DNA from: Thermodesulfovibrionia bacterium
GTDB lineage: Bacteria > Nitrospirota > Thermodesulfovibrionia > UBA6902 > BMS3Bbin08
NCBI GenBank assembly: GCA_030694425.1
Contig: JAUXYI010000063.1
Coordinates: forward strand, 57,150-121,149
Length of the DNA stretch: 64,000 nt
Reading direction: 5' to 3'
The notes under the pieces were generated by a model. It was given only the letters and a program-made list of their open reading frames with translations, had not been told where the DNA came from and did not search any database. This document shows positions 1 to 64,000 of the stretch, piece by piece. Every line of letters starts with the position of its first letter. Positions within the stretch are counted from its first letter, which is position 1. Both the position numbers and the translations under genes were made by a program.

Positions 1-1037
1 CCGACAAAATAGTGTGTCCAGATATGTCCTCTATCAGGCCCGTTATCACACGCCTTGCCAGGATTGTCAGGTCTCTCGGTCTTTCCTGTTGAGGGGATTC
101 CGGGTCTTTGCCTCATATGGCAGTCCTGACAGTTGACAGTTGTCTCAGGATTTCCTGTGTTGTAGGGACTGTTTTTCCACTCATCATAGGTCCGTTCAAT
201 CGGCATTTTATTTGCTACATGAGAGACATTATGACAGAGTCCACAGAATTCGGACTTTGTATGCAACTCTGAGTATTTTGAAGGATGGAAATCTGAGGTT
301 GAATCTTTAAAAGGACCTAACATGGTTGATGGGTCATCAATTCCACCCCCTGGCTCCACTTCATATCCTGCATCTCCGATATGTTTTACCTCACTTATAT
401 TATGGCACCAGTTACAGAAAATTCCCTGAGCCGGAAGTTTCGCAAGTTTGTCATAATCATCCTTAGGCGAGGTTATTGAATGAGAGCGAAAACCAAGCGG
501 TGTATGGCATTTTACACACGCCTTCATCTCAAGGATTTGTTCACTTGTAACAGCCTCTTTGAAAAATAACTTTGTTGCTGCCCGCCAGAGCGGATCAACA
601 AATGCCTTACTGTGCATAGAGCCGCTCCATTGTTTATATATTTCAGAGTGACATTCACCACAAACAGAAGGCTCTATAAACTGATTAACCCTTACCTTTT
701 TGAAATTAAATATTTCACCTCTTTCAATTTTGGCAATCTCCTCACTCTCCTTATCAACTTCTTTTTCTATTTTCTCTGCTTTTCTTACCTCATACCTTCC
801 AGCCAGATATTCTGCTATCGTCTCTGCCTCCTTATCTGCAATAAATCCCTCAGAGTGTCTTACCATCCTCTTTGTTGTTCTTTTCCATTCCTCCAAGTCT
901 TTCACAGCACTTAATGAACGCTCAAGGGAATGACATGCATTGCACTTTCTTTCAAACAATCTTTCACCATCCCGCACTGAAGCAGAAGCAAACGAAGCAG
1001 CAAAAATTGCTGTTAAAAAAATTGATAACCCTTTCAA
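1..1037 (-). CDS. multiheme c-type cytochrome (partial; C-terminus lies beyond window start)
   Basis: Reverse-complement frame carries at least six CxxCH haem-binding motifs (CQDCH, CGLCH, CNWCH, CVKCH, CGECH, CNACH). Apparent TTG start at 1037 is followed by a signal-peptide-like LKGLSIFLTAIFAASFASA. Absent from ORF track because of non-ATG start and edge truncation. Confidence 0.55.
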   Translation of the reverse strand, partial: MKGLSIFLTAIFAASFASASVRDGERLFERKCNACHSLERSLSAVKDLEEWKRTTKRMVRHSEGFIADKEAETIAEYLAGRYEVRKAEKIEKEVDKESEEIAKIERGEIFNFKKVRVNQFIEPSVCGECHSEIYKQWSGSMHSKAFVDPLWRAATKLFFKEAVTSEQILEMKACVKCHTPLGFRSHSITSPKDDYDKLAKLPAQGIFCNWCHNISEVKHIGDAGYEVEPGGGIDDPSTMLGPFKDSTSDFHPSKYSELHTKSEFCGLCHNVSHVANKMPIERTYDEWKNSPYNTGNPETTVNCQDCHMRQRPGIPSTGKTERPDNPGKACDNGPDRGHIWTHYFV

Positions 1038-1279
1038 GAGATACTCTCCATATTCAGCTTTTAGCTTATTATTTTATGATTTCAATTTGAATCCTGCATC
1101 AATACTCAAAATGTTATAACACAAATTTCAGAATAACACAAATTTCAGGCATCTGAACGAGTGCAACCATTCTCTTATCCATAGAGATGCCTTTTTACGG
1201 TTGTGTTATAATAAATTTCTAATGAATAGCCTTGGTAAAAAAGGCCTTTTCTGGGATGTAGATAGAGAAAAACTTTCTC

Positions 1280-1900
1280 TTGAAAGGGAATAGTAGAATG
1301 TCAGATAACCAAAAGTCTAATCTTGATTTTGAAGAACTGCTTAATGAATCTGTGAAGATACACGGTCACCTTTGTCCTGGACAGGTTCTCGGAGTAAGAA
1401 TGAGCATGCTCGGACTCAGAAGGATAGGGATTGAGGATCCAAAGGGCAAAAACAGAAAAGATATCATGGTTTTTGTTGAAATAGACAGATGCGCAACTGA
1501 TGCGATTCAGTCTGTTACAGGCTGCAGCCTGGGAAAAAGGAGCCTGAAGTTTCTTGATTATGGAAAAATGGCTGCTACTTTTTTAAACCTCAAAACAGGA
1601 AATGCCGTAAGAATTCTTGCAAAAGAAGAAGCAAAAGACATGGCAAAAAACTATTTTCCTGATATTGCTGACAAATACCAGTGCCAGACTGCTGCTTATA
1701 AGGTAATGCCTGATGAAGAACTTTTTAGTCTGGAAGGTGTGAAGATTGAGATACCAGCGCAGGATATGCCGGGAAGACCATTAAAGAGAGTGAAATGTGA
1801 TAAATGCAGAGAATATGTCCAGGATAAAAGAGAAGTTACTATGGATGGAAAGCTCTTGTGCAAAGCCTGCGCGCAGGGTACTTATTACAGAGTTAAATAG
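1280..1900 (+). CDS. FmdE/FwdE family protein (formylmethanofuran dehydrogenase subunit E-like)
   Basis: HGHLCPG motif and C-terminal CxxC...CxxC pairs are typical of the FmdE family. Alternative start at 1298. Confidence 0.65.
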   Translation: MKGNSRMSDNQKSNLDFEELLNESVKIHGHLCPGQVLGVRMSMLGLRRIGIEDPKGKNRKDIMVFVEIDRCATDAIQSVTGCSLGKRSLKFLDYGKMAATFLNLKTGNAVRILAKEEAKDMAKNYFPDIADKYQCQTAAYKVMPDEELFSLEGVKIEIPAQDMPGRPLKRVKCDKCREYVQDKREVTMDGKLLCKACAQGTYYRVK

Positions 1901-1999
1901 GGCTTGCAGGGACTACCCGGTGGGTCGCCCTTTTTGTCAATTGATACTCCCGGTTTCACGGGCGAGACAGTGCCTCGACACTACAATTAAATTTTTTTC

Positions 2000-2028
2000 T
2001 TGACATCGTTATGCAAATTTGTTATAAC
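2000..2028 (+). promoter_or_regulatory. sigma70-like promoter (TTGACA-17-TATAAC) overlapping a GTTATAAC / TATAACAACG palindromic putative ModE-type operator
   Basis: Read directly. Palindromic CGTTAT...GTTATAACG...TATAACAACG lies just upstream of the ModE-like gene. Confidence 0.35.
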
Positions 2029-2042
2029 GTTAATATAACAAC

Positions 2043-2414
2043 GTGGAGATTCGGTCAAAAATATGGCTTGAAATTAATGGGGAACCTGTTTTTGGCAGTG
2101 GAAGAGACGCTCTGCTTCAGGGCATTGACAAATATGGCTCTATAAATAAGGCGGCAAAGGTAATTAACATCTCATACAGAAAGGCTTTAAGTTATATACA
2201 GATAATGGAAAAAAGGCTCAGGATTAAGCTCGTAGAAAGAAAAGCCGGTGGAAAGCACGGCGGCGGCGCAAAACTTACAAAAAAAGCAAAAGAATTTTTA
2301 AAAAAATATGAAGCGCTTGAAGAAGGGATAAACGAAATACTTGATAAGAGATTTTCAGAGGTATTTGGGAATAAAAAAGGATTCAAGGGGCAAAGGGTTC
2401 AAGGATTCAAGTGA
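2043..2414 (+). CDS. ModE-family N-terminal-domain transcriptional regulator (molybdate/tungstate responsive)
   Basis: Pattern IWLE..GE.VFG.GR..LL..I...GSI..AAK...ISYRKA...I..ME.....LVER..GG..GGGA.LT matches the ModE HTH domain. GTG start. Confidence 0.65.
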   Translation: MEIRSKIWLEINGEPVFGSGRDALLQGIDKYGSINKAAKVINISYRKALSYIQIMEKRLRIKLVERKAGGKHGGGAKLTKKAKEFLKKYEALEEGINEILDKRFSEVFGNKKGFKGQRVQGFK

Positions 2415-2541
2415 GAAAAACTGATACAGGATTCATGATAGTATGATTTATAATTTTTCTTGCATCGTGCATTTTGTATCTTGTATCGTGCAAACACTTG
2501 AACCCTAGAATCCTTGAGTCCTCGAACCCTATTAAACAAAT

Positions 2542-3732
2542 ATGTGTGAAATGCATAGCAATAATAATGGTGGTGTCGGAATAAAAACAGTGCCTGTAAC
2601 AGAGGCAGTTGGCATGGTTATCGCCCATGATATTACTGAAATAATACCGGGGAAATTCAAGGGCAGGGCATTTAAAAAAGGACATATTATAAGAGAAGAG
2701 GATGTCTGTCATCTTCAGATGATCGGGAAGGAAAATCTTTTTATCCTTGAGATGAAAGAAGATGAGATGCACGAAAACGACGCAGCCTATGCCATTGCAA
2801 ATGCACTCGCCGGCAGCGGAGTAAAACTGGATGGGGAACCACGGGAAGGCAGGATAAATCTTGTTGCGGAAATAGACGGGTTATTAAAGGTTGACCGTAA
2901 AGCCCTTTTTAAATTCAATATGCTTGGCGAGGTTATGTGCGCTACGGTTCACAATAACTCAGTTGTTAAAAAAGGACAGGTTGTTGCTGGAACAAGGGCA
3001 ATCCCTCTTGTTGTAAAGAAATCTGTAATAGAGGAGGCAATGAGAATTGCAAGGGGGTCATCCCGACTATTCGGGACGAATCCTGGAACCCTCGAATCCT
3101 GTCATTCCACTGGTGTTATTGAAGTAAAAGAAATGAGAAAGCCAAAAACAGGAATAGTTATAACAGGCAACGAGGTCTATTACGGCAGGGTAAAAGATGC
3201 TTTTGGACCAGTAATAACAAAAAAAATAATGAGCATGGATGGGGAAGTCGTTGGTGTATATTTTGCGCCTGATGATGCTAAATATATTGAAGACAGGATT
3301 AAAGAATTGATAGCTGCCGGCGCTGACCTGATTATCACAACAGGAGGAATGTCTGTTGACCCAGATGATGTTACGAGATTTGCAATCAGGAATATCGGTG
3401 TTGATGAACTCTCATATGGAACCCCTGTGCTTCCAGGCGCAATGTTTCTTATTGCATACCTTGAAGACAGTAACAAGTTATCAGTAACGAGTAACGAGAT
3501 AAAACATGAAAAAGAAAACCCGTCACTTGTCACTCGTCACTCTGAACTTATCCCCATCATTGGAATACCTGCCTGCGGCATGTACAGCAATATAACTGTA
3601 TTTGATATTATACTGCCGAGGGTTCTTGCTGGTGAAAGAATTGGCAGGGAGGAATTGGCGGAACTTGGGCATGGCGGGTTATGTCTAAAATGTAGTGAAT
3701 GCCGCTACCCTGTTTGTCCTTTTGGAAAATAA
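2542..3732 (+). CDS. MoeA-like molybdopterin-binding protein (MoeA_N plus MoCF-biosynthesis domain) with Cys-rich C-terminus
   Basis: GIVITGNEV...ITTGGMSVDPDDVT is a MoCF_biosynth-type motif. Carries two in-frame repeat insertions (3055-3110 and 3470-3545). Confidence 0.55.
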   Translation: MCEMHSNNNGGVGIKTVPVTEAVGMVIAHDITEIIPGKFKGRAFKKGHIIREEDVCHLQMIGKENLFILEMKEDEMHENDAAYAIANALAGSGVKLDGEPREGRINLVAEIDGLLKVDRKALFKFNMLGEVMCATVHNNSVVKKGQVVAGTRAIPLVVKKSVIEEAMRIARGSSRLFGTNPGTLESCHSTGVIEVKEMRKPKTGIVITGNEVYYGRVKDAFGPVITKKIMSMDGEVVGVYFAPDDAKYIEDRIKELIAAGADLIITTGGMSVDPDDVTRFAIRNIGVDELSYGTPVLPGAMFLIAYLEDSNKLSVTSNEIKHEKENPSLVTRHSELIPIIGIPACGMYSNITVFDIILPRVLAGERIGREELAELGHGGLCLKCSECRYPVCPFGK

Positions 3733-3752
3733 CAAGCCGCTACTTTAGACTT

Positions 3753-5270
3753 TTAATTTTCTATAAGGCTTTTCCCTCTCATCTCCTCAGGTTTTTTTAT
3801 TTCCATCAATTCAAGTATTGTCGGAGCAACGTCTGCAAGTATGCCATTTTCACGCAACTTTATTCCGTCTTTTAGCAGGATGAAAGGCACAAGATTTGTT
3901 GTATGAGCTGTGTAAGGGCTATCGCCTTCCATCATTTCCTCACAATTTCCATGGTCAGCAGTTATTATAGCTATACCCCCAATGCCCTGGACCTTAGACA
4001 CAATCCTTTCAAGACACCTGTCAATTGCCTCGCATGCCTTTATTGCTGCGTCCATAATTCCAGTATGTCCTACCATATCAGGGTTGGCAAAATTTAATAA
4101 TATAAAATCATATCTGCATTCATCTATTTTTCTTGTAACTTCGTCTGTTACTTCATAGGCGCTCATCTCTGGTTTTAAATCATAAGTTGGGACATCCCTT
4201 GGAGACTTGATAAGGCGCCTGTCCTCTCCGTCAAATGATATTTCCTCTCCGCCATTAAAGAAATATGTAACATGTGCATATTTCTCTGTCTCAGCAATCC
4301 TGAGCTGTTTTAACCCTTTTTTGCTTATAATCTCACCAAGGATATTTGTTAATTTCACTGGCGGGAATGCGACAGGCAGGGTAAAAGTCTCATCATATAG
4401 GGTCATTGTTACATAAGTGCGCAGCCCTGGGATTTTTGCTCTCTCAAAAAAAGTAAAATTCTTATCTGTCAAAGCGGTTGTAAGTTCTCTTGCCCGGTCA
4501 GCCCTGAAATTGAAAAATATTACTGAATTGCCATCCTGTATTTTTCCGTTCGGCTCTTTTCCGCTGCATATAACAGTAGGTTTTATGAATTCATCTGTCT
4601 CGTTAATCTCGTAACTCTGCCTGACGGCCTCTCCTGCTGATTGTGCCTTTTCTCCGTCTCCAAGCACAATGGCATTATATGCCCGTTTTATCCTCTCCCA
4701 TCGCTTATCTCTATCCATTGCCCAGTATCTTCCTGTTACCGTGGCAATCTTTACTTGAGGTTTGTTTTTTATAAAAGATTCAAGCTGTGTTATAAAATTG
4801 ATGCCGGAAGCAGGCAGGGTATCTCTTCCATCCATAAATGCATGGACAAATACTTTTTTGACTCCGTTTGCTATTGCCATGTCAATCAAAGCATAGAGGT
4901 GATTTAGATGGCTGTGCACACCTCCGTCTGAAACAAGACCGAGCAGATGTAAGGCGCCTTCACCAGAAAAATTCATCACGTTAAGAAGGACTGAATTTTT
5001 GATAAAATCGCCGGTTTTTACGGCTTTATTTATCCTTGTATAGTCCTGATAAACAATCCTGCCGGCACCCAAATTAAGATGTCCTACTTCGGAGTTGCCC
5101 ATCTGACCTTCAGGCAATCCCACAGCCCCTCCTGATGCATTAAGGGCTGTATGCGGATATTTCTTTAAAAGACTTTTATAGAAAGGAATATTTGCCTTTT
5201 CCGTGGCATCAACAGCAGGATTGCTTCCTATTCCCCAGCCGTCAAGGACTATAAGGATAAGGGGTCTCAT
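3753..5270 (-). CDS. gpmI: 2,3-bisphosphoglycerate-independent phosphoglycerate mutase
   Basis: Full-length iPGM signature: MRPLILIVLDGWGIG..., metal-binding motifs. Confidence 0.9.
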   Translation of the reverse strand: MRPLILIVLDGWGIGSNPAVDATEKANIPFYKSLLKKYPHTALNASGGAVGLPEGQMGNSEVGHLNLGAGRIVYQDYTRINKAVKTGDFIKNSVLLNVMNFSGEGALHLLGLVSDGGVHSHLNHLYALIDMAIANGVKKVFVHAFMDGRDTLPASGINFITQLESFIKNKPQVKIATVTGRYWAMDRDKRWERIKRAYNAIVLGDGEKAQSAGEAVRQSYEINETDEFIKPTVICSGKEPNGKIQDGNSVIFFNFRADRARELTTALTDKNFTFFERAKIPGLRTYVTMTLYDETFTLPVAFPPVKLTNILGEIISKKGLKQLRIAETEKYAHVTYFFNGGEEISFDGEDRRLIKSPRDVPTYDLKPEMSAYEVTDEVTRKIDECRYDFILLNFANPDMVGHTGIMDAAIKACEAIDRCLERIVSKVQGIGGIAIITADHGNCEEMMEGDSPYTAHTTNLVPFILLKDGIKLRENGILADVAPTILELMEIKKPEEMRGKSLIEN

Positions 5271-5438
5271 TAAAAATTTTACCAGCTACTATTATGCTTT
5301 GTCAAAAAATGTTTGTCCGAGGGTTTCGTAGTTGATTGCATTGTATGAAAAGTATTAAACTTAAAATCTAACCTGATTTTGGTTAGCATGACATAAATAT
5401 TACGTATGGAGAGCATATTCCCACTTTAGGAGATTTTT

Positions 5439-6473
5439 ATGATGGAACTGCATTTTACAAAAACTAACGGCCCTGCGGATGAGGCGATTGACGAATTAAT
5501 CAGGCTTGTTGGCGGCGTACATCACCAGGAACTTATCCGCGAAATGATTCTTGCTGCGCTAAAGGCAGGGCAGGAAGAAGATGACAGGGCAAACCTGAGA
5601 CTTATGAACACCACGATGAAAGAGATGCGGTTTACCGGAAAGATATTTGGAGCCTACCGCAATATACGAAAAGTTACTGTTTTTGGTTCCGCGCGGACAA
5701 AGCCCGATGAGTCAGTTTATGAAGTGGCGCGTCTTTTAGGGCAGAGGCTTGCCGAAGCCGGGTACATGGTTATTACTGGAGGCGGGGGCGGCATTATGCA
5801 GGCAGCCAATGAAGGCGCCGGACCCGGACATTCATTCGGAATTAACATTCAATTACCCTATGAACAGAGACCAAATCCTGTACTTATTGGAAATCCACGT
5901 CTTATTACATATAAATATTTTTTCATTAGAAAAGTGGCGTTTATTAAGGAAGCTGATGCAATCGCGCTTTTCCCCGGCGGCTTTGGCACCCTTGATGAAG
6001 CCATGGAAACGCTTACACTTTTGCAGACAGGGAAGCATAATTTAATTCCGCTCGTTCTTATTGACGAACCAGGCAGCGCCTACTGGCCGAGGTGGCTTAA
6101 GTTTCTTAAAGAAGAATTACTGGCGGATGGTTATATCAGTGAGTCTGATTTCAACCTGTTTGAGTGCGTTGATTCTGTAGACGCTGCAATTGAAAAAATT
6201 AACCGTTTCTACCGTCGTTACCACAGCCTGCGATATGTGAATAAAAAACTTGTAATACGGCTTATATCCAAGGTAGATACTCAATATATCGAGAAGCTTA
6301 ACAAACAATTTTCTGATATCTTAATCCCAGGCGGCAAAATTTATCTTTCTGAACGTTTACCAGAAGAATCTAATGAGATGGAAATTGCTGAACTGCCGAG
6401 ATTAGTAATTAATTTCAACTGCAAGGACTACGGAAGGCTGAGATGTCTTGTTGATGAAATTAATAATTACTGA
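5439..6473 (+). CDS. LOG family protein (Rossmann-fold nucleotide-binding, lysine-decarboxylase-like)
   Basis: TVFGSAR...GYMVITGGGGGIMQAANEGA motif. AGGAG ribosome-binding site upstream. Confidence 0.55.
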   Translation: MMELHFTKTNGPADEAIDELIRLVGGVHHQELIREMILAALKAGQEEDDRANLRLMNTTMKEMRFTGKIFGAYRNIRKVTVFGSARTKPDESVYEVARLLGQRLAEAGYMVITGGGGGIMQAANEGAGPGHSFGINIQLPYEQRPNPVLIGNPRLITYKYFFIRKVAFIKEADAIALFPGGFGTLDEAMETLTLLQTGKHNLIPLVLIDEPGSAYWPRWLKFLKEELLADGYISESDFNLFECVDSVDAAIEKINRFYRRYHSLRYVNKKLVIRLISKVDTQYIEKLNKQFSDILIPGGKIYLSERLPEESNEMEIAELPRLVINFNCKDYGRLRCLVDEINNY

Positions 6474-6576
6474 ACGGAGAAGATAAGAAGATTATCTTTG
6501 TCAAAGGTGAAAAAGCGACCCCTATAAATTTTATAATACAAAGAATTTTGACAAAAACATCTTCACTTTCATGAAA

Positions 6577-6744
6577 TTATAACACAGATTTGTAACAAAA
6601 AATACCGGAATGCATAAAAATTATGGAGTGATTAATTATTTGGGATATTCCCTTATCAGCCTTATCTCTAAATTCTTTAGATACAATATGGGCACAGCCA
6701 AAGATAAGAGATGTTATAGTAAAAAGAATGAGTAAACGTTTCAT
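6577..6744 (-). CDS. small hypothetical lipoprotein-like protein (55 aa)
   Basis: Minus-strand ORF MKRLLILFTITSLIFGCAHIVSKEF... with signal peptide and Cys. Below the ORF-track size cutoff. Confidence 0.25.
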   Translation of the reverse strand: MKRLLILFTITSLIFGCAHIVSKEFRDKADKGISQIINHSIIFMHSGIFCYKSVL

Positions 6745-6840
6745 ATATTTATTATAATAAAAGTTTAAAAGATATTCATTTGTAATTACAGCGTTTTCAG
6801 ATGGATTCCTTTGCTGTATAAATCATAAGCAGAAAAAATT

Positions 6841-8178
6841 ATGGAAACACATGACGATAAAATAAAAAAGAGCCTGAAATACTCCATAATAGACGGCATT
6901 TTTGCTGCATCCATGATTGGTTTCGGGGAATCTTTTTTTGCAGCCTTTGCAGTTTTTCTGAAGGCAAACAACATACAGCTTGGATTATTAAGTTCCCTAC
7001 CCCTTACCATAGGTTCATTATCACAGCTCCTGTCCAATAAATTGATTAAACTTTTCAATTCAAGAAAAAAATTTGTCTATATCATGGCGTTGTTTCAGGG
7101 GTTAATGTATATACCCATAGCCCTTGTATTTTTCTTTGGAGAATTGCGGGTATTTCATCTAATTTTCTTCACATGCCTGTACTGGATATTCGGGATGATT
7201 CTTGGGCCCGCATGGAATAGCTGGATGGGAGATTTAGTGGATGAGAAAGAGCGGGGCGCTTATTTTGGGAAAAGAGGCAAGATTACAGGATTTGCTGCTT
7301 TCGTGTCTTTTCTAATAGCAGGGTACATCCTTCAAAGATTCACCGGCTCAACCGCAACTCAATATATCGGTTTTGTTACAATCTTCTGCCTGGCGCTCAT
7401 ATCAAGAATTATCTCTTTCATTTACCTGACTAAAAAATATGAACCTGAATATAAGGTCGCACATGAAGCAGAATTCAGTTTTTTAGATTTTGTTAAACAG
7501 GCAAGGTTCAGAAATTTTGGTTTATTTGTCATCTATCTCTGCTCAATGAATTTTTCATTATATATATCCGCCCCATTTTTTACTCCTTACATGCTGACTG
7601 ATTTAAAATTAGATTACCTGACATTTACAATCATTAATGTAACAATGATAATCGTAAAACTATTCTTTATGCCTGTGTGGGGCAAGGCATCAGACAGGTT
7701 TGGCAGAAAAAAAGTGCTCAGCTTAACAGGGTTTTTAATGCCTATCACACCCCTTTTATGGCTTTTTTCGCAAAATATTTTTTACCTTATCATAATCCAG
7801 ATATATTCTGGTTTTATCTGGGCAGGGTTTGAAATCTCGTCATTTAATTTTATCTTTGACACAACAACCTCTCAAAAGAGGGCAACCTGCGTAGCATATT
7901 ATAATGTAATTAACGGAGTCTCTATATTAGCAGGCGCCATGACAGGCAGCCTTATTGTTAAATATAATTCTGTTTTCTGGTCAAAATACCTCCTTGTGTT
8001 TGTTGTAAGTTGTCTGCTTAGATACTTAGCCTCATTTATTTTTATCCCCCGGCTTAGAGAAGCAAGACCTGTTGAGGATATAGGATACCCAAGATTGTTT
8101 CTGGAGATTATAAGCACAATGCCGGCAAGCGGGCTTGTGTATAGTTTAATACCTTTCTGGAAAAAAACAGAAAAGTAG
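6841..8178 (+). CDS. MFS-type transporter
   Basis: About 12 predicted hydrophobic segments; MFS-like loop with GRKK. Confidence 0.5.
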   Translation: METHDDKIKKSLKYSIIDGIFAASMIGFGESFFAAFAVFLKANNIQLGLLSSLPLTIGSLSQLLSNKLIKLFNSRKKFVYIMALFQGLMYIPIALVFFFGELRVFHLIFFTCLYWIFGMILGPAWNSWMGDLVDEKERGAYFGKRGKITGFAAFVSFLIAGYILQRFTGSTATQYIGFVTIFCLALISRIISFIYLTKKYEPEYKVAHEAEFSFLDFVKQARFRNFGLFVIYLCSMNFSLYISAPFFTPYMLTDLKLDYLTFTIINVTMIIVKLFFMPVWGKASDRFGRKKVLSLTGFLMPITPLLWLFSQNIFYLIIIQIYSGFIWAGFEISSFNFIFDTTTSQKRATCVAYYNVINGVSILAGAMTGSLIVKYNSVFWSKYLLVFVVSCLLRYLASFIFIPRLREARPVEDIGYPRLFLEIISTMPASGLVYSLIPFWKKTEK

Positions 8179-8230
8179 AATAAAAGGCAAACGATGTTCA
8201 CTCTTAAAAATCGCATAGCAGTTCATCTAC

Positions 8231-8261
8231 TTGACTTTTTATGAAGCCGATAAGTTATAAT
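8231..8261 (+). promoter_or_regulatory. candidate sigma70 promoter (TTGACT ... TATAAT) driving riboswitch leader
   Basis: Hexamers read from sequence; 19-nt spacer. Confidence 0.4.
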
Positions 8262-8269
8262 CGTTCTGT

Positions 8270-8555
8270 CTTGTTCAGGTGCCCATTTTGGGCTTAAAGG
8301 GGAATCCCGTGAAAGACGGGAGCGGACCCGCCGCTGTAATCCTGATTCCGATTCATTCGGAATAAAAACTTCTATCAGTTAAAGCCACTTTTCCCGATGT
8401 ATCGGGGATGGGAAGGCAGATAGAAATCAGGAGAGCCAGAAGACCAACCTGGACAAAACCTCACATAAAAGCCTTCGTGGTATGAGGTTGTGAAGGTAAA
8501 AGTTATATAGCTTTTATCCCCAGCTTTCATAACGAGGGCTGGGGTTTTTATTTTT
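8270..8555 (+). promoter_or_regulatory. cobalamin (AdoCbl) riboswitch with terminator expression platform
   Basis: AAAGGGGAATCCCGTGAAAGACGGGAGCGGACCCGCCGCTGTAA core, GGGAAGGC, and B12 box AGCCAGAAGACC. Followed by a CCCCAGC...GCTGGGG hairpin plus T-run at 8517-8555. Confidence 0.7.
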
Positions 8556-9134
8556 ATGGCGCATTACATGCATATAAGAGACACTAAAAATATCAAAAAT
8601 GTCACCCTGAACTTGTTTCAGGGTCTAAAAAATGTAGCCGCAAACTTTAGTTTGCGTTTTATTTCGCAGGCTAAAGCCTGCGGCTACACAATTATTATAT
8701 TTTTGTTTCTGCTGTTCACTGTTCACTATTCACTGTTAACCGTCTCTTACGCTGAAACTCCTAACCGTATTATCTCCCTTGCCCGCAGTGTAACGGAGAT
8801 TCTTTTTGCCGCAGGGTTTGGAGATAGAGTCGTGGGCGTAACAAACTTCTGCGACTATCCTCCTGAAGCGAAGCAGAAACCAAAAATCGGGGGCATGTCA
8901 AATCCCTCGCTTGAAGCAGTAGTATCATTAAAACCGGACATCGTTGTATTGACCACTGATGGAAATCCAGAGGAGTTTGAACATAAGCTCCATTCAATGA
9001 AAATAAAAACTCATGTATTCGAAGCAGTTACGCTTCCTGAACTGGCGGATGGTATAAGAAAAATGGGCATTGCCCTTGATGCAAAGGAGAGTTTTAACTC
9101 CCTTGCATCAGGGCGCGGGGCTGTTGCTTCTTGA
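8556..9134 (+). pseudogene. btuF: btuF-like periplasmic B12-binding protein, 3'-truncated remnant
   Basis: Mature-protein homology (ETPNRIISLARSVTEILFAAGFGDRVVGV...) runs about 125 aa and then stops. The reading frame switches at about 9085 into an ABC ATPase C-terminus. Confidence 0.55.
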
Positions 9135-9408
9135 TGAGCCACTTGCAAATCTGGACATAAAATACCAGATAGAACTTCTAAAACTGCTTAAAGAATTGCA
9201 GGAGAAAAGAGAAATAGCGGTTTTGATGGCGCTTCATGATATAAATATTGCCTTGCAGTTTGAAAAGATAATACTAATCAAAGAAGGGAAAGTTCTCAGT
9301 ATTGGTAAGCCTGAAGCGGTGCTGACAGAAGATTTACTTAAGCAGGCATTTGATGTTGTGGTTGAAATTAAAAGACATGACTCAGGAGGAGCGTATATAA
9401 AGTATTAA
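9070..9408 (+). pseudogene. btuD: btuD/fecE-like ABC ATPase, C-terminal fragment only (post-signature, Walker B LLLLDEP, H-loop)
   Basis: Begins right after the ABC signature region. No Walker A and no permease gene. Consistent with a roughly 2 kb deletion fusing btuF to the end of btuD. Confidence 0.55.
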
Positions 9409-9515
9409 ATGCAAAATGTAAAATTAAAGAAAAGGCAGCAGGCACAGAGTTTTTGTCGTTCTTTGTGCCTTTGCCACTTTGTGCCTTTTGTAATTTTGAT
9501 TTTTGAGGTAACTTT

Positions 9516-10037
9516 GTGAGCAGCAAAATTATTTTCATTATAGGCGGGGCGCGAAGCGGAAAAAGTTCATTTGCCTTGAAGGAGGCTTCTAATATTTCAG
9601 GCAAAAAGGCATACATTGCAACTGCAGAGGCGCTTGACAGCGAAATGAAAGGCCGTATTGAGAAGCACAGAAAAGACAGAGGGAATAATTGGGACGTTTA
9701 TGAAGAACCATTAAAAATTTCTGATGTTCTGTCTGATATTAAGACGAAGTACGATGTTGTTGTTATTGATTGTCTGACGCTCTGGCTCTCAAATCTGATG
9801 CATAGTAATAAAGATATAAAAAGTGAAATTGAATCTTTTTGTAGTTCACTGTTCACTGTCCACTGTCCACTGTTCACTGTTTCCAACGAAGTAGGAATGG
9901 GCATTGTACCTGACAACAAACTGGCAAGAGAGTTCAGGGATCTGGCAGGGTTTTTGAACCAAAAAATTGCAGAAATAGCAGATGAAGTGTATGTAGTTAC
10001 AGCAGGGATACCTGTAAAAATTAAAAATGCAAAATGA
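9516..10037 (+). CDS. cobU: adenosylcobinamide kinase / adenosylcobinamide-phosphate guanylyltransferase
   Basis: P-loop GGARSGKS and the CobU family pattern. GTG start. In-frame (GTTCACT)n insertion at 9838-9880. Confidence 0.85.
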   Translation: MSSKIIFIIGGARSGKSSFALKEASNISGKKAYIATAEALDSEMKGRIEKHRKDRGNNWDVYEEPLKISDVLSDIKTKYDVVVIDCLTLWLSNLMHSNKDIKSEIESFCSSLFTVHCPLFTVSNEVGMGIVPDNKLAREFRDLAGFLNQKIAEIADEVYVVTAGIPVKIKNAK

Positions 10038-10044
10038 AAAATTC

Positions 10045-10178
10045 ATGTCTTGTCATTGCGAGGCGAAGCCGAAGCAATCTCTAAAGACGAGATTCCTCGC
10101 GGAGTTTACCCTGAGCGAAAAGGCGAGATTCTTCACTTCGTTCAGAATGACTGAGAGCGAAGGGCTCGGAATGACAAA
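10045..10178. repeat. GTCATTGCGAGG...CTCGGAATGAC palindromic intergenic element
   Basis: Shares termini with elements at 21588, 31043, 32869 and 63648. The ORF-track 10027..10212 is its spurious translation. Confidence 0.45.
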
Positions 10179-10190
10179 AGAGGAGGAATT

Positions 10191-11276
10191 ATGGAACTTA
10201 GTCTGGTTTTAAGGGAGATACCGGCAATAAATGAAAAATTCTATGAGACTGCTCAAAAACGTCTTGACAATTTAACCAAACCGCAGGGAAGTTTGGGAAG
10301 GCTTGAGGAATTTGCAAGGAGAATAGTTGCAATTACTGAAAACCCTCTGCCTGTGCTTGATAAGAAAGCAATTTTTACTTTTGCAGGAGACCACGGAGTT
10401 GCCCAAGAAGGCGTGTCTGCTTTTCCAAAAGAAGTCACCAGGCAGATGGTTCTTAATTTTCTGAATGGAGGAGCAGGAATAAATGTCCTCGCAAGGCATG
10501 GAGGAGCAGATGTTGTAGTGGTGGATATAGGAGTTGATTTTGATTTTGTTAATCCCCCTTCACCCCCCTTTGGTAAAGGGGGGATGGGATTTGTTTCAAA
10601 AAAGGTTGTGATGGGGACAAAAAATATAAGAAAAGGTTCTGCTATGACAAGAAATGAGGCAGAAAGGTGTATAGATGTCGGAATAGAATTAGCAAATGAA
10701 TATGCAGAGAGAGGTTATAAAATTTTTGGCACAGGAGACATGGGTATTGCGAATACAACACCCTCAAGCGCCATAGCAGCAGTGTTTACCGGAAAGTTCG
10801 TTGAGAAGGTTACTGGAAGAGGAACAGGAATAAACGATGACTTATGGATGAACAAGGTTCAGGTTATCAAAGACGCAATATCTATAAATAAACCTGATGT
10901 CTCAGACCCTATTGATGTACTTTCAAAAGTAGGCGGTGCGGAGATAGGCGGTATTGCTGGGTTGATTATAGGTGCTGCAGCAAACAGGATTCCAGTAGTT
11001 ATAGACGGTTTTATATCAACCGCAGGAGCGCTTATAGCGTATGCAATTGAACCAAAGACAAGAGACTATATGTTTGCAGCACATAATTCTCAGGAAATAG
11101 GACACAAGGCAATGCTTGATTACATAGGTCTAAAACCCATACTTGACCTTGAGTTAAGACTCGGCGAAGGGACAGGCGCTGCACTTGCGATGCTGATTAT
11201 TGAGGCAGGGGTAAAGATTTATAAGGAGATGGCAACTTTTGGAGAGGCAGGGGTAGCGACAAAAGATCATAAATAA
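10191..11276 (+). CDS. cobT: nicotinate-nucleotide--dimethylbenzimidazole phosphoribosyltransferase
   Basis: Full-length CobT pattern. In-frame C/G hairpin insertion at 10550-10595 ([12 protein letters not shown]). Confidence 0.9.
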
Positions 11277-11277
11277 G

Positions 11278-11300
11278 AACACAGAGCACAGAACACAGAC
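11278..11300. repeat. (CAGAACA)-type heptamer array, left inverted arm of IVS-protein cassette
   Basis: GAACACAGAGCACAGAACACAGAC. Its reverse complement is present at 11661-11693. Confidence 0.6.
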
Positions 11301-11313
11301 GAAGAGAATTAAA

Positions 11314-11661
11314 ATGCATAATTTTAGAAAACTTAAAATTTATCAAAAGGCAATTAATTTTGCTGTTGAGATATATAGACTTACAAAATCTTTTCCAAAA
11401 GACGAACTTTTTGGATTGACTAATCAACTTAGAAGAGCAGTAACATCTATCTCTTTAAATATTGCGGAGGGGAGTAGGAATAAATCAAGCAAAGAATTTA
11501 GACGATATTTAGAAATCTCTTTAAGATCAACTTATGAAGTAATGACATGTCTTGAGATTGCATTACGATTAAATTATTGCAAAGGGGAGGATTTTAAAAG
11601 ACTGATTGCAGAATCAGATGAAATAGCTGCAATGATAGTAGGTTTTTCTAAACAGCTTTAG
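11314..11661 (+). CDS. four-helix-bundle protein (23S rRNA intervening-sequence protein family)
   Basis: Sequence pattern ...KSFPKDELFGLTNQLRRAVTSISLNIAEG... is typical of the IVS four-helix-bundle family. Flanked by inverted heptamer arrays. Confidence 0.75.
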   Translation: MHNFRKLKIYQKAINFAVEIYRLTKSFPKDELFGLTNQLRRAVTSISLNIAEGSRNKSSKEFRRYLEISLRSTYEVMTCLEIALRLNYCKGEDFKRLIAESDEIAAMIVGFSKQL

Positions 11662-11693
11662 TCTGCATTCTGTATTCTGTGCTCTGTGTTCTG
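11661..11693. repeat. (TGTTCTG)-type heptamer array, right inverted arm of IVS-protein cassette
   Basis: GTCTGCATTCTGTATTCTGTGCTCTGTGTTCTG is the reverse complement of the 11278 arm. Confidence 0.6.
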
Positions 11694-12475
11694 ATGAGAA
11701 AGATTTTACTCGCATTCCAGTTTTTGACAATTATTCCTGTAAAGGAGATGAAAGATGTCTCTGAGAAAGAGATAGGGGGCGCTTCTGCTTTCTTTCCTTT
11801 AATAGGCTGGATTCAGGGGGCTTTATTTGTGGTATCAGCGGTTTTATTCTTAAAGATTTTCCCTCCAGAATTGGTAAATGGACTTCTTATCCTTGTAATT
11901 GTTACAACCAGCGGCGGTCTTCACCTTGACGGGCTTGCAGATACCTTTGATGCAGTTGCCTCAAAAGGAGATAGGGAAAAGAAGCTTTCTGTTATGAAAG
12001 ACAGCACAATCGGCCCTGTAGGTGTAATTGCGATAGTTCTGGCATTGCTTCTTAAATTCCTTGCCTTGAATAGTCTTTTTCACTATTCACTATTCACTAT
12101 TCACTATTTCTGATGCCTGTTTTTTCGCGATGGGTAATGGTTACAGCAATTTTTCACGGTAAATCAGCAAGACAGGACGGCATTGGAAAGATATTTATTG
12201 AAAATACAAAATTAAAGGAATTAGTGATAGCGACCCTGTTAGTTATTGGCTGCTGGTTATTAGTTGTTAGCTTCTTATTGTCTTCACTATTCACTATTCA
12301 CTATTCACTGTTTTTAGTGTCTATACCTGTACTTTACATCTTCAGTCTCGTATCAGTTTGGTTCTGCAATAAAAAATTTGGCGGTATGACAGGAGATACA
12401 TTCGGGGCGGTTTCCGAAATTTCAGAGATATTATTTTTGATAATGGCGGTAATATGCTCACAAGACTTTATTTAA
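11679..12475 (+). pseudogene. cobS: adenosylcobinamide-GDP ribazoletransferase (cobalamin synthase), split by a frameshift inside a (CACTATT)x4 tract at 12081-12108
   Basis: ORFs 11679..12113 and 12113..12475 together cover the full CobS homology (GLHLDGLADT...MKDS.IG then SRW...GGMTGD). The frame changes exactly within the heptamer array. A 5-copy or 2-copy array would restore the frame. Confidence 0.7.
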
Positions 12476-13209
12476 TAAGACACGGGGAAACAGAGGGCGG
12501 ACAACTAAACCGCTATAAAGGGCATATAGACGTGCCTCTTTCTGAGAATGGTATTAAGCAGATGGAACAGTTATCAGAATATATACGACAGAACACAGAA
12601 CATAGAACACAGAACATAGATAACCCCCCCATCCCCCCCTTAAATAAGGGGGGGCAAAGGGGGGTTACATCCGTTTACTGTTCTGATTTAAGCCGTGCTC
12701 TAAAAAGCGCTGAGATTATTGCTAAGCCGCATAAATTAAGGCCTATTGTTATGCCTGAGCTGAGAGAGCGTAATTTCGGCATATGGGAAGGCATGACATT
12801 TAATGAGATAAAGGAAAAATATCCGCAGGAATTTGATGCATGGGTGAGTAATCCTTTAAAATTCAGTCCCGTACAGGGAGAGAGCACTATTGAGGTAAGA
12901 GATAGGGTTTTAACTGCCTTAGATAAGATATTAAATAGTTTTAGGATTCAAGGGGTCAAGGAGTCAAGTGAAAAAATAAAAAATGCACTGGAACCCTCGA
13001 ACCCTCAAACCCTCGAACCCTTTTCTGTTGAAAATGTTGCCATCGTCTCCCACGGTGGAGTAAACAGAGTAATATTATGTCATTTCCTTGAAATACCTTT
13101 TGAGAATATATTCGGGATTGAGCAGGACTTTGGAGCGCTTAATATTGTTGAATTTCATGATAATTATCCGGTGGTGAAACTGATTAATTTTACTTGTCAC
13201 CCTGAGTGA
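12454..13209 (+). CDS. cobC: alpha-ribazole phosphatase (histidine phosphatase family)
   Basis: LYLIRHGETE motif. Two in-frame insertions (12590-12665 and 12985-13025). Confidence 0.8.
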   Translation: MLTRLYLIRHGETEGGQLNRYKGHIDVPLSENGIKQMEQLSEYIRQNTEHRTQNIDNPPIPPLNKGGQRGVTSVYCSDLSRALKSAEIIAKPHKLRPIVMPELRERNFGIWEGMTFNEIKEKYPQEFDAWVSNPLKFSPVQGESTIEVRDRVLTALDKILNSFRIQGVKESSEKIKNALEPSNPQTLEPFSVENVAIVSHGGVNRVILCHFLEIPFENIFGIEQDFGALNIVEFHDNYPVVKLINFTCHPE

Positions 13210-13268
13210 AACGAAGGGTCTCGTTTTCTTGAGATTCTTCCCCCGAACTGTCGGGGTCAGAATGACAA

Positions 13269-14903
13269 ATGGAGGCTTTATTGTCTAAGGCATTAATGAT
13301 ACAGGGAACAGGTTCTGGTGCTGGTAAAAGTGTCATTGTCGCGGGCATATGCAGGATATTCAGAGATATGGGAATTAAAGTAGCACCTTTTAAGGCACAG
13401 AATATGGCGCTGAATTCATTCATTACAAAAGAAGGCGGTGAAATAGGCCGGGCACAGGCATTCCAAGCAGAGGCCGCAGGCATTGAACCTTTTAATGACA
13501 TAAATCCGATATTGCTCAAGGCAACAGGAGAATCTGGATGTCAGGTGATTTTAAACGGCAAGGTTTATGGGAATATGACTGCAATTGATTATTACGCTTT
13601 TAAAGATACAGCTTGGAAGGCAGTCACATCTGCTTATGACAAACTTTCACAAAATTACGATGTTATTGTGATTGAAGGTGCTGGCAGTCCCGCAGAAATT
13701 AATCTGCAGAAAGAAGAAATAGTAAATATGAGTGTAGCACGTTATACAGGCGCGCCTGTTATCCTCGTCGGAGATATTGATAAAGGAGGTGTTTTTGCAT
13801 CTTTTTACGGGACCATAGGCCTACTTGATGGCGATGCTGATTACATAAAGGCATTCATTGTGAACAAATTCAGAGGGGATATAGGAATACTCCGCCCCGG
13901 TCTGAGGATGATAGAAAACAAAACAGGCAGGCCTGTTATAGGCGTGATTAATTATTTTGGAGACCTCGGACTCCATGAGGAAGATGCAATACCAATTGAA
14001 CGGCTTATCCCGAAACGTCGGGATGAACCGTTTAAAGCGATAAAGATTGTAGTTTTGAGATTAAGATATATAGCAAACTTCACAGATTTCGACCCTTTCA
14101 TGTATGAGCCTGGGGTTGAACTTAAATACTCATTAAGGGAAGAGGATATTAACAATGCAGACCTTATCATTATCCCTGGCTCAAAGAATACTGTAAGTGA
14201 TTTATTGTTCTTGAGACAAAATGGTATAGAAGAGTGTGTAAAGTTAGCGGTTAATAAAGGAATCCCCCTTATTGGAATTTGCGGTGGATATCAAATGCTC
14301 GGAAAGAAAATTTTTGATCCTTACAACATAGAAAGCAGTGAGAAAGAAGTAGAAGGCATGGGATTTCTTGATATTGTTACAAGCATTGAAAAGACAAAGA
14401 CTACGTATCAGGTAGAGGCAGAACTTATAAATGGTTCAAAATTGTTTAATGTTGTTCAAGATAGTTCAAACGATGGTTTTAAGAATTTAAAAGGCTACGA
14501 GATCCATATGGGAGTAACTACAGGTGATATTGGTTTATTTAGATTATATAGATACCAGAACACAGGACTCAGAGCACAGAGCACAGAAAATCCCCCCTCA
14601 CCCCCCTTTAACAAAGGGGAGCTGGGGGGATTTGAAGTCCTTGACGGATCAATGAAAGGCAATGTCTGGGGGATTTACATACATGGGCTGTTTGACAATG
14701 ATAGTTTCAGGACTGCGCTGCTTAACTCATTGAGATACAGAAAAGGATTACCGCCTATTAAGGGAACAATCAACTATTTTGAACTCAAAGAAAATGCAAT
14801 AGACAAATGGGCAGATGTTTTAAGAAGCAGTGTTGATATATGTTTTATTTTGAGGCTACTGGATATGGAATATTGCAAGGAGCATCTAATCAGAGGTATT
14901 TAA
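13269..14903 (+). CDS. cobQ: cobyric acid synthase
   Basis: N-terminal ATPase plus C-terminal GATase domain. In-frame insertions at about 13990 and 14555-14640. Confidence 0.9.
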   Translation: MEALLSKALMIQGTGSGAGKSVIVAGICRIFRDMGIKVAPFKAQNMALNSFITKEGGEIGRAQAFQAEAAGIEPFNDINPILLKATGESGCQVILNGKVYGNMTAIDYYAFKDTAWKAVTSAYDKLSQNYDVIVIEGAGSPAEINLQKEEIVNMSVARYTGAPVILVGDIDKGGVFASFYGTIGLLDGDADYIKAFIVNKFRGDIGILRPGLRMIENKTGRPVIGVINYFGDLGLHEEDAIPIERLIPKRRDEPFKAIKIVVLRLRYIANFTDFDPFMYEPGVELKYSLREEDINNADLIIIPGSKNTVSDLLFLRQNGIEECVKLAVNKGIPLIGICGGYQMLGKKIFDPYNIESSEKEVEGMGFLDIVTSIEKTKTTYQVEAELINGSKLFNVVQDSSNDGFKNLKGYEIHMGVTTGDIGLFRLYRYQNTGLRAQSTENPPSPPFNKGELGGFEVLDGSMKGNVWGIYIHGLFDNDSFRTALLNSLRYRKGLPPIKGTINYFELKENAIDKWADVLRSSVDICFILRLLDMEYCKEHLIRGI

Positions 14904-16018
14904 TGATAGAATCAGCCACACTTACATTAGCATATTTCTTAGATCTGGCAATAGGCGACCCGAGATGGCTTCCCCATCCCGTAAGGATTACGGGAAAGGC
15001 TATAACAAAAACTGAAAATTTCTTAAGACGCATAATACAGAATACAAAACACAGAACACAGCCTGCCCCGCTTTGCGGCCTGCCCTGCTTCGCCGAGCGA
15101 GGACAGGGAGCAAGGCCGGGGAACATAGATAACCCCCCAACCCCCCCCATAGCAAAGGGGGGTGAGGGGGGATTTGAAAAACTGGCTGGGATTTTCCTTG
15201 TTTTAATTATAGTAGGATCCACTTATGGATTATTTTTTGTTATTAATTTACTTCTCACTTCTCACTTCTCACTTCTCACTTTTATTTTCCTTGTCTATCT
15301 CATCTCCACTACGCTTGCAACGCATGAGCTTCTGAAATCAGCGCATTCAGTGATTAATGCCTTAAAAGCTGACCATATTGATAATGCAAGAAGAAATCTC
15401 AGTTTCATAGTTGGCAGAGATACTACTCAACTCAGCCGAAAAGACGTATTAAAGGCAACAGTTGAAACCCTTGCTGAAAATGCCTCTGATGGTATAATTG
15501 CCCCTCTTTTTTATTTCTCAATCGGCGGTTTGCCTCTTGCGATGGCGTATAAGGCAATAAACACCCTTGATTCAATGGTTGGATATAAAAATGAAAAATA
15601 TAAAGATTTTGGATGGGCATCAGCACGTCTTGATGACTCCGCAAATTATATACCGGCAAGGATAACAGGAATCCTTATTGTTATTTCATCTGCTATCGTA
15701 TCCCGTTCACTGTTCACTGTTCACTGTTCACTGTCTACAATGCTCCGTGATGGTAGAAATCACTTAAGCCCAAATAGCGGAGTTCCCGAGGCAGCAATGG
15801 CAGGCGCACTCGGCATAAGACTTGGAGGATCATCAAGGTATGGAGGAATAATCGTAGATAAACCATATATTGGGGAGAAAAGACAGATGGATAGAACACA
15901 GAGCACAGACGAAATACATTTAGAAGCTTCTATGAAAGCTGTTACGATTATAAAGGTCACATCTTTTCTTGGATTAGTTAGTGCATTGGCGATTTTATAT
16001 TTGAGGAATAATTTATGA
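14903..16018 (+). CDS. cbiB: adenosylcobinamide-phosphate synthase
   Basis: CbiB/CobD membrane-protein pattern. ATG at 14903 overlaps the cobQ stop (TAATG). Three in-frame insertions. Confidence 0.8.
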   Translation: MIESATLTLAYFLDLAIGDPRWLPHPVRITGKAITKTENFLRRIIQNTKHRTQPAPLCGLPCFAERGQGARPGNIDNPPTPPIAKGGEGGFEKLAGIFLVLIIVGSTYGLFFVINLLLTSHFSLLTFIFLVYLISTTLATHELLKSAHSVINALKADHIDNARRNLSFIVGRDTTQLSRKDVLKATVETLAENASDGIIAPLFYFSIGGLPLAMAYKAINTLDSMVGYKNEKYKDFGWASARLDDSANYIPARITGILIVISSAIVSRSLFTVHCSLSTMLRDGRNHLSPNSGVPEAAMAGALGIRLGGSSRYGGIIVDKPYIGEKRQMDRTQSTDEIHLEASMKAVTIIKVTSFLGLVSALAILYLRNNL

Positions 16019-17271
16019 AAGTACAGAACTCAGAATATAGAATTCAGAATATAGACAAAGCTCCCCTCCCCCTCGCCCCCTCCCGCAAGGGGAGGGGGGT
16101 TAATTTGACACCCTCCCCATTGAAGGGGGAGGGTAAGAGAGGGGGTGATAGTCTGGGTTCTGGGTTCTGTATTCTGAGTTCTGATACAAGTCATGGTGGT
16201 AATATTTACAGGCTTGCAGAGGAACTCGGGTTGCCTGAAAGTAAAATCATTGATTTCAGTGCCTCTATCAATCCCCTCGGTGTTTCAAAAAGAGTGGGGG
16301 ACAAGATTAAAAAAGGGCTGAAAGATTTGTCTCACTATCCAGACCCTGATACCAAAGAATTGAGAGGGAAAATCGCACAATACCATGATATAGAACCAGA
16401 GACGCTACTCTGCGGCAACGGAAGCACCGAATTAATCTATCTTGTACCGAGGGCATTCAAACCTGAAAAGGTTCTTATACCTTCACCTACATTTTCAGAA
16501 TATGAAAGGGCATGCAACTTCAGTAACGAGTTACGAGTTACGAGTTACGAGTTACGGGAAAAAAATAATTTTGATATAAACACAGATACATTTATTCAAA
16601 CTATGGACAAACTTGTCACTCGTCACTCGTCACTTGTCACTGCTGTTATGGCGTTTTTGTGTAATCCGAACAACCCTACAGGAAGGCTTATGAAGAAAGA
16701 AGAAGTATTAAAGATTGCAGAAGCTGCGAAGAAATTAAAATGTCTTTTGATAGTTGATGAGGCTTTTATTGATTTTCATCCAGAGGAATCTGTGATTAAA
16801 GACACTCATGATAATCCTTATTTGATAGTTTTACGGTCAATGACAAAGTTTTATGCACTCACAGGGTTAAGAGTCGGTTATGGGGTCTTCCCCTCTTACC
16901 TCATCAACAAACTAAAAGAATTTAAAGAGCCTTGGACCGTAAATACACTGGCTCAAAAAGCAGCAATGGCAGCACTCGGAGACAATGAATATATAGGTAA
17001 GACCCTCCGGTTAATTAAGAGTGAAAAAGATTTTCTTGAAGGAAGTTTCAGAAAAATAGGTATTGAGTTTTTTCCATCAGATGCCAATTTTTATCTTTTG
17101 AAATTCAATAATGCAAATGAGATAATTCTCTCTCTCCTCAAAAAGGGCATTCTTGTTAGGGATTGCTCAAACTTTAAGGGACTTAATGGGTCATATATCA
17201 GGATTGCAGTCAAATCAAGGGAAGACAATATGCAATTGCTGGAGGAGCTATCTTTATGGCAAAAGGCTTAG
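16015..17271 (+). CDS. cobD: L-threonine-O-3-phosphate decarboxylase (class I/II aminotransferase fold)
   Basis: HGGNIY start motif and PLP-lysine region. The true start may be downstream of the composite repeat. Confidence 0.8.
   Translation: MKVQNSEYRIQNIDKAPLPLAPSRKGRGVNLTPSPLKGEGKRGGDSLGSGFCILSSDTSHGGNIYRLAEELGLPESKIIDFSASINPLGVSKRVGDKIKKGLKDLSHYPDPDTKELRGKIAQYHDIEPETLLCGNGSTELIYLVPRAFKPEKVLIPSPTFSEYERACNFSNELRVTSYELREKNNFDINTDTFIQTMDKLVTRHSSLVTAVMAFLCNPNNPTGRLMKKEEVLKIAEAAKKLKCLLIVDEAFIDFHPEESVIKDTHDNPYLIVLRSMTKFYALTGLRVGYGVFPSYLINKLKEFKEPWTVNTLAQKAAMAALGDNEYIGKTLRLIKSEKDFLEGSFRKIGIEFFPSDANFYLLKFNNANEIILSLLKKGILVRDCSNFKGLNGSYIRIAVKSREDNMQLLEELSLWQKA
16024..16183. mobile_element. composite MITE-like element: inverted (CAGAAYA)n arms flanking two C-rich/G-rich hairpins
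   Basis: Left arm 16024-16056, right arm 16151-16183. Interior is CCCCTCCCCC...GGGGAGGGGGG. Lies in frame at the annotated N-terminus of cobD. Confidence 0.5.
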
Positions 17272-18701
17272 TCATAGCAGGCACACACAGCGGCTGCGGC
17301 AAAACAACCGTGACTCTCGGCATTCTCGCTGCCTTAAAGAAAAAGGGATTGCGTGTGCAGTCATTCAAGGCAGGCCCTGATTTTATAGACTCAGGTCTTC
17401 ACAGACTTATTACAGGCAGGCATTCAAGAAACCTTGATTTGTGGATGTGCGGAGAAGATTATGTCAGTGATTGTTTTTACAGGCATTCCATGGATGCCGA
17501 TATATCGGTGGTGGAAGGGGTTATGGGGCTGTATGACGGGGAATTCAGCACTGCAAGGCTTTCAAGCGTGTTAAACCTGCCTGTTATCCTTGTTGTTGAT
17601 GCCTATGGAATGGCAGAGAGCGCGGGCGCGGTGGTTAAAGGATTTGTCAAATACAGTGACCAGATACAAGTAACGAGTAACGAGTTAAAGAATAAAAAAT
17701 ATTCCGAAGACTCATCACTCGTCACTTGTCACTTATCACTTAATTGGTTAGGTGTTATCTTTAACCGCGTGGCATCTGAGAAACATTATAAACGTCTGAA
17801 AGATAGTGTTCATAACATTTCTGTGTTTGGCTATCTCCCGCGGGAGCTGGATTTTGAAATTCCTCACAGGCATCTCGGGTTAACCGTTGCAGAGGAAAAT
17901 CCCATCACGGTAGAGAACATAGAAAAACTTGCAGATACGGTTTTGAAGTATATAGATGTTGAGACCATAATTCAAAAGACAGGAGACAGGGCACAGAAAA
18001 CAGACAAAGGGGAAAATAGTCTGTCATCTGTGTTCTGTGCCCGGTCTCCTGAAGTTAAAATTGCCGTAGCCTGTGACAGGACATTCTGCTTTTATTACGA
18101 GGATAATCTGGATTTATTAAAAGATGCAGGGGCAGGGATAATAACATTCAGCCTTATTTCTGATACCAAAATTCCTGATAATGTTGATGCCTTATACATT
18201 GGAGGGGGATATCCAGAATTATATGCAAAGGAACTGTCTGAAAATGCATCAATGCTAAAATCCATTAGCGATTGGGCTAATTCATGGAAACCAATATACG
18301 CTGAATGCGGAGGGCTGATGTATCTCTCAAGAGGGATTTATGATTTTGAAGGAAACTTCCACAGAATGGCGCAGGTATTCCCTTTTGAGACGGTTATGAA
18401 AAAAGACAAGGTAAATCTCGGGTATAGAGAAATAAGACTGCTCACTGACTCTATTCTGGGGATACAAGGTGATGTTCTACGGGGCCACGAATTTCACTAT
18501 TCAGAGATAACAGACAGAGCACAGAACACAGAACACAGAACACAGACAAAAAAGATTTACTCAATGAAAGATAACAAGAACTATAATCTTTATAACGAAG
18601 GATACAGATTTAAAAACACTCTTGCAAGTTATGTGCACGTGCATTTCGGTTCAAACCTTAATATTGCCAAAAACTTCGTAAATTTTCTCAGGGAGGCATA
18701 A
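17256..18701 (+). CDS. cbiA: cobyrinic acid a,c-diamide synthase
   Basis: CbiA/CobB pattern. Two in-frame insertions. Confidence 0.9.
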   Translation: MAKGLVIAGTHSGCGKTTVTLGILAALKKKGLRVQSFKAGPDFIDSGLHRLITGRHSRNLDLWMCGEDYVSDCFYRHSMDADISVVEGVMGLYDGEFSTARLSSVLNLPVILVVDAYGMAESAGAVVKGFVKYSDQIQVTSNELKNKKYSEDSSLVTCHLSLNWLGVIFNRVASEKHYKRLKDSVHNISVFGYLPRELDFEIPHRHLGLTVAEENPITVENIEKLADTVLKYIDVETIIQKTGDRAQKTDKGENSLSSVFCARSPEVKIAVACDRTFCFYYEDNLDLLKDAGAGIITFSLISDTKIPDNVDALYIGGGYPELYAKELSENASMLKSISDWANSWKPIYAECGGLMYLSRGIYDFEGNFHRMAQVFPFETVMKKDKVNLGYREIRLLTDSILGIQGDVLRGHEFHYSEITDRAQNTEHRTQTKKIYSMKDNKNYNLYNEGYRFKNTLASYVHVHFGSNLNIAKNFVNFLREA

Positions 18702-19771
18702 TGGATGCAATACTTCTTATAGGACATGGAAGCAGGCTGTCAGAGGCAAACAATGCGCTTAAACAGGTTGCTTCTATGGTGAAAGATTTAGGAAACGTTC
18801 CTTTGGTTGAAACAGCATTTTTACAGTTTGCAAAGCCTGATTTTTTTGAGGCTGTCTCTACATGCGTTTCAAGCGGAGCCAGGAAGATAATTGTACACCC
18901 CTATTTCCTTTATAAAGGGAGGCACTTTGAGGAAGACCTTACTGAAATGGTTGGTAAAGCACGGAAAAGATATTCAGATATTGAGTTTATCCTTACAGAA
19001 CCCCTCGGTGTACACGAAAACATCGCAAAGGTTGTCCTTGAAAGGTCAATGAAAGACATCAAACCAGTGAAAATACTTAAACCGCATGAGATAGAGGAGA
19101 AGAGTTTTGAGATAATCACCAGAGAGATGGGGAAGACAGACTTCAGGGATATTGAGACGCCGATAGTAAAAAGGGTGATACATGCAACGGGAGATTTTGA
19201 CTTTGCCAAAAACATGCGTTTTCACTCTGATGCAGTGGAGGTAGGAATTAAAGCAATAAAAAAGGGAATGGATATTCTGGTGGACGTAAAAATGGTTGAG
19301 GCGGGGATAAACAAGAGATTACTTCAGAAATGGAGAGGGAAAGTCATATGTAAAATTCAGAACACAGAACACAGACTACAGACTACAGATAACCCCCCCA
19401 TCCCACCCTTAAATAAGGGGGGGATGGGGGGGGTTACAGAAAGGGGGGGTGAGGGGGAATTTGAGACCGATACCCAAACGAGAGCGGAACAGGGAATTGA
19501 ATCAGCAGTTAAAGAAAACAATAACATCGGCATTGTTGCAATAGGTAATGCACCTACAGCTCTCTACAGGACAATGAAGTTAATAAGAGATAATGGTTTT
19601 AACCCTGAGCTTGTGGTAGGCGTGCCTGTCGGTTTTGTCAAGGCAGTTGAATCAAAAGAGGTTCTTTTGCATATGGAATATCCTTTTATAACATCACTGG
19701 GAAGAAAGGGTGGAAGTACAGTTGCAGCGGCAATTGTAAATGCATTATTGAAAATAGCGGAAGGGGGGTGA
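18701..19771 (+). CDS. cbiXC: fusion of sirohydrochlorin cobaltochelatase (CbiX small type) with precorrin-8X methylmutase (CbiC)
   Basis: N-terminal 125 aa is CbiX-like (ILLIGHGSR). The remainder is CbiC (HATGDFDF...GNAPTALY). In-frame insertion at 19355-19470. Confidence 0.7.
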   Translation: MDAILLIGHGSRLSEANNALKQVASMVKDLGNVPLVETAFLQFAKPDFFEAVSTCVSSGARKIIVHPYFLYKGRHFEEDLTEMVGKARKRYSDIEFILTEPLGVHENIAKVVLERSMKDIKPVKILKPHEIEEKSFEIITREMGKTDFRDIETPIVKRVIHATGDFDFAKNMRFHSDAVEVGIKAIKKGMDILVDVKMVEAGINKRLLQKWRGKVICKIQNTEHRLQTTDNPPIPPLNKGGMGGVTERGGEGEFETDTQTRAEQGIESAVKENNNIGIVAIGNAPTALYRTMKLIRDNGFNPELVVGVPVGFVKAVESKEVLLHMEYPFITSLGRKGGSTVAAAIVNALLKIAEGG

Positions 19772-19829
19772 TAAATAAAAAGTTCAAAAATGGGAAGTAA
19801 GAAGCAGAAATAAAAAAATCAAGGGAATA

Positions 19830-19980
19830 AAAACGAGGAAAGGGGTGAGAATCCCCTGCTGTCCCGCAGCCGTAAAGGGAACGAAAACCCAACAGAAGTC
19901 ACTGTGCCGAATCTTCGACATGGGAAGACGGGTAAGTAGGCAGCCCTGAGCCGGAAGACCGTTTGTTCCCGCAACCTCGA
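19830..19980 (+). promoter_or_regulatory. cobalamin riboswitch (variant)
   Basis: GTGAGAATCC, CCCGCAGCCGTAAAGGGAA, GTCACTGTGCC, GGGAAGACGG, GCCGGAAGACCG. Upstream of the outer-membrane protein / cbiMNQO block. Confidence 0.55.
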
Positions 19981-19996
19981 CGGAAGGAGAAAAAAA

Positions 19997-20782
19997 ATGA
20001 TTAAGAAAGTTTTTACAATGATTGTAATCGTATTATGGTATGGAGCGGCGTTTGCTGCTCACCCGCTTATAACTGATGACACCGGGTCACAGGGCAAAGG
20101 GAAATTATTGATTGAGATGAATAGTGAATTCACACATAACAAAGAAACAGAAGAAGATGTAATCATCAAAGAGACCGGCGGTGAGGTGGCAGCAATACTG
20201 TCCTACGGAATTACAGACAATGCAGATATTGTTTTGGGACTTCCGTATCAATGGTCAAAAACTAAAGAAGATGGAGAAACGACCTCGGACGAGGACGGCG
20301 TATCAGATATGTCTTTGGAAATCAAATGGAGGTTTTTTGAAAAAGAAGGTTTAAGCCTCGCGTTAAAACCGGGGCTTACTCTGCCCACAGGCGATGAAGA
20401 AAAAGGATTAGGCAATGGAAGGGCGTCATACGGGCTTAATTTCATAACAACAAAAGAGGTTAAGCCGTGGGCATTTCATCTTAATGTTGCCTATACACAT
20501 AATGAATATAAATTGGAAGCAGACAAAGATGCCAATAGGAAAGACATATGGCATGTATCCCTTGCGACCGAAGTAGAGGTTGTAAAAAATCTCAGACTTG
20601 TTGCAAACGCCGGTATGGAAAGGAATGCCAATAAGGAATTACATACACATCCTGCATTTATTCTCGGAGGGTTTATATATTCTGTATCAGAAAGGCTTGA
20701 TGTGGATTTCGGCGTCAAAGCCGGAATTAATAAATCTGAAACAGACTATACAATTCTTGCAGGACTTGCGAGGAGGTTTTAA
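19997..20782 (+). CDS. outer-membrane beta-barrel protein (MetA-pathway/transporter-like family)
   Basis: Signal peptide and alternating amphipathic strands. Confidence 0.45.
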   Translation: MIKKVFTMIVIVLWYGAAFAAHPLITDDTGSQGKGKLLIEMNSEFTHNKETEEDVIIKETGGEVAAILSYGITDNADIVLGLPYQWSKTKEDGETTSDEDGVSDMSLEIKWRFFEKEGLSLALKPGLTLPTGDEEKGLGNGRASYGLNFITTKEVKPWAFHLNVAYTHNEYKLEADKDANRKDIWHVSLATEVEVVKNLRLVANAGMERNANKELHTHPAFILGGFIYSVSERLDVDFGVKAGINKSETDYTILAGLARRF

Positions 20783-21547
20783 ATGAAAAATGAAAAATCA
20801 TCCCGAATAAGTCGGGACAAAATTCTTTTACTTGTCACTTGTTACTTGTCACTTGTCACTGACGCGCATGCTATGCATATTTCAGAAGGCATTTTGCCGT
20901 TCAACTGGGCAGCCTTATGGTTTGCGGTTGCATTACCCTTTGTCGCTTATGGCTTATACAGGTTAAAAAAACTTTCTGCTGTTGACCTGTCGTTCAAGCC
21001 GCTCGTCGGCCTTATGGCTGCGATAGTGTTTGTAATATCCTGCATGCCGATTCCTGTGCCAACAGCAGGGACATGTTCCCATCCTGGAGGTACGGCAATT
21101 CCGGCAATATTGGTTGGTCCCTCTATTAGTGTTCTCGTTACAGCAGTTGCGCTTCTTATTCAGGCTCTTTTTCTTGCTCACGGCGGATTGAGCACCTGGG
21201 GAGCAGATATAGTCTCCATGGGAGTGATGGGAGCTTTTACAGGTTTTGCTGTCTTTAGGCTCCTGAGAAGATTTAATTTGAGCCTTGCAGTCTCAGGATT
21301 CTTTGCGGGTATCCTTTCTGACTGGGCTATATATCTCACAACCTCTGTTCAGCTCGCATCAGGCATAAGAGGTGATGAGCCTTTTACGCCGCTATTTACA
21401 AAGATAGTCATTGCCTTTGTTCCAACACAGCTTCCGCTTGGCATCCTTGAGGGAGCCATGACAGCAGGCATGGTCGTACTGCTTTACAAAAAGAGACCTG
21501 ACTTGCTTGTGAAGATGAAGGTATTAAAGCCAGAGGAGGCAATATGA
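20783..21547 (+). CDS. cbiM: cobalt ECF transporter S component
   Basis: AHA then MHISEGILP. The N-terminal leader is built from a minihairpin and a (CTTGTCA)n repeat. Confidence 0.85.
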   Translation: MKNEKSSRISRDKILLLVTCYLSLVTDAHAMHISEGILPFNWAALWFAVALPFVAYGLYRLKKLSAVDLSFKPLVGLMAAIVFVISCMPIPVPTAGTCSHPGGTAIPAILVGPSISVLVTAVALLIQALFLAHGGLSTWGADIVSMGVMGAFTGFAVFRLLRRFNLSLAVSGFFAGILSDWAIYLTTSVQLASGIRGDEPFTPLFTKIVIAFVPTQLPLGILEGAMTAGMVVLLYKKRPDLLVKMKVLKPEEAI

Positions 21548-21978
21548 AAAAACAGATTGGTTTGGCGGGATTTTTCAGACGCATTTTCGTCATTCCGCAC
21601 TTGATGCGGAATCCAGTCTTTTTTCTGGATTCCCGCTTTCGCGGGAATGACGCCTATCGGAACAGGATACACTATGGAATAACCATTTTAATTTTATCTG
21701 TTCTCGTCACTTGTCACTTCTCACTTGTCACTGCCGCCGAGTGGGGTGGTGTTGACGAATCAGTTGTGGAGAAATATGCAAAGGAGCACGGCAGGGAGGC
21801 AAGAGAGCCCTTGATAAACACTGATCAGGGAGACTTGCTTCTATTTGTGTTTTTGCTCGCAGGCGCCATCGGAGGATTTGCAGCGGGGTATTACTGGAGG
21901 GTGCTGACAGAGAACAGAGCAGAAAGCAGTAAAAACAGAACAAACACTTACGAGCCTTTAGCTCAAAAAAAGGAGTAG
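21544..21978 (+). CDS. cbiN: cobalt transport protein CbiN
   Basis: ATGA overlap with cbiM. C-terminal TDQGDLLLFVFLLAGAIGGFAAGYYW. A palindromic repeat is inserted in frame near the N-terminus. Confidence 0.7.
   Translation: MKKQIGLAGFFRRIFVIPHLMRNPVFFLDSRFRGNDAYRNRIHYGITILILSVLVTCHFSLVTAAEWGGVDESVVEKYAKEHGREAREPLINTDQGDLLLFVFLLAGAIGGFAAGYYWRVLTENRAESSKNRTNTYEPLAQKKE
21588..21650. repeat. GTCATTCCGC...GCGGGAATGAC palindromic element (RFRGND / VIPAKAGIQ-type), in frame in cbiN
   Basis: Read directly. Antisense spurious ORF at 21484..21672. Confidence 0.5.
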
Positions 21979-22055
21979 AAATATAATCCCCTTTCCCCCC
22001 TTTTCTAAAAGGGGGGAAAGGGGGGACTTGAAAACCGTTTTCGGAGCAAAGACAA

Positions 22056-22823
22056 ATGGAAATTTTTTCTGAGCATTTTAACAAAGACAACTTTCTCTCA
22101 AAAATCGACGTGAAGGTGAAGTTGCTCGTTGTACTCTCACTTTTGGTGATGGTGCTGAGTTGCACAAAAATCTTTTTCCCTATACTCATTGCTATGGGCT
22201 GTTTTTTGCTTTGCCTGAAAATGAAAATAGCGCCGCGTGTGCTGCTTCTGAGAATGGCACAGCCTTTATTTTTTGCGTTAGTGATTTTATTGCTGAAGCT
22301 CTTTTTTTCCGGCAAAGACACTATGTTTTCCATCTCACTTCCGACTTCTGACTTCTCACTTCTCACTTTGACAGGTCACAGAGACGGACTCATTGAAGGG
22401 TTAAAGATCACAAGCAGAATACTCGGCGGGGTATCGCTTGTAATGGCATTTGGATTTGCCACACCTTTTGCCGAAATCCTTGCAGGACTTTCATGGCTCA
22501 GGCTGCCGAAGCAGTTCATTGAAATAACAATGTTTGCCTACAGATATATTTTCATGTTTCTTGAAGATGCGCACACTATCTACAATGCGCAGAAAAATCG
22601 TCTTGGTTATTCGGGAATGAGAAAAGGCATGAAGTCCTTCGGCACACTTGCAGGTTCGCTCGTGATAAGGGGATTTGACCAGAGCCAGAAGACATCCGAG
22701 GCAATGATCCAACGCGGATACACAGGGGATATGCCTATGATAGATGGAAGACCATTGAGATTCGGTGAAGTCTTTTTTGCTGCGATATTCGTGTTTTTTG
22801 CAGGTGCAGTATGGATGATTTAA
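22056..22823 (+). CDS. cbiQ: cobalt ECF transporter T component
   Basis: CbiQ pattern. In-frame (CTTCTCA)n at 22340-22375. Confidence 0.8.
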   Translation: MEIFSEHFNKDNFLSKIDVKVKLLVVLSLLVMVLSCTKIFFPILIAMGCFLLCLKMKIAPRVLLLRMAQPLFFALVILLLKLFFSGKDTMFSISLPTSDFSLLTLTGHRDGLIEGLKITSRILGGVSLVMAFGFATPFAEILAGLSWLRLPKQFIEITMFAYRYIFMFLEDAHTIYNAQKNRLGYSGMRKGMKSFGTLAGSLVIRGFDQSQKTSEAMIQRGYTGDMPMIDGRPLRFGEVFFAAIFVFFAGAVWMI

Positions 22824-23788
22824 AAAGAACACAGAACACAGAACACAGACTAAAGACTAAAGATAACCCTCCCATCCCCTCCTTATTTAAGGGGGGGCAA
22901 AGGGGGGTTACCGCAAAGGGAAGTGAGGGGGGATTTAGGAATGCTTTGTCGGTTGAGAAACTCTCATACAAGTACCCTGACGGGACGTCTGCGTTGACTG
23001 ATATTACCTTTAATGTAAGGAAAGGTAAGTTTATCGGACTGCTTGGAGCAAACGGCTCCGGGAAAACAACGCTTCTTCGCGCGATGGATGGACTTATGAA
23101 GAACTTTGAAGGCGGTGTTTATCTGGAAGGGATTGATATAAGAAAGCTCACGCCGAAGCAGATTTACAAAAAGATCGGGCTTGTGTTTCAAAACCCCGAT
23201 GACCAGCTCTTTGCGCCCACTCTCTTTGAGGATGTTGCCTTCGGTCCTTTGAATATGGGTTTTGACGCAGGAGAAGTTAAGAAAAGGGTATTAAATGCCT
23301 TAAATGAAGTTGAGCTTACAGGTCTTGAAAAAAAATCCGTTCACAATCTGAGCTTTGGTCAGAGGAAGCGCGCGTGCATCGCAGGACTTCTTGCGATGGG
23401 ACATGAAATGCTTTTGCTTGATGAACCGACAGCGGGGCTTGACCCGATGGGCGAATACAGGATGATGAAGCTGCTTCAGAAATTGAACAAAGAAAACGGC
23501 GTGACAATTGTCATGGCGACTCACAGCGTGGACCTTGTGCCTCTTTTTCTTGATGAGCTTTACATCCTGAGTAAAGGCAGAATCACAAGAGGCGGCACAC
23601 CGGAGGAGGTGTTTAATGCGCCTGAAGATATGTCAAATGTTAAACTCAGGCTTCCCCACATCGCAGAGCTGATTTATAAACTGAAGCATGAAGATAAACT
23701 GGACTTTGAACGTATTCCCCTCACTATTGGTGAGGCAAGAAGGGAGATCCTGAAAATATATACATACAGAAAAGGTGATGGAAGATGA
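22811..23788 (+). CDS. cbiO: cobalt ECF transporter ATPase
   Basis: Walker A GANGSGKTT, signature LSFGQRKR, Walker B LLLDEP. N-terminal 40 aa derive from a heptamer array plus a C/G hairpin. Confidence 0.85.
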   Translation: MDDLKRTQNTEHRLKTKDNPPIPSLFKGGQRGVTAKGSEGGFRNALSVEKLSYKYPDGTSALTDITFNVRKGKFIGLLGANGSGKTTLLRAMDGLMKNFEGGVYLEGIDIRKLTPKQIYKKIGLVFQNPDDQLFAPTLFEDVAFGPLNMGFDAGEVKKRVLNALNEVELTGLEKKSVHNLSFGQRKRACIAGLLAMGHEMLLLDEPTAGLDPMGEYRMMKLLQKLNKENGVTIVMATHSVDLVPLFLDELYILSKGRITRGGTPEEVFNAPEDMSNVKLRLPHIAELIYKLKHEDKLDFERIPLTIGEARREILKIYTYRKGDGR

Positions 23789-24570
23789 AGAAAATATATC
23801 TTATTGGAATTGGGACTGGGAAGCTTGATTACTTGACTCTCCAGGCAATAGACACCATGAAAAAAGTAGACGTATTCTTTCTCCTTGAAAAAGAAGGAGA
23901 GAGGAAGAAAGAGTTTCTTAAGATAAGAAAGGAGATATTAGAAAGATGTCGGGATAGGGGGACATATAGGGTTGTAACTGCAAAGATTCCTAAAAGGAGA
24001 AAAAGCGGTAAGTCATATAAGGAAGGGGTTAAGACATGGCGTCAACAAAAAGCAGAAGTTATGACTGGATTGATTAAAGACAAGATGAAAGATAGTGAAA
24101 GCGGTGCCTTTCTTGTCTGGGGCGATCCCTCTCTGTATGATGGGCATTTAGAAATTTTACAGCATATTCTTAAAGAAGGAAGAATAAATTTTGAGTATGA
24201 GGTGATACCAGGAATTACTAGCGTTCAGGTGTTAACCGCCAAGCATAAAATCCCTTTAAACCGTATCGGGGAGACTATTGTGATTACAACAGGCAGAAGA
24301 CTGAAAGAATACTCCCCTGTCGAGATTAGAAATACTGTAGTATTGTTAGACTCTTATTCTACCTTTAAGCATTTTAAGGATGCAGATATTGACATCTATT
24401 GGGGGGGATATCTAGGGAGTAAGGATGAAATTCTCCTTTCAGGGAAGTTAAAGGACATAATTGAGGAGCTTAAAAAGATAAGAAGTGAGGCTAAAAAGAA
24501 AAAAGGTTGGCTCATGGATACATATATTTTAAGACGATCAGAATACTTGGGAAATAGCACAGAAGAATAG
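23785..24570 (+). CDS. tetrapyrrole methylase family protein, CobF (precorrin-6A synthase)-like
   Basis: IYLIGIGTG...VDVFFLLEKEG...GDPSLYDG. Family-level call only. Confidence 0.45.
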   Translation: MKKIYLIGIGTGKLDYLTLQAIDTMKKVDVFFLLEKEGERKKEFLKIRKEILERCRDRGTYRVVTAKIPKRRKSGKSYKEGVKTWRQQKAEVMTGLIKDKMKDSESGAFLVWGDPSLYDGHLEILQHILKEGRINFEYEVIPGITSVQVLTAKHKIPLNRIGETIVITTGRRLKEYSPVEIRNTVVLLDSYSTFKHFKDADIDIYWGGYLGSKDEILLSGKLKDIIEELKKIRSEAKKKKGWLMDTYILRRSEYLGNSTEE

Positions 24571-24586
24571 TTTGTGCTTATAAGTT

Positions 24587-25858
24587 GTGAGTATGACTAA
24601 AATTCATGTCATAGGCATTGGCTATAAACCACTTGATAAAGGTGCAAGGGAAGTTATCTTGAATTCATCAGTCATCCTTGCGTCCAACAGGCTTTTTGAA
24701 GTTTTTCAGGGATATAAGGAATATGAAAAAGTGAAAGATAAAGTAAAAGTGATAAACAATGTAGATGAGACAATAAAATTCATTCACTCGTCACTCGTTA
24801 CTCGTCACTCGTCACTCATCACACTTCTTGCCTCCGGAGACCCGCTTTTTTTTGGTATCGGTAGAAGGGCTGTGAGAGAATTTGGAAAAGACATCGTGAA
24901 AATACTGCCTGATCTATCATCTATTCAGATGGCATTTGCAAAGATAAAAGAACCGTGGGATGATGCATTCCTCATGAGCCTTCATGGCGGCCCTGACCCG
25001 ACAAAAAGAAGGAAGCTGAAATATGAACTAAGTGACATTTCTGAACTACTCGCTAAACATAATAAAATTGCTATCCTGACTGACAAAGAAAATAACCCTC
25101 AGAAGATTGCACAGGTTCTTAACTTGTCACTTGTCACTCGTCACTCGTCACTTATTATGTTTGTCTGTGAACGGCTCGGTTATCCTGATGAGAAAATAAC
25201 AGAAGGAACACCTGAGGAAATTACAAAGATAGAGTTTTCAGACCCAAATGTTGTGATAATTCAGAGCACAGAACACAGAACACTTAACACAGACTTAAAA
25301 TTTGGATTAACAGAAAGCGAAATTCTTCATTCTAAGGGACTCATAACAAAGGACGAGGTCAGAGCTGTAACAATTCAAAAATTAAGGCTCCCGCAAAAGG
25401 GCATATTCTGGGATATTGGTGCTGGCTCTGGATCAGTATCAATAGAAGTAGCAAGGCTTTATCCTGAATTAAAAGTTTTTGCCATCGAAAGAGACGAAGA
25501 ACAGGTTAATCATATCAAGGAAAACATGATTAGACGCAACACATCTAATATTGAAATAATAAAAGGTGATGCCCCTGAAACCCTGGCAAATCTTCCACAT
25601 CCGGACAGAGTATTTATAGGAGGAAGCGGTGGAAGGATTAAAGAGATAATAGAATTTGTGAGCAATAAGATATCGTCTGGAGTCATCGTAATAAATGCCA
25701 CTACAATAGAGACACTGAATGGGGCAGTTCAACATCTTGAGAACAATGCATTTAATGTGGGAGTCTCTGAAATTTCTGTTTCCAGAGCAAAAACCGTGGG
25801 TGGCAAAAGACACATGAGTGCTTTAAATCCTGTATTTATTATAACAGGAGAAAGATAG
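24587..25858 (+). CDS. cbiET: precorrin-6Y C5,15-methyltransferase (decarboxylating), CbiE-CbiT fusion
   Basis: N-terminal methylase domain plus C-terminal SAM methyltransferase (DIGAGSGS). Three in-frame insertions. Confidence 0.85.
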   Translation: MSMTKIHVIGIGYKPLDKGAREVILNSSVILASNRLFEVFQGYKEYEKVKDKVKVINNVDETIKFIHSSLVTRHSSLITLLASGDPLFFGIGRRAVREFGKDIVKILPDLSSIQMAFAKIKEPWDDAFLMSLHGGPDPTKRRKLKYELSDISELLAKHNKIAILTDKENNPQKIAQVLNLSLVTRHSSLIMFVCERLGYPDEKITEGTPEEITKIEFSDPNVVIIQSTEHRTLNTDLKFGLTESEILHSKGLITKDEVRAVTIQKLRLPQKGIFWDIGAGSGSVSIEVARLYPELKVFAIERDEEQVNHIKENMIRRNTSNIEIIKGDAPETLANLPHPDRVFIGGSGGRIKEIIEFVSNKISSGVIVINATTIETLNGAVQHLENNAFNVGVSEISVSRAKTVGGKRHMSALNPVFIITGER

Positions 25859-25860
25859 AA

Positions 25861-26685
25861 ATGACAGGCAAACTGTATGTGGTGGGCGTAGGTCCCGGAG
25901 ACCCCGAACTGCTGACACTAAAGGCAGTGCGGATTCTCAGGGAAGTTAAGTGCATCTGTGTTCCAAAGAGCAGGGAAGAAGGAAGCAGTCTTGCATTATC
26001 CATTGTTAAAAAAGCTATTAACATTGATGGCAAAGAGATCATAGAGGCATATTTTCCAATGAGAAAGACAAAAGACAGTAACAAGTCGCAAGTAACGAGT
26101 AACGAGTTAAAGAATAAAAAATATCCTGAAGACTTGTCACTCGTCACTGAGCCTGCCCTGAGCTTGTCGAAGGGTCACTCGTCACTGCCTTTGGATTGCG
26201 AACTGGATACGAAATGGCAGGAAACAATAGATGCCGTTTATAGCAGACTGGATAAAGGAATTGATACGGCTTTTATCACTATCGGAGATCCTACAATATA
26301 CAGCACCTTTTTTTATCTCCATGATGGACTCCTTGATCTCAATCCAGAATTAAATATAGAAATAATTCCAGGAGTATCTTCCATAAATGCCTCTGCCTCA
26401 AGGGCAAAAATATCCCTCAGTCTTGCTGATGAAAGGATTGCCATACTTCCAGCGAATTACACGACTGACTTAAAGAATGCATTAGAAAGGTTTGATACCG
26501 TTGTGCTTATGAAGGTTCATAAAGTGTTCAGAAATATATTAAATGTCTTAAATGAAACAGAACTCCTGAATAAAGCAGTCTATATTTCAAAGGTGGGTAT
26601 GGAAGATGAAAGGATAATCAAAAATATCAGAGATGTAAAAGAAGAAGACCTCAATTACTTTTCAATGGTGATAATAAGGAAATGA
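25861..26685 (+). CDS. cbiL: precorrin-2 C20-methyltransferase
   Basis: LYVVGVGPGDPELLTLKA...GDPTIYSTF. Insertion at 26080-26200. Confidence 0.8.
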   Translation: MTGKLYVVGVGPGDPELLTLKAVRILREVKCICVPKSREEGSSLALSIVKKAINIDGKEIIEAYFPMRKTKDSNKSQVTSNELKNKKYPEDLSLVTEPALSLSKGHSSLPLDCELDTKWQETIDAVYSRLDKGIDTAFITIGDPTIYSTFFYLHDGLLDLNPELNIEIIPGVSSINASASRAKISLSLADERIAILPANYTTDLKNALERFDTVVLMKVHKVFRNILNVLNETELLNKAVYISKVGMEDERIIKNIRDVKEEDLNYFSMVIIRK

Positions 26686-27437
26686 GCAAGGTCTATTTCA
26701 TAAGTGCAGGGCCTGGCGCCCCTGAGTTAATAACAATCAAGGGTAGAAAACTCCTTGATAATGCCAATGTAGTAATTTATGCAGGAAGCCTTGTGAATCC
26801 TGAACTCTTAAACAACATAAAGGCAGAAATATTTGATTCGTCAAAACTTACCCTCAATGAAATAATAAAGATTATAAAAGACTCAATAGATAAAGATAAG
26901 ATGGTTGTAAGGCTGCACACAGGTGACACCTCTTTATACAGTGCCATATCAGAGCAGATAGAAAGGCTCCGCGAATTGAACATAGATTATGAAGTCATTC
27001 CAGGGGTTTCTTCTGCAATGGCCGGTGCAGCAATACTGGGACAGGAACTCACCATTCCTGAGATAAGCCAGACTGTCATATTTACACGCCTTGAAGGAAG
27101 GACTCCTGTACCTGAAACCGAAAAGCTCAGTGAGTTGGCTAAACACAAAGCAACGATGGTGATATTTTTGAGTGCAGGAATGAGTGAAAAGTTAAGAGAC
27201 GAATTACTAAAAAGCTATCCAGAAGATACGCCTGTGGTGATAATTGAGAAGGTATCCTGGCCGGAACAGAAAATTATAAGAGGCAGACTAAAAAATATTG
27301 TTGAATTGATTAAAACTGCCAATATAAAAAGGACTGCACTTATATATGTTGGTGAGGCTTTAAGGGCATCGGAAGAATCGTTGGGCAAAAAATCAAAGCT
27401 CTACAACAAAGACTTTACACATGAATACAGAAAATAA
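26682..27437 (+). CDS. cbiF: precorrin-4 C11-methyltransferase
   Basis: VYFISAGPGAPELITIKG. No insertion. Confidence 0.85.
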   Translation: MSKVYFISAGPGAPELITIKGRKLLDNANVVIYAGSLVNPELLNNIKAEIFDSSKLTLNEIIKIIKDSIDKDKMVVRLHTGDTSLYSAISEQIERLRELNIDYEVIPGVSSAMAGAAILGQELTIPEISQTVIFTRLEGRTPVPETEKLSELAKHKATMVIFLSAGMSEKLRDELLKSYPEDTPVVIIEKVSWPEQKIIRGRLKNIVELIKTANIKRTALIYVGEALRASEESLGKKSKLYNKDFTHEYRK

Positions 27438-29301
27438 AGGCAACAAGACAGAAGTCAGAAGTCAGCCTTCAGCCTTATTTTACATAACAGACAAGGGACT
27501 TATGCTTGCCAAAAAGCTCAAAGAACTTTTCCCTAATTCACAGATGGTGAAATTTAAATCAGAGGCTGTTTCTGAGGTCTGGAGCGAGTGCAAAAATCTA
27601 ATATTCATCATGGCAGCAGGAATTGTTGTCAGGACTATCGCCCCCTTAATAAAAGGCAAAAGGACAGATCCTGCTGTTGTTGTGCTGGACGAGAAAGGGG
27701 AATATGCAATCAGCCTTTTAGGTGGACATCTTGGAGGTGCAAATAAGATTGCAAAGGAGATTGCTGATTTCTTAGGAGGCAGAGCGGTAATAACAACAGC
27801 ATCTGATGTAAATAATCTGCCAGCCATAGATTTATGGGCAAGAGAAAATAATTTAGTGGTAGAAAATTGGGATTTGCTGCCGAAAATTGGTACGCTGCTT
27901 TTAAACAAGGGTTTTTTGAAAGTCTATGCGGATATAGGTATTAAATTGACTGACAAATTACAAAAAACAGACAATCCTGAAACTGCTGACATCCTTATTA
28001 CAAACAAAAACAACCTGTTTGCTCATACACCCATTCATCTTTATTTAAGACCCAAAAATCTTATTATTGGTATTGGCTGTAACAGCGGAACATCAGCAGA
28101 TGAAATAGAAGACGCTGTTAAAAGTATACTGGCGGAAAACAATCTATCATTTCTATCGGTTTACTCCATAGCGACCATTGATAAAAAAAGCAGCGAGCCT
28201 GGTCTGATTGCATTCACTGAAAAGTATGGTTTTAAGGTTAAAACGTTCACATCCGACGAACTGAATAATGTCAAAGGTGTAGTGAAATCAGAAGCTGCAT
28301 TCAAAGCAACTGGAGCCAAAGCAGTAGCAGAGCCAGCAGCATTACTCGCATCAGGAGCAAAGAAACTGCTTGTGCCAAAACAAAGGATAGGAAATGTCAC
28401 GATAGCAATAGCACTCAAAGGCAGTAACGAGTTACAAGTAACAAGTAACAAGTTAAAAAATAAAGGCTCGTCACTCGTCACTCGTCACTCGTCACTTTAC
28501 ATCGTTGGCACTGGCCCGGGAAGCATTGAACATATTACGCCTTATGCCCAAAATGCAATAAGAAACTCCGATGTTATAGTTGGATACGGCACATATCTTG
28601 AACTAATACAGGAGTTAATTAAGGATAAAGAAGTCGTATCCACAGGCATGACGCAGGAGATAGACAGATGTAAAAGAGCAGTGGAACTGGCAATGTCAGG
28701 AAAAACCGTTTCTATCATAAGTGGTGGAGACCCTGGTATCTATGCCATGGCAGGATTGGTGTTTGAAATATTGAAAAACAGTAACGAGTTACAAGTAACA
28801 AGTAACAAGTCAGTAGAGAGTCGGGAGTCAAAAAACTCGTCACTCGTCACTCGTCACTCGTCACTTATTGATGTTGAGGTTATTCCCGGTATTTCTGCCT
28901 TAAATGCCTGTGCAGCAAGGCTCGGTGCGCCACTCATGCATGATTTTGCATGCATAAGTCTTTCTAACAGGCTTACGTCTTGGGATTTGATAGAAAAAAG
29001 ACTTGAGGCCGCTACAACGGCTGATTTTGTGATTGTGCTTTATAACCCAAAGAGCATGGGCAGGCAGGGGCATATCAATAAGGCAAGGGATATCATCTTG
29101 AGATATAGAACTCCTGAAACACCTGTGGGAATAGTAAAGTCTGCAATGAGGGAGAACGAAAAAATAATCATTACAAATCTTAAAGACATGCTTGACCACG
29201 ATATTGATATGCAGAGCACGGTAATTATCGGGAATTCGCAAACATTTTTATGGGAAGGGTGGATGATAACACCGAGGGGATATGCAAACAAAAAACAGTG
29301 A
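27421..29301 (+). CDS. cbiGH: CbiG fused in frame to precorrin-3B C17-methyltransferase CbiH
   Basis: CbiG homology to about aa 340. A repeat insertion at 28425-28500 replaces the cbiH start. Then LYIVGTGPG...GGDPGIY. Confidence 0.8.
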   Translation: MNTENKGNKTEVRSQPSALFYITDKGLMLAKKLKELFPNSQMVKFKSEAVSEVWSECKNLIFIMAAGIVVRTIAPLIKGKRTDPAVVVLDEKGEYAISLLGGHLGGANKIAKEIADFLGGRAVITTASDVNNLPAIDLWARENNLVVENWDLLPKIGTLLLNKGFLKVYADIGIKLTDKLQKTDNPETADILITNKNNLFAHTPIHLYLRPKNLIIGIGCNSGTSADEIEDAVKSILAENNLSFLSVYSIATIDKKSSEPGLIAFTEKYGFKVKTFTSDELNNVKGVVKSEAAFKATGAKAVAEPAALLASGAKKLLVPKQRIGNVTIAIALKGSNELQVTSNKLKNKGSSLVTRHSSLYIVGTGPGSIEHITPYAQNAIRNSDVIVGYGTYLELIQELIKDKEVVSTGMTQEIDRCKRAVELAMSGKTVSIISGGDPGIYAMAGLVFEILKNSNELQVTSNKSVESRESKNSSLVTRHSSLIDVEVIPGISALNACAARLGAPLMHDFACISLSNRLTSWDLIEKRLEAATTADFVIVLYNPKSMGRQGHINKARDIILRYRTPETPVGIVKSAMRENEKIIITNLKDMLDHDIDMQSTVIIGNSQTFLWEGWMITPRGYANKKQ

Positions 29302-30751
29302 CGAGTTACGAGTAACGAGTAACAAGTCAGTAAAGAGTCGGGAGTCAAAAAACTCGTCACTCGTCACTCGTCACTCGTCACTTAAAAATGATGTTGCCTT
29401 TTTGTGGGATGAGTCTCTTCTATGGGGATTAATGGCATATAAGGCATTGAAGTCACGTAACCTGCCTTTTAATATTATTCGTTCTGCTGATATTAAAAAC
29501 AGGCAACTCAAAAATTACAAAATGCTATTTGTCCCTGGTGGATGGGCATCAAATAAGCTAAAGGCTCTCGGTAAAAAGGGCATCACTGAGATAAAAAGAT
29601 TTGTCAGAGGCGGAGGCAATTACCTCGGTCTTTGCGGCGGTGCAGGGCTTGCAACTCAGGAGAGTGTAGGACTCTTAAATGTCAGGAGAAGACCTACAAA
29701 GAACCGCGTCCCGAGCTTCAGCGGGAAGATATATCTAAATATAAGTGAGCATCCTATCTGGAATGGTTTGGTTGGAGGAAACAGCAATGAAAATAGTGCA
29801 AATACGGTAATTCAAAATAACTCATCACTCATCACTCCCCGGCCTCGTCCCGAAGCGTCGGGACGGGGCGGGCATTACTCGTCACTGCCTTTTCATGCCT
29901 GGTGGCCATCGCAATTTTTAGTAGAGGATAAGGGTATAAAGGTACTTGCTATATTTGGAGGCGCCTTACCGGATTCTTTCAGCTCTGACCTAAATATCGG
30001 GGATGTAGAGGCAGATGGCAGTTGGGCTGAACTTGAAAAAATCTATAAGATAAATCTTAATCCTGAAAAACTTATAAACGAGCCTGCTGTTCTGGAAGGC
30101 AGTTATGGACTTGGTAAAGTAATTTTATCACTTATCCATTTTGATACCACTCAGGACAGGAATGGTGCTGAGGTTTTAAAAAATCTATGGGAATATCTCG
30201 CAGGACAGAAGACAGAAGTTAGGAAGATAAGAAATTGGGAAGATAAGAGCCTCTCAACTTCTCAACTTATAGGCTCCAAAACAAACCTGTCACTGCTCAA
30301 GGAACTTGAAATGTTAGTTGATGAGTTGATTTCCCTCGGCGAACGGAATTTCCTCTGGTTCTGGCGAAACCCAATGCTTCTTCAGTGGCGGAGGGGAGTA
30401 AGGGGGCTTGAATACTGCACGCTGTATGTGATGATAAAAGAGATTACCGCAATACTTAAAAATGGACAAGTAGCGAAAGCCAGGGGACAAAGAAACATTG
30501 AATTATTAATTGGAGATAGCTTGGGGAGAATCAGGAGATTGCTTATACCATTTATAGAAAAAACCAAACGCTTACTAATCATGGAAAGGTATGCCTTACA
30601 GAATGGACATATCACCTATGAGAGATGTGATAGTCCAGAGATTCAGAAATTAAGGTGTGAACTTTTCTCCACCTCAAAAAGCCATGGAGGATTGTTCAAA
30701 AAACTTATTGATGAAGTGGACAAAGTTTTGTATAGTTTGTTGATTAACTAA
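29282..30751 (+). CDS. class-I glutamine amidotransferase-like (BPL_N-type) domain protein
   Basis: LFVPGGWASN...GGGNYLGLCGGAGLA. N-terminus sits in a repeat element. Second insertion at 29815-29890. Confidence 0.35.
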   Translation: MQTKNSDELRVTSNKSVKSRESKNSSLVTRHSSLKNDVAFLWDESLLWGLMAYKALKSRNLPFNIIRSADIKNRQLKNYKMLFVPGGWASNKLKALGKKGITEIKRFVRGGGNYLGLCGGAGLATQESVGLLNVRRRPTKNRVPSFSGKIYLNISEHPIWNGLVGGNSNENSANTVIQNNSSLITPRPRPEASGRGGHYSSLPFHAWWPSQFLVEDKGIKVLAIFGGALPDSFSSDLNIGDVEADGSWAELEKIYKINLNPEKLINEPAVLEGSYGLGKVILSLIHFDTTQDRNGAEVLKNLWEYLAGQKTEVRKIRNWEDKSLSTSQLIGSKTNLSLLKELEMLVDELISLGERNFLWFWRNPMLLQWRRGVRGLEYCTLYVMIKEITAILKNGQVAKARGQRNIELLIGDSLGRIRRLLIPFIEKTKRLLIMERYALQNGHITYERCDSPEIQKLRCELFSTSKSHGGLFKKLIDEVDKVLYSLLIN

Positions 30752-30813
30752 GAGTTCTTTAAGTTTTTGAAGGATTTTGTAGCACAACTTAACAAAGGAA
30801 GGAGGTGAAAAAA

Positions 30814-30966
30814 ATGGAAAAGAAAAAAAATAAAACCACAAACAAGAAGGAGTCAAGGACAAAACCAGATGTTATTTCTTATCACCTGAAATGCGCAAAG
30901 ACAGCTAACGGATTAACTCATTTTGTAATGTACGGAGATGTGGCAAAGAAACAGATGCCATTGTAA
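30814..30966 (+). CDS. small Lys-rich peptide (50 aa), candidate precursor or partner of downstream radical SAM/SPASM enzyme
   Basis: Strong ribosome-binding site AGGAGGTG 7 nt upstream of the ATG. Sequence MEKKKNKTTNKKESRTKPDVISYHLKCAKTANGLTHFVMYGDVAKKQMPL. Confidence 0.35.
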   Translation: MEKKKNKTTNKKESRTKPDVISYHLKCAKTANGLTHFVMYGDVAKKQMPL

Positions 30967-31042
30967 GATGGGCTTAAAACCTGAACGGTTTGGATAGTTC
31001 AGGCTGTTCAAACCGTTCAAGCTATTTAAACAGATTAAGTCT

Positions 31043-31137
31043 GTCATTCCCGTGAAAACGGGAATCCAGAGAGGTTAAAGGTATTTCTGGATTCCTGCTG
31101 GAGTTTATCCCGTACTTAGATACGGGGCAGGAATGAC
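31043..31137. repeat. GTCATTCCCG...CAGGAATGAC palindromic element
   Basis: Same family as 21588 and 41715. Confidence 0.5.
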
Positions 31138-31165
31138 AATACAAATAAAAAGAAGGAGGAATATC

Positions 31166-32509
31166 ATGAGTAAAAACCACAGGGAGCTTTCGTTTTCTGA
31201 TATTGATGATAAGTGGAAGTTGGCACTTGATCCTGACAACATTTTTTGGGGAGTAATAACCAAAAATAATGGAAATTTTTTATTGCCTGATGACTTGATT
31301 GACCTTTACAAAAAAGAACGGAAACATCTTGATTCCGAGATTCATGATTTCAGATTTAATACTGATTTAAACTGCATATATATTGACCCCACTGACAGGT
31401 GTAATGCCAATTGTACTTACTGTTATATTCCCTCAAAAATAAGAAAACACGGCGTACAGATGGATAGTAAACAATTAGACTCTCTATTAAAAAAGATTGC
31501 CGCTTATTTTAAAAATTCAAAAAAGAAGCCGGTAATTGTTTTTCATGCGGCTGAGCCTTTACTGGTAAAAAATATCCTTTTTGATGCAATACATAGATTC
31601 CGCAGTCAATTTCTTTTTGGACTTCAGACTAACGCACTCTTGCTTGAAAAAACGGATGTGGAGTTTTTAAAGAAACACCGAGTAGGCGTTGGTATATCGC
31701 TTGATTCTCCGGATGCTGATATAAATAACCGACAGCGGGTAAGTGTAAGAGATGGAGGCAATTTTGAAAAAGCGGTACAGGCGATTAAGTGGTTCAATGG
31801 TTATGAGGGATTAAATGTAATCACAACTGTTACAAAACACAATGTCAGCCAGTTGTCAGATTTGGTGAAATTTTTTCATGCAAAAAAAGTTAGCTGCGTA
31901 CTTTTTAACCCGGTCAGATTAACCCAAAAACCTTCATTAAACCTGAAACCTGATGAAAAAGTGTTTGCTGAATATTTTATCACTGCTGTTGAAAAGGCAA
32001 TAGAGTTATCAAAAAAATCAGGTCGCCAGATTGTAATAGGTAATTTTGCAAATGTAATACTTGCAATAATATCACCGACTGCCAGACGGATGATGTGCGA
32101 TATATCCCCTTGCGGAGGAGGCCGCACTTTTATGACAGTTACTGCTAACGGCGATATGGTTCCGTGCGGAGAATTTATTGGTTTGAAAGAATTTGCAGGC
32201 GGAAATATTTTTGAGACATCAATTTCAGAGGCTATGAACTCCGAGTCGTTTAAGAAAATCAGGGCAAGGATTGTGGAAAAAATTGATGAATGCAATGTAT
32301 GTGATTTCAGAAATATATGCGGTGCGCCATGTCCTGCAGAATTACATGCACGAGGCAATATGTACCAAAAAGCAGAATTCTGCGAATTCTATAAAGAGAT
32401 AATAAGATATGCCTTTAAATTAATAGCTGAAGATAAGGTTAAATATCTTCTTCGGGAAGATGCGATACAGCAGCTTAAGTATGAGTATAAATATTCTGAT
32501 AGAAATTAA
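31166..32509 (+). CDS. radical SAM/SPASM domain protein (anSME or peptide-maturase-like)
   Basis: CNANCTYC (Cx3Cx2C). C-terminal SPASM cysteines CGGGRTF...CNVCDFRNICGAPCP. AGGAGG ribosome-binding site before the ATG at 31166. An 85-aa N-terminal extension precedes the radical SAM core. Confidence 0.8.
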   Translation: MSKNHRELSFSDIDDKWKLALDPDNIFWGVITKNNGNFLLPDDLIDLYKKERKHLDSEIHDFRFNTDLNCIYIDPTDRCNANCTYCYIPSKIRKHGVQMDSKQLDSLLKKIAAYFKNSKKKPVIVFHAAEPLLVKNILFDAIHRFRSQFLFGLQTNALLLEKTDVEFLKKHRVGVGISLDSPDADINNRQRVSVRDGGNFEKAVQAIKWFNGYEGLNVITTVTKHNVSQLSDLVKFFHAKKVSCVLFNPVRLTQKPSLNLKPDEKVFAEYFITAVEKAIELSKKSGRQIVIGNFANVILAIISPTARRMMCDISPCGGGRTFMTVTANGDMVPCGEFIGLKEFAGGNIFETSISEAMNSESFKKIRARIVEKIDECNVCDFRNICGAPCPAELHARGNMYQKAEFCEFYKEIIRYAFKLIAEDKVKYLLREDAIQQLKYEYKYSDRN

Positions 32510-32563
32510 TTGTAGCCGCAGACTTTAGTCGGCGTTCTTAAACTGTGATTGACAGTTCAAATA

Positions 32564-32778
32564 GGTATTCCAGAGGAATCTCGTGAAAAACGAGAACTGC
32601 CCCGCAACTGTAAAGGGAGCGAAAACCTAAAAAGGCAGTGAAGAGTAAACAGTGAATAGTTAAGAGTTACAGAATTCAAAAACTTTTAACTTTCAACTGC
32701 TTTTAAGTCACTGTCCCGAAGCGTCGGGACGGGAAGGCAGGTGAGTAGAGAGCCCTAAGTCAGGAGATTCCGAATACC
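32564..32778 (+). promoter_or_regulatory. cobalamin riboswitch with no downstream gene (orphan)
   Basis: P1 GGTATTC...GAATACC. GTGAAAAACGAG, CCCCGCAACTGTAAAGGGAGC, GGGAAGGC, AGTCAGGAGA. Next plus-strand product is only a 6-aa ORF. Confidence 0.6.
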
Positions 32779-32868
32779 TTTTAAAAACCAATACCCTTCG
32801 AGGGAAGAGGAGGCAACATGAGAAATAACACATCGTAAAATTAGTCAATCCAAACGCATAGATAAAGT

Positions 32869-32950
32869 GTCATTGCGAGGAGCAAAGTGGTTGCGAAGCG
32901 AAGCTGAAGCAAACTCGGAGATTCCTCTGGTATTCAGGCTGAATTGAATG
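32869..32950. repeat. GTCATTGCGAGGAGC... element
   Basis: Same family as 10045 and 63648. Confidence 0.4.
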
Positions 32951-32959
32951 ATGTTTTAC

Positions 32960-33343
32960 TTATTGTTTTGAGGAGTATTTCTTAAACCATTCAACGATAT
33001 TTTCCAATGAGACTTTGCATGTAGCCACCTTAATGGTAAATAGCTCAAGTTCGTTCTGTGTGGTTTTGAGATAATAACCATTTATCTGAAGAAAAATACC
33101 TGCAGATGTTATGGCAGTTCTCTTATTCCCATCAATGAAGGGGTGATTTTTTATGAGAGATTCCATCAAGGCAGCAGCTTTATGGCAGATATCGGGATAT
33201 AGATCTTCGCTCCCGAATGTTGCTTTTGGCCTTGAGACAGCAGATTGAAGAAGCCCCAAATCCCTGATGCCGTGAGAGCCGCCTGTTTCATCAATGAGCC
33301 TGCTGTGAATAAAGAGAACCTGCTCTGCAGTAAGGTATCTCAC
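32960..33343 (-). CDS. doc: Fic/Doc family toxin (death-on-curing)
   Basis: HPFIDGNKR motif. Confidence 0.8.
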   Translation of the reverse strand: MRYLTAEQVLFIHSRLIDETGGSHGIRDLGLLQSAVSRPKATFGSEDLYPDICHKAAALMESLIKNHPFIDGNKRTAITSAGIFLQINGYYLKTTQNELELFTIKVATCKVSLENIVEWFKKYSSKQ

Positions 33344-33588
33344 TTCTTTGCGAGTTCTTTGAGCGCCGGTTCGTATTTTGCAATAAAATCATTCACCTGA
33401 GCAACAAATTCCTTATCAATGTTCTTAGGGTATTTCTTCTTTCTCACTGGTTCAATAACTATTCTTGAACTCTTTTCGTCAAGTTTTACGTCAATTTCGG
33501 AACCGACTGACAGATTGAGCTTTTCAAGCACATCAAGCGGGATTGACACCCCTTGACTATTGCCTATAGAACATATCTTTCTATGCAT
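33340..33588 (-). CDS. AbrB/MazE-fold antitoxin (Phd-like partner of Doc)
   Basis: SpoVT/AbrB swapped-hairpin pattern. Overlaps the doc start. Confidence 0.6.
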   Translation of the reverse strand: MHRKICSIGNSQGVSIPLDVLEKLNLSVGSEIDVKLDEKSSRIVIEPVRKKKYPKNIDKEFVAQVNDFIAKYEPALKELAKK

Positions 33589-33604
33589 AATTGCCTCCGT
33601 ACCA

Positions 33605-33745
33605 ATGTTATAACATAATTATAACAGAAAGCAATATTTCCTTTTCCCTTAAACTCCAAGATTCCTTTGTCTCTGAGACTCTATCCGAATCGGACTGACG
33701 GATTGTGGGGCGAATGTGTTTGTTGTCGGGATGAAGCTTAAGGAT
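33605..33745. repeat. toxin-antitoxin island boundary repeat copy 1 (AATCCCTTTGTCT ... GGATTGTGGGGCGRATG family)
   Basis: Read directly. Six copies, all in the same orientation. Confidence 0.4.
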
Positions 33746-33755
33746 GATGTATAGT

Positions 33756-34112
33756 TCAAGGGAGCGGACTAATTCTGATTCTGCCAGGACTGATAACAGC
33801 TACTTTATTTTTGAGTCTGTGGAGTTCTATTTTTTTAAAAGATCCTTTAAAAATATTTGTAATAATCGGAGCTTTGAAATTTGCTGGAACACGAATTAAT
33901 ATTACTCCAAAAGGTGCAGGCCTTAATTTTGGTATGGGGTAATCAAGGTCTCTTGTAACAATAATGCTTTTCTCCTTTGCAGCCTTAGCCCAGAGGATTT
34001 TATCTGAAGACCCTCTAAGATTTGAAGCTGCGACATCAAAAACATCATGTTTTAATGATGAGAGAAATTCTACGATTCCGAATGGCAGGTTTTCGTCAAC
34101 GAGAAACCGCAA
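33756..34112 (-). CDS. DUF5615 (Mut7-C/PIN-like) putative toxin
   Basis: RFLVDENLP start motif. TTG start overlaps the upstream DUF433 gene. Confidence 0.55.
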   Translation of the reverse strand: MRFLVDENLPFGIVEFLSSLKHDVFDVAASNLRGSSDKILWAKAAKEKSIIVTRDLDYPIPKLRPAPFGVILIRVPANFKAPIITNIFKGSFKKIELHRLKNKVAVISPGRIRISPLP

Positions 34113-34329
34113 TAAGGTGTTCCTCGGAAAGAGTTTCTGCTGCATAAGCAAGTGCAGCCCTCACGTCTTCCTCTTTGATTCTATATTCCTTGCACACTTC
34201 TCCGATGGTCATACCGCCAGCCAGCCCGCCGACGATTACCTTAACAGGTACTCGTGTGCCTTTAATAACGGGTTTGCCGCCCATGATATCAGGATGGATT
34301 TCTATTCTCTTTTTCCAGTCTGTCTTCAT
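34096..34329 (-). CDS. DUF433 antitoxin-like protein
   Basis: GGKPVIKGTRVPV and EDVRAALAYA. Confidence 0.7.
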   Translation of the reverse strand: MKTDWKKRIEIHPDIMGGKPVIKGTRVPVKVIVGGLAGGMTIGEVCKEYRIKEEDVRAALAYAAETLSEEHLIAVSR

Positions 34330-34339
34330 GTTTTAAATC

Positions 34340-34500
34340 TAACATAAACAGGCATTCTTTTCAATTATCTTTTATCTTTGAAAATTTAAAACAGGATACT
34401 GTATTGCCCTTTCTCCCTGGACTCCAGAATCCCTTTATCTCCGAGAATCTGTAACTGCTTGCGGATTTTGGGGGCGGATGTGCGTTTTGTTTTAAAATAT
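34340..34500. repeat. toxin-antitoxin island boundary repeat copy 2
   Basis: ...AGAATCCCTTTATCTCCGAG...GCGGATTTTGGGGGCGGATG. Confidence 0.4.
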
Positions 34501-34516
34501 TGTAGAATGTTAATAA

Positions 34517-34765
<249 letters not shown>

Positions 34766-34779
34766 GCCTAAATAACAGG

Positions 34780-34932
34780 ATGAAATTCAAGCTTGATGAA
34801 AACTTTGGCACATTGCTTGAGCAATTGGTGAAGCAGTTTCTGAAAGCTCTGAGCACGATACCCATTGCAAAAAATTTATGGATTGTTGAAATAGGACGGA
34901 TCCGGATACATCAGTTGGATACAGAGGAATAG
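34780..34932 (+). pseudogene. DUF5615 toxin, truncated (50 aa: MKFKLDENF...)
   Basis: Only the N-terminal DUF5615 motif is retained. Confidence 0.35.
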
Positions 34933-34939
34933 ACTTCAG

Positions 34940-35205
34940 GATATAATCCCATACCTCCCATTTCCTTTAAATTCAAGAATCCCTTTGTCTCTTCTGCACT
35001 CATGCCTGCCGGTAGGCAGGTTGGAACTGTCGTGCTTTCTGTCCGGTACGGAGTGGCGGAACTTCTCCGAAGCCCCGGGGTCAGACAGTTTAGAATTTTT
35101 AACCCTCGCAGTTCTTTGCATATCTAAAACAATCAATGGGGTGCGGACCTGACTGCCCAGTGCGGAGTGGCAGATTTTTGGGATGGATGTGATTGTGGCC
35201 ATAAT
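34940..35205. repeat. toxin-antitoxin island boundary repeat copy 3 (extended)
   Basis: ...AAGAATCCCTTTGTCTCTTCTGCACTC...GATTTTTGGGATGGATG. Confidence 0.4.
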
Positions 35206-35207
35206 TA

Positions 35208-35236
35208 TTGACACATTTCAATAAGGCTGATATAAT
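35208..35236 (+). promoter_or_regulatory. sigma70 promoter TTGACA-17-TATAAT for the phd/vapC operon
   Basis: Perfect consensus hexamers with a 17-nt spacer. AGGAGG ribosome-binding site follows. Confidence 0.6.
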
Positions 35237-35251
35237 ATTTTAGGAGGAAAT

Positions 35252-35518
35252 ATGAAGGTAGCAACAGTAAGAGAATTCAGAGACAAAGCCACAAGATATT
35301 TTAAGAATGAAGAGCCTATTCTTGTTACAAGACATGGCAAAGTAACAGGTCTTTATCTGCCTATTGAACATCCGGAAAGTTTTCCGATTGAACTCAGAAA
35401 AGAATTGCTTATTCGCTTTGGTGAATCCATAAGCCGCTCGCTTGTGAAAAAAGGGATAACCGAGGAAAAACTTCTTGCAGACTTTAAAACCTTTAAAAAA
35501 ACTCGCCGCAGACGCTAA
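35252..35518 (+). CDS. Phd/YefM family antitoxin
   Basis: VREFRDKATRYF...PILVTRHGK. Confidence 0.75.
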   Translation: MKVATVREFRDKATRYFKNEEPILVTRHGKVTGLYLPIEHPESFPIELRKELLIRFGESISRSLVKKGITEEKLLADFKTFKKTRRRR

Positions 35519-35897
35519 TGTCATCCTGTCTGCCGCTGCCGGCAAGGCAGCTCTTCGCATATTCCTCAAAGAGGATATTGAAATCATAACCACACAGTTT
35601 AATGTTAATGAAGTCAGAGAATACCTTGGGGTTATTGCAGAACAATATGCTTTTAGCGAGGAAATTCTTGAATCTCAGTTAAGACTCCTTCCCCTGAAAA
35701 TTTATCCAAGACATTTATATGAAGACTTTATTAAGAAGGCGTCAAAAAAGTTGTCAGGCAGAGACGAAGACGACATAGAACTGCTTGCACTTGCAATGAA
35801 ATTAAATGTACCTGTCTGGAGCAATGACAGAGATTTTCAACATTCAGGCGTTGAAATATATACAACCGCAAAGCTCTTGAAAATTCTGAAAGCATGA
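35475..35897 (+). CDS. vapC: PIN-domain toxin (VapC-like)
   Basis: DANVILSA motif. TTG start overlaps the antitoxin gene. Confidence 0.7.
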   Translation: MQTLKPLKKLAADANVILSAAAGKAALRIFLKEDIEIITTQFNVNEVREYLGVIAEQYAFSEEILESQLRLLPLKIYPRHLYEDFIKKASKKLSGRDEDDIELLALAMKLNVPVWSNDRDFQHSGVEIYTTAKLLKILKA

Positions 35898-35904
35898 TGA
35901 TCAA

Positions 35905-36045
35905 TTCCTTTACTCTATAAAACTATACTCCCCAATTCCATAATCCCTTTGTCTTCTTGATTATTTTTACTGCTGTGCTATGGAACTTCTGCGCTCAGAG
36001 ACTTTGGAACTGTTGTCCCTAATGGATTTTGGGGGAGGAGTAGGT
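35905..36045. repeat. toxin-antitoxin island boundary repeat copy 4
   Basis: AACTATACTCCCCAATTCCATAATCCCTTTGTCTTCTTGATTATTTTTACTGCTGTGCTATGGAAC...GGATTTTGGGGGAGGAG. Confidence 0.4.
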
Positions 36046-36323
36046 TAGGGATAGTATCTGTAAATTTCTTTTCTGTGCAGTGCCCTGCAACACTCTATAA
36101 CTTTTGATTCAATATCAATCTCTATGCCGACGCAATAATCACCGAAACGTACTTTATAAGATTTCTCATAACCTACAAGTTTTTCTAATCCTTTAATATC
36201 CGCCAGATTATCAATTTCAGGGAGAATGTCAAAACATAAATGCTCGGTCTTTATGCGAATATTTTTGAGGAGTTTTTTCAGTTCTTTCAAAAATGTCTTT
36301 TTGTAGAGGATTTGAAATTTCAA
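36045..36323 (-). CDS. RelE/ParE family toxin
   Basis: Typical RelE/ParE length and C-terminal pattern. Confidence 0.65.
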   Translation of the reverse strand: MKFQILYKKTFLKELKKLLKNIRIKTEHLCFDILPEIDNLADIKGLEKLVGYEKSYKVRFGDYCVGIEIDIESKVIECCRALHRKEIYRYYP

Positions 36324-36568
36324 GAGCGGGTTCTTTTACCATAAAACTTTTTTGCTTCTGCTATTGTTAGAGATTTTTCATCTTTAACTTCAAGGACATA
36401 CTGCCCAAGAGCGTAGTCTTCCAATACTTCTTCTATCTTCTTATATGTTTCAATAGGTATCTGAACGGCGATCTTTTTATTTTTGTCATCAACGATATAC
36501 TTCTTAGCTAAAGTTAACATCATGCCTCCTATAGAAACATTATAACTATTATCTCCCTGAAGCTGCAA
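36320..36568 (-). CDS. cognate antitoxin (small, overlaps the toxin gene)
   Basis: Positional call with 4-nt overlap. Confidence 0.45.
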   Translation of the reverse strand: MQLQGDNSYNVSIGGMMLTLAKKYIVDDKNKKIAVQIPIETYKKIEEVLEDYALGQYVLEVKDEKSLTIAEAKKFYGKRTRS

Positions 36569-36569
36569 C

Positions 36570-36700
36570 TGCTTTCATACAGCTTCCACGCTATTGTTCT
36601 TTTGGCTAATTGCACTCCTGATTATTTTTACTGCTGTGCTATTGCACTCATGTACTTAGGACCTGTTGAAACTGGCGGGTTTTGTGGGCGGATGTTAAGA
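36570..36700. repeat. toxin-antitoxin island boundary repeat copy 5
   Basis: ...TGATTATTTTTACTGCTGTGCTATTGCACTC...GGCGGGTTTTGTGGGCGGATG. Confidence 0.4.
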
Positions 36701-36741
36701 AATATATTGTTAAACCAAGATATTTCATATAAAATAACTAC

Positions 36742-37005
36742 ATGAAAACAGTAACCATACCGTATCCCGAAGGACTTCCTCAAACATTAAAGTTATCAGA
36801 TTCTGAATTTACAAAAGAAGTAAGATTTCTTGCAGCCGCAAAGCTTTATGAACTGGGGAAAATATCCTCAGGAAAAGCAGCAAAAATGGCTGGTTTGGAC
36901 AGGGTGTCTTTTCTTAAGAAGCTCGGTCATTATAAAATGCCCGCAATAAACATACAGGCTGAAGAAATAGAAAAGGAAGCAGAAGCAGTAAGATCTCTTA
37001 GATGA
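36742..37005 (+). CDS. UPF0175 family antitoxin
   Basis: Pattern ...EVRFLAAAKLYELGKIS.GKAAKMAG. Confidence 0.7.
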   Translation: MKTVTIPYPEGLPQTLKLSDSEFTKEVRFLAAAKLYELGKISSGKAAKMAGLDRVSFLKKLGHYKMPAINIQAEEIEKEAEAVRSLR

Positions 37006-37484
37006 AGATTGTCGTCAATACCGGCCCGCTTGTATTCCTTTCAAAAATAGACAGACTACACATCCTGCAAAAATTCGGAAACATACTTGTCCCTAAAGGC
37101 ATTATATCTGAAATCAGGCACAAGAAGGATGATGTATCAGCGGCGGTCGGCAAGATTTCTAATGACTGGCTAAAAATCAACGCTATAAAAAATAAAAACC
37201 TGCTCAATGTGCTTACAAAAGAGCTTGACGGCGGTGAAGCCGAAGTAATTTGTCTTGCCATTGAACAAAAAGCTGATTGGGTTGTTCTTGACGATCAGGA
37301 TGCCCGCCGCTTTGCTCATAGATACGGGCTGAATGTTATCGGGACATTAGGTCTTCTTGCCTGGGCAAAGAAAAAGGGTTTTATAAAAAGTTTTAAGAAT
37401 GAGGTAGAAAAACTGCGGAAAGCCGGTTTTTATGCAACCATTGCCCTTATTGAGAAATTATTACAGGAAGTAGAAGAAGATTAA
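37002..37484 (+). CDS. DUF3368 (PIN-like) toxin
   Basis: 4-nt overlap with UPF0175. VVNTGPL...EAEVI pattern. Confidence 0.7.
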   Translation: MKIVVNTGPLVFLSKIDRLHILQKFGNILVPKGIISEIRHKKDDVSAAVGKISNDWLKINAIKNKNLLNVLTKELDGGEAEVICLAIEQKADWVVLDDQDARRFAHRYGLNVIGTLGLLAWAKKKGFIKSFKNEVEKLRKAGFYATIALIEKLLQEVEED

Positions 37485-37494
37485 CTAACCTGTC

Positions 37495-37665
37495 CTTATT
37501 AAAACTATACTGCCATTTTCCTTAAAATTCCTCTGCGAGTCATAGACAGAATCCCTTTGTCTTGTCTGCACTTCTGATTATCTTTACTACTGCGCTATTG
37601 CACTTCTGCGCTTTGGAACTGTTTGAAGCTGGCGGATTGTGGGGCGGATGAAATACGGGAAGTGT
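37495..37665. repeat. toxin-antitoxin island boundary repeat copy 6
   Basis: AACTATACTGCCATT...AGAATCCCTTTGTCTTGTCTGCACTTCTGATTATCTTTACTACTGCGCTATTGCAC...GGCGGATTGTGGGGCGGATG. Confidence 0.4.
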
Positions 37666-37793
37666 CTCTGCCTAGTTCCCAAAATATAATCATCAGGATT
37701 TTTATTCTCTATGTGCTTCATCAAGAGTTCCCATAGCTCAGGCGTGAGGCGTAAGGCCGGGGGATATCCACGGCCTTACTTATGGGATGTGAA

Positions 37794-38021
37794 TTAACTT
37801 CTTCCGTAAGTTCTTGTGTTCTTATGGCAGGTTGCACACATGGCGGTTAAATTACTCAAAGTGTCTGGACCTCCTGCTGTACGATGATGAGCGTCCCAAT
37901 ATCCTACAGATAGACTCCTGCTACATCTCCTGTCACCATGGTCACAATTTATCATGGTGCATTCACATCTCCCACCAGCTCTCTGATAGAGTGCCTTTTT
38001 GGTTTCTTCTGAAATTGCCAT
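37794..38021 (-). CDS. small HNH endonuclease
   Basis: CxxC...HH...N...CxxCH: an HNH zinc finger in 75 aa. Confidence 0.6.
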   Translation of the reverse strand: MAISEETKKALYQRAGGRCECTMINCDHGDRRCSRSLSVGYWDAHHRTAGGPDTLSNLTAMCATCHKNTRTYGRS

Positions 38022-38214
38022 AATACCTCCTGTCCCCTGACTCTTGACAGGCGATCGTAAGCATGTTAGGCTTAATTACACTACGACGCCTGAGCAATCA
38101 GGGGTTCTTTAGGGGTTAAAGAACTCAACTTTCTTTAACCCCTTTTGTTAATAATAGATACAAGCCCCATCCCATTACTACTGCAATTATTTATCATATA
38201 TCACCCCCTTTCTT

Positions 38215-39318
38215 TTAGATGTCAATTGCTTCTATGATTTGAGTTTTGATTTTCTCGATACTTCTCTCTGTTGAAACTTTAATATCGTCCCAAATTTTAT
38301 TGTCAAGAAGCATTTTTAATTTTTCTTCTACGGCCTCCCACTTAATCTTGTCTGTCTCACAATATGCTGCACCTAAAGAATTATCGCCGCCACCTGCTTG
38401 CATAAGTATCTTCCCAGCAAAATAACCCAATGTTTCAAAAGGATGGCGTTTACAAATATTTTTAACGTGCTCCTGTTTTGATTTATCCTCAGAAGTTTTC
38501 GGTTTATGCATCCAATTTGGTTTTATAAGAATGCTGGTAATCAAGTTTGTAATTTTATTGACGTTTTCAACTTCTTCTTCTCTCAGGCTTAAAGATTTTT
38601 CAACAGGCGTAGTTTTTATTAACTGTTGCAAAAAAAATCCTAAATTTATGCTTGTAATTGGGGCATCCTTGCTCTGCCTGTCACTAATAAATTTACTTAT
38701 TAGGCTTTGTTCATGATCAATTACTTGTTGAATCATTCTTGAGATCAGGTATTTCTTAATGTCTCCGGGACTATAAATTCCAAGATGTTCGAAAACTTTA
38801 ATTTCATTTATTTCTGTGTTTGGATCTGCATCTTCCAAGTCATCTTTAGTTGACAACAGAATATCCTTTACCTTTCTTGCTAAATCGCCACCACTCAATG
38901 CTTTAGCACGATCTTCTCTATTTGCCTCTATACCGCACAGTAAAGCCAACTGTTTATCCATATTGATATAGACAATGCAGGGGATTTTTTCCATTTTAAG
39001 AATATCTTTACAAGCTCGCCACCTATGTTGGCCTTCTGTGACTAGAATTTTATTTGTCTTTTCATCAAGCCTGCATAGAATTGGTTGCATAAGAATTTTT
39101 CTGTTAATGCTCCTAGCAATTTTTTTTGCTTGGTTTTCATTAAAAGTTCGGGGTTGAGCGTCTTCGTCACGTTCTAACTCATTCACATCTATACAGTCCA
39201 GAAAAAATTTATGCCCCTTCATTTCATATATGGGCACTTCGTAAGAACCGCGTCCATCCTGTCTATAATGCGGCTTGCCAGTATATGTGCAACTTGCTGT
39301 CATCTTCTTGTCGAGCAT
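38215..39318 (-). CDS. DGQHR-domain (DndB-like, ParB/Srx fold) protein
   Basis: TEGQHRW motif in an N-terminal ParB-like fold. 367 aa. Standalone, next to a restriction-modification system. Confidence 0.65.
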   Translation of the reverse strand: MLDKKMTASCTYTGKPHYRQDGRGSYEVPIYEMKGHKFFLDCIDVNELERDEDAQPRTFNENQAKKIARSINRKILMQPILCRLDEKTNKILVTEGQHRWRACKDILKMEKIPCIVYINMDKQLALLCGIEANREDRAKALSGGDLARKVKDILLSTKDDLEDADPNTEINEIKVFEHLGIYSPGDIKKYLISRMIQQVIDHEQSLISKFISDRQSKDAPITSINLGFFLQQLIKTTPVEKSLSLREEEVENVNKITNLITSILIKPNWMHKPKTSEDKSKQEHVKNICKRHPFETLGYFAGKILMQAGGGDNSLGAAYCETDKIKWEAVEEKLKMLLDNKIWDDIKVSTERSIEKIKTQIIEAIDI

Positions 39319-39505
39319 ATTAACCTCCTATCATTATTATCGCTAATCATTAATATTGTATATCATTGTTAATGACGTGTCAAGAAAAAAATATTGAATA
39401 TCAATGTGTTGGTTAAATGCTTAGGTTTATTTAGGCGGCTTACCTAAAAGAACTATCGACCAAAATTATAAACATTTTCAGGTCCATAGCATTGCGTAGC
39501 GGTTT

Positions 39506-40255
39506 TTATAGGTTATTTACAACAATATCCTCCAATAAACCTTCAGTCAGCATTTTCAAATTGAGAAGATATTCTATATGATTAAATGTTTCTTCTAACG
39601 GTCTGCTTGTCGATTGCCAACCGATTCCGTCAGTGATCCAGACAAATTTATGCCTATCCTTTGTAAGAAAATCATAAAGAGCCTTGTATTCCCCCGCAGT
39701 AGATTTAAGTTTTGAACCTCCACCGCCATAGTAGTTTGTTTCTATAAGATAAAGTGACTTGCCATTATATACGGCAAAATCGAATCGTCTGCTTGATTTA
39801 TCAACTCCGAGTTTTAGTCCCCACTGTTCTAAAACTTTTTCAGCAGTTGCTTCTTTAATATATTTAAAATCGTGACTGGTACAAATCTCTTTTACAAAAT
39901 TTTCTGTAACTTTTTCCATGGCTGTTCCGCCACGGTTTTTCCGTCCATTGCTATCGAGCCCGACTTCAATTCCTATTGTGTAATCAACAACATTTTTAAT
40001 AGTTTTGTCTTTGAATATTTTCAACAAACCACTTTTTTGAGCAAAACGGACAGCTTTTGAAATTTCGGGATCGGAAAGATTTTTCTTCTCCTCAAATGAA
40101 AAATCTTCATACTTAAGATTCCCCTCAGAAAGATCTGTGAGGATTTTAAACTTATTCTCTCTACATGCAAGAAGGACAGGAATTAATCTCACAATCTGTG
40201 GATGCTTTTTTAAGAGATAGCCAAACTCTTTTTGGATATTTTCTTTACCGATCAA
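39506..40255 (-). CDS. type II restriction endonuclease, DpnII/MboI family (GATC-type predicted)
   Basis: VDYTIGIEVGLDSNGRKNRGG...IETNYYGGGGSKL...FVWITDGIGW matches the DpnII family. The annotated TTG start lacks about 60 aa of family N-terminal homology. That homology continues in frame up to about 40430, with no ATG or GTG, and overlaps the methyltransferase 3' end. Confidence 0.7.
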   Translation of the reverse strand: MIGKENIQKEFGYLLKKHPQIVRLIPVLLACRENKFKILTDLSEGNLKYEDFSFEEKKNLSDPEISKAVRFAQKSGLLKIFKDKTIKNVVDYTIGIEVGLDSNGRKNRGGTAMEKVTENFVKEICTSHDFKYIKEATAEKVLEQWGLKLGVDKSSRRFDFAVYNGKSLYLIETNYYGGGGSKLKSTAGEYKALYDFLTKDRHKFVWITDGIGWQSTSRPLEETFNHIEYLLNLKMLTEGLLEDIVVNNL

Positions 40256-40449
40256 ATAGTTAAGAATATTTAAGTCTACCTCTAAGTCTTTAGTATTACC
40301 AATAACTTTTTTCCAATTTACAAAATAATCCCAATATCTTATAGAATCGTTGAGATTGTTTATGAGGTAAGCAAAAACTTCCGTTGTGTTATTACAGTCG
40401 ATTTTCTTTTTTAATATAGAATAATATTTAATCTGCTTTCGACCTTTTT

Positions 40450-41382
40450 TTAATCTGGTAAGTTGGTTACTTTATTTTCAATTGCTTCTTCCAATCTTTT
40501 CTTAGAAAGCTGAAGATATTCCTCCTCCAACTCAATCCCAACATATTTTCTATTAAGTAGAACTGCTGCTACGCCTGTTGTTGAACTGCCACAAAACGGG
40601 TCTAAAACCAAGTCGCCTTCTTTTGTAGAGGCTTGAATTATTCTTTTTAAAAGCTCTACTGGTTTTTGTGTTGGATGTTTCCCAAACTTTTTTTCCTCGG
40701 CTGGTGGAGCTGAAATTTCCCACACATTGCGCATTTGTTTACCGTTATTCATTTTTTTCATCAATTTATAATCAAAGTAATGTTTGCTCTTTTCATTCTT
40801 TGCTGCCCATAAAACTATCTCTGTGGAATGGGTAAAGTATCTGCATGAAAGATTTGGTGGAGCATTACGTTTATACCAGATGATATCATTGAGAATTTTG
40901 TATCCGAGTTCCTGCATGGCAAAACCAACTAAGTAAATAATGTGTGTTGTTCCAGATACCCAAATAGTGCCGTTAGGTTTTAAAACTCGTTGACAAGCCT
41001 TTAACCATTCAAGAGTAAATTTGTGATTTTCTTCTATGCCTTTTGACTTATCCCATTTTCCTTTATTAACAGACACCATTTTCCCTGCATGGCAAGTAAT
41101 ACCTCCGTTGGAAAGACAATAAGGCGGGTCGGCAAAGATCATGTCAACACTGTTTTCTCTTGCCTGATTAAGTATTTCTACACAGTCTCCTTTGAGGAGT
41201 CTTACCGAATGTTCAGGATTGTCATAATAACGGGTAAATAGTTTTTTCTTCCCATAGATTGCTGTTTCTTCGGAGATATAGAATTCAATAGGATTTACTT
41301 TATAGCTATGGATTAATTCCCTTTTTTTCTTTGCTGATAATACCGGGGACTTATTACTTTTTTTTCTTTTCATTAATTTCAT
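40450..41382 (-). CDS. beta-class DNA methyltransferase (N6-adenine/N4-cytosine; DpnA/MboIB-like)
   Basis: Motif IV DPPY (IFADPPYCLSNGG) precedes motif I (DPFCGSSTTG). Confidence 0.85.
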   Translation of the reverse strand: MKLMKRKKSNKSPVLSAKKKRELIHSYKVNPIEFYISEETAIYGKKKLFTRYYDNPEHSVRLLKGDCVEILNQARENSVDMIFADPPYCLSNGGITCHAGKMVSVNKGKWDKSKGIEENHKFTLEWLKACQRVLKPNGTIWVSGTTHIIYLVGFAMQELGYKILNDIIWYKRNAPPNLSCRYFTHSTEIVLWAAKNEKSKHYFDYKLMKKMNNGKQMRNVWEISAPPAEEKKFGKHPTQKPVELLKRIIQASTKEGDLVLDPFCGSSTTGVAAVLLNRKYVGIELEEEYLQLSKKRLEEAIENKVTNLPD

Positions 41383-41608
41383 TAAATAAATCGCTGATTT
41401 TTACGTTTAATGCCCGTGCTATCTTTGAAATATTCTCAAGGGAGATATTCCTTTCCCCGCGTTCAACACTTCCGATATATGTCCTGTGAAGTCCGCAAAG
41501 GTCAGAGAGCTTTTCTTGAGTCATATTCATGGATTCACGAATAAGACGTATGTTTTTCCCGAATATCTTCTTAATGTCAGACATATTGCTGATCAAATTG
41601 TTGATCAA
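41354..41608 (-). CDS. XRE-family HTH controller (C) protein of the restriction-modification system
   Basis: HTH_3 pattern. Sits immediately upstream of the methyltransferase with an overlap. Confidence 0.65.
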   Translation of the reverse strand: MINNLISNMSDIKKIFGKNIRLIRESMNMTQEKLSDLCGLHRTYIGSVERGERNISLENISKIARALNVKISDLFNEINEKKKK

Positions 41609-42083
41609 TTGATGCCTATAAGTCTACAGACTATAAGTATCATTTTAATCGGGGAATTCTCCACTTTCCTTAAGGGTATAATTTTTGTTCGTTATGCCTG
41701 CAACAGCCTGAATACAAAAGAAAAAAGATACTGGATTCCGCCTCAAGTGCGGAATGACAGGCTTATTATGATTTCACAAGAAAGAACAAATTCTATATCC
41801 CTCTTGCTTACAAAGTCATGGAACGGTTTTTAAAGGTCGGCTTTGTTTTGAGGGAGGACATTATCAAACTCCAGCATAACTGCAAGGCAACAGGTTTCTG
41901 GTCACAGACTCGTAGAGGTAAAAAAGTCTAAACTCTACAATTTTCTTTTAATAATGCATGAACATATTTTTGTATTTCAGAAAGTGCAGTAGCGCAGAAG
42001 AGCGGAAGTAAAATACCCCTCACCCTTACCCTCTCCCGCAAGGGGAGAGGGGTATTAGCTGAAAAACCTGCAAATTCGACAGT

Positions 42084-42122
42084 CTCGTCGCCAGAGAAAC
42101 AGGGAAAGCGGTTTATCTGTAA
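42084..42122. repeat. 35-bp cassette boundary repeat (TCGCCAGAGAA...GTTTATCTGTAA) copy 1
   Basis: Three copies precede or follow each toxin-antitoxin unit in 42.0-43.7 kb. Confidence 0.5.
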
Positions 42123-42145
42123 AATATAACTTCCATATTAGTAAT

Positions 42146-42412
42146 ATGCTAAAATATAAACACTCGGAGGTTATTATGCAAAAAACAATAGATGCAATAT
42201 ATGAAGATGGTGTTTTTAAGCCGACAAAAAAGGTTGCTATACGGGAGCATACTAAATTAAAACTTGTTGTACTTAAAGAGGATAAAGACGCCGGGATTGT
42301 TGCAAAGAAACAGTCCGGGGCGCTTCTTTCGCTCGCTGGTATCTGGGAAAGCGGGGTCATGAATGTAAGTGAAGAACATGACAAATACCTTTACGGAACT
42401 TCCCCAAAATAA
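42146..42412 (+). CDS. antitoxin, AF2212/DUF104-like (AIYEDGVFKP motif)
   Basis: N-terminal motif typical of VapB-type antitoxins of this family. Confidence 0.5.
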   Translation: MLKYKHSEVIMQKTIDAIYEDGVFKPTKKVAIREHTKLKLVVLKEDKDAGIVAKKQSGALLSLAGIWESGVMNVSEEHDKYLYGTSPK

Positions 42413-42600
42413 TTGATTTAATTCTTGTTGACACATCTGCCTATTACGCCATCTTTGATAAGTCTGATAAAAACCACAGTAAAGCAAAAAATTTTCTGAA
42501 AAAGAATGTATTCCCTTTAATTACAACCTTATCGCCAGAGAAGTCACCAAAGCAGTTTATCTGTAAAAAATCGCTTGATTTTTTGAGACAAGTGATATAA
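42409..42600 (+). pseudogene. PIN-domain VapC, lacks canonical start and is 3'-truncated by a boundary repeat
   Basis: IDLILVDTSAYYAIFDKSDKNHSKAKNFL is a PIN N-terminus. The rest is a translation of the 35-bp repeat, then a stop. Confidence 0.45.
42529..42566. repeat. 35-bp cassette boundary repeat copy 2
   Basis: ATCGCCAGAGAAGTCACCAAAGCAGTTTATCTGTAA. Confidence 0.5.
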
Positions 42601-42603
42601 TAT

Positions 42604-43161
42604 TTGATACAAATGTATCAGAAAATTATACAGCTTAAAGTGCTCTCTCTTTTTATGGATAACCCATACGAAAAATACTATCTCAGAGAAGCAGCGAGAC
42701 TCCTTAAAATCAGCCCAATGACACTTAAGCGTTCTCTTGATTTCCTCATAAAAAACAAGCTCATCCTGAAAGATACAGTAAAAAACCAGATTCTCTATTT
42801 CGCCAATGCGCAGAATCCCGCATTCAGATACCTTAAAATTTCCTATAACCTTTCATGGCTTGTGAATAAAAAATTAGTAGAGTTTATGAGGAAAGAAATA
42901 CCAGAGGCAAGCGCTATCGTACTTTATGGAAGTTTTGCAAAAGGCGAAAATGATGGTAATAGCGATATAGATATCCTTATCATCTCTACTGTAAAAAGGA
43001 GCATATCCAATGATGTCTCTGAACTGCTCGGTAAAGATGTTAATCTGTCTTCCTTCAGCCCTGCACAATGGAGCAAGCAAGCTAAAACCAACAGGGCGTT
43101 TTATCTTGACGTTATAACAGAAGGGATTGTTCTTTACGGTACGAGGCCGGTGGCTGAATGA
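42604..43161 (+). CDS. nucleotidyltransferase (MNT-type) with N-terminal wHTH
   Basis: LYGSFAKGENDGNSDIDILII (GS...D.D motif). Confidence 0.7.
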   Translation: MIQMYQKIIQLKVLSLFMDNPYEKYYLREAARLLKISPMTLKRSLDFLIKNKLILKDTVKNQILYFANAQNPAFRYLKISYNLSWLVNKKLVEFMRKEIPEASAIVLYGSFAKGENDGNSDIDILIISTVKRSISNDVSELLGKDVNLSSFSPAQWSKQAKTNRAFYLDVITEGIVLYGTRPVAE

Positions 43162-43592
43162 ATATAAAAGAATGTTTTGAAAAAAGGCTCTTAAGAAAAG
43201 GACGGCCTGATCGACTTAAAAGCGAAAAGGCACTTGAAATAGCAAAGAAAAATGTTGGAAAAGCAGAGCGTCTGCTAAAACATGGTTTTTATTCTGAGGC
43301 GATTATCACAGCCTATACTGCTATGTTTCAGTCTGCAAGGGCTTTGCTTTTTAAAGATGGTATTTTTGAGCGCAGCCATTATTGTGTTGTTGAATACCTT
43401 AAAGAGAATTATGTAAAAAAGTATCTTCTTTCACACGACTATCTTCACTCTATAGATGTTTATAGAACACAACGGCACGAGGCGCTTTATGGTCTTGAGG
43501 AGGTTTCTTACGAAAAGATTGAAGTGGAAGATGCAATTGAAAAAACAAAAAAGTTTATTAAGGCAATTTCAAAGATAATAAGTGAGAAGTAA
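43158..43592 (+). CDS. HEPN domain protein (partner of MNT)
   Basis: 4-nt overlap with the nucleotidyltransferase. HEPN-like helical pattern with the R...H region. Confidence 0.6.
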   Translation: MNIKECFEKRLLRKGRPDRLKSEKALEIAKKNVGKAERLLKHGFYSEAIITAYTAMFQSARALLFKDGIFERSHYCVVEYLKENYVKKYLLSHDYLHSIDVYRTQRHEALYGLEEVSYEKIEVEDAIEKTKKFIKAISKIISEK

Positions 43593-43627
43593 ATCCCTAT
43601 ATCTTAAAAGCTACAAATTCCACAATC

Positions 43628-43665
43628 TTGTCGCCAGAGAAGTCACCAAAGCAGTTTATCTGTAA
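43628..43665. repeat. 35-bp cassette boundary repeat copy 3
   Basis: TTGTCGCCAGAGAAGTCACCAAAGCAGTTTATCTGTAA. Confidence 0.5.
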
Positions 43666-43739
43666 GTCGTAGTTATTTATTTAAAAATCTATTGACGCGG
43701 TGTATTATAAGTGATACACTATTTGAGGAGGTAAACATT

Positions 43740-43964
43740 ATGCCAACAAAAAATCCAAGAATTAATGTTGTTCTGGAAGAACCTATTTATCATAACATTG
43801 AACGCCTTGCAAAGAGGGATGGAGTTTCTTTGTCTCTTAAGGTGCGTGACCTTGTAAGAGAGGCTCTGGAAATCGAGGAGGATATTGTACTGTCGCATTT
43901 CGCTGAAAAGAGGGAAAAAACCTTTGAAAAGAAAAAATCCTTAAAACATGATGAGGTTTGGTAG
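43740..43964 (+). CDS. ribbon-helix-helix (CopG/ParD-like) antitoxin
   Basis: GAGGAGGT ribosome-binding site before the ATG at 43740. The ORF-track start at 43692 lies inside the promoter. Confidence 0.6.
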   Translation: MPTKNPRINVVLEEPIYHNIERLAKRDGVSLSLKVRDLVREALEIEEDIVLSHFAEKREKTFEKKKSLKHDEVW

Positions 43965-44242
43965 ATTTGTCTTTTGAGCTAAGATACCACCCTGATGTTA
44001 AAGCGATTGATATACCACGCCTTAATGTAACCCTGAGAAAACGTATTAAAAACGCAATAGAAACCCGACTTATGACAGCTCCCCACCAATATGGGGAACC
44101 ATTAAGAAAGACACTTAAAGGATACTGGAAACTTAGAGTTGGAGACTATAGGGTTGTTTTTAAGATATCAGGGAATGAAGTCAGAATATACGGTATTATT
44201 AATCGAAAAGATGTATATGAAAAGATATTTAAAAGGTTGTGA
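43958..44242 (+). CDS. relE: RelE/ParE family toxin
   Basis: KLRVGDYRVVFKISGNEVRIYGIINRKDVY. Confidence 0.7.
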   Translation: MVDLSFELRYHPDVKAIDIPRLNVTLRKRIKNAIETRLMTAPHQYGEPLRKTLKGYWKLRVGDYRVVFKISGNEVRIYGIINRKDVYEKIFKRL

Positions 44243-44332
44243 TTACATTAAGCCCTGCAGGAGAATATAAGAAAGAGAGGCAGGTAGTTTAATTCAGTTG
44301 TTTTCAATTGCAAATTGCAGTAAAATTTCCTC

Positions 44333-46486
44333 ATGGAAAAAGTTCCCACAATATGTCCATACTGCGGCTGTGGCTGCGGTCTTTATCTCCATGTTGATAA
44401 AGGCATTATATGCGGTGTCTCTCCAAGCAGAAACCATCCGGTAAGCAAAGGCAGTCTCTGCGTTAAAGGCTGGAACTGCTATGAATTTATCCAGCACCCT
44501 GACAGGCTTACAAAACCACTTATTAGAATAAATTCTAAAGAACATACAACGTCAAAAAAAAATCCCCCCTTACCCCCCTTTAGCAAAGGGGGGCGTGGGG
44601 GGATTAACTCGTCACTCGTTACCCATAACTCATCACTATTCCGTGAGGCCTCATGGGATGAGGCTCTAAGTTATATCGCTAAAAAACTCACAAAGATAAA
44701 AAATACTTCTGGTCCGGATTCTATCGGGGTCCTGAGCTCCGCCAAATGCACGAACGAAGAAAATTACCTGATGATGAAATTTGCAAGGGCAGTATTAGGG
44801 ACAAATAACATTGACCACTGTGCAAGGCTCTGCCATTCATCCACATTAGGCGGCCTTGCAAGCACATTTGGTTCAGGAGCAATGACTAATTCAATAAGCG
44901 AGATAGCAGATGCCAGGGTTATTTTTGTCATAGGTTCAAATACCACTGAACAGCATCCAATGATAGGGATGCACATGCTTGATGCCGTGAACAGAGGTGC
45001 TATATTGATGGTTGCCGACCCCAGAAGGAACATGATTGCAGAGCTTGCGCATATTCACTTGAAGCATAAGAGCGGTACAGATGTGGCGCTGCTTAACAGC
45101 ATAATGAATGTCATTATTAATGAAGGGCTTGTTGATATCGCATTTATAAAAAGAAGAACAGAGAATTTTGACGAGTTTGAGAAGGTTATAAGCAAATATT
45201 CGCCAGACATAGGTGAGGCTATAACAGGTGTTTCAGCAGATGATATAAGAAAGGTTGCGAGGATGTATGCAGCAGAAACCAGGTCTATGCTGTTTTTTTC
45301 AATGGGGATAACACAGCACATTACCGGTGTTGATAATGTTCGTGCTTGTGCCAACCTTGCAATGCTTACTGCGCATGTTGGACATGCTATGACAGGGCTT
45401 AATCCTCTGAGGGGACAGAATAATGTGCAGGGTTCATGCGACATGGGGGCAATTCCAGAGGTATATTCAGGCTATCAGAATGTTAAGGACGCATCAGCAA
45501 GGAAAAAATTTGAGGCCGCGTGGGGAGTAAGCCTTCCCAAAAAGTCAGGACTTACGCTTATAGAAATGCTGAACGCCTCCCGAAGAAACAAGTTAAAGGC
45601 AATGTATATCATGGGCGAAAATCCCGTTATATCAGACCCGGATGTAAAGCACACTATTGAGGCGCTAAAAAAGCTTAATTTTTTAATTGTACAGGATATA
45701 TTTATGACAGAAACTGCTAAATTTGCACATGTTGTTCTTCCCGCGGCAAGTTTTGCCGAGAAGGAAGGGACTTTTACAAATACAGAAAGAAGGGTGCAGA
45801 AGATCAGGAAAGCAATTGAACCTGCCGGCAAAGCAATGCCCGACTGGCAGATAATATGCGAACTCTCAAAGAAGATGGGATATAACATGGATTATAAAGC
45901 GCCTTATGAGGTAATGGAGGAAATAGCGCTTCTTACCCCATCATACAGGGGCATACTGCATCACAGGCTTGATGACGGCTATGGTCTGCAGTGGCCATGC
46001 ACAGATGTTAATCATCCCGGCACCCAGTTTTTGCACAGAAAAAAATTTGCAAGAGGACTTGGCTCATTTATACCTGTTCATTACCTCCCTCCTGACGAGC
46101 AGCCTGATGAAAAATATCCATTTATTCTTACAACCGGAAGGAGTTACTTCCAGTACCATACAGGAACCATGACCAGAAGAACCACAACACTTGAGAGAGA
46201 ACAGCCAGAATGCACTGTGGAGATTAATGCTGAGGATGCAGAGCAGTTTGGCATTAAGAACAGGGCCAAGATAAAGGTTTCAACAAGGAGAGGCAGCATA
46301 GAGGCTGTTGCAGATGTCACTGATAAGATAATTCCGGGCACTATTTTTATCCCTTTTCATTTTCATGAAGCATCAGCGAATGTGCTTACAAATCCTGCCC
46401 TTGACCCTTATGCAAAAATCCCGGAATATAAAGTATGCGCTGCAAAGGTAGAAAGGATACATGAAGAAAGACCTTATATTAAATAA
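44333..46486 (+). CDS. fdhA: formate dehydrogenase alpha subunit (molybdopterin oxidoreductase), Cys-type
   Basis: N-terminal 4Fe-4S motif CPYCGCGCG. HCARLCHSS has Cys at the position of the selenocysteine/cysteine ligand. In-frame C/G hairpin insertion at 44555-44640. Confidence 0.85.
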   Translation: MEKVPTICPYCGCGCGLYLHVDKGIICGVSPSRNHPVSKGSLCVKGWNCYEFIQHPDRLTKPLIRINSKEHTTSKKNPPLPPFSKGGRGGINSSLVTHNSSLFREASWDEALSYIAKKLTKIKNTSGPDSIGVLSSAKCTNEENYLMMKFARAVLGTNNIDHCARLCHSSTLGGLASTFGSGAMTNSISEIADARVIFVIGSNTTEQHPMIGMHMLDAVNRGAILMVADPRRNMIAELAHIHLKHKSGTDVALLNSIMNVIINEGLVDIAFIKRRTENFDEFEKVISKYSPDIGEAITGVSADDIRKVARMYAAETRSMLFFSMGITQHITGVDNVRACANLAMLTAHVGHAMTGLNPLRGQNNVQGSCDMGAIPEVYSGYQNVKDASARKKFEAAWGVSLPKKSGLTLIEMLNASRRNKLKAMYIMGENPVISDPDVKHTIEALKKLNFLIVQDIFMTETAKFAHVVLPAASFAEKEGTFTNTERRVQKIRKAIEPAGKAMPDWQIICELSKKMGYNMDYKAPYEVMEEIALLTPSYRGILHHRLDDGYGLQWPCTDVNHPGTQFLHRKKFARGLGSFIPVHYLPPDEQPDEKYPFILTTGRSYFQYHTGTMTRRTTTLEREQPECTVEINAEDAEQFGIKNRAKIKVSTRRGSIEAVADVTDKIIPGTIFIPFHFHEASANVLTNPALDPYAKIPEYKVCAAKVERIHEERPYIK

Positions 46487-47588
46487 AAATTACCTCTCCT
46501 ATTGGCTCCGTCAGTTAAGGAAAGAAATGCAGCTCATAGGGCCGATGAGGGGCTTCAAAGGAGATTTTGTTTTCAAGAGCATTGGGCAGATTCATGAGAT
46601 TAGCCTTGACTGTCCCGCATCTGCGCCTTTGCCGAAGGAATTTGTATTCCCCCATGTTGAAGAAATGTTTGAAAAAGTTTTTTCAGAGCAAGAAATTAAA
46701 GACCTACAAAATAATGACAAGAGGATTATCTTCGGCATAAGACCGTGTGATATGTCAGCAATAAATCTGATTGATAGATTTTACAGCAGCAAGTTTGAAT
46801 CATCTTATGACCTCGCACATCCAAACAGGAAATCTGAAGACAGCTATTATATGGCAAGAAGGAGGAATACTGTATTTATTTCCATCGGGTGCAATAATCC
46901 TGACCCTACATGTTTTTGTAACAGTGTAGGCACAGGGCCGTTTCTTGAAAGCGGGTTTGATGTTCAGCTTACAGATTTAGGTGATAGATATTTTGTCCAG
47001 ACAGGTTCTAAGGCAGGTAAAACCATTACAAATTCTTACAGGTATTTATTTGAAGAGGCACAAAGACAGGACTACGATGATCAGTATGAAATTATGCTCA
47101 GCGCCCTGACAAAGTTTGAAAAAAGAATCAATCTTGAGGAGACAAGACAGAAAATCCTTGCGGGCAAAGTAAGAGATTCTTTCTGGGAGTGGGTCAGTAC
47201 AAGATGTTTTGAATGCGGAGGTTGTGTTTATGAATGCCCTGTGTGCACATGTTTTAATATTGTGGAAAGGACTGAGACAGATAAATCCCCCCGTCCTCCT
47301 CTACGAGCCATGGCATTTACTAAGGGGGGGCAAGGGGGGATTAAAGGGAAAAGAATCAGGATATGGGATACATGCTTTTTTAAGGGATTTACCCGAATGG
47401 CGGGAGGCAATATCCCTGCTGAGAAAAAAGTCATGAGGACAAAGAGGTGGTGGTTTCATAAGCTGCTTTATTATCCTGAGCAGTTTAAACGATTCGGATG
47501 TGTTGGCTGCGGCAGATGCACAATTACATGCCCCGGCAGGATTGATATTGCAACTATATCACAGAAGATAAAAGTGGAGATTAAATAA
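46461..47588 (+). CDS. 4Fe-4S cluster electron-transfer subunit (sulfhydrogenase beta / AsrA-like)
   Basis: CFECGGCVYECPVC and CVGCGRCTITCP. In-frame insertion at 47280-47350. Confidence 0.55.
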   Translation: MKKDLILNKNYLSYWLRQLRKEMQLIGPMRGFKGDFVFKSIGQIHEISLDCPASAPLPKEFVFPHVEEMFEKVFSEQEIKDLQNNDKRIIFGIRPCDMSAINLIDRFYSSKFESSYDLAHPNRKSEDSYYMARRRNTVFISIGCNNPDPTCFCNSVGTGPFLESGFDVQLTDLGDRYFVQTGSKAGKTITNSYRYLFEEAQRQDYDDQYEIMLSALTKFEKRINLEETRQKILAGKVRDSFWEWVSTRCFECGGCVYECPVCTCFNIVERTETDKSPRPPLRAMAFTKGGQGGIKGKRIRIWDTCFFKGFTRMAGGNIPAEKKVMRTKRWWFHKLLYYPEQFKRFGCVGCGRCTITCPGRIDIATISQKIKVEIK

Positions 47589-47743
47589 ATGCAAAAATTA
47601 AAAATCAAAAGTCAAAATTATGGAGAAAATATTTTAAGTTTAAAAAATAAAACTTCCTTAATTTTGATTTTTTATTTTTACATTTTAATTTTTATTTGGC
47701 ATTTGAGCTTTAACATTTGAAATTTATACAAGGGAACTATTAA

Positions 47744-48604
47744 ATGACCGGAAGCAATAACAATATATACATGCCTTTTAAGGCAGTAATAGAAGAAGCT
47801 ATTGACATGGGATGTAATGTAAAATTTTTTAAGGTAATCCCAATCCCCCCTCACCCCCCTTTGTCAAAGGGGGGCAGAGGGGGATTTATAGATTATATCC
47901 CCGGTCAGTTCTTTATGGTGTCTCAATGGGGTGCAGGCGAGGCGCCCATATCAGTAACATCTACCAGAGGACTCCAGAGGCATATTGAATTTGCCATAAA
48001 AAAAGTCGGCGCTGTTACAACTGTTCTGCATAAACTTAAGAAAAGCGACACTATATGGCTCAGGGGTCCGTATGGAAATGGATTTAATGCTGACGCAGCA
48101 AAGAAAAGGGATGTTGTTTTTATTGCGGGTGGTATTGGAATAGTTCCTTTACGCTCATTAATTAATTTTATCCAGATGCACAAAAAACAGTATGGAAAGA
48201 TATTTTTGCTCTACGGCGCAAAAAATCCCTCCGAGATACTTTTTAAAGAAGATTTGAAAGCATGGAATAAAAAAGGCATTGAGATTACCCTTACAGTTGA
48301 CGTAAAAGATGAATCATGGAAAGGCAATACAGGCGTTGTCACAGGCCATTTAGACAGGGTAAAGACTGATTTTAAAAACGCCTGCTCATATATCTGCGGC
48401 CCTGACATTATGATAGAAAAAACAATGAAAGAACTCACATCAAGAGGCATGCCCGACAGACAGATTATAACCACCCTTGAGGCACGCATGAAATGCGGCA
48501 TTGGCAAATGCGGACAGTGCTACCACGGCATAGAATACATCTGTACAAACGGACCTGTTTATACATACGAGGAAATAAAAAAGAGAAGGGTTTACGGGCC
48601 GTAA
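47744..48604 (+). CDS. FAD/NAD(P)-binding oxidoreductase with C-terminal 2Fe-2S (HydG/AsrB/PyrK-like)
   Basis: FNR-like fold with the pattern RGPYGNGF...FIAGGIGIVPL. C-terminal CGIGKCGQC. Insertion at 47830-47885. Confidence 0.6.
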   Translation: MTGSNNNIYMPFKAVIEEAIDMGCNVKFFKVIPIPPHPPLSKGGRGGFIDYIPGQFFMVSQWGAGEAPISVTSTRGLQRHIEFAIKKVGAVTTVLHKLKKSDTIWLRGPYGNGFNADAAKKRDVVFIAGGIGIVPLRSLINFIQMHKKQYGKIFLLYGAKNPSEILFKEDLKAWNKKGIEITLTVDVKDESWKGNTGVVTGHLDRVKTDFKNACSYICGPDIMIEKTMKELTSRGMPDRQIITTLEARMKCGIGKCGQCYHGIEYICTNGPVYTYEEIKKRRVYGP

Positions 48605-48634
48605 CCTGTTACCATTTTATATTAAAAAAGACTT

Positions 48635-48940
48635 CTACCACTTCTCTTCCTCTGTTAATGCCCCTGGTTTTAATAATATGTTGTCTGGAATGCCCATCTT
48701 GCCTATATCGTGTAAGAGAGCCCCCCTTCTTATGTGCATAAGTTCTTCCTCTTTTATTCCTAACTCACGAGCTATACGAAGGGTCATGTCTGTAACACGC
48801 TGGGAGTGACCTTCTGTCTCTTTGTCTTTCAGGTCCAGAGCATGAGACCAACCCTCTATGGTTGTGTCATAGGCAAGAGTAAGCTCAATATTAGAACGCT
48901 GAAAAGAGTCATTGCTATTAAGGAAATAGGGGAGATTCAT
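48635..48940 (-). pseudogene. HD-domain (HD-GYP-type) protein, truncated shortly after the HDIGK motif
   Basis: Only about 100 aa. Lacks the rest of the HD-GYP domain. Confidence 0.4.
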
Positions 48941-48962
48941 TTATGAGGATGCTTGAAAAGTG

Positions 48963-50216
48963 TCAGCAATTATTTATTTTTTTACGTATTGCCCTTACTC
49001 TCTGTACAACCGGCGGATGGGAATAATGGAATGCAGCATACAGCGGATGCGGATGGAGATTCGAGAGGTTGTCCTTTGAAAGTTTTATGAGTGAAGTTGC
49101 AAGGCTATCAGGATTACCCGTAAGTTCACAGGCAAAGCAGTCCGCCTGCCTTTCATGCCTCCTAAAAAGATAACTAACTAACGGTCCCAAGGGGAAGACA
49201 GCAATACTCCCAATAAATCCGAGAATAACTATTTTCGCAAAAAAAGAGTCTGCTTTAACGGAAAACATCTTTAATAAAAAATCAGTTTGAAGGATTTTAA
49301 AAGAAATATAAATTGCTATAAAGGCTATGACCTCTGAGACCATAATACGCTTTAACACGTGTTTTTTCTTCCAGTGGCCTATTTCGTGGGCAAGCACTGC
49401 AATAGTCTCATCAATGTCCATTTTCTCCAACAGCGTATCGTAAAGTATTATCCTTTTAACCTTGCCTATGCCGGTAAAATAGGCATTCGTATGCGTGCTC
49501 CTTTTTGATGCATCCATCTTAAGTATCCTGCTTACTTTTATACCGACCTTTTGCACAAGATTTTTAATCTTATCCTCAAGAGCTTTATCCTCAATGGGCG
49601 TGAATTTATTGAAAAGAGGTTCAATAACATAAGGCGATATATACATGATAAAAAGACTGAAGACAAGAAAAAATCCCCATACCCATACCCACCAGTAATC
49701 AGGACTTGCGCTAACCAGCCATAAACTAACAGAGATAATAATGCCCATGAGCATTGTAGAAAGCATGACGGATTTTAAAAAGTCAATTATCCAGAGCCTT
49801 GGTGTCATTGTGTTAAACCCATATTTATTCTCTATATTAAACGTGCTGTACAGGCTGAAGGGGATGGAGATAAATGTTTCAGCATAAGTTAAAAACAGGA
49901 AGAAGGCAAGACCAGAAAGGATAAAATTCCAGTTCAGGGACAGTATCCATGAATTATAAATATTCAGCAAGCCGCCGAATAAAAACACAAGCAGGATAAT
50001 ATTGTCAAAAACAGATTTGACAAATGAAAACCTGTTGTTCTCAACAGTATAGTCACGGGTTTTTTTCAGCAACTCGGCATTGATATAACCTTCAAATTCA
50101 GGCGGAATGTCTGCCCCGTATTTTTTTAGATGCCTGAGGTTTAGCGCCTTCAGATAATAGCCAAAAAACACAACAAGGAGATAACTCAAAAAAATTATTG
50201 ATAAATATATTTCCAT
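48963..50216 (-). CDS. M48 family zinc metalloprotease (Ste24/HtpX-like) with N-terminal membrane domain
   Basis: HEIGHWKKKH motif. Confidence 0.8.
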   Translation of the reverse strand: MEIYLSIIFLSYLLVVFFGYYLKALNLRHLKKYGADIPPEFEGYINAELLKKTRDYTVENNRFSFVKSVFDNIILLVFLFGGLLNIYNSWILSLNWNFILSGLAFFLFLTYAETFISIPFSLYSTFNIENKYGFNTMTPRLWIIDFLKSVMLSTMLMGIIISVSLWLVSASPDYWWVWVWGFFLVFSLFIMYISPYVIEPLFNKFTPIEDKALEDKIKNLVQKVGIKVSRILKMDASKRSTHTNAYFTGIGKVKRIILYDTLLEKMDIDETIAVLAHEIGHWKKKHVLKRIMVSEVIAFIAIYISFKILQTDFLLKMFSVKADSFFAKIVILGFIGSIAVFPLGPLVSYLFRRHERQADCFACELTGNPDSLATSLIKLSKDNLSNLHPHPLYAAFHYSHPPVVQRVRAIRKKINNC

Positions 50217-50363
50217 TTGTTTGATATGCTGCTATGCCGCTCTGCGAGTCTGCGACCGTCTGCTCAAAATAAAGACTGCTGTAAGACATGGTATCCGGCC
50301 GTAGGGATATTGTAGTATTTACAAGAAAACAGGTCAATAAAACTTATTTCCCCATAAATAAAA

Positions 50364-50921
50364 TTGCAGTTGATAGAAAAAAAGGTTTTTGATAATATGT
50401 GTTTATCATATAAACTTTCCCGGCTTATACGCTCCATGATTTTGAATAACCAAACAGAAAACACCACACAAAAGCAGGAACTTTCTAACAGGATAGAACA
50501 TAAAGAAATTTATACACTTGGCACAGGACTGCGGAGCATAGAAGATTTTATTGAAATAATTAGCGGTTACAATGTAGAAGCGGTTATTGATGTAAGGAGT
50601 TTTCCATCAAGCAAACTTGACCATTTCAAGAGAATAAATCTGGAAGCTTTCCTTAAAAAAGAGATGGTTGAGTATTATTACCTTGGTAAAGAGCTCGGAG
50701 GTTTTAGAAAAGAAGGGTATGAAAAATATACCCACACCGAGGAGTTTGCTCTTGGCCTAAATAAACTGGAAGGCATCGCATCTATAAAAACATCAGTAAT
50801 AATATGTGCAGAACACTTCCCATGGAAATGCCACAGAAGGTTTATAGCAAGGGCATTACAGAGAAGGGGATGGGCAGTTGAACATATAATAGATAAAGGA
50901 AAAGTCTGGACACCGAAATAA
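50364..50921 (+). CDS. DUF488 family protein
   Basis: YTLGTG...DVRSFPSS...GKELGG pattern. Confidence 0.6.
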   Translation: MQLIEKKVFDNMCLSYKLSRLIRSMILNNQTENTTQKQELSNRIEHKEIYTLGTGLRSIEDFIEIISGYNVEAVIDVRSFPSSKLDHFKRINLEAFLKKEMVEYYYLGKELGGFRKEGYEKYTHTEEFALGLNKLEGIASIKTSVIICAEHFPWKCHRRFIARALQRRGWAVEHIIDKGKVWTPK

Positions 50922-51002
50922 AGGATGTACAGTCTACGACTTGTAGAGCGGCAGGAGCAAATATTTTTATAAAAAGCATCCTGCCACTGTTTTTTAGAGA
51001 AA

Positions 51003-51425
51003 CTATTTCTTTGGTGCTGGTTCCGCTGCTGGCTTTGCAGGTTCTTCTTTAGCCTTTAGCGCCACTGCAATAGCAATAGATTTTGCTGTATTTTTGCCGC
51101 CTTCCTCTGTATACTTAGCTGTTACTTTCTCACCTGCCTTTAAATCAGCAATACCCTTTTTCTCTTTATCAAGGGTAATCTTGGTCTTGTCAGTAACAAC
51201 GAGGACTATTTCCTTCTTATCTTTCTTTACTGTAACTGTATTGGCTGCTGTGTCAACGGCTGCGACTTCGCCGGTAACTTGATGGGTTTTTACTTCAGCC
51301 TTTTTTTCAGCAGGGGCTGCCTCTTTCTTTTCAGCCGGAGCAGCTGCCTCTTGAGCCGCAAACACTACTGTGCCGAAGGCAACGACTAACAGCACGGATA
51401 TCAAAATAGCTATAGTTTTCTTCAT
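51003..51425 (-). CDS. secreted Ala/Lys/Pro-rich hypothetical protein
   Basis: Signal peptide. Repeats of AAPAEKK. Confidence 0.4.
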   Translation of the reverse strand: MKKTIAILISVLLVVAFGTVVFAAQEAAAPAEKKEAAPAEKKAEVKTHQVTGEVAAVDTAANTVTVKKDKKEIVLVVTDKTKITLDKEKKGIADLKAGEKVTAKYTEEGGKNTAKSIAIAVALKAKEEPAKPAAEPAPKK

Positions 51426-51608
51426 TGGTTAATCACCTCCTTTCTTATTATATTAGAGACTGTTATTGGTTAAAACCTATACTATAAAGTACAGGTAAAT
51501 ATAATTAGGCTTAACTATAGATTAAGTAAAATAGTTTGTCAATAGCTACCTCTCTTCTGGTGGTAGTGTGAATTGACAGCTAAATCACAGTAGAACTATA
51601 ATCTCCTT

Positions 51609-53963
51609 ATGATAAAGAAATTTATAGTTGGATTTTTTGTCTTTGCCGTTATTTTAGCCATTGGCGTTGGCATAGGCGCTTACCTTGCGCTTATTGAGGG
51701 GATTCCGCAAATAGAGGAGATTAAAAATTATAAGCCTTCTGAAGGGACAAAAGTATATGCAGACGATGATGTCTTTATAGGAGAATTCAGGGTTGAAAAG
51801 GGGCTGTATGTGCCAATCAAAAAAATCCCTGAACATCTTATACAGGCGGTTGTTGCTGTTGAAGACTCAAGGTTCTGGGTTCATAAGGGAGTGGACTACA
51901 TTGCTATTGTAAGAGCAGCATTCAAAGACATCCTTGCAGGCGGTATTAAAGAAGGTGCAAGCACAATAACACAGCAGCTTGCAAAAGTTGTCTTTCTCTC
52001 TCCTGAGAAGACCATTGTCAGAAAACTGAAAGAAGCCATACTCGCCTTCAGGCTTGAGAAAAATCTATCAAAAGAGGAAATTCTTGAGCTTTACCTTAAC
52101 AGAGTGTACTTTGGACACAGGGCATATGGAATTGAGATGGCATCAAGAAGGTATTTTGGCAAATCTGTTTCAGAGATAAAACTGGCTGAAGCTGCACTTT
52201 TAATCGGACTTATAAAGGCCCCAAACAATTATTCTCCTTATAACAATCTTGATAAAGCAAAAGAACGACAGTATATTGTGTTCAAAAGGATGCAGGAGGA
52301 AGGCTACATAACAAAAGAACAGGTAGATGAAGCATACAAACAGCCGCTTTATCTTGCAAGTGTAAGCCAGGGGCAGGATGCGCCAAAATATTTCCTTGAT
52401 TATGTACGGAAATACGTTGAAGAAAAATACGGTTTTGAGGTGGTGTACAAGGGAGATTTGAAGGTTTATACAACAATGAACAGAAAAATGCAGATAACTG
52501 CCGTAAAGTCTCTCCAGAAGGGTTTAAGAGATTTAGATAAGAGGCAGGGCTTCAGGGGGGTGCTCGGTCACAGGGATATAGACGCTGAAAAGGAAATGAG
52601 CGAAAAGGCGCTCTTTAAGAAAACAATCATGAATCCCGGAGATATTCTGACAGCCGCAGTGCTCAGTGTTTCTCCGGCAAAAGCAATAGTCAAAACAAGA
52701 GGGACTCTCGGCAGCCTTTTTCTTACAGACGCTATGTGGGCAGAAAAGCTCATAAATTCAAAAGGAAATGTAATTAAAAGATTTAAGCCTTTAAAACTTA
52801 CAGATATCTTGAAAACTGGAGATATTATCACAGTCGGGGTAAAGGATGTTACGGCTGGAGAGCCGGTCTTTATGCTTGAGCAGGAACCGCTTGTTCAGGG
52901 AGCTATGGTCGCCATAGAGCCGTCAACAGGCTATATTAGGGCATTGGTTGGAGGTTATGATTTCGGCAAGAGCGAGTTCAATAGGGCAATATATGCAAGA
53001 AGACAGGCGGGCTCTGCATTTAAGCCGATAATTTATTCTGCTGCTATGGACTATGGATTTACGCCTGCAAGCATAATTATAGACGAGCCCGTAGTATATC
53101 CAAATAGAACCTTTGAAGACTGGGCGCCTGAAAATTATGATAAGAAATTTCATGGACCAACAAGACTGAGAGAAGCCCTGGCATATTCAAGAAATATAGT
53201 TACAATAAAACTCCTTGAGAGGATTGGCGTTGAAAGAGCAATTAATTTTGCCAAGACGTTAGGCATTAAAGGTCCTTTCCAGCATAATCTTACCCTTGCC
53301 CTTGGAAGCCTTAGCGTAACCCCCCTTGAGATGGCGTCAACCTTTAGTGTGTTTGCCCATGATGGTGTCATGATGAATCCAATTGCAGTTAAATATATTA
53401 CAGACTCAAAAGGGAACATTCTTGAAAATAATGAGCCTAATGGCGCTAAAGCTATAAGTTCACAGACGGCTTTTCTTACAACATCTATGCTTGAAGATGT
53501 TGTTAACTATGGAACAGCCAAAAAAGCAAATGTGTTGAAAAGACATGTTGCAGGCAAGACAGGAACTACCAATGATTTCAAGGATGCATGGTTTATAGGT
53601 TATACACCTGAATTAACAGCGGCTGTCTGGGTGGGGTTTGATGACCTGCGGCAGCTTGGAAATAAAGAAACAGGGGCAAGGGCAGCGCTGCCGATATGGA
53701 TGTCTTTTATGGGAGAAACCCTCCCCGCTATTACGATTGACAGTAAGGGAAAGTCTTTCTCTGTTCCTGAAGAAATTGTAACCGCAGTAATTGACCCGTT
53801 AACAGGGCTGCTTGCTACAAACACATCAGACAAAATGATAGAGTTTTTTAAACAGGGAACGGTGCCGTCAAAATATTCCACTGAATCAGGAAGGGATTTA
53901 GCAAGAAAACAAAAAGAGAAATTTAAAGCGACAGAAGATACAGAGAGTACTGATATTGATTAA
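51609..53963 (+). CDS. mrcA: penicillin-binding protein 1A (bifunctional transglycosylase/transpeptidase)
   Basis: GT51 motifs EDSRFW and RKLKE. Transpeptidase SAFKP, SRN, KTGT. Confidence 0.9.
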   Translation: MIKKFIVGFFVFAVILAIGVGIGAYLALIEGIPQIEEIKNYKPSEGTKVYADDDVFIGEFRVEKGLYVPIKKIPEHLIQAVVAVEDSRFWVHKGVDYIAIVRAAFKDILAGGIKEGASTITQQLAKVVFLSPEKTIVRKLKEAILAFRLEKNLSKEEILELYLNRVYFGHRAYGIEMASRRYFGKSVSEIKLAEAALLIGLIKAPNNYSPYNNLDKAKERQYIVFKRMQEEGYITKEQVDEAYKQPLYLASVSQGQDAPKYFLDYVRKYVEEKYGFEVVYKGDLKVYTTMNRKMQITAVKSLQKGLRDLDKRQGFRGVLGHRDIDAEKEMSEKALFKKTIMNPGDILTAAVLSVSPAKAIVKTRGTLGSLFLTDAMWAEKLINSKGNVIKRFKPLKLTDILKTGDIITVGVKDVTAGEPVFMLEQEPLVQGAMVAIEPSTGYIRALVGGYDFGKSEFNRAIYARRQAGSAFKPIIYSAAMDYGFTPASIIIDEPVVYPNRTFEDWAPENYDKKFHGPTRLREALAYSRNIVTIKLLERIGVERAINFAKTLGIKGPFQHNLTLALGSLSVTPLEMASTFSVFAHDGVMMNPIAVKYITDSKGNILENNEPNGAKAISSQTAFLTTSMLEDVVNYGTAKKANVLKRHVAGKTGTTNDFKDAWFIGYTPELTAAVWVGFDDLRQLGNKETGARAALPIWMSFMGETLPAITIDSKGKSFSVPEEIVTAVIDPLTGLLATNTSDKMIEFFKQGTVPSKYSTESGRDLARKQKEKFKATEDTESTDID

Positions 53964-53980
53964 CCAGAATGTGTAATTGG

Positions 53981-54022
53981 ACACAGATAAATCTTTTAAA
54001 AATCTGTGTTCTATTGTTTTTT
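53981..54022 (+). terminator. rho-independent terminator after the PBP1A gene
   Basis: ACACAGAT...ATCTGTGT hairpin followed by TCTATTGTTTTTT. Confidence 0.5.
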
Positions 54023-54030
54023 GTATTTTT

Positions 54031-55575
54031 TCATAGGTCTTTCCGCACAACAACCCTCTGATAAAATTTACATTTTTTGCAGTCCCCTAATTTCTGGGCA
54101 ATAGCGCCGGTTACTCTTTTCCCGCAAAATGTCCCTGCCACAACCCAGCATATTCGTCCGTAATGAGGATAAGCAGCACATCTCATCTCCGCTGCTCCTT
54201 CTGCTTTTTCCACGTCGCATTTGTTGAATTCCCAGCATTTTATCTTTTTCTCCTCTTCTTCACACTGATAAGGAAAAAACAACTTAAAGGATGAACCCTT
54301 ACTTAGCTCACTTTCCACTGTTATCAATCCACAATGTTCATCTATAATTTTTTTGCATAGAGAAAGACCAAGCCCGCTGCCCTTTCCTATCTCTTTTGTA
54401 GTATAAAATGGTTCAAATATCATATCTAATTTTTCTTTAGGGATGCCAATGCCTGTGTCAGCAACCTCTACCACAATAAAATTGACATTATATAATTCTT
54501 TCATAAAGGTATTTATTTTCAGTATGCCTCCTTTAGGCATTACATCTACGGCATTGGATATAAGATTATTTACCGCCTGTCTCACTTGATCCTTTTCAAT
54601 TAAGATTAAAGGGAGTGATGTATCTAAATCTTCCTTAATCTCTATTGACTGTTCATTACATATATCGCCAAAAGTCTTAAGAGATTCTTTTACAACCCCA
54701 TTTATTTCTTGACGCTTCAAGTTGAATTTTGCTTCCCTTGAAAATGCGAGGACATCCCTGAGTATTCTTTCAAGTCTGTTAACCTCTGATATAATAAGCT
54801 CTGTGTACTCCCTTTCCTTCTCTTTTTCCTTTTCATCTTCTAATAGTTTTTTGTTAAGCCTCCTTGCAAAACCTCCTATGGAAGTCAATGGATTTCTTAT
54901 CTCATGGGCAACATCTGCAGTAAGCCGACCAACAGCAGCAAGCTTTTCCGCTTGAACAACTCTTCCCTGGAGAGACCTTAATGACTCCATAGATCCCTGT
55001 AACTCCTTATTAATATTTTCTAACTTCTCCTTACCCTTTTTTAGTTTCTCGGAAAGCATGCCAAGAGGCGCTGCCAACAGGAATAGAAATGCAGCCCTGA
55101 TGAAGAAATCAGTCCAGTGAAGAAGTTTGGCGAAATCAAAATTGCCGCCTACAAGATAAAGCATTATTGATAGAGTTGCCACAAGAATGCCCGTGAAAGC
55201 GCCATAGTAAAAAGAATATAGCGCTGTCATTAGATAAAACCCATTGGAAAACGGGCTCTCAAATCCGCCAGTCATATTTACAAGCAATGTCACAAAAGAA
55301 AGGTCAAAAAAAAGTGAAACGGCATAAATCGTTTTTTCTTTATGTGGGAAAAGGAACAACGAGATAAAAATACAGGCACTGCCTATAGCAAAGTAAATAA
55401 AAAGGCCACTGACATATCTGACAGTCTCTTCGGATATGTCCGAGAATATAATCCAGGCACATCCGCCTACAAGCACAACAATTCGCAAGATAACAAAAGC
55501 AATATCAGCAATCTCTATGTTGGTTTTAGCTATATTCCACTGTGTTTTTAGTTTTTTATAAATATTCTGGTTCAT
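54031..55575 (-). CDS. sensor histidine kinase with polytopic N-terminal domain and a Cys-rich C-terminal extension
   Basis: HEIRNPL (HisKA), HATPase_c G-boxes, and a C-terminal tail of about 70 aa with 8 Cys. Confidence 0.8.
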   Translation of the reverse strand: MNQNIYKKLKTQWNIAKTNIEIADIAFVILRIVVLVGGCAWIIFSDISEETVRYVSGLFIYFAIGSACIFISLFLFPHKEKTIYAVSLFFDLSFVTLLVNMTGGFESPFSNGFYLMTALYSFYYGAFTGILVATLSIMLYLVGGNFDFAKLLHWTDFFIRAAFLFLLAAPLGMLSEKLKKGKEKLENINKELQGSMESLRSLQGRVVQAEKLAAVGRLTADVAHEIRNPLTSIGGFARRLNKKLLEDEKEKEKEREYTELIISEVNRLERILRDVLAFSREAKFNLKRQEINGVVKESLKTFGDICNEQSIEIKEDLDTSLPLILIEKDQVRQAVNNLISNAVDVMPKGGILKINTFMKELYNVNFIVVEVADTGIGIPKEKLDMIFEPFYTTKEIGKGSGLGLSLCKKIIDEHCGLITVESELSKGSSFKLFFPYQCEEEEKKIKCWEFNKCDVEKAEGAAEMRCAAYPHYGRICWVVAGTFCGKRVTGAIAQKLGDCKKCKFYQRVVVRKDL

Positions 55576-55718
55576 TATTTATTATAACAAATGTAAATAA
55601 CAGGAACGTGAAAACAGAAATTTGAAAAAATTATAACAATTTTTTTACGGCGCGAAATATAAAATCATCTCACATCCTTTAGTTGAAGTTTTTCAGTATT
55701 ATCATACATAATAATACC

Positions 55719-56834
55719 ATGACTCTTATTTTTAATCAGGTTCATTCAGAGCTTGAGAAAGGCATAAGGCTTTCCAAGTGCAGGAAATGCGGCTGCATGA
55801 GGGGAACGCTGGAAAACCTGAAAGCATCACTTCCATCTATTAAAATCAAAGAAGCAAAGGATTTATTTAAGGGCGTAAATGAGTGCCAGGCGAAGCTTGA
55901 ACCTCTTGAGTACCCCTGTTTTGGGTGCAAATACTGCATACCAGCAGAGGCAATGACTAAACTTACATCAAAGTTTCCATCCCTTGCCTCTTCAACGCTA
56001 TCAAGTTGTGAGTTTGAGGTGAGTAAAAATTCATGGCCTCCTGTCTCGGGCGAATATACTGTGACAGATAAGTCGTCTCCTGTAGCGGTTTCTGTGCTTG
56101 CCAGCGCCAAACTCGAAGAAAAACTATCTAAATCCAGACCAGAAGGATTATGCATAATCGGCAAGACAGAAACAGAGAATATCGGCATTGATAAAATAGT
56201 TAAAAATGTTGTTACTAATCCTGCCATCAGCTTCCTAATTGTTGCTGGAAAGGACACTAAAGGGCACCAGAGCGGCAAGACCCTTTTAGCGTTGTGGGAG
56301 AACGGTGTGGACAAAAATATGCGGGTTATTGGCTCGACAGCCAGAAGGCCTATACTTAAAAATGTATCCCTATCAGAGGTGAATGCGTTCCGCAAGCAGA
56401 TACAGATTGATAACCTGATTGGCTGTGAAAACACAACAGCACTGTCTAAAAGAATTGAAGAACTTGCCCAGAAAGCGGTCCCGGCAAAAAGCACAGTAAG
56501 TTGCGGATGCCACAGCTGTTGTGATGAAGCAGAACCCATTGCTACGGTTCCTAAAATTAAAGCAGAAAAACCCAGGGCAATAAAACTTGACAAAGCAGGA
56601 TATTTTGTAATTATTCCATCAAAAAATGGTAAAATCATTACAGTTGAACATTATTCTTATGACAATAAACTGCTGAGAACTATAGAAGGTAAAAACAGCC
56701 GGGATATTTATTTTACAATCATTTCTAACCGCTGGATAACAGATTTAAGCCATGCTGCATATATCGGGAAAGAGCTTGAAAAAGCAGAACTCTCTATTAA
56801 AAAAGGGTTTAAATTTGTTCAGGACGGCGCATAA
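55719..56834 (+). CDS. MtrA-like (tetrahydromethanopterin S-methyltransferase subunit A homolog) protein with C-terminal DUF4346
   Basis: Central MtrA-like region (LCIIGKTETENIGIDKIV...) and a C-terminal DUF4346-like segment. Cys clusters CRKCGC and CGCHSCC. Start could also be at 55683. Confidence 0.45.
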   Translation: MTLIFNQVHSELEKGIRLSKCRKCGCMRGTLENLKASLPSIKIKEAKDLFKGVNECQAKLEPLEYPCFGCKYCIPAEAMTKLTSKFPSLASSTLSSCEFEVSKNSWPPVSGEYTVTDKSSPVAVSVLASAKLEEKLSKSRPEGLCIIGKTETENIGIDKIVKNVVTNPAISFLIVAGKDTKGHQSGKTLLALWENGVDKNMRVIGSTARRPILKNVSLSEVNAFRKQIQIDNLIGCENTTALSKRIEELAQKAVPAKSTVSCGCHSCCDEAEPIATVPKIKAEKPRAIKLDKAGYFVIIPSKNGKIITVEHYSYDNKLLRTIEGKNSRDIYFTIISNRWITDLSHAAYIGKELEKAELSIKKGFKFVQDGA

Positions 56835-56861
56835 AGAAAATTTAAAATTCAAAATGTAAAA

Positions 56862-56965
56862 TGCAAAATTGAGGAAGTTTATTAAATTTTTAAATTAATT
56901 TTTATTCCATAATTTTGTCCCGACTATTCGGGATGATATTTAATTTTTGATTTTTAAACATGAGC
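56862..56965. repeat. AT-rich intergenic repeat (AAAATGCAAAATTGAGGAAG...CCCGACTATTCGGGATGAT)
   Basis: Near-identical copy at 61908-62005. Related AT-rich motifs at 9405, 10015, 47585-47720 and 60480-60580. Confidence 0.45.
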
Positions 56966-57733
56966 AAGGTAATTGCAATAGCTAATCAAAAAGGCGGGGT
57001 TGGCAAAACCACCACTGCTATTAATATAGCCGCCTCTTTAGCTGCTGCTGAAAAACATATCCTTCTTATAGACACAGACCCGCAGGGGAATTCAACAAGC
57101 GGCATGGGAATAGGAAGGGAAAACCTTAACGGAAGCCTCTACAATATATATAATGGAACAAAAAACATAGAAGAGGTAATTCAAAACACAGAACTCAATC
57201 ATCTGAAAATTATCCCGTCAAACATTGACCTTATCGGCGCTGAATTGGAGCTTATTGCAAAAGAAGGCAGAGAAACAATTCTTAAGCGTGCAATCGAACC
57301 TGTTAAATCCCGGTTTGATTTTATTTTTATAGACTGTCCGCCTTCTCTAAGTCTTTTAACCCTCAATGCCCTTGTTGCGGCTGACAGCCTGCTAATTCCA
57401 ATGCAGTGCGAATATTACGCATTAGAGGGAATCAGTTCTTTAATTAAAACCCTTGAACTTGTAAGAGGGTCATTTAATTCGCATCTTGACATAGAAGGAA
57501 TTTTGCTTACAATGTTTGACGGAAGAAACACGCTTGCAAATCAGGTGGCTGCAGAACTGAAGAACCATTTTGGAGATAAGGTCTATAAGACAATGATTCC
57601 AAGAAATGTCACGCTTGCAGAGGCGCCAAGCCACGGGAAGCCGGTTATTTTATATGATATACATTCAAAAGGGGCACAGAGTTATCTTGAGCTTGCAAAG
57701 GAGATGATGGGGAATGAAAATGGCACTGGGTAA
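56960..57733 (+). CDS. parA: chromosome partitioning ATPase ParA/Soj
   Basis: KGGVGKTT deviant Walker A. Confidence 0.9.
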   Translation: MSKVIAIANQKGGVGKTTTAINIAASLAAAEKHILLIDTDPQGNSTSGMGIGRENLNGSLYNIYNGTKNIEEVIQNTELNHLKIIPSNIDLIGAELELIAKEGRETILKRAIEPVKSRFDFIFIDCPPSLSLLTLNALVAADSLLIPMQCEYYALEGISSLIKTLELVRGSFNSHLDIEGILLTMFDGRNTLANQVAAELKNHFGDKVYKTMIPRNVTLAEAPSHGKPVILYDIHSKGAQSYLELAKEMMGNENGTG

Positions 57734-58556
57734 AGGTCTTGGCGCCCTGATTCCTGAGAAAGAAAAAACATCAGGAATCCTTGAGCTTGACATAAACACA
57801 ATTGTCCCCAATGAAAACCAGCCAAGAAGGGTCTTCAATGATAACTCTTTAAATGAGCTTGCCTTATCAATCAAAGAAAAAGGCGTTATTCAGCCCGTTA
57901 TTGTAAGAAAAGGCTCTGACAATACTTACAGATTAATCGCAGGCGAAAGAAGATGGAGGGCTGCCAAAATAGCAGGCCTTACAAAACTTCCTGCCATTGT
58001 AAAAGATGCAACGCCGGCAGAGTCTCTTGAACTTGCGCTTATTGAAAATATTCAGAGAGAAGACCTGAATCCCATTGAAACAGCAGAGGCATTCAATAAG
58101 TTAATAACTGAATTTAACCTCACACACGATGAATTATCAAGAAAAGTAGGGAAAGACAGGGCAACCGTAACTAATTATCTTAGGCTGCTAAAACTTCATC
58201 CAGAAGTTAAGGCATGGCTTGCAGCAGGGTCTTTGAGCATAGGACATGCAAAAGCGCTTTTGCAGATAGAGAATACAAATATGCAGCTTGATGCTGCAAG
58301 AAGAATAATTCAGAAGAAATTAAGCGTACGCGAAGCAGAGGCTCTAAGCAAAAAATTGTCTTTGCCTCCTGCAACTTCAGGTAAGCTCCATACATGGAAA
58401 GACCCGCAGATAAGGTCGCTTGAGGAAAATCTCAAGCAAAGCCTTGGTACAAAAGTCTCTTTAATTCACAGGGGTAAAAAAGGCGGAAAGATAATAATAG
58501 AGTATTATTCACTTGATGAATTAGACAGACTTTTAGAAATCTTGACCCCTTCATAA
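57714..58556 (+). CDS. parB: chromosome partitioning protein ParB/Spo0J
   Basis: ParB box GERRWRA and HTH. Confidence 0.9.
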   Translation: MKMALGKGLGALIPEKEKTSGILELDINTIVPNENQPRRVFNDNSLNELALSIKEKGVIQPVIVRKGSDNTYRLIAGERRWRAAKIAGLTKLPAIVKDATPAESLELALIENIQREDLNPIETAEAFNKLITEFNLTHDELSRKVGKDRATVTNYLRLLKLHPEVKAWLAAGSLSIGHAKALLQIENTNMQLDAARRIIQKKLSVREAEALSKKLSLPPATSGKLHTWKDPQIRSLEENLKQSLGTKVSLIHRGKKGGKIIIEYYSLDELDRLLEILTPS

Positions 58557-58626
58557 CTTCTCTACGAGTCGTAGACAAGTATCCTTCTCTCTGCGATTTT
58601 TTTGAAAATATCCATAGGTTAAACTT

Positions 58627-58851
58627 TTATAGTTTTATATTCTTGTCAATCATTAGTTGGAAAGGTTTAGCAGCATGATTAATAAATTCATTAAACTGAG
58701 TTACGAATTCAATATAGGCATCCACATCAACCCTGCCATCTTTTAAAAACGGATTATGCCTGTTTGAAGCTATCTCTCTCATATCTCTCCTCAAAGAAGA
58801 GGATTGAGAAACCTCAAGGAGTTCTTTCTTCGCCTTTTTAGAGATTTTCAT
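58627..58851 (-). CDS. small hypothetical protein downstream of the nucleotidyltransferase (possible toxin-antitoxin partner)
   Basis: 4-nt overlap with the upstream gene. Confidence 0.3.
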   Translation of the reverse strand: MKISKKAKKELLEVSQSSSLRRDMREIASNRHNPFLKDGRVDVDAYIEFVTQFNEFINHAAKPFQLMIDKNIKL

Positions 58852-59390
58852 TTCATCTTTCCTTTAATTTTTTTATACTCTTTCTCCATATCAAAAAGTT
58901 TAAAATATATCTCTATCAATGACCAGTCAAAATTTTTCCCATGTAGTGATATAAGAGACTCTATATCCATCATATCAGTCTGTTTCCTTGAGGGGTCATT
59001 TTTTATAGCCTGAACTTTCAATCCAATCAAGTCTTCTGGTTTTACTATTTTAATCTTTAAAGAGCCGCCAAGAATATTCTTTTCTTCTGCCCTGTTAATC
59101 ATCTCAAGGCTTGCCTCTCTAAAGGCGTGCAAAAAATCAACCTCACCAAGAATATTTAAAGATGAAATATACTGGGATACATTTTCACTTCTATGTTTAC
59201 ATTCATAACTAAGTCCACGCATTATGTTGTCTACCTTATCCAAGTCATCACGATGAACTAAAAAGTCAATATCCACGGTAGCCCTTCCAACACCCCATAA
59301 TCCTAATGCATACCCACCCATAAGGGCATAACGAATATTTGCTTTTTTAAAGGCCGTTAAAAGCTTTTCTGTAACAACCTTGAAGTCCAT
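58848..59390 (-). CDS. nucleotidyltransferase-fold protein
   Basis: YALMGGYALGLWGVGRATVDIDFLV (GG...D.D-like). Confidence 0.45.
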   Translation of the reverse strand: MDFKVVTEKLLTAFKKANIRYALMGGYALGLWGVGRATVDIDFLVHRDDLDKVDNIMRGLSYECKHRSENVSQYISSLNILGEVDFLHAFREASLEMINRAEEKNILGGSLKIKIVKPEDLIGLKVQAIKNDPSRKQTDMMDIESLISLHGKNFDWSLIEIYFKLFDMEKEYKKIKGKMK

Positions 59391-59459
59391 ATCAATGATA
59401 TTCTACCCAATCCATATTTTTATTATCTACTTTGCCTATTTCACAGCCGCAACCATGAT

Positions 59460-59762
59460 TCACATCTTTCTGCCTTCAGTCCGTTTTATTATCTTTAGCG
59501 CCTCGTCAACTTTTTTCAATTCAATTTTTAATGCATTTCTTTCCTTTATCTGTTTTATAAGGTTTTCTGGTTTATTTTTCCCAAGATATTTTTGCATTAT
59601 TCTTTTGCCTGCTCGGTATTGCAAATAATGATATTTTTTACCGGCTATCTCTCTTTCTTTAACATTGCCTTTCGGAAGATTTGCCAGTTTCTTTTCTATT
59701 TTTTTCTTAATATCAAGATAATATTCTTTACTCTCCGATAAAATACCCTGTAAGACTTTCAT
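59460..59762 (-). CDS. hypothetical protein
   Basis: ORF only. Confidence 0.3.
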   Translation of the reverse strand: MKVLQGILSESKEYYLDIKKKIEKKLANLPKGNVKEREIAGKKYHYLQYRAGKRIMQKYLGKNKPENLIKQIKERNALKIELKKVDEALKIIKRTEGRKM

Positions 59763-59968
59763 GTTAATGACTCCTTTACACTACATTATACCTGAAATTA
59801 GAAAATGTAGTGTAAAATGTTAACGATGGGCTTTTTGTTTGGTTTAGAATGAGGTTTTGTCAAAGATAAAGAAACGACCCTCTATTTTCTCTTATATTTA
59901 ACGGATTCCTTGTTCAAATAAGAAAATAATTTTTTGAAAATTTCCATTTATTAACCTTTTATATATAT

Positions 59969-60463
59969 CTATTTCCTTTCAATCTTCCTTGCCTTTTTTA
60001 GCACTTCCTCTGCCATTTTTTTCTTATATGCCCTGAGGGTTTTTGTAAGCCCCGGATTTTTTGCCCTTAAAATCTGGGCTGCGAGTATGGCTGCATTTTT
60101 AGCGCCTGCTTTGCCGATTGCCATTGTGGCTACAGGGATGCCGGGCGGCATCTGGACTGTTGAAAACAGGGCATCAACGCCTTTAAGCGGAGAGGAATCA
60201 ATAGGCACTCCTATTACAGGCAGGATTGTATGCGCAGCTATTACGCCTGCAAGATGTGCAGCGCTGCCAGCGCCTGCAATTATTACCCCAATCCCTTTTT
60301 TTTCAGCTTCTGCTGTAAGCTTTACCGTCCTTTTCGGACTTCTGTGTGCAGAGGCAATGGTAATGTCATAAGGGATTTTAAATTCCTTTAAAACCTTTTC
60401 TGCCTCCTCCATTATCGGAAGGTCAGAATCACTGCCCATCACTATTAAAACTTTTGGTTTCAT
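59969..60463 (-). CDS. purE: N5-carboxyaminoimidazole ribonucleotide mutase
   Basis: VIMGSDSD...AGAGSAAHL pattern. Confidence 0.9.
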   Translation of the reverse strand: MKPKVLIVMGSDSDLPIMEEAEKVLKEFKIPYDITIASAHRSPKRTVKLTAEAEKKGIGVIIAGAGSAAHLAGVIAAHTILPVIGVPIDSSPLKGVDALFSTVQMPPGIPVATMAIGKAGAKNAAILAAQILRAKNPGLTKTLRAYKKKMAEEVLKKARKIERK

Positions 60464-60569
60464 ATATCACCTCTTGAAAATTAAAAATCAAATATCAAAA
60501 ATCAAAATTAAGGACAGAATAATATTTAAAAATTCTTATAAAAAATACCTTAATTTTACATTTTACACT

Positions 60570-61853
60570 TTAAATTTTAATTTTTCTTCTTATCGCTTTA
60601 TCACCAATATCTTTCCTGTAATGCATTCCATCAAAATGAATCTTTTTTATTGCTTGGTAGGCATTTTCTTTAGCGCTTCTTATGTCTTTGCCCAGGGCGG
60701 TTACTCCCAAAACCCTTCCGCCGGATGTAACAAACCCTTTATCATCCACGCTTGTTCCAGCGTGAAAGACCATTAAATCATCTCTGTTTTTTAATGAGTC
60801 AAGCCCTTTGATTACTTTGCCTTTTTCATAAGAGCCTGGATATCCTTTTGATGTAAGAACTACGCAAACAGATGCATCATTTTTCCACGAGAGTTTTATA
60901 TCTTTGAGTTTGCCTTCTGACGCTGCCTTTAATGCATCAAACAGGTCGCTATCAAGCCTCATCAGGACAGGCTGTGCCTCAGGGTCGCCGAACCTACAAT
61001 TAAATTCAAGCACATATGGCTTTCCATCACAAATCATAAGTCCCGCATAAATAATGCCTCTATAATTTATTCTCTCTTTTGCCAAACCTTTTATAACAGG
61101 TTTTATAATGTTCTTCATAATGTCGGCTTCAAGACTTTCTGTTATTATTGGGGCAGGGCTGTAGGCGCCCATCCCGCCTGTATTTGGTCCTTTATCATTG
61201 TCAAAAACCGTCTTATGGTCCTGAGATGTAGCAAGGGGAATAAATGTTTTCCCGTCTGTTAAAACCATAAAAGATGCCTCTTCTCCTTTTAAGCATTGCT
61301 CTACTATGACTTTATCACCGGCAGAACCAAATGCCCTTTCTTTTATTATTAATTTCAGGGCGTCTATTGACTCCTCAACACTTACTGCTACAAAAACCCC
61401 CTTGCCTGCTGCAAGCCCATCAGCTTTTATAACAATAGGTGCGCCTTTAAGCTGTATATATTCTTTTGCGTGTAAGTAAGATGTAAATGTTTTATATTCA
61501 GCAGTCGGGATTCCATATTTAAGCATGAATTCTTTTGCAAAGACTTTGCTGCCTTCAAGCTGCGCCCCTAATTTATCAGGACCAAAAATCCTGCGGTCTT
61601 CTTTTACAAATGCATCAACGATGCCTGCTGTGAGCGGGGCCTCGGGCCCAACAATTGTAAGGTCAATCCCTTCATATTTTGCAAAATTTACTAATGCGCC
61701 TATATCATCTGTTTTTATGTCAAGGCATTCCGCAATCTCAGAAATACCTGCATTTCCGGGGGTGCAGAAGATTTTATCTACTCTCTGGCTCTGACTTAAT
61801 TTCCATACAAGGGCGTGCTCCCTGCCCCCGCTGCCGATTACTAAGACCTTCAC
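60570..61853 (-). CDS. purD: phosphoribosylamine--glycine ligase
   Basis: Full-length ATP-grasp PurD. Confidence 0.9.
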   Translation of the reverse strand: MKVLVIGSGGREHALVWKLSQSQRVDKIFCTPGNAGISEIAECLDIKTDDIGALVNFAKYEGIDLTIVGPEAPLTAGIVDAFVKEDRRIFGPDKLGAQLEGSKVFAKEFMLKYGIPTAEYKTFTSYLHAKEYIQLKGAPIVIKADGLAAGKGVFVAVSVEESIDALKLIIKERAFGSAGDKVIVEQCLKGEEASFMVLTDGKTFIPLATSQDHKTVFDNDKGPNTGGMGAYSPAPIITESLEADIMKNIIKPVIKGLAKERINYRGIIYAGLMICDGKPYVLEFNCRFGDPEAQPVLMRLDSDLFDALKAASEGKLKDIKLSWKNDASVCVVLTSKGYPGSYEKGKVIKGLDSLKNRDDLMVFHAGTSVDDKGFVTSGGRVLGVTALGKDIRSAKENAYQAIKKIHFDGMHYRKDIGDKAIRRKIKI

Positions 61854-61907
61854 TTGTTACATCTCCTATTTTTAGCTTAGTTAGTAAGCTGGATTCGAGT
61901 ACTCGAG

Positions 61908-62005
61908 TATAATGTAAAAATCAAAATGCAAAATGCAAAATTAAGGAATTTTATTTTTAATCCCGAATAGTCGGGATGATTTTTGAGTTTTAATTTTTAA
62001 TTTTC
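61908..62005. repeat. AT-rich intergenic repeat, second copy
   Basis: Matches 56862-56965, including the ATCCCGAATAGTCGGGATGAT minihairpin. Confidence 0.45.
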
Positions 62006-62038
62006 CCACCTGAATCCTTGTCCACTTAACCCTTATTC

Positions 62039-63589
62039 TTAATGTTTAAAATGCCTCATCCCTGTAAATAGCATTGCCATATTGTATTCATCTGCAGCAG
62101 CTATGACATCGTTATCTTTGAGTGAGCCGCCGGGCTGGATTACTGCTGTTACACCAACTTTCGCAATAAAATCTATTCCATCCCTGTGAGGGAAAAAGGC
62201 ATCTGAAGCAACGACTGATTTTTCCAGCGGCTTGATTGCCTTCATCGCGCCTACTTTTGCTGCATCAACCCTGCTTGTCTGCCCAACGCCAATGCCGAGC
62301 GCCTGGTCTTTTGAGGTATAGATAATAGCATTTGACTTCACATGTTTGCAGACCTTCCACGCAAACTCAAGGGCAGTGAGCTCATCGTCTGTTGGTTTCC
62401 TTTTTGTAACTACTTTTAGAGATTCGAAATCATCTATCATCCCAGTATCTTTGTCCTGGACCAAAACGCCGCCTTGAATCTTTCTGATGTCAAAACTCAC
62501 AGCGTTTTTGGATAAATTTACTTCCAGCAGCCTTATATTAGGTTTTCGGCTTAAAATCTTCAATGCATCGGGTTCAAATCCAGGCGCAATAACCACCTCA
62601 ACAAAAAGTGTCATTATTTCATTTGCAGTAAGGACATCAACATCCCTGTTTAAGGCGATTACTCCCCCGAAGGCAGACACGGGGTCGGTCTCAAAAGATT
62701 TCTTATAAGCGGCGTTAATTGTTTCAGCTATTGCAACACCGCATGGATTATTATGCTTGACAATAACTGCTGCTGGTTCTTTAAATTCCTTTACAAGATC
62801 CAGCGCTGCGCCTGAATCAAGATAGTTATTAAAGGACATTTCTTTTCCCTGTAAGATTTTTGCATCAACAAGGGAAAAACCCCTGTAAAGAGGTTCTCTG
62901 TATAAAGCTGCTTTCTGGTGTGGATTTTCACCATACCTTAAATTACTCACCTTTAAGAAACTCAGGTTCAGATATTTAGGGAATTCCTCTGCAAGCCTTC
63001 CATGTCTTGCAAGATAATTGGCAATAAGCGTGTCATATCTGGCAGTATGGGCAAATACTTTTTGCGCAAGATAAAATTTCGTATCATAGCTGGCCTCGCC
63101 ATTAAGTGTTTTGAGTTCGTCAAGGACTTTTGAATAATCATCAGGGTCCACTATTACAACCATATCTTTAAAATTCTTTGATGCAGCCCTTAACATTGTA
63201 GGACCGCCTATATCAATATTTTCAATAGCCTCGTCAAAAGTAACATCAGGTTTTGATACAGTTGCCTCAAATGGATAAAGATTAACCACAACCATGTCTA
63301 TGGAATCTATCTGATTAACTTTCACCTCATCCCTATCTTGCGGGTCATCCCTTCTCCAGAGTATGCCGCCGTGAATCTTCGGGTGAAGAGTCTTGACCCT
63401 GCCTCCCAGAAGTTCTGGAAACTTTGTATATTCTGACACATCTTTTATCTTTAGCTTTGCTGCCCTTAATGTTTTTGCTGTTCCGCCGGTGGAGATTATC
63501 TCTATGCCGAGTTTGCTAATCTCCTGCGCGAACTCCTCGATACCCCTCTTATCTGAAACGCTTATAATTGCCCTTTTAACCTTTGCCAT
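62039..63589 (-). CDS. purH: bifunctional AICAR transformylase / IMP cyclohydrolase
   Basis: Full-length PurH. Confidence 0.9.
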
Positions 63590-63647
63590 CTTTCCTCCTT
63601 TTTATTTATCTCATATTAATAATAATTTATTGAAAAACTCCTTTGAT

Positions 63648-63737
63648 GTCATTGCGAGGAGCGATTTAAGCGACGAAGCAATCTCTAATTCATCGAGTTA
63701 TATGAAAGCAAGATTGCTTCGCTTTGCTCGCAATGAC
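63648..63737. repeat. GTCATTGCGAGGAGCG...CTCGCAATGAC palindromic element
   Basis: Near-perfect 90-bp palindrome between purH and radC. Confidence 0.55.
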
Positions 63738-63756
63738 TTCTTAACGGCTGACAAAT

Positions 63757-64000
63757 TTAAGCTTTTAAATAACCGCTTTCTATAAGGCTTAAATATCTGC
63801 CGTCCCCGATAATTATATGGTCTAACACATTAATACCGATGATTTTACCTGTTTCTATAAGTCTCTTTGTTATATCAATGTCATCCTTGCTCGGACTTGG
63901 ATCGCCGCTTGGGTGATTGTGAACAAACAACACAGATGCAGCAGCCTCCTTTATTGCGTATCTAAACACCTCCCGCGGATGAACAAGAGAAGATGTAAGC
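63757..64000 (-). CDS. radC: RadC/JAB-domain protein (UPF0758), partial; N-terminus beyond window end
   Basis: [21 protein letters not shown] is a JAMM motif. Confidence 0.75.

Follow-up and report, generated by a model that had tools for sequence, protein, structure and literature searches.

Heptamer arrays and small palindromes that appear to have colonised the cobalamin genes of a Thermodesulfovibrionia bacterium and its relatives

In our opinion, which we hold with moderate confidence, the best overall explanation is that very small non-coding repeats have colonised the cob/cbi operons both in this genome and in its relatives; these elements would be tolerated inside genes and translated, as their in-frame, stop-free state suggests. 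The source is a Thermodesulfovibrionia (Nitrospirota) MAG, and the window, by which we mean the whole 64 kb stretch, holds a riboswitch-controlled cob/cbi/cbiMNQO region at 8.5-30.8 kb. Cobalamin riboswitch 1 (8260..8466; Rfam RF00174, 89.8 bits) lies in the cob operon leader, and riboswitch 2 (19794..19981) is 5' of an OMP gene and cbiMNQO; features are on the plus strand unless stated otherwise. Two structural classes of element are found. The first consists of tandem heptanucleotide arrays (of TNNTCAC/'TCACT' and ACAGAAC types), standing solo or as the inverted arms of hairpins. The second comprises short GC-rich palindromes, namely the C6-7/G6-7 double hairpin (family a), TCCCGA-N4-TCGGGA (family e) and, in a relative, a 21-nt CCTGCC..GGCAGG element; these palindromes nest in arrays and in one another.

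Between 8.5 and 30.8 kb, TRF and our own scan find 48 period-7 arrays versus about 3 in shuffles (maximum 10), and the same scan gives no excess over chance for periods 5, 6, 10 and 11. The arrays are 17-44 nt long, thus the heptamer families do not come as 21-nt blocks, as an earlier note on this DNA had it. Seven exact TCCCGA-N4/5-TCGGGA minihairpins are seen versus about 0.02 expected (arithmetic on the pattern and the window length), and there are 11 C-run/G-run palindromes of family a, ten of them in ORFs. Indeed, nearly all the period-7 arrays and GC-rich mini-palindromes of the cob/cbi region are intra-ORF, with a few further elements in the MoeA-like and Fdh genes. By Pfam, the hosts of the cob region are CobU/T/S/C/Q, CbiB, CobD, CbiA, CbiX-C, CbiMNQO, the methylases and CbiG-H, and the MoCF_biosynth protein and Fdh are confirmed as well. 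The sites quoted in the earlier note are all present as described. Its view that repeated hairpin-forming elements of several co-occurring families lie in frame within genes is supported, and nesting is found as well. An analogy may be drawn with the Rickettsia palindromic elements, which likewise are repeated palindromes in frame within genes.

Within the window the elements are absent from gpmI, PBP1A, PurE/D/H, ParAB, M48, toxin-antitoxin and restriction-modification genes, in agreement with the proposal that housekeeping genes are spared. PurH is insert-free in 120 relatives too (512-521 aa); CbiB spans 320-439 aa. The bias towards the cob operon also holds in relatives, which have 60 period-7 arrays per 45.5 kb of cob genes versus 1 per 17 kb of neighbouring genes. 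It might be argued that elements are simply tolerated in genes that are not essential. However, this does not explain the distribution, since neighbouring non-essential genes (toxin-antitoxin, restriction-modification, histidine kinase) are empty, as are, in the relatives, the genes for the TonB receptor and the HEAT-repeat protein.

Among the cob genes, a (CTGTTCA)n array (8712..8743) encodes LLFTVHYSLLTV in the signal-peptide region of a truncated BtuF remnant, and a (GTTCACT)5.4 array lies in CobU (9844..9881, SLFTVHCPLFTV), where relatives have variant arrays. In CobT a family-a C-run/G-run double-hairpin palindrome with a 14-letter peptide reading (10551..10593) corresponds to an 11-residue gap versus PDB 6b5f, at a site that varies among relatives. 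The (TTCACTA)4.3 array of cobS (12077..12108) is exactly one 7-nt unit shorter than that of relative L001, and this loss shifts the frame, so that cobS is split into ORFs 11679-12113 and 12113-12475; the C-terminal half carries a (TTCACTA)3.9 array in a membrane segment (12281..12312, SSLFTIHYSL). CobC contains a composite of an (ACAGAAC)4.7 array and a family-a palindrome (12588..12669, read RQNTEHRTQNIDNPPIPPLNKGGQRGVT), whose site is occupied by other element families in relatives, and 8-nt tandem repeats of family f (12943..13025; AGGAGTCA; GAACCCTC x3.9). CobQ has a family-e minihairpin (14008..14023) and a composite of a b-type array and a family-a palindrome (14556..14633, QNTGLRAQSTENPPSPPFNKGELGGF), within which L001 has an additional nested 21-nt palindrome.

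The case of CbiB is instructive as to where such segments are accommodated. Its large Pro/Gly-rich composite (15031..15176: a b array, a nested GC-rich palindrome and a family-a palindrome) is predicted to sit in a disordered loop, residues ~53-88 being unstructured in the AlphaFold2 model with pLDDT below 50 at 57-74. An (ACTTCTC)4.6 array (15248..15281, LLTSHFSLL), which most of 17 aligned orthologues share in degenerate form, is placed by AlphaFold2 at a helix-turn-helix with high pLDDT, and a (GTTCACT)4.3 array (15703..15734, SLFTVHCSL) is old and structurally integrated. AlphaFold2 puts the short heptamer segments of CbiB at the ends of helices, at high pLDDT. Many of the short heptamer segments have long been in place and form part of the protein structure, and are not recent insertions, a point that the earlier note missed.

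The same distinction is met in CobD. At the 5' end of the gene a b-type hairpin, (CAGAAYW)n...(TCTGNNT)n, in which C/G palindromes are nested (16025..16183), is missing from relative L002. The (ACTCGTC)4.4 right arm (16611..16641) inserts about 10 aa relative to 1lc5, and 30 nt of it are missing in L002. We considered the (AGTTACG)5 array (16522..16556) as an inserted arm too and rejected this, because it encodes a native enzyme segment, aligning to CEIRRWSLRE of Salmonella CobD; an array occupies this site in 7/7 orthologues, with a different unit in each. At least one of the arms taken for insertions is therefore a resident coding array. Some arrays, that of CobD for example, are to all appearances coding microsatellites in concerted evolution with lineage-specific units, and the conserved sites in CbiB and CbiQ support such residence.

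Further downstream, CbiA has a c-type hairpin (17661..17747, QVTSNELKNKKYSEDSSLVTCHLSL), near-identical to the copy in CbiL, and an (ACAGAAC)4.7 array (18514..18546, DRAQNTEHRTQT). Composites of b arrays, a family-a palindrome and a half palindrome are found in CbiX-CbiC (19358..19468) and near the CbiO N-terminus (22824..22940), the latter with 105 nt missing in L002. In CbiM a family-e minihairpin, 16 nt that L002 is missing, accompanies an (ACTTGTC)n array encoding the signal-peptide core LLLVTCYLSLVT (20801..20860). The N-terminal/TM region of CbiN (21553..21732) combines a 70-nt palindromic element (…VIPHLMRNPVFFLDSRFRGND…), also missing from L002, with a (GTCACTT)n array. CbiQ carries an (ACTTCTC)-type array (22337..22368, LPTSDFSLLTL) at a site conserved in relatives. 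Three arrays lie in CbiE/T: a solo (CTCGTCA)5.6 (24784..24827, HSSLVTRHSSLIT), at whose site L104 has a different heptamer family, an (ACTTGTC/ACTCGTC) array (25120..25152, LSLVTRHSSLI) and a (CAGAACA)n array where the CbiE and CbiT domains meet (25262..25293, QSTEHRTLNT). The c-type hairpin of CbiL (26077..26190), whose right arm harbours a further nested palindrome (EPALSLSKG), is a 40-residue gap (residues 74-113) versus PDB 2qbu. An (AAGTCAG)n array lies at the CbiG N-terminus (27443..27476), and c-type hairpins fall exactly on the CbiG|CbiH domain junction (28420..28500), within the CbiH methylase domain (28777..28869), where the Pfam match is broken in two stretches, and at the point where CbiGH ends and orf489 begins (29294..29386), this one near-identical to the 28777 copy. 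Finally, orf489 contains an (ACTCATC)n array and a family-e minihairpin (29817..29863).

It was proposed that (GTAACGA)/(TCGTCAC) pairs form perfect, G-U-containing hairpins in antisense RNA only. In support of this, the antisense folds (-40.8 and -44.4 kcal/mol for 28420..28500 and 28777..28869) are far more stable than the sense folds (-18.8 and -20.3 kcal/mol, respectively).

Elements are not confined to proteins or to the cob/cbi ORFs. Between genes there are one family-a copy, in the cbiN-cbiQ gap (21990..22040, no strand assigned), the arms of the IVSp cassette described below and three minihairpins. In cobalamin riboswitch 3 (32513-32788) a heptamer-arm hairpin and a family-e minihairpin (32637..32729) are inserted in a terminal loop, which has 89 nt versus 12 in the Rfam model. 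The MoeA-like (MoCF_biosynth) ORF has a TCCCGA-N4-TCGGGA minihairpin (3061..3076) and a family-c hairpin with heptamer arms (3466..3549, read DSNKLSVTSNEIKHEKENPSLVTRHSEL). Family-a palindromes recur in FdhA, with (CTCGTCA)-type units (44561..44641, NPPLPPFSKGGRGGINSSLVTHNSSLF), in the Fdh Fe-S subunit, as a variant in a different reading frame (47284..47345), and in an FNR-like oxidoreductase (47836..47888, read IPIPPHPPLSKGGRGGF).

Presence/absence polymorphism is seen against close relatives: L001 has one 81-nt and two 21-nt inserts relative to the window, and inserts versus L002 measure 105, 30, 78 and 51 nt, among others. Gaps against solved homologues (CobT/6b5f, CbiL/2qbu, CobD right arm/1lc5) recur against relatives. 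Taken with the DNA comparisons, they show polymorphic insertions at common hot spots. An identical 21-nt palindrome occupies the same position, AAAGGGG^GGTGAGGGGGGATT, in two family-a copies, and nested palindromes occur also in CbiB, CbiL and the cobD 5' end. New elements would thus land preferentially in existing ones, giving shared hot spots, although these could be a few permissive sites and not targets. No transposase, RAYT or reverse transcriptase is found in the 64 kb, and target-site duplications are not seen at the indels compared with L001 and L002; it is presence and absence that points to mobility. We rejected an assembly artefact, since independent assemblies agree: the MoeA-like protein, insert included, is identical in an independent Logan assembly (L128), and ENA, JGI and NCBI assemblies of relatives have the same element classes at the same sites.

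As for the reading frame, all 12 indels of at least 6 nt within ORF cores versus L002 are multiples of 3, and indels of other lengths fall only at ORF 5' ends or between genes; elements at the 5' ends of cobD, cbiN, cbiM and cbiO may be untranslated. Frame is thus kept in ORF cores, but not by every element, as the split cobS illustrates. Likewise, the peptide NPPxPP..KGGxGG, said to be the constant reading of family a, is found in 7/10 intragenic copies, but FdhB, FNR-like and CobD copies have other frames or variants. The TAAC..TTAC subtype of family a has a single stop-free frame, and in the AAT..ATT subtype two frames are free of stops and are used 3:1. In the left arms TTA stands at precisely those places where T(G/A)A would be read in frame, and restoring the G creates an in-frame TGA in 5/7 hairpins. 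Heptamer arrays run through all three frames, so that frame is little informative for them. Given stops in other frames, TTA substitution and the cobS slip, besides copies between genes and in a riboswitch loop, a frame-aware insertion mechanism is unneeded, and selection acting on random events suffices to account for the pattern. The in-frame, stop-free state suggests that the elements are translated as extra protein segments.

We may therefore picture the following course of events. Elements would be gained and lost, as is seen between close relatives, and arrays would change by whole 7-nt units, as is also seen. Slippage or conversion would homogenise arrays, so that an array site is long-lived while its unit sequence turns over. 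Purifying selection would purge frame shifts, stop codons and structurally intolerant sites, an outcome that is observed even if its cause is conjectural. The survivors are in frame and stop-free, at loops, domain junctions, termini and membrane or signal segments.

A clue to the origin of the hairpins comes from a cassette between CobT and CobS. From the CobT stop codon a (GAACACA)n left arm (11276..11299) leads to an S23p/IVSp gene in the loop (11314..11661; PF05635, Avd-like four-helix bundle; Pfam 1.4e-38, PDB 2gsc 1e-17), and a TCTGTNT/TGTGTTC-type right arm (11660..11693) reaches the CobS start; it is the inverted complement of the left, and in the RNA fold the arms pair over 23 bp. L003 and L104 have the cassette at a different operon junction. 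Among the matches listed, three loci of other phyla, found via the heptamers, carry it, and 4/4 loci (3 distinct sequences) found solely by IVSp similarity have it with inverted heptamer arrays; in all, such arrays flank an S23p/IVSp gene in at least 8 distinct loci (9 retrieved) of other lineages besides the window. In the Coxiella 23S IVS, the RNase III stem beside an S23p ORF contains tandem heptamers (GACAGAT) of variable copy number (PMC4990558). The cassette of the window resembles this 23S rRNA IVS in having inverted heptamer arrays on either side of an S23p-type ORF. Because such arrays surround IVSp genes here and elsewhere, the hairpins look like ORF-less IVS-type elements, and most likely the heptamer-arm hairpins are miniatures of this kind, judged from shared architecture as opposed to sequence identity. 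The roughly 40 tiny hairpins and 7-base repeats in the B12 genes of this uncultured bacterium represent a known kind of selfish DNA at unusually high density.

The repeat elements are concentrated in one part of the window. Between 8.5 and 30.8 kb, Pfam identifies cobU, cobT, an S23p/IVSp gene, a split cobS, cobC, cobQ, cbiB, cobD, cbiA, cbiX-C, an outer-membrane protein gene and cbiMNQO, together with five tetrapyrrole methylases, a CbiG-CbiH fusion and one ORF without a Pfam assignment. A MoCF_biosynth gene lies at 2542 and formate-dehydrogenase-like genes at 44.3-48.6 kb; elsewhere in the window are gpmI, PBP1A, purE/D/H, parAB and genes for an M48 protease, a histidine kinase, DpnII restriction-modification and toxin-antitoxin systems. 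Three cobalamin riboswitches (8260, 19794 and 32513) are the sole Rfam matches in the window, and no Rfam family there corresponds to the repeat elements. Tandem Repeats Finder reports 7-nt arrays by the dozen in 8.7-30.3 kb. Under a uniform criterion, 8.5-30.8 kb holds 48 period-7 arrays against about 3 in shuffles (maximum 10), while periods 5, 6, 10 and 11 stay at chance level under the same criterion. Counted in 4-kb bins, there are 6-10 period-7 arrays per bin within the region and 0-3 outside it, with the exception of the bin starting at 60 kb, whose 7 arrays are largely AT-rich and intergenic. The heptamer units include ACTCGTC, AACACAG and ACTGTTC. The window also carries 11 C-run/G-run palindromes forming double hairpins (family a), 10 of them within ORFs, and seven exact TCCCGA-N4/5-TCGGGA minihairpins (family e), four of them within ORFs. 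The earlier note had quoted individual insertion sites and put the elements inside ORFs at about 35; each quoted site was located in the sequence, and our own count of about 40 is compatible with that figure.

AT-rich heptamer arrays (AAAATGC, AAAATCA and similar) are found in intergenic positions near gene starts, at 9407-9428, 10015-10043, 20781-20798, 47587-47726, 56837-56955, 60474-60585 and 61911-62004, and two of them adjoin family-e minihairpins (56918 and 61961). Their position is reminiscent of that of the TAACTGA repeats which precede start codons in Beggiatoaceae (PMC4679880).

Several other features of the window deserve a record. The B12 importer survives as a remnant (8556-9408), with the N-terminal half of BtuF joined straight to the C-terminal part of an ABC ATPase; about 1.9 kb present in the relative L006, comprising a btuC-like gene and the halves that are missing here, have been deleted. 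The second riboswitch and the Phenol_MetA_deg outer-membrane gene (19760-20782), which carries no repeat elements, are absent from the relative L002, and the encoded protein is 88.5% identical to that of another relative, L005, against 55-83% for most other cob proteins; taken together, this suggests a separately moving cassette. The third riboswitch (32513-32788) has an 89-nt heptamer-arm hairpin and a minihairpin in a terminal loop for which the Rfam model has 12 nt. It looks orphaned, since a toxin-antitoxin island (32.9-38 kb) follows it and no B12-related gene does. Finally, two gene pairs adjoin a ParB-like gene, one for DpnII-type restriction-modification and one for a nucleotidyltransferase and a HEPN protein (39506-41382 and 42604-43592); they form a small, repeat-free defence/toxin-antitoxin island in the interval between cob and fdh.

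The syntenic cob operons of six relatives (L001-L006) were compared with the window, and the proteins of 13 genes were aligned. Nucleotide identity to the window is 89% for L001; for L002-L006, among which L004 belongs to Thermodesulfovibrio, amino-acid identity is about 53-88%. The claim that the repeat-encoded segments are insertions stands in these alignments: throughout the 13 genes the segments are variable, the same sites are occupied in different lineages, and one site may hold different families. A single CobC site, for instance, holds QNTEHRTQNIDNPPIPPLNKGGQRGVT in the window, a VQN..LNNVEPLNN element in L001, both kinds in L006 and a third family in L003. Solved homologues agree, for the segments correspond to an 11-residue gap in CobT against PDB 6b5f, to a 40-residue gap in CbiL against PDB 2qbu and, for the right arm of CobD, to a gap against PDB 1lc5. 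At the DNA level, CobQ of L001 has an extra 81-nt insert (minihairpin plus palindrome) relative to the window, and two 21-nt CCTGCCTGTCCGGTAGGCAGG palindromes are nested in two family-a copies of L001 at the identical position and in opposite orientations, where the window has none; nested palindromes also occur in CbiB and CbiL of the window. Between the window and L002, all 12 indels of at least 6 nt in ORF cores are multiples of 3 (9, 6, 30, 6, 30, 78, 51, 6, 15, 21, 9 and 105 nt), and those that are not (19, 128, 89, 16, 70 and 7 nt) are confined to 5' ends or intergenic positions. No target-site duplication is visible at the boundaries of the 21-, 81-, 105- and 30-nt indels in the L001 and L002 comparisons. 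We had considered the host sequence CTGTTCTG beside the CobC element as a right arm of the element; it is present at one of five composite sites (array plus palindrome) and is probably a coincidence.

One might object that no DNA was inserted, and that the segments are either low-complexity protein sequence of ancestral origin or artefacts of assembly. Indeed, some short heptamer-encoded segments are found in every orthologue examined, and one is a native segment of the enzyme. However, unrelated genes carry near-identical DNA copies, homologues in the PDB are gapped at the segments, presence and absence vary at the 89% DNA identity that separates the window from L001, and protein-level selection cannot produce a 7-nt periodicity in DNA. 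Independent assemblies also concur: a Logan assembly encodes an identical MoeA-like protein including its hairpin, and ENA, JGI and NCBI assemblies of relatives show the same phenomenon, so we reject an artefact. Ancestry is refuted for the palindromes and hairpins and survives only in the sense that some arrays are old residents; as a general account, we give this objection almost no credence. A Logan contig of SRR13727538 (L128) stops at about 8.6 kb of the window, at the start of the dense repeats; apparently the elements break short-read assemblies.

The old residents are of interest in their own right. The (AGTTACG)5 array of CobD, which could be taken for the left arm of an insertion, aligns with the native segment CEIRRWSLRE of Salmonella CobD, and we therefore reject it as an insertion. 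A heptamer array stands at this place in all seven orthologues, each with a unit of its own (AGTTACG, AAGTTAC, GAGTTAT/A or AGTCAGA), and the array sites of CbiB and CbiQ show the same behaviour. Persistence of the site with turnover of the unit points to long-lived coding microsatellites in concerted evolution, and at these resident arrays the protein sequence tracks the DNA repeat. An AlphaFold2 model of CbiB, built on 120 sequences with a mean pLDDT of 88.8, predicts the composite insert of about 45 residues as an unstructured stretch (residues 53-88, with pLDDT below 50 at 57-74), and places the heptamer-encoded LLTSHFSL and SLFTVHCSL with high confidence at helix ends. Arrays of TCACT type encode peptides rich in Leu, Phe, Val, Thr, Ser and His, which are found repeatedly in the signal peptides or membrane segments of BtuF, CbiM, CbiN, CobS, CbiB and CbiQ, as if these arrays could supply or replace hydrophobic segments; the arrays in such segments are at 8712, 12077, 12281, 15248, 15703, 20828, 21703 and 22337.

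In the window, cobS (11679-12475) is divided into two ORFs, and its (TTCACTA) array is exactly one 7-nt unit shorter than in L001. The split gene is either a real pseudogene, a population variant or a switchable state. The last of these leads to the idea that heptamer arrays are contingency loci, where slippage by 7 nt toggles individual cob genes (phase variation). The frameshifted cobS itself, a unit length that is not a multiple of 3 and the perfect sequence of the arrays, which would imply ongoing slippage, all speak for it. Yet cobS is the single frameshifted case in about 45 arrays; the remaining array differences between the window, L001 and L002 are in frame; the arrays have 2.4-5.6 units, a length so short that slippage rates should be low; and to toggle single steps of a 25-gene pathway would bring no obvious benefit. 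In our opinion this explanation is quite improbable.

How the elements come to be in frame is a separate question, for which the earlier note had offered, as one of two answers, a frame-aware or codon-phased mechanism of insertion. It is true that every intact host gene stays in frame, that 7 of 10 intragenic family-a copies have one frame in common, and that all seven c-type hairpins (those with heptamer-array arms) are in a compatible register. Against this, the unused frames contain stop codons. The TAAC..TTAC subtype of family a has one stop-free frame only, the AAT..ATT subtype has two, used in a ratio of 3:1, and the variant in FdhB uses the third frame. For the arrays, register is uninformative, because 21 nt of a heptamer array pass through all three frames and the array needs only a stop-free unit. 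Units of TCACT type read TGA on the complementary strand, so that within genes only one orientation is open to them. The left arms (AGTAACG) include TAA, and the unit that would have T(G/A)A in the host frame either reads TTA or the array stops there; these compensating TTA units stand at different positions in different hairpins, and putting back the G that pairs with the right arm creates an in-frame TGA in five of the seven. Moreover, cobS was broken by the loss of one 7-nt unit, copies exist in intergenic DNA and in a riboswitch, and at untranslated 5' ends the indels have lengths not divisible by 3. The pattern of frames and stops and the split cobS are what selection acting on random events leaves behind, so we disfavour a frame-aware mechanism and regard it as most improbable. 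From presence and absence among relatives we infer that the elements are mobile, and from the constraints on their sequence that the inserts are translated.

Tolerance of the elements does not by itself account for their concentration in cob genes. In the relatives, there are 60 period-7 arrays per 45.5 kb of cob genes versus 1 per 17 kb of neighbouring genes, and PurH (n=120) varies in length from 512 to 521 aa while CbiB ranges from 320 to 439 aa. Weak selection or low constraint alone does not account for this bias, since non-essential neighbours (toxin-antitoxin, restriction-modification, histidine kinase and TonB receptor genes) have no repeat elements. In relatives, a housekeeping gene can be affected too: the EPSP synthase AroA encoded in a 'Nitrospira sp.' MAG (L106, 3-779) contains the in-frame heptamer segment SPLITHHSSL. 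The bias may come from nesting in a rich-get-richer manner, from low expression of the riboswitch-controlled genes, or from a function in the operon RNA.

A rival explanation of the elements as a whole is that they serve the long riboswitch-controlled operons as cis-acting RNA or DNA signals and are kept by selection rather than tolerated. They might mark sites of processing, by RNase III or otherwise, stabilise the mRNA, form antisense-RNA structures or make translation pause (PPxPP). The enrichment is indeed specific to cob operons and conserved among relatives, and array sites are kept over deep divergence. Folding also gives this explanation some substance. The earlier note had expected the c-type hairpins to pair properly in antisense RNA, and they do fold far better as antisense than as sense (-40.8 vs -18.8 and -44.4 vs -20.3 kcal/mol), with all mismatches being A·C on the sense strand; the asymmetry is about 2-fold in stability, with z = -10. 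A 23-bp stem, as in the intergenic IVSp cassette (an S23p/IVSp ORF bracketed by inverted heptamer arrays), is typical for RNase III substrates. Nevertheless, the content of a site varies freely in close relatives, and empty sites occur; one site hosts many unrelated families; the same families are carried by Fdh, the MoeA-like gene and the AroA of a relative; and no rule for their position with respect to the boundaries of genes can be seen. We consider a cis-acting function unlikely.

The cassette itself leads to a wider connection. The S23p/IVSp gene (11314-11661; PF05635; PDB 2gsc, 1e-17) is flanked by inverted family-b arrays with arms (GAACACA)n, which pair over 23 bp around the ORF, and it is located between cobT and cobS and not in helix 25 or 45 of 23S rRNA. 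The cassette spans 11276-11693 in the window, 12571-12995 in L003 and approximately 4335-4760 in L104, a further retrieved locus; its junction differs among relatives, being cbiN/cbiQ in both L003 and L104. Among at least 120 loci selected only for (CTYRTCA)3, three have an IVSp ORF with inverted heptamer arrays (L011, L030 and L054), and they belong to other phyla (Ignavibacteriaceae, Campylobacteraceae and Pyrinomonadaceae). Control loci (755 kb) have none. Four viral-contig loci (L249-L252), picked purely by IVSp similarity in an alignment-based scan, all have bracketing arrays, one of them weak and two of the same sequence; a scan of viral contigs with a single IVSp protein gave no match. 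In the 428-nt IVS of Coxiella 23S rRNA, an S23p ORF is combined with a stem for RNase III and with tandem GACAGAT heptamers in variable number (PMC4990558). On the strength of this common architecture, the hairpins of the window may be read as IVS-type elements without an ORF.

The (CTYRTCA)n arrays and the hairpins made of them occur in many phyla among the matches listed in a genome scan; about 45% of these matches are from Pyrinomonadaceae or other Acidobacteriota, where they are mainly intergenic. MAGs of Pyrinomonadaceae, Blastocatellia and other Acidobacteriota contain many intergenic hairpins that are near-perfect and built as (AGTGAYR)n-loop-(YRTCACT)n (L008, L013, L021, L024, L025, L027, L031, L038, L039 and others), and we know of no description of this class. 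Other searches were less productive. A metagenome scan with AGATAACCCCCCNNNCCC gave 120 loci among the matches listed, none with the palindrome, which we therefore took as chance matches and used as a control set only. In the survey of host genes, the concatenated peptide of the c-type hairpin returned zero matches as a protein-search query and a 38-aa peptide of families b and a returned one in 1.8 billion proteins; such queries are probably too short and of too low complexity.

It is tempting to go further and to see in heptamer-arm hairpins a widespread, unrecognised class of mobile elements. The full form would have the IVSp gene in its loop, with the 23S IVS as one special case. Miniatures without an ORF and solo arms would spread with IVSp acting in trans, possibly together with a reverse transcriptase, and would come to rest in those loops of rRNA, riboswitches and proteins that tolerate them; those of Thermodesulfovibrionia would be long-lived, concertedly evolving coding microsatellites concentrated in B12 operons. 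We put this forward tentatively, as a possibility that is rather doubtful. Avd, which the IVSp protein resembles, works with reverse transcriptase in diversity-generating retroelements. No transposase, RAYT or reverse transcriptase was found in the Pfam scan of window ORFs.

With regard to known systems, the window works like Rickettsia palindromic elements (RPE) and like the cyanobacterial STRR/SDR repeats, and it shares the architecture of the S23p IVS. Heptamer arrays (STRR) and small dispersed repeats (SDR) of cyanobacteria were reportedly described by Mazel in 1990 and Elhai in 2008. As there, the window has tandem 7-nt arrays above chance and polymorphic palindromes of about 21-27 nt that nest in arrays and in each other, and stop codons limit orientation in ORFs. 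The same likeness extends to the TAACTGA heptamer repeats of Beggiatoaceae, Cyanobacteria and Bacteroidetes (PMC4679880). However, the known cases are overwhelmingly intergenic, whereas nearly all of those in the window are coding, with hairpin-forming arms and a link to the IVSp cassette; units and phylum also differ, the window having neither the STRR1-3/SDR1-8 units nor a cyanobacterial host. With RPE and other ORF-internal repeats (BRE, RUP/SPRITE) the window shares in-frame palindromes in ORFs that stay intact and functional, in permissive parts of proteins, with variation in presence and absence. RPE, according to Ogata et al. 2000 as reviewed in PMC3184786, are single-family elements of about 105-146 nt in an intracellular alpha-proteobacterium. 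The window elements are 16-120 nt, heptamer-based or C/G-run palindromes, of at least six co-occurring and nesting families, in a Nitrospirota host; they are thus set apart from the 100-150-nt RPE units by size, composition and host. Their density is also far higher: about 9 BRE-containing genes per genome were termed 'striking' (PMC3184786), as compared to about 40 elements in about 20 genes of one operon region.

The 23S rRNA IVS with an S23p ORF of Coxiella and Leptospira (PMC4990558) are alike in length (about 420 nt), in a PF05635 ORF within a long inverted-repeat stem that contains variable tandem heptamers, and in the use of a permissive loop of the host molecule; a PF05635 ORF with inverted repeats is found also in L003, L104, L011, L030, L054 and L249-L252. 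They differ in that the window cassette separates two genes of an operon mRNA instead of occupying helix 25/45 of rRNA, and that hairpins without an ORF lie within coding sequence and a riboswitch; excision by RNase III, which the rRNA elements undergo, would destroy the mRNA of the intragenic copies. REP/REPIN-RAYT elements and MITEs resemble the window elements as small and abundant hairpin repeats that code for no mobility function of their own. By definition REPs lie outside genes, whereas the window elements are mostly intragenic and the Pfam-scanned ORFs include no RAYT. MITEs are defined by terminal inverted repeats with a target-site duplication and by descent from an IS; in the window, inverted arms are present, and no target-site duplication is visible at the four indel sizes inspected. 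Lastly, 7 nt is the favoured unit of long SSRs in many prokaryotes (Mrazek 2007, as cited in PMC4679880), and gain or loss of a single unit changes the reading frame, as in the one case of cobS, but the arrays of the window are short, dispersed, of families common to several genes, paired into hairpins and mostly in frame. Hence the defining features in which the window departs are sequence family and size for RPE, host and location for STRR/SDR, and the rRNA location for IVS. What is unusual here is the density, the deep conservation of sites and the link to IVS.

If our reading is right, these would be among the densest known selfish repeats inside functional genes, at about two per kb over a 22-kb biosynthetic region. 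A practical consequence would be that such inserts fragment MAG assemblies and inflate or split gene calls, as with the contig end of L128 and the split cobS. The heptamer arrays of bacteria and the S23p/IVS elements of rRNA, both of which are unexplained and the latter for long, would then come under one architecture, which would open a testable route to the function of PF05635 outside diversity-generating retroelements. Stability over deep divergence would make the region a natural experiment, in which about 20 enzymes and transporters reveal sites that tolerate 7-40 extra residues, and the coding heptamer microsatellites, which keep their site while the unit turns over, would represent protein change driven by the dynamics of DNA repeats.

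Follow-up and report, generated by a model that had tools for sequence, protein, structure and literature searches.

A heptamer-wrapped PF05635 gene at the cobT-cobS junction as a candidate operon-riding counterpart of ORF-bearing rRNA intervening sequences

Between cobT and cobS in the cob operon of a Thermodesulfovibrionia (Nitrospirota) MAG lies a small gene for an IVS protein, bounded on both sides by arrays of 7-nt units, which raises the question of whether the gene is a passenger, a member of the operon or part of an element of its own. PF05635, to which it belongs, is a very large family whose members annotators name after rRNA intervening sequences. A first-pass annotation of the window, i.e., the whole 64,000-nt stretch of DNA that was analysed, had described the gene as cargo carried between inverted heptamer arrays and had placed it in one element family together with MITE-like copies devoid of the gene.

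The described arrangement was borne out (Table 1). A repeat search paired 11273-11299 with 11669-11695 (27 nt, 93% complementary, 369 nt apart), TRF reported period-7 arrays at 11276-11299 and 11662-11693, and reading of the sequence placed GAACACAGAGCACAGAACACAGAC at 11277-11300 within the left arm and GTCTGC...CTGTGTTCTG at 11661-11693 within the right arm. The module (11273-11695, 423 nt) fills the gap from the cobT stop to the cobS start: the cobT stop TAA (11274-11276) shares bases with the first left-arm unit, the IVS stop codon lies inside the first right-arm unit (TAGTCTG), and the cobS ATG, a start that was inferred from orthologues and is devoid of its own Shine-Dalgarno sequence, follows directly on the last right-arm unit. 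The spacer in front of the IVS gene is too short to hold a promoter; no promoter-like sites were found on the + strand between cobT and the IVS ORF, and neither promoter-like nor terminator-like sites were found within the whole module. The cassette must share the transcript of the cob operon. In the predicted minimum-free-energy RNA fold, the module is closed by the arm stem (18+5 bp, z=-4.3), with the left arm pairing with 11669-11695. Furthermore, the module was reproduced base for base in an independent Logan assembly. The downstream cobS is read as two ORFs, with a frameshift at 12079-12113; they join at a (TTCACTA)4 array (12079-12108), inside which the Logan contig breaks.

Table 1. Positions of the cobT-cobS module, its host genes, and related arrays and hairpins in the window
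Feature	Position	Strand	Remarks
cobT, upstream host gene	10191-11276	+	Pfam DBI_PRT, E=8e-140
Left arm, heptamer array AAGAACA CAGAGCA CAGAACA CAGAC	11273-11300	+	Inner end CAGAC
Spacer GAAGAGAATTAAA	11301-11313	+	Purine-rich, Shine-Dalgarno-like stretch
IVS-protein gene, 115 aa	11314-11661	+	PF05635, TIGR02436
Right arm, five units TAGTCTG CATTCTG TATTCTG TGCTCTG TGTTCTG	11659-11693	+	
cobS, downstream host gene	11694-12475	+	PF02654; Pfam CobS positions 1-114 and 118-207
Left-type array, GATAA, C/G hairpin and one right unit (CTGTTCTG), in frame in cobC	12589-12690	+	Array 12589-12620
Left-type array and C/G hairpin, inside cobQ	14556-14632	+	Array 14556-14587
Left-type array, GC-rich insert and C/G hairpin, inside cbiB/cobD	15045-15175	+	Array 15045-15062
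ORF-less derivative, both arms, two C/G hairpins in loop	16024-16183	+	Inner ends TAGAC, TAGTCTG
ORF-less hairpin in cbiA inter-domain linker	17969-18062	+	
Solo CAGAACA array ending CAGAC, in frame in cbiA	18514-18547	+	
Left-type array (CAGAACA x2, CAGACTA x2, CAGATAA) and C/G hairpins, in cbiX-cbiC ORF	19358-19457	+	Array 19358-19389
Degenerate CAGA array and C/G hairpin, junction before cbiQ	21906-22025	+	
Left-type array and C/G hairpins, start of cbiO ORF	22825-22932	+	Array 22825-22863
Solo CAGAACA array	25262-25293	+	

Sites matching CAGAACACAGA with at most 1 mismatch number 39 in the window, compared to 1.03 expected, and none of 100 shuffles reached this count. A search of the window with Rfam, in E-value as well as gathering modes, placed the arms in no family and returned cobalamin riboswitches as the only matches. 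Rfam detected no rRNA in the window, and the module is located between cobT and cobS, outside the helix 25 and 45 positions known from 23S rRNA.

The ORF is the only PF05635 gene in the window and matches this family (E=1.4e-38, 131.8 bits; cut-off 33.8) as well as TIGR02436 (E=7e-37, 125.9 bits; cut-off 24) and PDB entry 2gsc (E=1e-17). Judging from the relatives 2gsc and 2rld, each deposited with 5 chains, the protein would form a homopentamer of four-helix bundles. It is basic (pI 9.6) and retains, as R41, S45, N49, and E52, the conserved polar stripe R-x3-S-x3-N-x2-E described for the family (PMC3936711). The gene is under strong purifying selection, as indicated by dN/dS values of 0.04-0.13, and among relatives the IVS proteins are 83-88% identical, compared to 47-76% for the neighbouring cob proteins. 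Two other assignments were rejected: the DGR accessory protein Avd (NF033474 score of 21.6 against a cut-off of 80, with cobT and cobS as neighbours and neither a reverse transcriptase nor TR/VR nearby) and a known anti-phage defence protein (0 families matched by PADLOC).

Inverted repeats flank PF05635 genes far beyond this locus. With an inverted-repeat (IR) score of at least 11 as the threshold, they were found around 84% of 86 PF05635 ORFs but only 4% of 450 control ORFs (p=6e-41), and around 80% of 146 unique PF05635 modules from many phyla. The lag-7 autocorrelation of the flanks was 0.40 for PF05635 modules versus 0.26 for control windows, with 2 of 429 controls being periodic; in the samples examined, inverted heptamer arrays accompany PF05635 genes more frequently than they accompany other small genes. 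Such arrays also bracket PF05635 genes on Nostocales plasmids, and in a Pseudanabaena copy (L174) the arrays are direct, not inverted. The arm type tracks the protein clade and not the host genome, even within one genome, and in the CAGA clade, the IVS stop codon is embedded in the right arm in 12 of 16 members. Moreover, the AGTGACA/AGTAACA arms of one PF05635 gene (L120) match a second heptamer hairpin family of the window, which pairs well only on the minus strand. The word cargo is not supported in its original sense: gene and arms are the native unit across phyla, their type follows the protein, and a copy in 23S rRNA has the same arm design. In the literature on PF05635, TIGR02436, S23 ribosomal protein or STRR, as far as it is searchable, flanking arrays are nowhere described, and the wrapped-gene design of approximately 80% of the family points to a widespread, largely overlooked element riding inside operons.

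The genomic contexts of the modules are in line with such riding. Genes on both sides are co-directional with the module in 61 cases and both opposite in 3 (binomial p=5e-15), and the median distance between the stop codon upstream and the start of the left arm is 0 nt (IQR -5 to +7). Flanking operon partners include aguB/aguA, gatB/tpiA, fadB/fadA, argC/argD, cas1/cas2, cas6/cas4, and cmr2/cmr3. Close relatives of the IVS protein (70-79% identical) were found between cas1 and cas2, cobC and cobQ, and a cbiN-like gene and cbiQ, as well as in other contexts, and more distant members in polyamine, fatty-acid, arginine, and glycolysis operons. A collection of 50,697 phage records yielded only one weak match, so phages are not an evident vector.

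Orthologous junctions in related genomes comprise occupied, empty, and decayed sites. At the cobT-cobS junction, the IVS gene is kept in at least 7 related assemblies (the window, L001-L004, L081, and L082); L006 lacks the gene there, and L104 contains a 5'-deleted IVS pseudogene. Further intermediates are a solo left arm (L006), an IVS copy cut down to approximately 12 codons (L003), and a 3'-deleted copy (L161/L162). L161 and L162 had been considered as a recent insertion/deletion pair, which was dismissed, as their sequences are identical and only the gene calling differs. One of the deletion endpoints coincides exactly with the inner arm edge in three decayed copies. Furthermore, the module tract of L001 and L002 is 100% identical, compared to 70-85% in the flanks. 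A comparison of occupied cobC-cobQ junctions (L002, L006, L083, L085, and L086) with the pristine one (L001) revealed no target-site duplication, a weak test in view of the divergence of the sites. Near-identical dispersed copies were not found, paralogues within one genome being approximately 74% identical or less at the protein level, and no transposase was found beside the modules, except for unrelated IS elements cutting Nostoc copies. With neither target-site duplications nor a partner transposase nor near-identical dispersed copies, the label MITE-like is not supported in its original wording.

In the window itself, heptamer arrays number in the dozens; they belong to several unit families, and many lie within ORFs. 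As first annotated, both arms enclose a C/G double hairpin at 16024-16183. A further ORF-less hairpin, at 17969-18062, had been missed; its left side reads CAGGAGA CAGGGCA CAGAAAA CAGAC, followed by aaaggggaaaa, and its right side TAGTCTG TCATCTG TGTTCTG TGCCCGG TCTCCTG. Both share the skeleton of the module, i.e., on the left an array of CAGAnnn units with AGAC at its end, a short spacer rich in A and G, TAGTCTG, and a right array, and TAGTCTG, the unit that holds the IVS stop codon, is retained in both. The arrays reported as one-armed copies near 12590, 14560, 15040, 19360, and 22840 are present, but the term is only approximate, since every one of them has a C/G hairpin behind it and a single right-hand unit survives in the copy at 12589. 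At the junction before cbiQ, where the window has a degenerate array, the relative L084 carries an intact IVS module. The proposed single family of gene-bearing modules and bare hairpins is thus upheld by the common skeleton with TAGTCTG and by the intermediates L104, L003, L161/L162, and L006, and we read the bare hairpins as decay products of the gene-bearing module.

How might such a module persist inside an operon? On balance, we incline to the view that 11273-11695 is a complete promoter-less PF05635 IVS cassette with its own ribosome-binding spacer, of the same kind as ORF-bearing rRNA IVSs, residing in an mRNA. The arms would pair in the polycistronic transcript, and the resulting stem of approximately 23-27 bp would loop out the cassette and place the cobT stop next to the cobS start, possibly allowing translational coupling. 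This stem might be cut by RNase III, as has been shown experimentally for rRNA IVSs, and/or be opened by ribosomes finishing cobT; either way, expression of the host genes would survive the insertion, and the cassette would gain its own stem-capped mRNA. Insertion being harmless, cassettes could persist at operon junctions, be exchanged horizontally, and decay by internal deletion, which would leave the ORF-less heptamer hairpins and solo arrays scattered through the cob operon. The basic IVS protein probably recognises the repeats of its own arms.

The arms can also be viewed as DNA sites. In the CAGA clade, only a 4-nt core is conserved (87-98%); it recurs at 7-nt intervals in the left as well as the right arm, there is little covariation between specific pairs, and a unit-order permutation test found the mirrored order of the variable positions to be weak (Stouffer z=1.85); sequence-specific recognition therefore fits at least as well as pairing. 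Likewise, a wobble test on the arms of mRNA-borne modules gave no RNA-specific signature, with 53 sense-strand G.U against 57 A.C and hence no G.U excess. Two further observations count against the RNA reading, namely the direct arrays of L174 and the second heptamer family of the window with its good pairing on the minus strand alone. The covariation and wobble results favour a DNA-level mobile element of the REPIN/RAYT type, in which the arrays would be multi-site binding ends and the pentameric IVS protein, together with a host nuclease or recombinase, would mobilise gene unit and hairpins. Such an element would also account for the co-variation of arm type and protein clade within one genome, for the counterpart PF05635 clade that each hairpin family of the window has elsewhere, and for the deletion ends at the inner arm edges; the identical tract of L001 and L002 resembles a co-conversion tract, the protein is basic with a conserved polar stripe, and Ralph and McClelland, in the wording quoted in PMC4990558, proposed that the ORF serves mobility. 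However, PF05635 has no known nuclease or recombinase fold, the comparisons above revealed neither target-site duplications nor near-identical dispersed copies, a DNA transposon does not need strict operon co-orientation and stop/start geometry, and the copy located in rRNA has to function as an RNA stem. We regard a DNA-level element of this type as unlikely, if still plausible.

Retention at the same cobT-cobS junction in at least 7 related assemblies, together with an IVS protein more conserved than its neighbours (dN/dS approximately 0.05-0.1), could alternatively indicate a gene domesticated by the cobalamin operon for an accessory or regulatory role, with arms that are only local expression signals. 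This is improbable given the close relatives between cas1 and cas2, cobC and cobQ, and cbiN-like and cbiQ, the distant ones in other operons, and the junctions that lack the gene (L006) or hold a pseudogene (L104). Even less credible is a coincidence, in which two of the abundant, slippage-generated arrays happen to flank an ordinary small gene: while the window does contain dozens of arrays, many in ORFs, approximately 80% of the family is so flanked in genomes without such arrays elsewhere, periodicity occurred in 2 of 429 control windows, and the stop codon is embedded in the right arm in 12 of 16 clade members.

Beyond the cassette reading of this locus, it is conceivable, though rather doubtful, that PF05635 genes and arrays constitute one widespread and so far unrecognised class of promoter-less, operon-riding elements. 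The rRNA IVS would then be a special case that landed in rRNA, and gene-less hairpins, including STRRs and the in-frame hairpins of the cob operon, would be the progeny, much like REPINs around a RAYT, with an Avd-like pentamer as the sequence-specific factor that recognises its own repeat family and drives or maintains the elements. Our results suggest that most sampled PF05635 members are self-contained cassettes that sit, in a conserved heptamer wrapper, at the stop/start junctions of all kinds of operons, including those for cas and cob. If true, hitch-hiking would explain the apparent CRISPR link for which PF05635 was repeatedly labelled 'CRISPR-associated' (PMC3936711, PMC10910872). Moreover, the classical rRNA IVS would be tied to a much larger element population, cyanobacterial STRRs and other heptamer hairpin repeats would obtain a testable origin, and the IVS protein a concrete candidate ligand, its own flanking repeats. 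It is also a caution for annotators that the housekeeping genes of such lineages contain repeats translated as part of their reading frames.

Among known systems, the 23S rRNA IVSs of Leptospira, Coxiella burnetii (S23p), and Azospirillum share with the cob module the family PF05635 and an ORF in the loop of a terminal-repeat stem. The Coxiella IVS measures 428-444 nt; its ends form a 28-bp stem that RNase III cuts midway, its loop contains the ORF, and excision by RNase III is known from Coxiella, Leptospira, and Alphaproteobacteria (PMC4990558). In Azospirillum, a copy from the plasmid collection carries its PF05635 ORF inside a 23S rRNA gene (Rfam LSU), with arms of 36 nt (86% complementary, CAGAGGA/CGGAGGA heptamers) and 397 nt between them. 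Arm lengths are thus comparable (27 nt in the cob module, 28 bp in Coxiella, and 36 nt in Azospirillum), as are element sizes (423 nt, 428-444 nt, and 469 nt), which we count as agreeing with the IVS range of approximately 430-760 nt. While the gene of the cob module is under strong purifying selection, Coxiella S23p was reported as probably not made (PMC4990558). Like 23S rRNA IVSs, the cob module is devoid of its own promoter and transcribed with its host gene; unlike them (helix 25 or 45), it lies between two protein-coding operon genes, and excision by RNase III is only proposed here. Five rRNA hallmark motifs searched for in loci L001-L160 were found in none of them.

REPIN/RAYT systems, reportedly described by Nunvar in 2010 and by Bertels and Rainey in 2011, likewise combine a gene and cognate inverted repeats with ORF-less hairpins in the same genome, a separate repeat family per gene clade, and mostly vertical inheritance. 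However, RAYT belongs to the HUH transposases (IS200/IS605-like) and no catalytic fold is known for PF05635, whose arms are tandem heptamers instead of REP palindromes, and IVS elements lie in sense orientation at stop/start junctions. Avd, the DGR accessory protein, is distantly homologous, folds as a pentamer of four-helix bundles, and is basic like the IVS protein. Rickettsia palindromic elements (RPE), said to have been described by Ogata in 2000 as small palindromic repeats in frame inside protein-coding genes, resemble the ORF-less and C/G hairpins lying in frame in genes of the cob operon and differ in sequence, host, and the tie to a protein-coding parent element. To our knowledge, the cyanobacterial STRRs have remained unexplained since 1990. 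STRR hairpins of 7-bp units between operon genes (hupS-hupL) were proposed to act in transcript stability or translational coupling (PMC2670836), and an STRR lies inside the RNase P RNA gene according to Vioque 1997, as cited in PMC4046671. A link between STRRs and PF05635 was not found in the searchable literature. While STRRs are described as gene-less and as repeats of heterocystous cyanobacteria and the cob module belongs to a Thermodesulfovibrionia MAG, both consist of tandem heptanucleotide units that form hairpins at an operon junction (STRR definition from PMC2670836).

The inverted heptamer arrays that the first-pass annotation had described around the IVS-protein gene between cobT and cobS are readily seen in the sequence. 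Together with this gene, which encodes a PF05635 four-helix-bundle protein, both arrays (hereafter arms) form a module of 423 nt, the right arm of which directly abuts the cobS ATG at 11694. The arms were recovered by a repeat search with a length of 27 nt, a complementarity of 93%, and a separation of 369 nt, and in the predicted RNA fold of the module (MFE -103.6 kcal/mol, z = -4.3) they pair into an 18+5 bp stem that closes the structure. At ≤1 mismatch, CAGAACACAGA occurs 39 times in the window, compared to 1.0 expected. The stretch from cobT to the ORF lacks promoter-like sites, and terminator-like sites are absent from the module. The window derives from a Thermodesulfovibrionia MAG, and Logan SRR13727538, assembled independently from this organism, contains the module without any difference.

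Features of the IVS module and other repeats and regulatory elements of the window
Feature	Position(s)	Strand	Basis or remark
cobT	10191-11276	+	PF02277; stop TAA 11274-11276
Left array AAGAACA CAGAGCA CAGAACA CAGAC	11275-11300	+	sequence; first unit overlapped by cobT stop
Purine-rich spacer, 13 nt	between left array and ORF start 11314	+	sequence
IVS-protein ORF, 115 codons	11314-11661	+	PF05635 "23S_rRNA_IVP" E=1.4e-38; TIGR02436 "four helix bundle protein" E=7e-37
Right array TAGTCTG CATTCTG TATTCTG TGCTCTG TGTTCTG	11659-11693	+	opens with ORF stop codon TAG
C/G hairpins, ~40 nt, CCCCCCnnnCCCCCC-TTTnnnAAA-GGGGGGnnnGGGGGG-ATTT	10554, 12624, 14592, 15133, 16068, 19393, 21995, 22891, 44564, 47287, 47845		mostly within ORFs
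Second heptamer-hairpin family, left AGTAACG/AGTAACA, right CGTCACT	3483-3542, 16522-16641, 17669-17742, 28423-28497, 28780-28866, 29297-29383		inside + strand cob/cbi ORFs
Cobalamin riboswitches (three)	8260-8466, 19794-19981, 32513-32788	+	partition long cob/cbi gene array
AT-rich heptamer arrays (AAAATCA, AAAATGC and similar), inverted pairs	47587-47693, 56837-56955, 60477-60584, 61911-62004		second half of window

Such arms proved to be a general property of PF05635 genes in 160 loci with relatives, drawn from species-representative genomes and metagenomes. When the 120 nt upstream of an ORF were aligned to the reverse complement of the 120 nt downstream, an inverted-repeat score of ≥11 was reached by 84% of 86 PF05635 ORFs but only 4% of 450 other ORFs from the same loci (Mann-Whitney p = 6e-41), and by 80% of all 146 unique modules. 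The flanks on both sides are autocorrelated at lag 7 (0.40) and lag 14 (0.37-0.38), compared to 0.26 in control windows from the same loci. Furthermore, the arm unit goes with the protein clade rather than with the host. Nitrospirota and anammox bacteria have CAGAnnn, Sphingobacteriaceae AGTCCGRA or GTTCATR, Planctomycetota CAAAGGNA and GAGTGGY, and Bacteroidales TTAGCNG; the arms of divergent paralogues within a genome show no relationship to each other (6-mer Jaccard 0.008, n = 4), and similar proteins from different genomes have arms in common (0.11). Relatives 70-79% identical were found in MAGs labelled Kuenenia, Brocadiales, and Actinobacteria, and the Kuenenia copy (L005) has CAGA-type arms. 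Plasmid-borne PF05635 matches are dominated by Nostocales, taxa known for short tandemly repeated repetitive heptanucleotide sequences (STRRs), and several of these copies have inverted heptamer arms. The copy at the cas6|cas4 junction of Pseudanabaena galeata plasmid pPg_01 (L174, 45868-47012) is flanked by direct rather than inverted arrays, with 15 AAAAGCT units on the upstream side and 10 AAAAGCC units on the downstream side. In two loci (L082:~840-880 and L086:~2850-2890), the right arm of an IVS module contains, directly after TAGTCTG, small hairpins rich in GC (gccttgccgcaggcaggtc; gtgcctgcctgtccggtaggcagg), which suggests that other mini-elements insert into the arms.

The modules are seated in sense orientation within operons, with neighboring ORFs co-directional on both sides in 61 cases and opposite on both sides in 3 (binomial p = 5e-15). 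Median values are 31 nt for arm length, 0 nt for the distance between the upstream stop codon and the start of the left arm (IQR -5 to +7, n = 67), and 11 nt for the gap between the end of the right arm and an in-frame start of the downstream gene. Neighbors of the modules are functional partners, as at the junctions cobT|cobS, cobC|cobQ, cas1|cas2, cas3|cas1, cas6|cas4, cmr2|cmr3, aguB|aguA, gatB|tpiA, fadB|fadA, and argC|argD. The four cas and cmr junctions are occupied in L161-L166, L007, L087-L089, L005, L177, and L178. PF05635 has been reported as "CRISPR-associated" and in all CRISPR types (PMC3936711; PMC10910872); since the modules insert at operon junctions, cas operons included, this association may be a mere reflection of that preference.

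Occupancy of orthologous junctions varies among relatives, also at cobT|cobS. Besides the window, an intact module is present there in L001-L004, L081, and L082, whereas L104 retains a 5'-truncated pseudogene with both arms and L006 the left array alone (TAAgaactcagaacacagagcacagac-agc-ATG). At cobC|cobQ, L001 is pristine, with an overlapping TAATG; L002, L006, L083, L085, and L086 carry a second module (74-78% identical to the query), and L003 has both arms around only ~12 remaining codons. The window has at this junction (13192-13265) an unrelated element of ~75 nt, cttGTCACCCTGAGTGAAACGAAGGGTCTC ... GGGGTCAGAATGACAAa, bounded by CTTGTCA/TGACAA. The junction before cbiQ contains an intact module in L084 and a degenerate CAGA array with a C/G hairpin in the window, and an anammox-type cas operon has a 3'-truncated copy at cas3|cas1 next to an intact one at cas1|cas2. 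In each of the three truncated copies, the deletion stops on one side at the inner edge of an arm. Moreover, L001 and L002, which are different species-representative MAGs, share a tract of ~500 nt with a single mismatch (3931-4430 in both), comprising the module, ~30 nt upstream, and ~50 nt downstream, after which identity drops. Next to the DNA identity of 70-85% between their cobT genes, this tract probably reflects a recent horizontal exchange, or a co-conversion, that took place at one shared site, unless a contig of low coverage is chimeric.

The window also contains the bare element at 16024-16183 and the one-armed arrays noted in the first-pass annotation, and a C/G hairpin lies 3' of every one-armed array. 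A further element in the cbiA linker (17969-18062) reads CAGGAGA CAGGGCA CAGAAAA CAGAC, aaaggggaaaa, TAGTCTG TCATCTG TGTTCTG TGCCCGG TCTCCTG, in which a left arm, a Shine-Dalgarno-like spacer, the stop-codon unit, and a right arm can be recognized but no ORF is left; TAGTCTG is also the innermost right unit in 12 of the 16 modules of the CAGA clade. The element at 16024-16183 has the same skeleton, plus two C/G hairpins in its loop. While the shared skeleton bears out the proposal of one element family, with MITE-like copies and a cargo-bearing one, its direction is reversed: gene and arms form the complete unit, of which the bare hairpins are most probably decay remnants. Hairpins of a second heptamer family in the window (AGTAACA/AGTAACG ... 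CGTCACT/TGTCACT) correspond to the arms of another PF05635 clade, found at glmU|glmS in metagenome locus L120. One hairpin of this family bridges cbiG and cbiH, which thereby form one ORF of 626 aa, and another splits the cbiH methylase domain. Across the family, + strand mismatches are A.C/C.A in 20 cases and G.U in 2, so that good pairing is confined to the minus strand. The AT-rich inverted arrays may constitute a third hairpin family.

The C/G hairpin in cobC is translated in frame as NPPIPPLNKGGQRG and occupies the same site in L001, L002, and L006 but is absent from L003, and a second cobC loop contains a different repeat element in each genome. In their in-frame invasion of housekeeping proteins, the C/G hairpins resemble RPE. 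Furthermore, cobS consists of two ORFs (11694-12113 and 12113-12475) that meet at a (TTCACTA)4.3 array (12079-12113; also 12283-12309); the frame would be regained by adding one heptamer or removing two, and the L003 orthologue is continuous. Because the independent Logan contig terminates within this array, its copy number, and with it the frameshift, may have arisen in assembly, in which case neither a pseudogene nor phase variation would be involved.

Judged from sequence comparison, the IVS gene itself is very probably functional. Its dN/dS against orthologues is 0.04-0.13, and the protein is 83-88% identical among cobT|cobS orthologues, compared to 73-76% for CobT, 47-70% for CobS, 55-58% for CobC, and 62-70% for CobQ. 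It is basic (pI 9.6) and contains the R-x3-S-x3-N-x2-E stripe of the family, and both deposited structures of its solved relatives, 2gsc and 2rld, have five chains. The DGR protein Avd is a distant relative only (21.6 bits against a cut-off of 80), and no reverse transcriptase was found near the window IVS gene.

None of the loci L001-L160 is located in an rRNA gene. On Azospirillum lipoferum 4B plasmid AZO_p2 (L180), a PF05635 ORF (2899-3222) lies within a 23S rRNA gene (Rfam LSU 1684-4882), after the conserved AGCGTAATAGCTCACTGG...ACCGAAGCTGCGG stretch, which precedes helix 45 in E. coli 23S rRNA. Its arms (36 nt, 86% complementarity, separation 397 nt) consist of the heptamers CAGAGGA CGGATGA CAGAGGA CGGAGGA. 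The Coxiella IVS has 428-444 nt, a 28-bp terminal stem cut in mid-stem by RNase III, and an S23p ORF in the loop (PMC4990558).

Given the copy within an rRNA gene and the RNase III cleavage reported in the literature, we lean towards a model in which the module hitch-hikes as an RNA stem. It is further favored by the co-orientation of modules with their host operons and by a geometry in which the stem base unites the cobT stop with the cobS start, itself devoid of an own Shine-Dalgarno sequence, as well as by the roles in transcript stability or translational coupling proposed for STRR 7-bp-repeat hairpins between operon genes (PMC2670836). Against a purely RNA explanation, arm mismatches show no wobble bias (G.U 53, A.C 57), the CAGA clade has a core conserved at 87-98% with weakly mirrored spacer positions, and L174 has direct arrays. 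These observations would agree with repeats that are recognized by their sequence, perhaps with the IVS protein as the binding partner, and with a DNA-level, REPIN/RAYT-like life cycle, which we consider less likely. The RNA-stem model is compatible with such a life cycle.

ORF-bearing 23S rRNA IVSs with terminal inverted repeats, cyanobacterial STRR hairpins, PF05635 genes in cas loci, and the Avd homology are already known. In the searchable literature, we found no account of PF05635 genes being generally wrapped in inverted 7-nt-periodic arrays or seated in sense orientation at operon stop/start junctions, of arm types co-varying with the protein clade, or of heptamer hairpins as ORF-less module remnants, and this family-wide regularity appears to be undescribed so far. 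Because size, ORF-in-loop arrangement, and predicted arm stem match, the window module has the defining anatomy of an ORF-bearing 23S rRNA IVS, location excepted, and we read it as an IVS element that resides in an operon transcribed into mRNA.

Follow-up and report, generated by a model that had tools for sequence, protein, structure and literature searches.

Programmed frameshifting and shifty stops are known from dnaX, where the shift is -1, and from prfB, where it is +1. Reading frames also change in simple sequence repeat (SSR) contingency loci, such as the tetra- and heptanucleotide tracts of Haemophilus influenzae and Neisseria (PMC2651432, PMC5084427, PMC3315296). Heptamers form larger repeat families in several bacteria: GGGAATC in Xanthomonas and Nostoc (PMC4692102), TAACTGA in Beggiatoaceae (PMC4679880), and the cyanobacterial STRR repeats of Calothrix and Nostoc (PMC4692102). 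Such families lie mostly between genes and are scarcer than expected in coding DNA (PMC4692102, PMC4679880). The Rickettsia palindromic elements, which are MITE-like repeats, occur as in-frame insertions in protein genes (PMC10969869). No literature on heptamer arrays in Nitrospirota or Thermodesulfovibrionia was found, nor any on the sequencing run SRR13727538.

The locus described here lies in a window of 64,000 nucleotides (the whole stretch of DNA that was analysed) from a 154,504-nt contig of a groundwater Thermodesulfovibrionia MAG. It resembles the SSR contingency loci in that the repeat is inside an ORF, its unit is not a multiple of 3, the loss of a unit shifts the frame, and regaining the unit would restore it. 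The gene concerned is cobS. CobS, or adenosylcobinamide-GDP ribazoletransferase, joins AdoCbi-GDP and alpha-ribazole in the last step of B12 assembly.

The cobS split and its operon

Two adjacent ORFs share the whole CobS family profile (PF02654, 207 positions) between them. The upstream ORF, which ends in a TGA at 12111-12113, matches with an E-value of 6.7e-36, and the downstream ORF with an E-value of 6.3e-17 (Table 1). One continuous CobS ORF of about 250-290 aa is absent, the gene being split at this TGA, but CobS is continuous in 39 of 39 aligned homologues. When repaired, the protein is 89-94% identical to 16 annotated homologues. The profile match and the homologues identify the split gene as cobS, with the enzyme function as a prediction. 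A structure search found no solved CobS structure for comparison. In the NCBI annotation of the contig both halves are labelled separately as "CobS", the C-terminal one being called from the next Met as a 112-aa protein (P0122, 100% identical, same contig).

The split falls at a perfect period-7 run of 30 nt, TT(CACTATT)x4, at 12079-12108. Both frames are open together only between a TAG at 12071-12073 and the TGA, so the frame must change in the tract or right beside it, where the original prediction had put it when it described CobS homology divided over two ORFs at four heptamers (28 nt). Its copy arithmetic, according to which a gain of one unit or a loss of two would restore a single ORF, agrees with in silico editing: only 2, 5 or 8 units gave one ORF (255, 262 and 269 aa, respectively). 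The prediction had named the change a +1 frameshift; a frame change is indeed present but its direction is the opposite one, since the DNA is short by 7 nt (1 nt modulo 3) and the downstream frame is therefore -1 (= +2) relative to the upstream frame. The predicted ORF start, the mechanically assigned GTG at 11679, also gives way to another: the start of the real gene is most likely the ATG at 11694 (MRKILL...), which is common to all homologues and used in the NCBI protein.

Read in the wrong register, the array gives the N-terminal ORF a tail of ...HYSLFTIHYF before its stop. The first ATG of the C-terminal ORF is Met143 of intact CobS, and U_UUC_UGA stands just upstream. Array 2, which lies 204 nt downstream of array 1, repeats it directly and is conserved in close relatives. 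In some relatives (proteins P0018-P0020 / locus L013) a 10-residue insert, PGLAQRSGAG, lies inside array 2 (around position 12300 of the window); it resembles the GLPCFAERGQGARPG-type insert in the cbiB gene of the window (15061-15168).

Table 1. Positions of the cobS halves, repeat arrays, mini-elements and neighbouring features in the window.
Feature	Position	Strand	Description
Cobalamin riboswitch	8260..8466	+	Rfam RF00174, 89.8 bits, E 6.9e-21; heads the segment with cobU-cobT-cobS
btuF/ABC-ATPase remnant	8556-9408		BtuF N-terminal half (profile 9-122 of 266) running into the C-terminal part of a corrinoid/heme-type ABC ATPase (150-253 of 261)
Four-helix-bundle gene	11314-11661		23S rRNA IVP / Avd-like, TIGR02436; lies within 11276-11693
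Inverted arrays flanking this gene	11276-11299; 11662-11693		(AGAACAC)n; complement type (TCTGTNT)n
cobS N-terminal ORF	11694..12113	+	139 aa from ATG; Pfam CobS 1-114; exact match to NCBI MDP3297623.1
Array 1, (CACTATT)x4	12081..12108	+	One unit below the 5-unit, 35-nt state of all relatives
TGATG	12111..12115	+	Stop of the N-terminal ORF, overlapping the native Met143 codon by 1 nt
cobS C-terminal ORF	12113..12475	+	120 aa; Pfam CobS 118-207
Array 2, (CACTATT)x3 + CACTGTT	12285..12312	+	In frame, read as SLFTIHYSLF
Other example arrays	9844-9881; 15250-15281, 15705-15734; 24784-24822; 28467-28496		cobU; cbiB (two); cbiE/T; cbiG/H
CAGAACA-type elements	12588-12669; 14593-14637; 15061-15168; 19358-19438; 22831-22911		cobC; cobQ; cbiB; the last two without a named gene; in L007/L008/L011 at window position 13830
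Inverted array pairs, (AGTAACR)n - spacer - (ACTCGTC)n	16515-16648; 28415-28505; 28772-28872; 29290-29390		Long imperfect hairpins as RNA, z = -4.1, -5.3, -1.8, -7.9
Second riboswitch	19794-19981		Precedes cbiM, cbiQ, cbiO, several methylases, cbiG-cbiH
489-aa ORF	29282-30751		End of the operon; three heptamer arrays
Third cobalamin riboswitch	32513-32788		49.5 bits
Toxin-antitoxin island	32960-37484		Follows the third riboswitch

The cobS gene belongs to a long anaerobic B12 operon on the + strand. The order after the first riboswitch is btuF/ABC-ATPase remnant, cobU, cobT, cobS, cobC, cobQ, cbiB, cobD, cbiA and cbiX-cbiC, and all ORFs of the operon are intact except for cobS and the remnant. 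Indels between strains in cobT, cobC, cobQ, cbiB and cobD are either multiples of 3 or frame-restoring pairs; judged from these sequences, selection for frame is strong across the operon.

Several neighbouring features were noted alongside. The deletion remnant directly behind the first B12 riboswitch has lost the permease, half of the ATPase and the remainder of btuF. The four-helix-bundle gene just upstream of cobS looks, together with its array flanks, like a mobile cassette: L006-L010 do not have it between cobT and cobS, and in L008 a homologue is found between cobC and cobQ. The third cobalamin riboswitch has no + strand gene behind it; the homologous sequence in L008 lies upstream of a TonB-dependent receptor gene. 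The last ORF of the operon, of 489 aa, matches nothing in NCBIfam and in Pfam only BPL_N, weakly.

Heptamer arrays in relatives and across the window

Homologues were searched with the CobS protein repaired to five units. The 16 homologues at 89-94% identity are all exactly 262 aa long, which is the length of the five-unit repair. The array is translated into 12 residues of the FHYSLFTIHYSLF type. In the alignment, close homologues show the array peptides HYSLFTFYYSLFLMP, HYSLFTFHYSLFLMP and HYSLFTIHFSLFLMP, and the peptide of P0015, HYSLFTIHYSLFLMP, is exactly what five perfect units encode. More distant CobS proteins of Nitrospirota and Thermodesulfovibrionia have ordinary-looking residues at this place (for example FHSSPITYYSSLFLMP) with a length that stays within one residue; the tract therefore occupies native protein positions and is not an insertion. 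A contig scan with the repaired CobS was dominated by the heptamer-encoded pattern FTIHYSLF, and loci at 28-41% identity were among the matches listed.

For close relatives, DNA was obtained from six distinct loci, L006-L011 (L012 is the same contig as L007), found in ENA, JGI, NCBI and Hainich groundwater assemblies. Together with L013 and L014 (GCA_016213945.1), this makes eight relatives with DNA at 70-94% protein identity, and all eight have five units. In L006 all five are perfect CACTATT, and the other five of the six close relatives carry one or two degenerate units each (CACTGTT, CACTTTT, TACTATT). The spacing between invariant anchors is 38 nt in L006-L011 compared to 31 nt in the window. 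The only length difference between the cobS of the window and that of each of these six relatives is a single uncompensated 7-nt gap. A gapped anchor pattern found three metagenome matches, all with the 38-nt, five-unit spacing. Five units are also found in L013, at 84% protein identity (CACTCAT CACCCAT TACTTAT TACTCAT CACTATT), and in L014, at 70% (CACCCGT CACTCGT CACTTAT TACTCGT CACTGTT). Because five degenerate heptamers occupy the same place at both distances, the array is evidently native and constrained in length. In the Thermodesulfovibrionia clade, as far as the available sequences go, the cobS array is old, in frame and always composed of five CACTNNT units. Units 1, 2 and 4 changed in parallel between lineages, from CGT to CAT to ATT, which points to past slippage or conversion within the array at a length held by the reading frame. 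An intact allele of exactly this strain, with 2, 5 or 8 units, was not found in a collection of 15 billion proteins.

The tract had been described as an isolated oddity, but it is a conserved part of the gene and one of about 34 heptamer arrays in the ORFs of the region. Between 3.5 and 30 kb there are 34 period-7 arrays that are not AT-rich; all lie inside ORFs and are translated, most read CACTNNT on the coding strand, and they comprise 2.4-5.6 units (positions 3500-30000). With up to 2 mismatches allowed, the window contains the two-unit pattern 12 times, whereas 0.6 occurrences are expected and none of 100 dinucleotide-preserving shuffles had more than 3. Array 1 of cobS is the only one of the 34 that breaks a frame; the approximately 30 similar arrays in the other ORFs of the operon all keep it. 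For the arrays that could be aligned, in cobU, cbiB (two arrays) and cobD, unit counts agree between the window and relatives, also where the unit sequences differ. The arrays are thus not generally length-polymorphic. Heptamer arrays are also present in the relatives L011 and L014. The intergenic arrays upstream of cobS were unusable as a neutral yardstick for slippage, since the intergenic regions of the relatives are non-homologous mosaics. From 31 to 64 kb the window holds only AT-rich intergenic arrays.

Two kinds of mini-elements accompany the arrays. The inverted array pairs, which sit in cobD, in cbiG/H and in the next ORF, are MITE-like elements with heptamer arrays as arms and are read in frame. 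The other kind, of about 45-108 nt, combines a CAGAACA-type array with a C5-7...G5-7 hairpin (z = -5.9) and is translated as NPPxPPLxKGGxGG. Presence of these CAGAACA-type elements varies between strains, in multiples of 3 (21, 45, 78, 81 and 108 nt).

Origin and expression of the four-unit array

The part of cobS downstream of the shift bears no sign of decay. Across 104 codons of the C-terminal half, comparison of the window with L010 gave 6 synonymous changes and no nonsynonymous one. The dN/dS downstream of the shift is 0.00-0.24 against the five relatives analysed and does not exceed the values between these intact relatives, 0.09-0.60. The CobS of the window keeps each of the 61 columns that are invariant in a 40-sequence alignment, and alignment with relatives uncovered no second lesion in the gene. 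The loss of downstream conservation that had been named as one of the signs of a dead gene is therefore not seen, and the frameshift must be very recent, not real, or not inactivating. An old, decaying pseudogene is extremely improbable on these grounds. The same transcription unit does contain a second lesion, the btuF N-terminus fused to the ABC ATPase C-terminus, but cobS itself has only the one 7-nt gap, its downstream half shows no relaxed constraint, and cobU, cobT and cobC, whose usefulness depends on cobS, are intact.

If the frameshift were not inactivating, the four-unit allele could still function in one of two ways. CobS might be made in two pieces by termination and reinitiation at UGAUG, or a -1 slip on U_UUC_UGA might join the frames: tRNA-Phe would re-pair on UUU with the stop in the A site, giving ...HYF-LMPVFSRW..., a full-length protein minus two residues. 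In favour of this, the stop codon shares 1 nt with the native Met codon, and a slip on UUUC before the UGA leads precisely into the native frame. The C-terminal half is conserved throughout, and a predicted loop that separates helices 109-126 and 133-157 is close to the break. This loop comes from a low-confidence AlphaFold model of the repaired CobS (mean pLDDT 51.8), of which the secondary structure alone was used and in which the array covers loop 127-132 and the start of helix 133-157. However, every relative reads TTT CTG ATG CCT in frame; TGATG and UUUC therefore belong to the native sequence, and their arrangement here is a by-product of the deletion. There is by sequence no Shine-Dalgarno-like motif upstream of the ATG, and Met143 is inside a predicted helix. 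The codons at 12075-12113 (CTT TTT CAC TAT TCA CTA TTC ACT ATT CAC TAT TTC TGA) contain no X_XXY_YYZ slippery site and only single-tRNA sites (T_TTT, T_TTC). Folded as RNA, 12070-12200 reaches -20 kcal/mol where shuffled sequences average -19.8 (z = -0.07), so the structure there is no more than chance would give. No relative shares the split, all orthologues being in frame. Both routes to residual activity are speculative, and a four-unit allele that works in this way is distinctly improbable. Programmed -1 frameshifting was considered and rejected, there being no slippery heptamer, no downstream structure and no conservation of the shift in orthologues.

The frameshift may also not be real. 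It could have arisen in assembly or consensus calling, or the assembler could have chosen a minority allele; the cells would then possess five units and an intact 262-aa CobS. Such an error would fit the five units in every relative examined and the lack of decay in the downstream half. Independent assembly does not settle the count. Two Logan contigs of the same strain (L001 and L002, run SRR13727538) match the window at 100% identity for 1,958 and 3,201 nt (5,159 in total), but one stops at position 12105 and the other begins at 12079; since both break inside the tract, they do not count its units. A break at a 30-nt run with k=31 suggests that other sequences with the same 30-mers were in the sample. 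These could be a co-occurring longer (five-unit) allele or another CACTATT locus; the break is compatible with either and proves neither, and no single alternative allele was found to account for the two break points together. A periodic run of 37 nt would, in a k=31 graph that is node-centric, permit a shortcut that yields four units. Array-to-array shortcuts or rearrangements do occur in public data: in P0036, a relative with a 194-aa CobS, array 1 runs straight into array 2 with loss of the 68 intervening residues, either by recombination between the direct CACTATT arrays or by a de Bruijn graph shortcut.

Several observations speak against an error. The tract is only 30-37 nt long, far below read length and also shorter than the final k that metagenome assemblers usually reach. 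The same window has about 30 other arrays, several of them 31-39 nt, and many C7/G7 runs in ORFs without frame error. With so many arrays in intact ORFs, miscounting of units was not general in this assembly. The contig is 154.5 kb long and the Logan assembly is identical to it on both sides of the tract. An artefact or minority allele is unlikely, though the least unlikely of the alternatives considered here, and a real deletion is reasonably probable if the case in which the allele keeps some function is counted as well.

The explanation favoured, with slightly better than even confidence, is a very recent one-unit loss by slipped-strand mispairing, a mutational accident and not a selected switch, that left a null or leaky cobS. 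In this clade cobS carries five CACTNNT heptamers (35 nt) where a predicted loop meets a helix, about midway along the membrane protein. In the window the array is perfectly homogeneous but has four units; one unit was probably lost, most probably through slipped-strand mispairing in replication. This would have put the downstream 120 codons in the -1 frame and ended the upstream ORF at the TGA overlapping the Met143 codon. The outcome would be a very young null, or at best leaky, cobS allele in a B12 operon that is otherwise intact and riboswitch-controlled. From these patterns we infer the slippage mechanism, the presence of the deletion in the cells and its functional consequence alike. A further point weighs against this reading: with about 20 intact B12 genes a cobS null should be costly, unless it is very recent, leaky or confined to a subpopulation.

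Among the three options of the original prediction, the young frameshift allele and the assembly slip both stand, and the phase-variable contingency locus is not supported. As a contingency locus, cobS would switch reversibly between four and five units, turning the last B12 step off and on in subpopulations. The repeat is perfect in the window, its unit is not a multiple of 3, and changes in unit number do toggle the frame; with one unit gained, the protein would be identical to P0015 in the array segment. The window with four perfect units and L006 with five could be neighbouring states. That units changed in parallel between lineages implies slippage or conversion in the past, and the Logan contig break is compatible with mixed alleles. 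Against this, repeat number does not vary between strains: the eight DNA loci have five units and the 16 close proteins of 262 aa are uniform. A long uninterrupted tract, as expected under selection for mutability, is lacking as well, with only four to five units that are interrupted in most relatives. Four to five units is short for high switching rates in simple sequence repeats, and in most relatives slippage should be lowered further because the units are point-degenerate. The other coding arrays have identical unit counts between strains, and cobS is a housekeeping biosynthetic gene of metabolism, neither a surface nor a restriction-modification gene. No other out-of-frame CobS was found at the same site. 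A search for stand-alone CobS halves with the C-terminal half alone returned only fragments. One candidate for an independent split, P0130, starts at the same Met, but its contig ends 74 nt away in Illumina adapter sequence; recurrent splitting at Met143 was dropped because this protein is a contig-end truncation. Reversion by unit gain is mechanistically possible, while frequent or selected switching finds no support, and a contingency locus is quite improbable.

A wider version of this idea takes the CACTNNT arrays as lineage-specific coding repeats whose count is fixed by the frame and which are homogenised by loss and gain or by conversion. The four-unit cobS would then be a captured frameshifted intermediate, and the roughly 30 arrays of the operon would act as low-rate reversible switches that produce B12-auxotrophic subpopulations. 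This is rather improbable as a whole. If true, it would place B12-auxotrophic subpopulations in a groundwater community with shared corrinoids.

Comparison with known repeat systems

For annotation, the MAG should not be counted as a complete B12 producer without a read-level check. The cobS lesion, most probably a very recent loss of one unit, is in itself one more repeat-mediated frameshift in a MAG. Its wider context may matter more: dozens of translated heptamer arrays and hairpin mini-elements, with unit counts conserved across deep divergence and units that change in parallel. If the arrays proved length-heterogeneous in reads, they would be a new case of mutational switching in the core metabolism of an environmental bacterium and a model for the survival of tandem repeats inside genes.

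Compared to shifty stops, the split cobS has a Phe codon followed by UGA, and P-site slippage into the correct frame is possible there. It differs from dnaX and prfB in having no canonical slippery heptamer, no stimulatory structure and no conserved shift.

The translated hairpin repeats of 21-108 nt in cobC, cobQ, cbiB, cobT and cbiG/H are similar to Rickettsia palindromic elements, and like them these repeats in the genes neighbouring cobS are variable in presence between strains and come in multiples of 3. The cobS arrays are different. They are solo, direct and without an inverted partner, and they align with ordinary residues of distant CobS proteins and so form no clean insertion.

With the STRR-like families the window shares many tandem 7-nt arrays of related units in both orientations, typically of about 4-5 copies. 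In contrast to those mainly intergenic families, about 34 arrays here are in ORFs and translated, and among relatives down to 70% protein identity the cobS array keeps its place and its number of units.

Finally, the cobS tract departs from the SSR contingency loci in its small number of units (4-5), in a count that is invariant across relatives, in units that are interrupted in most relatives, and in its location in a gene for a biosynthetic enzyme. In mechanism it is an ordinary slipped-strand SSR frameshift, set apart from contingency loci by its uniform copy number among relatives and its short tract.
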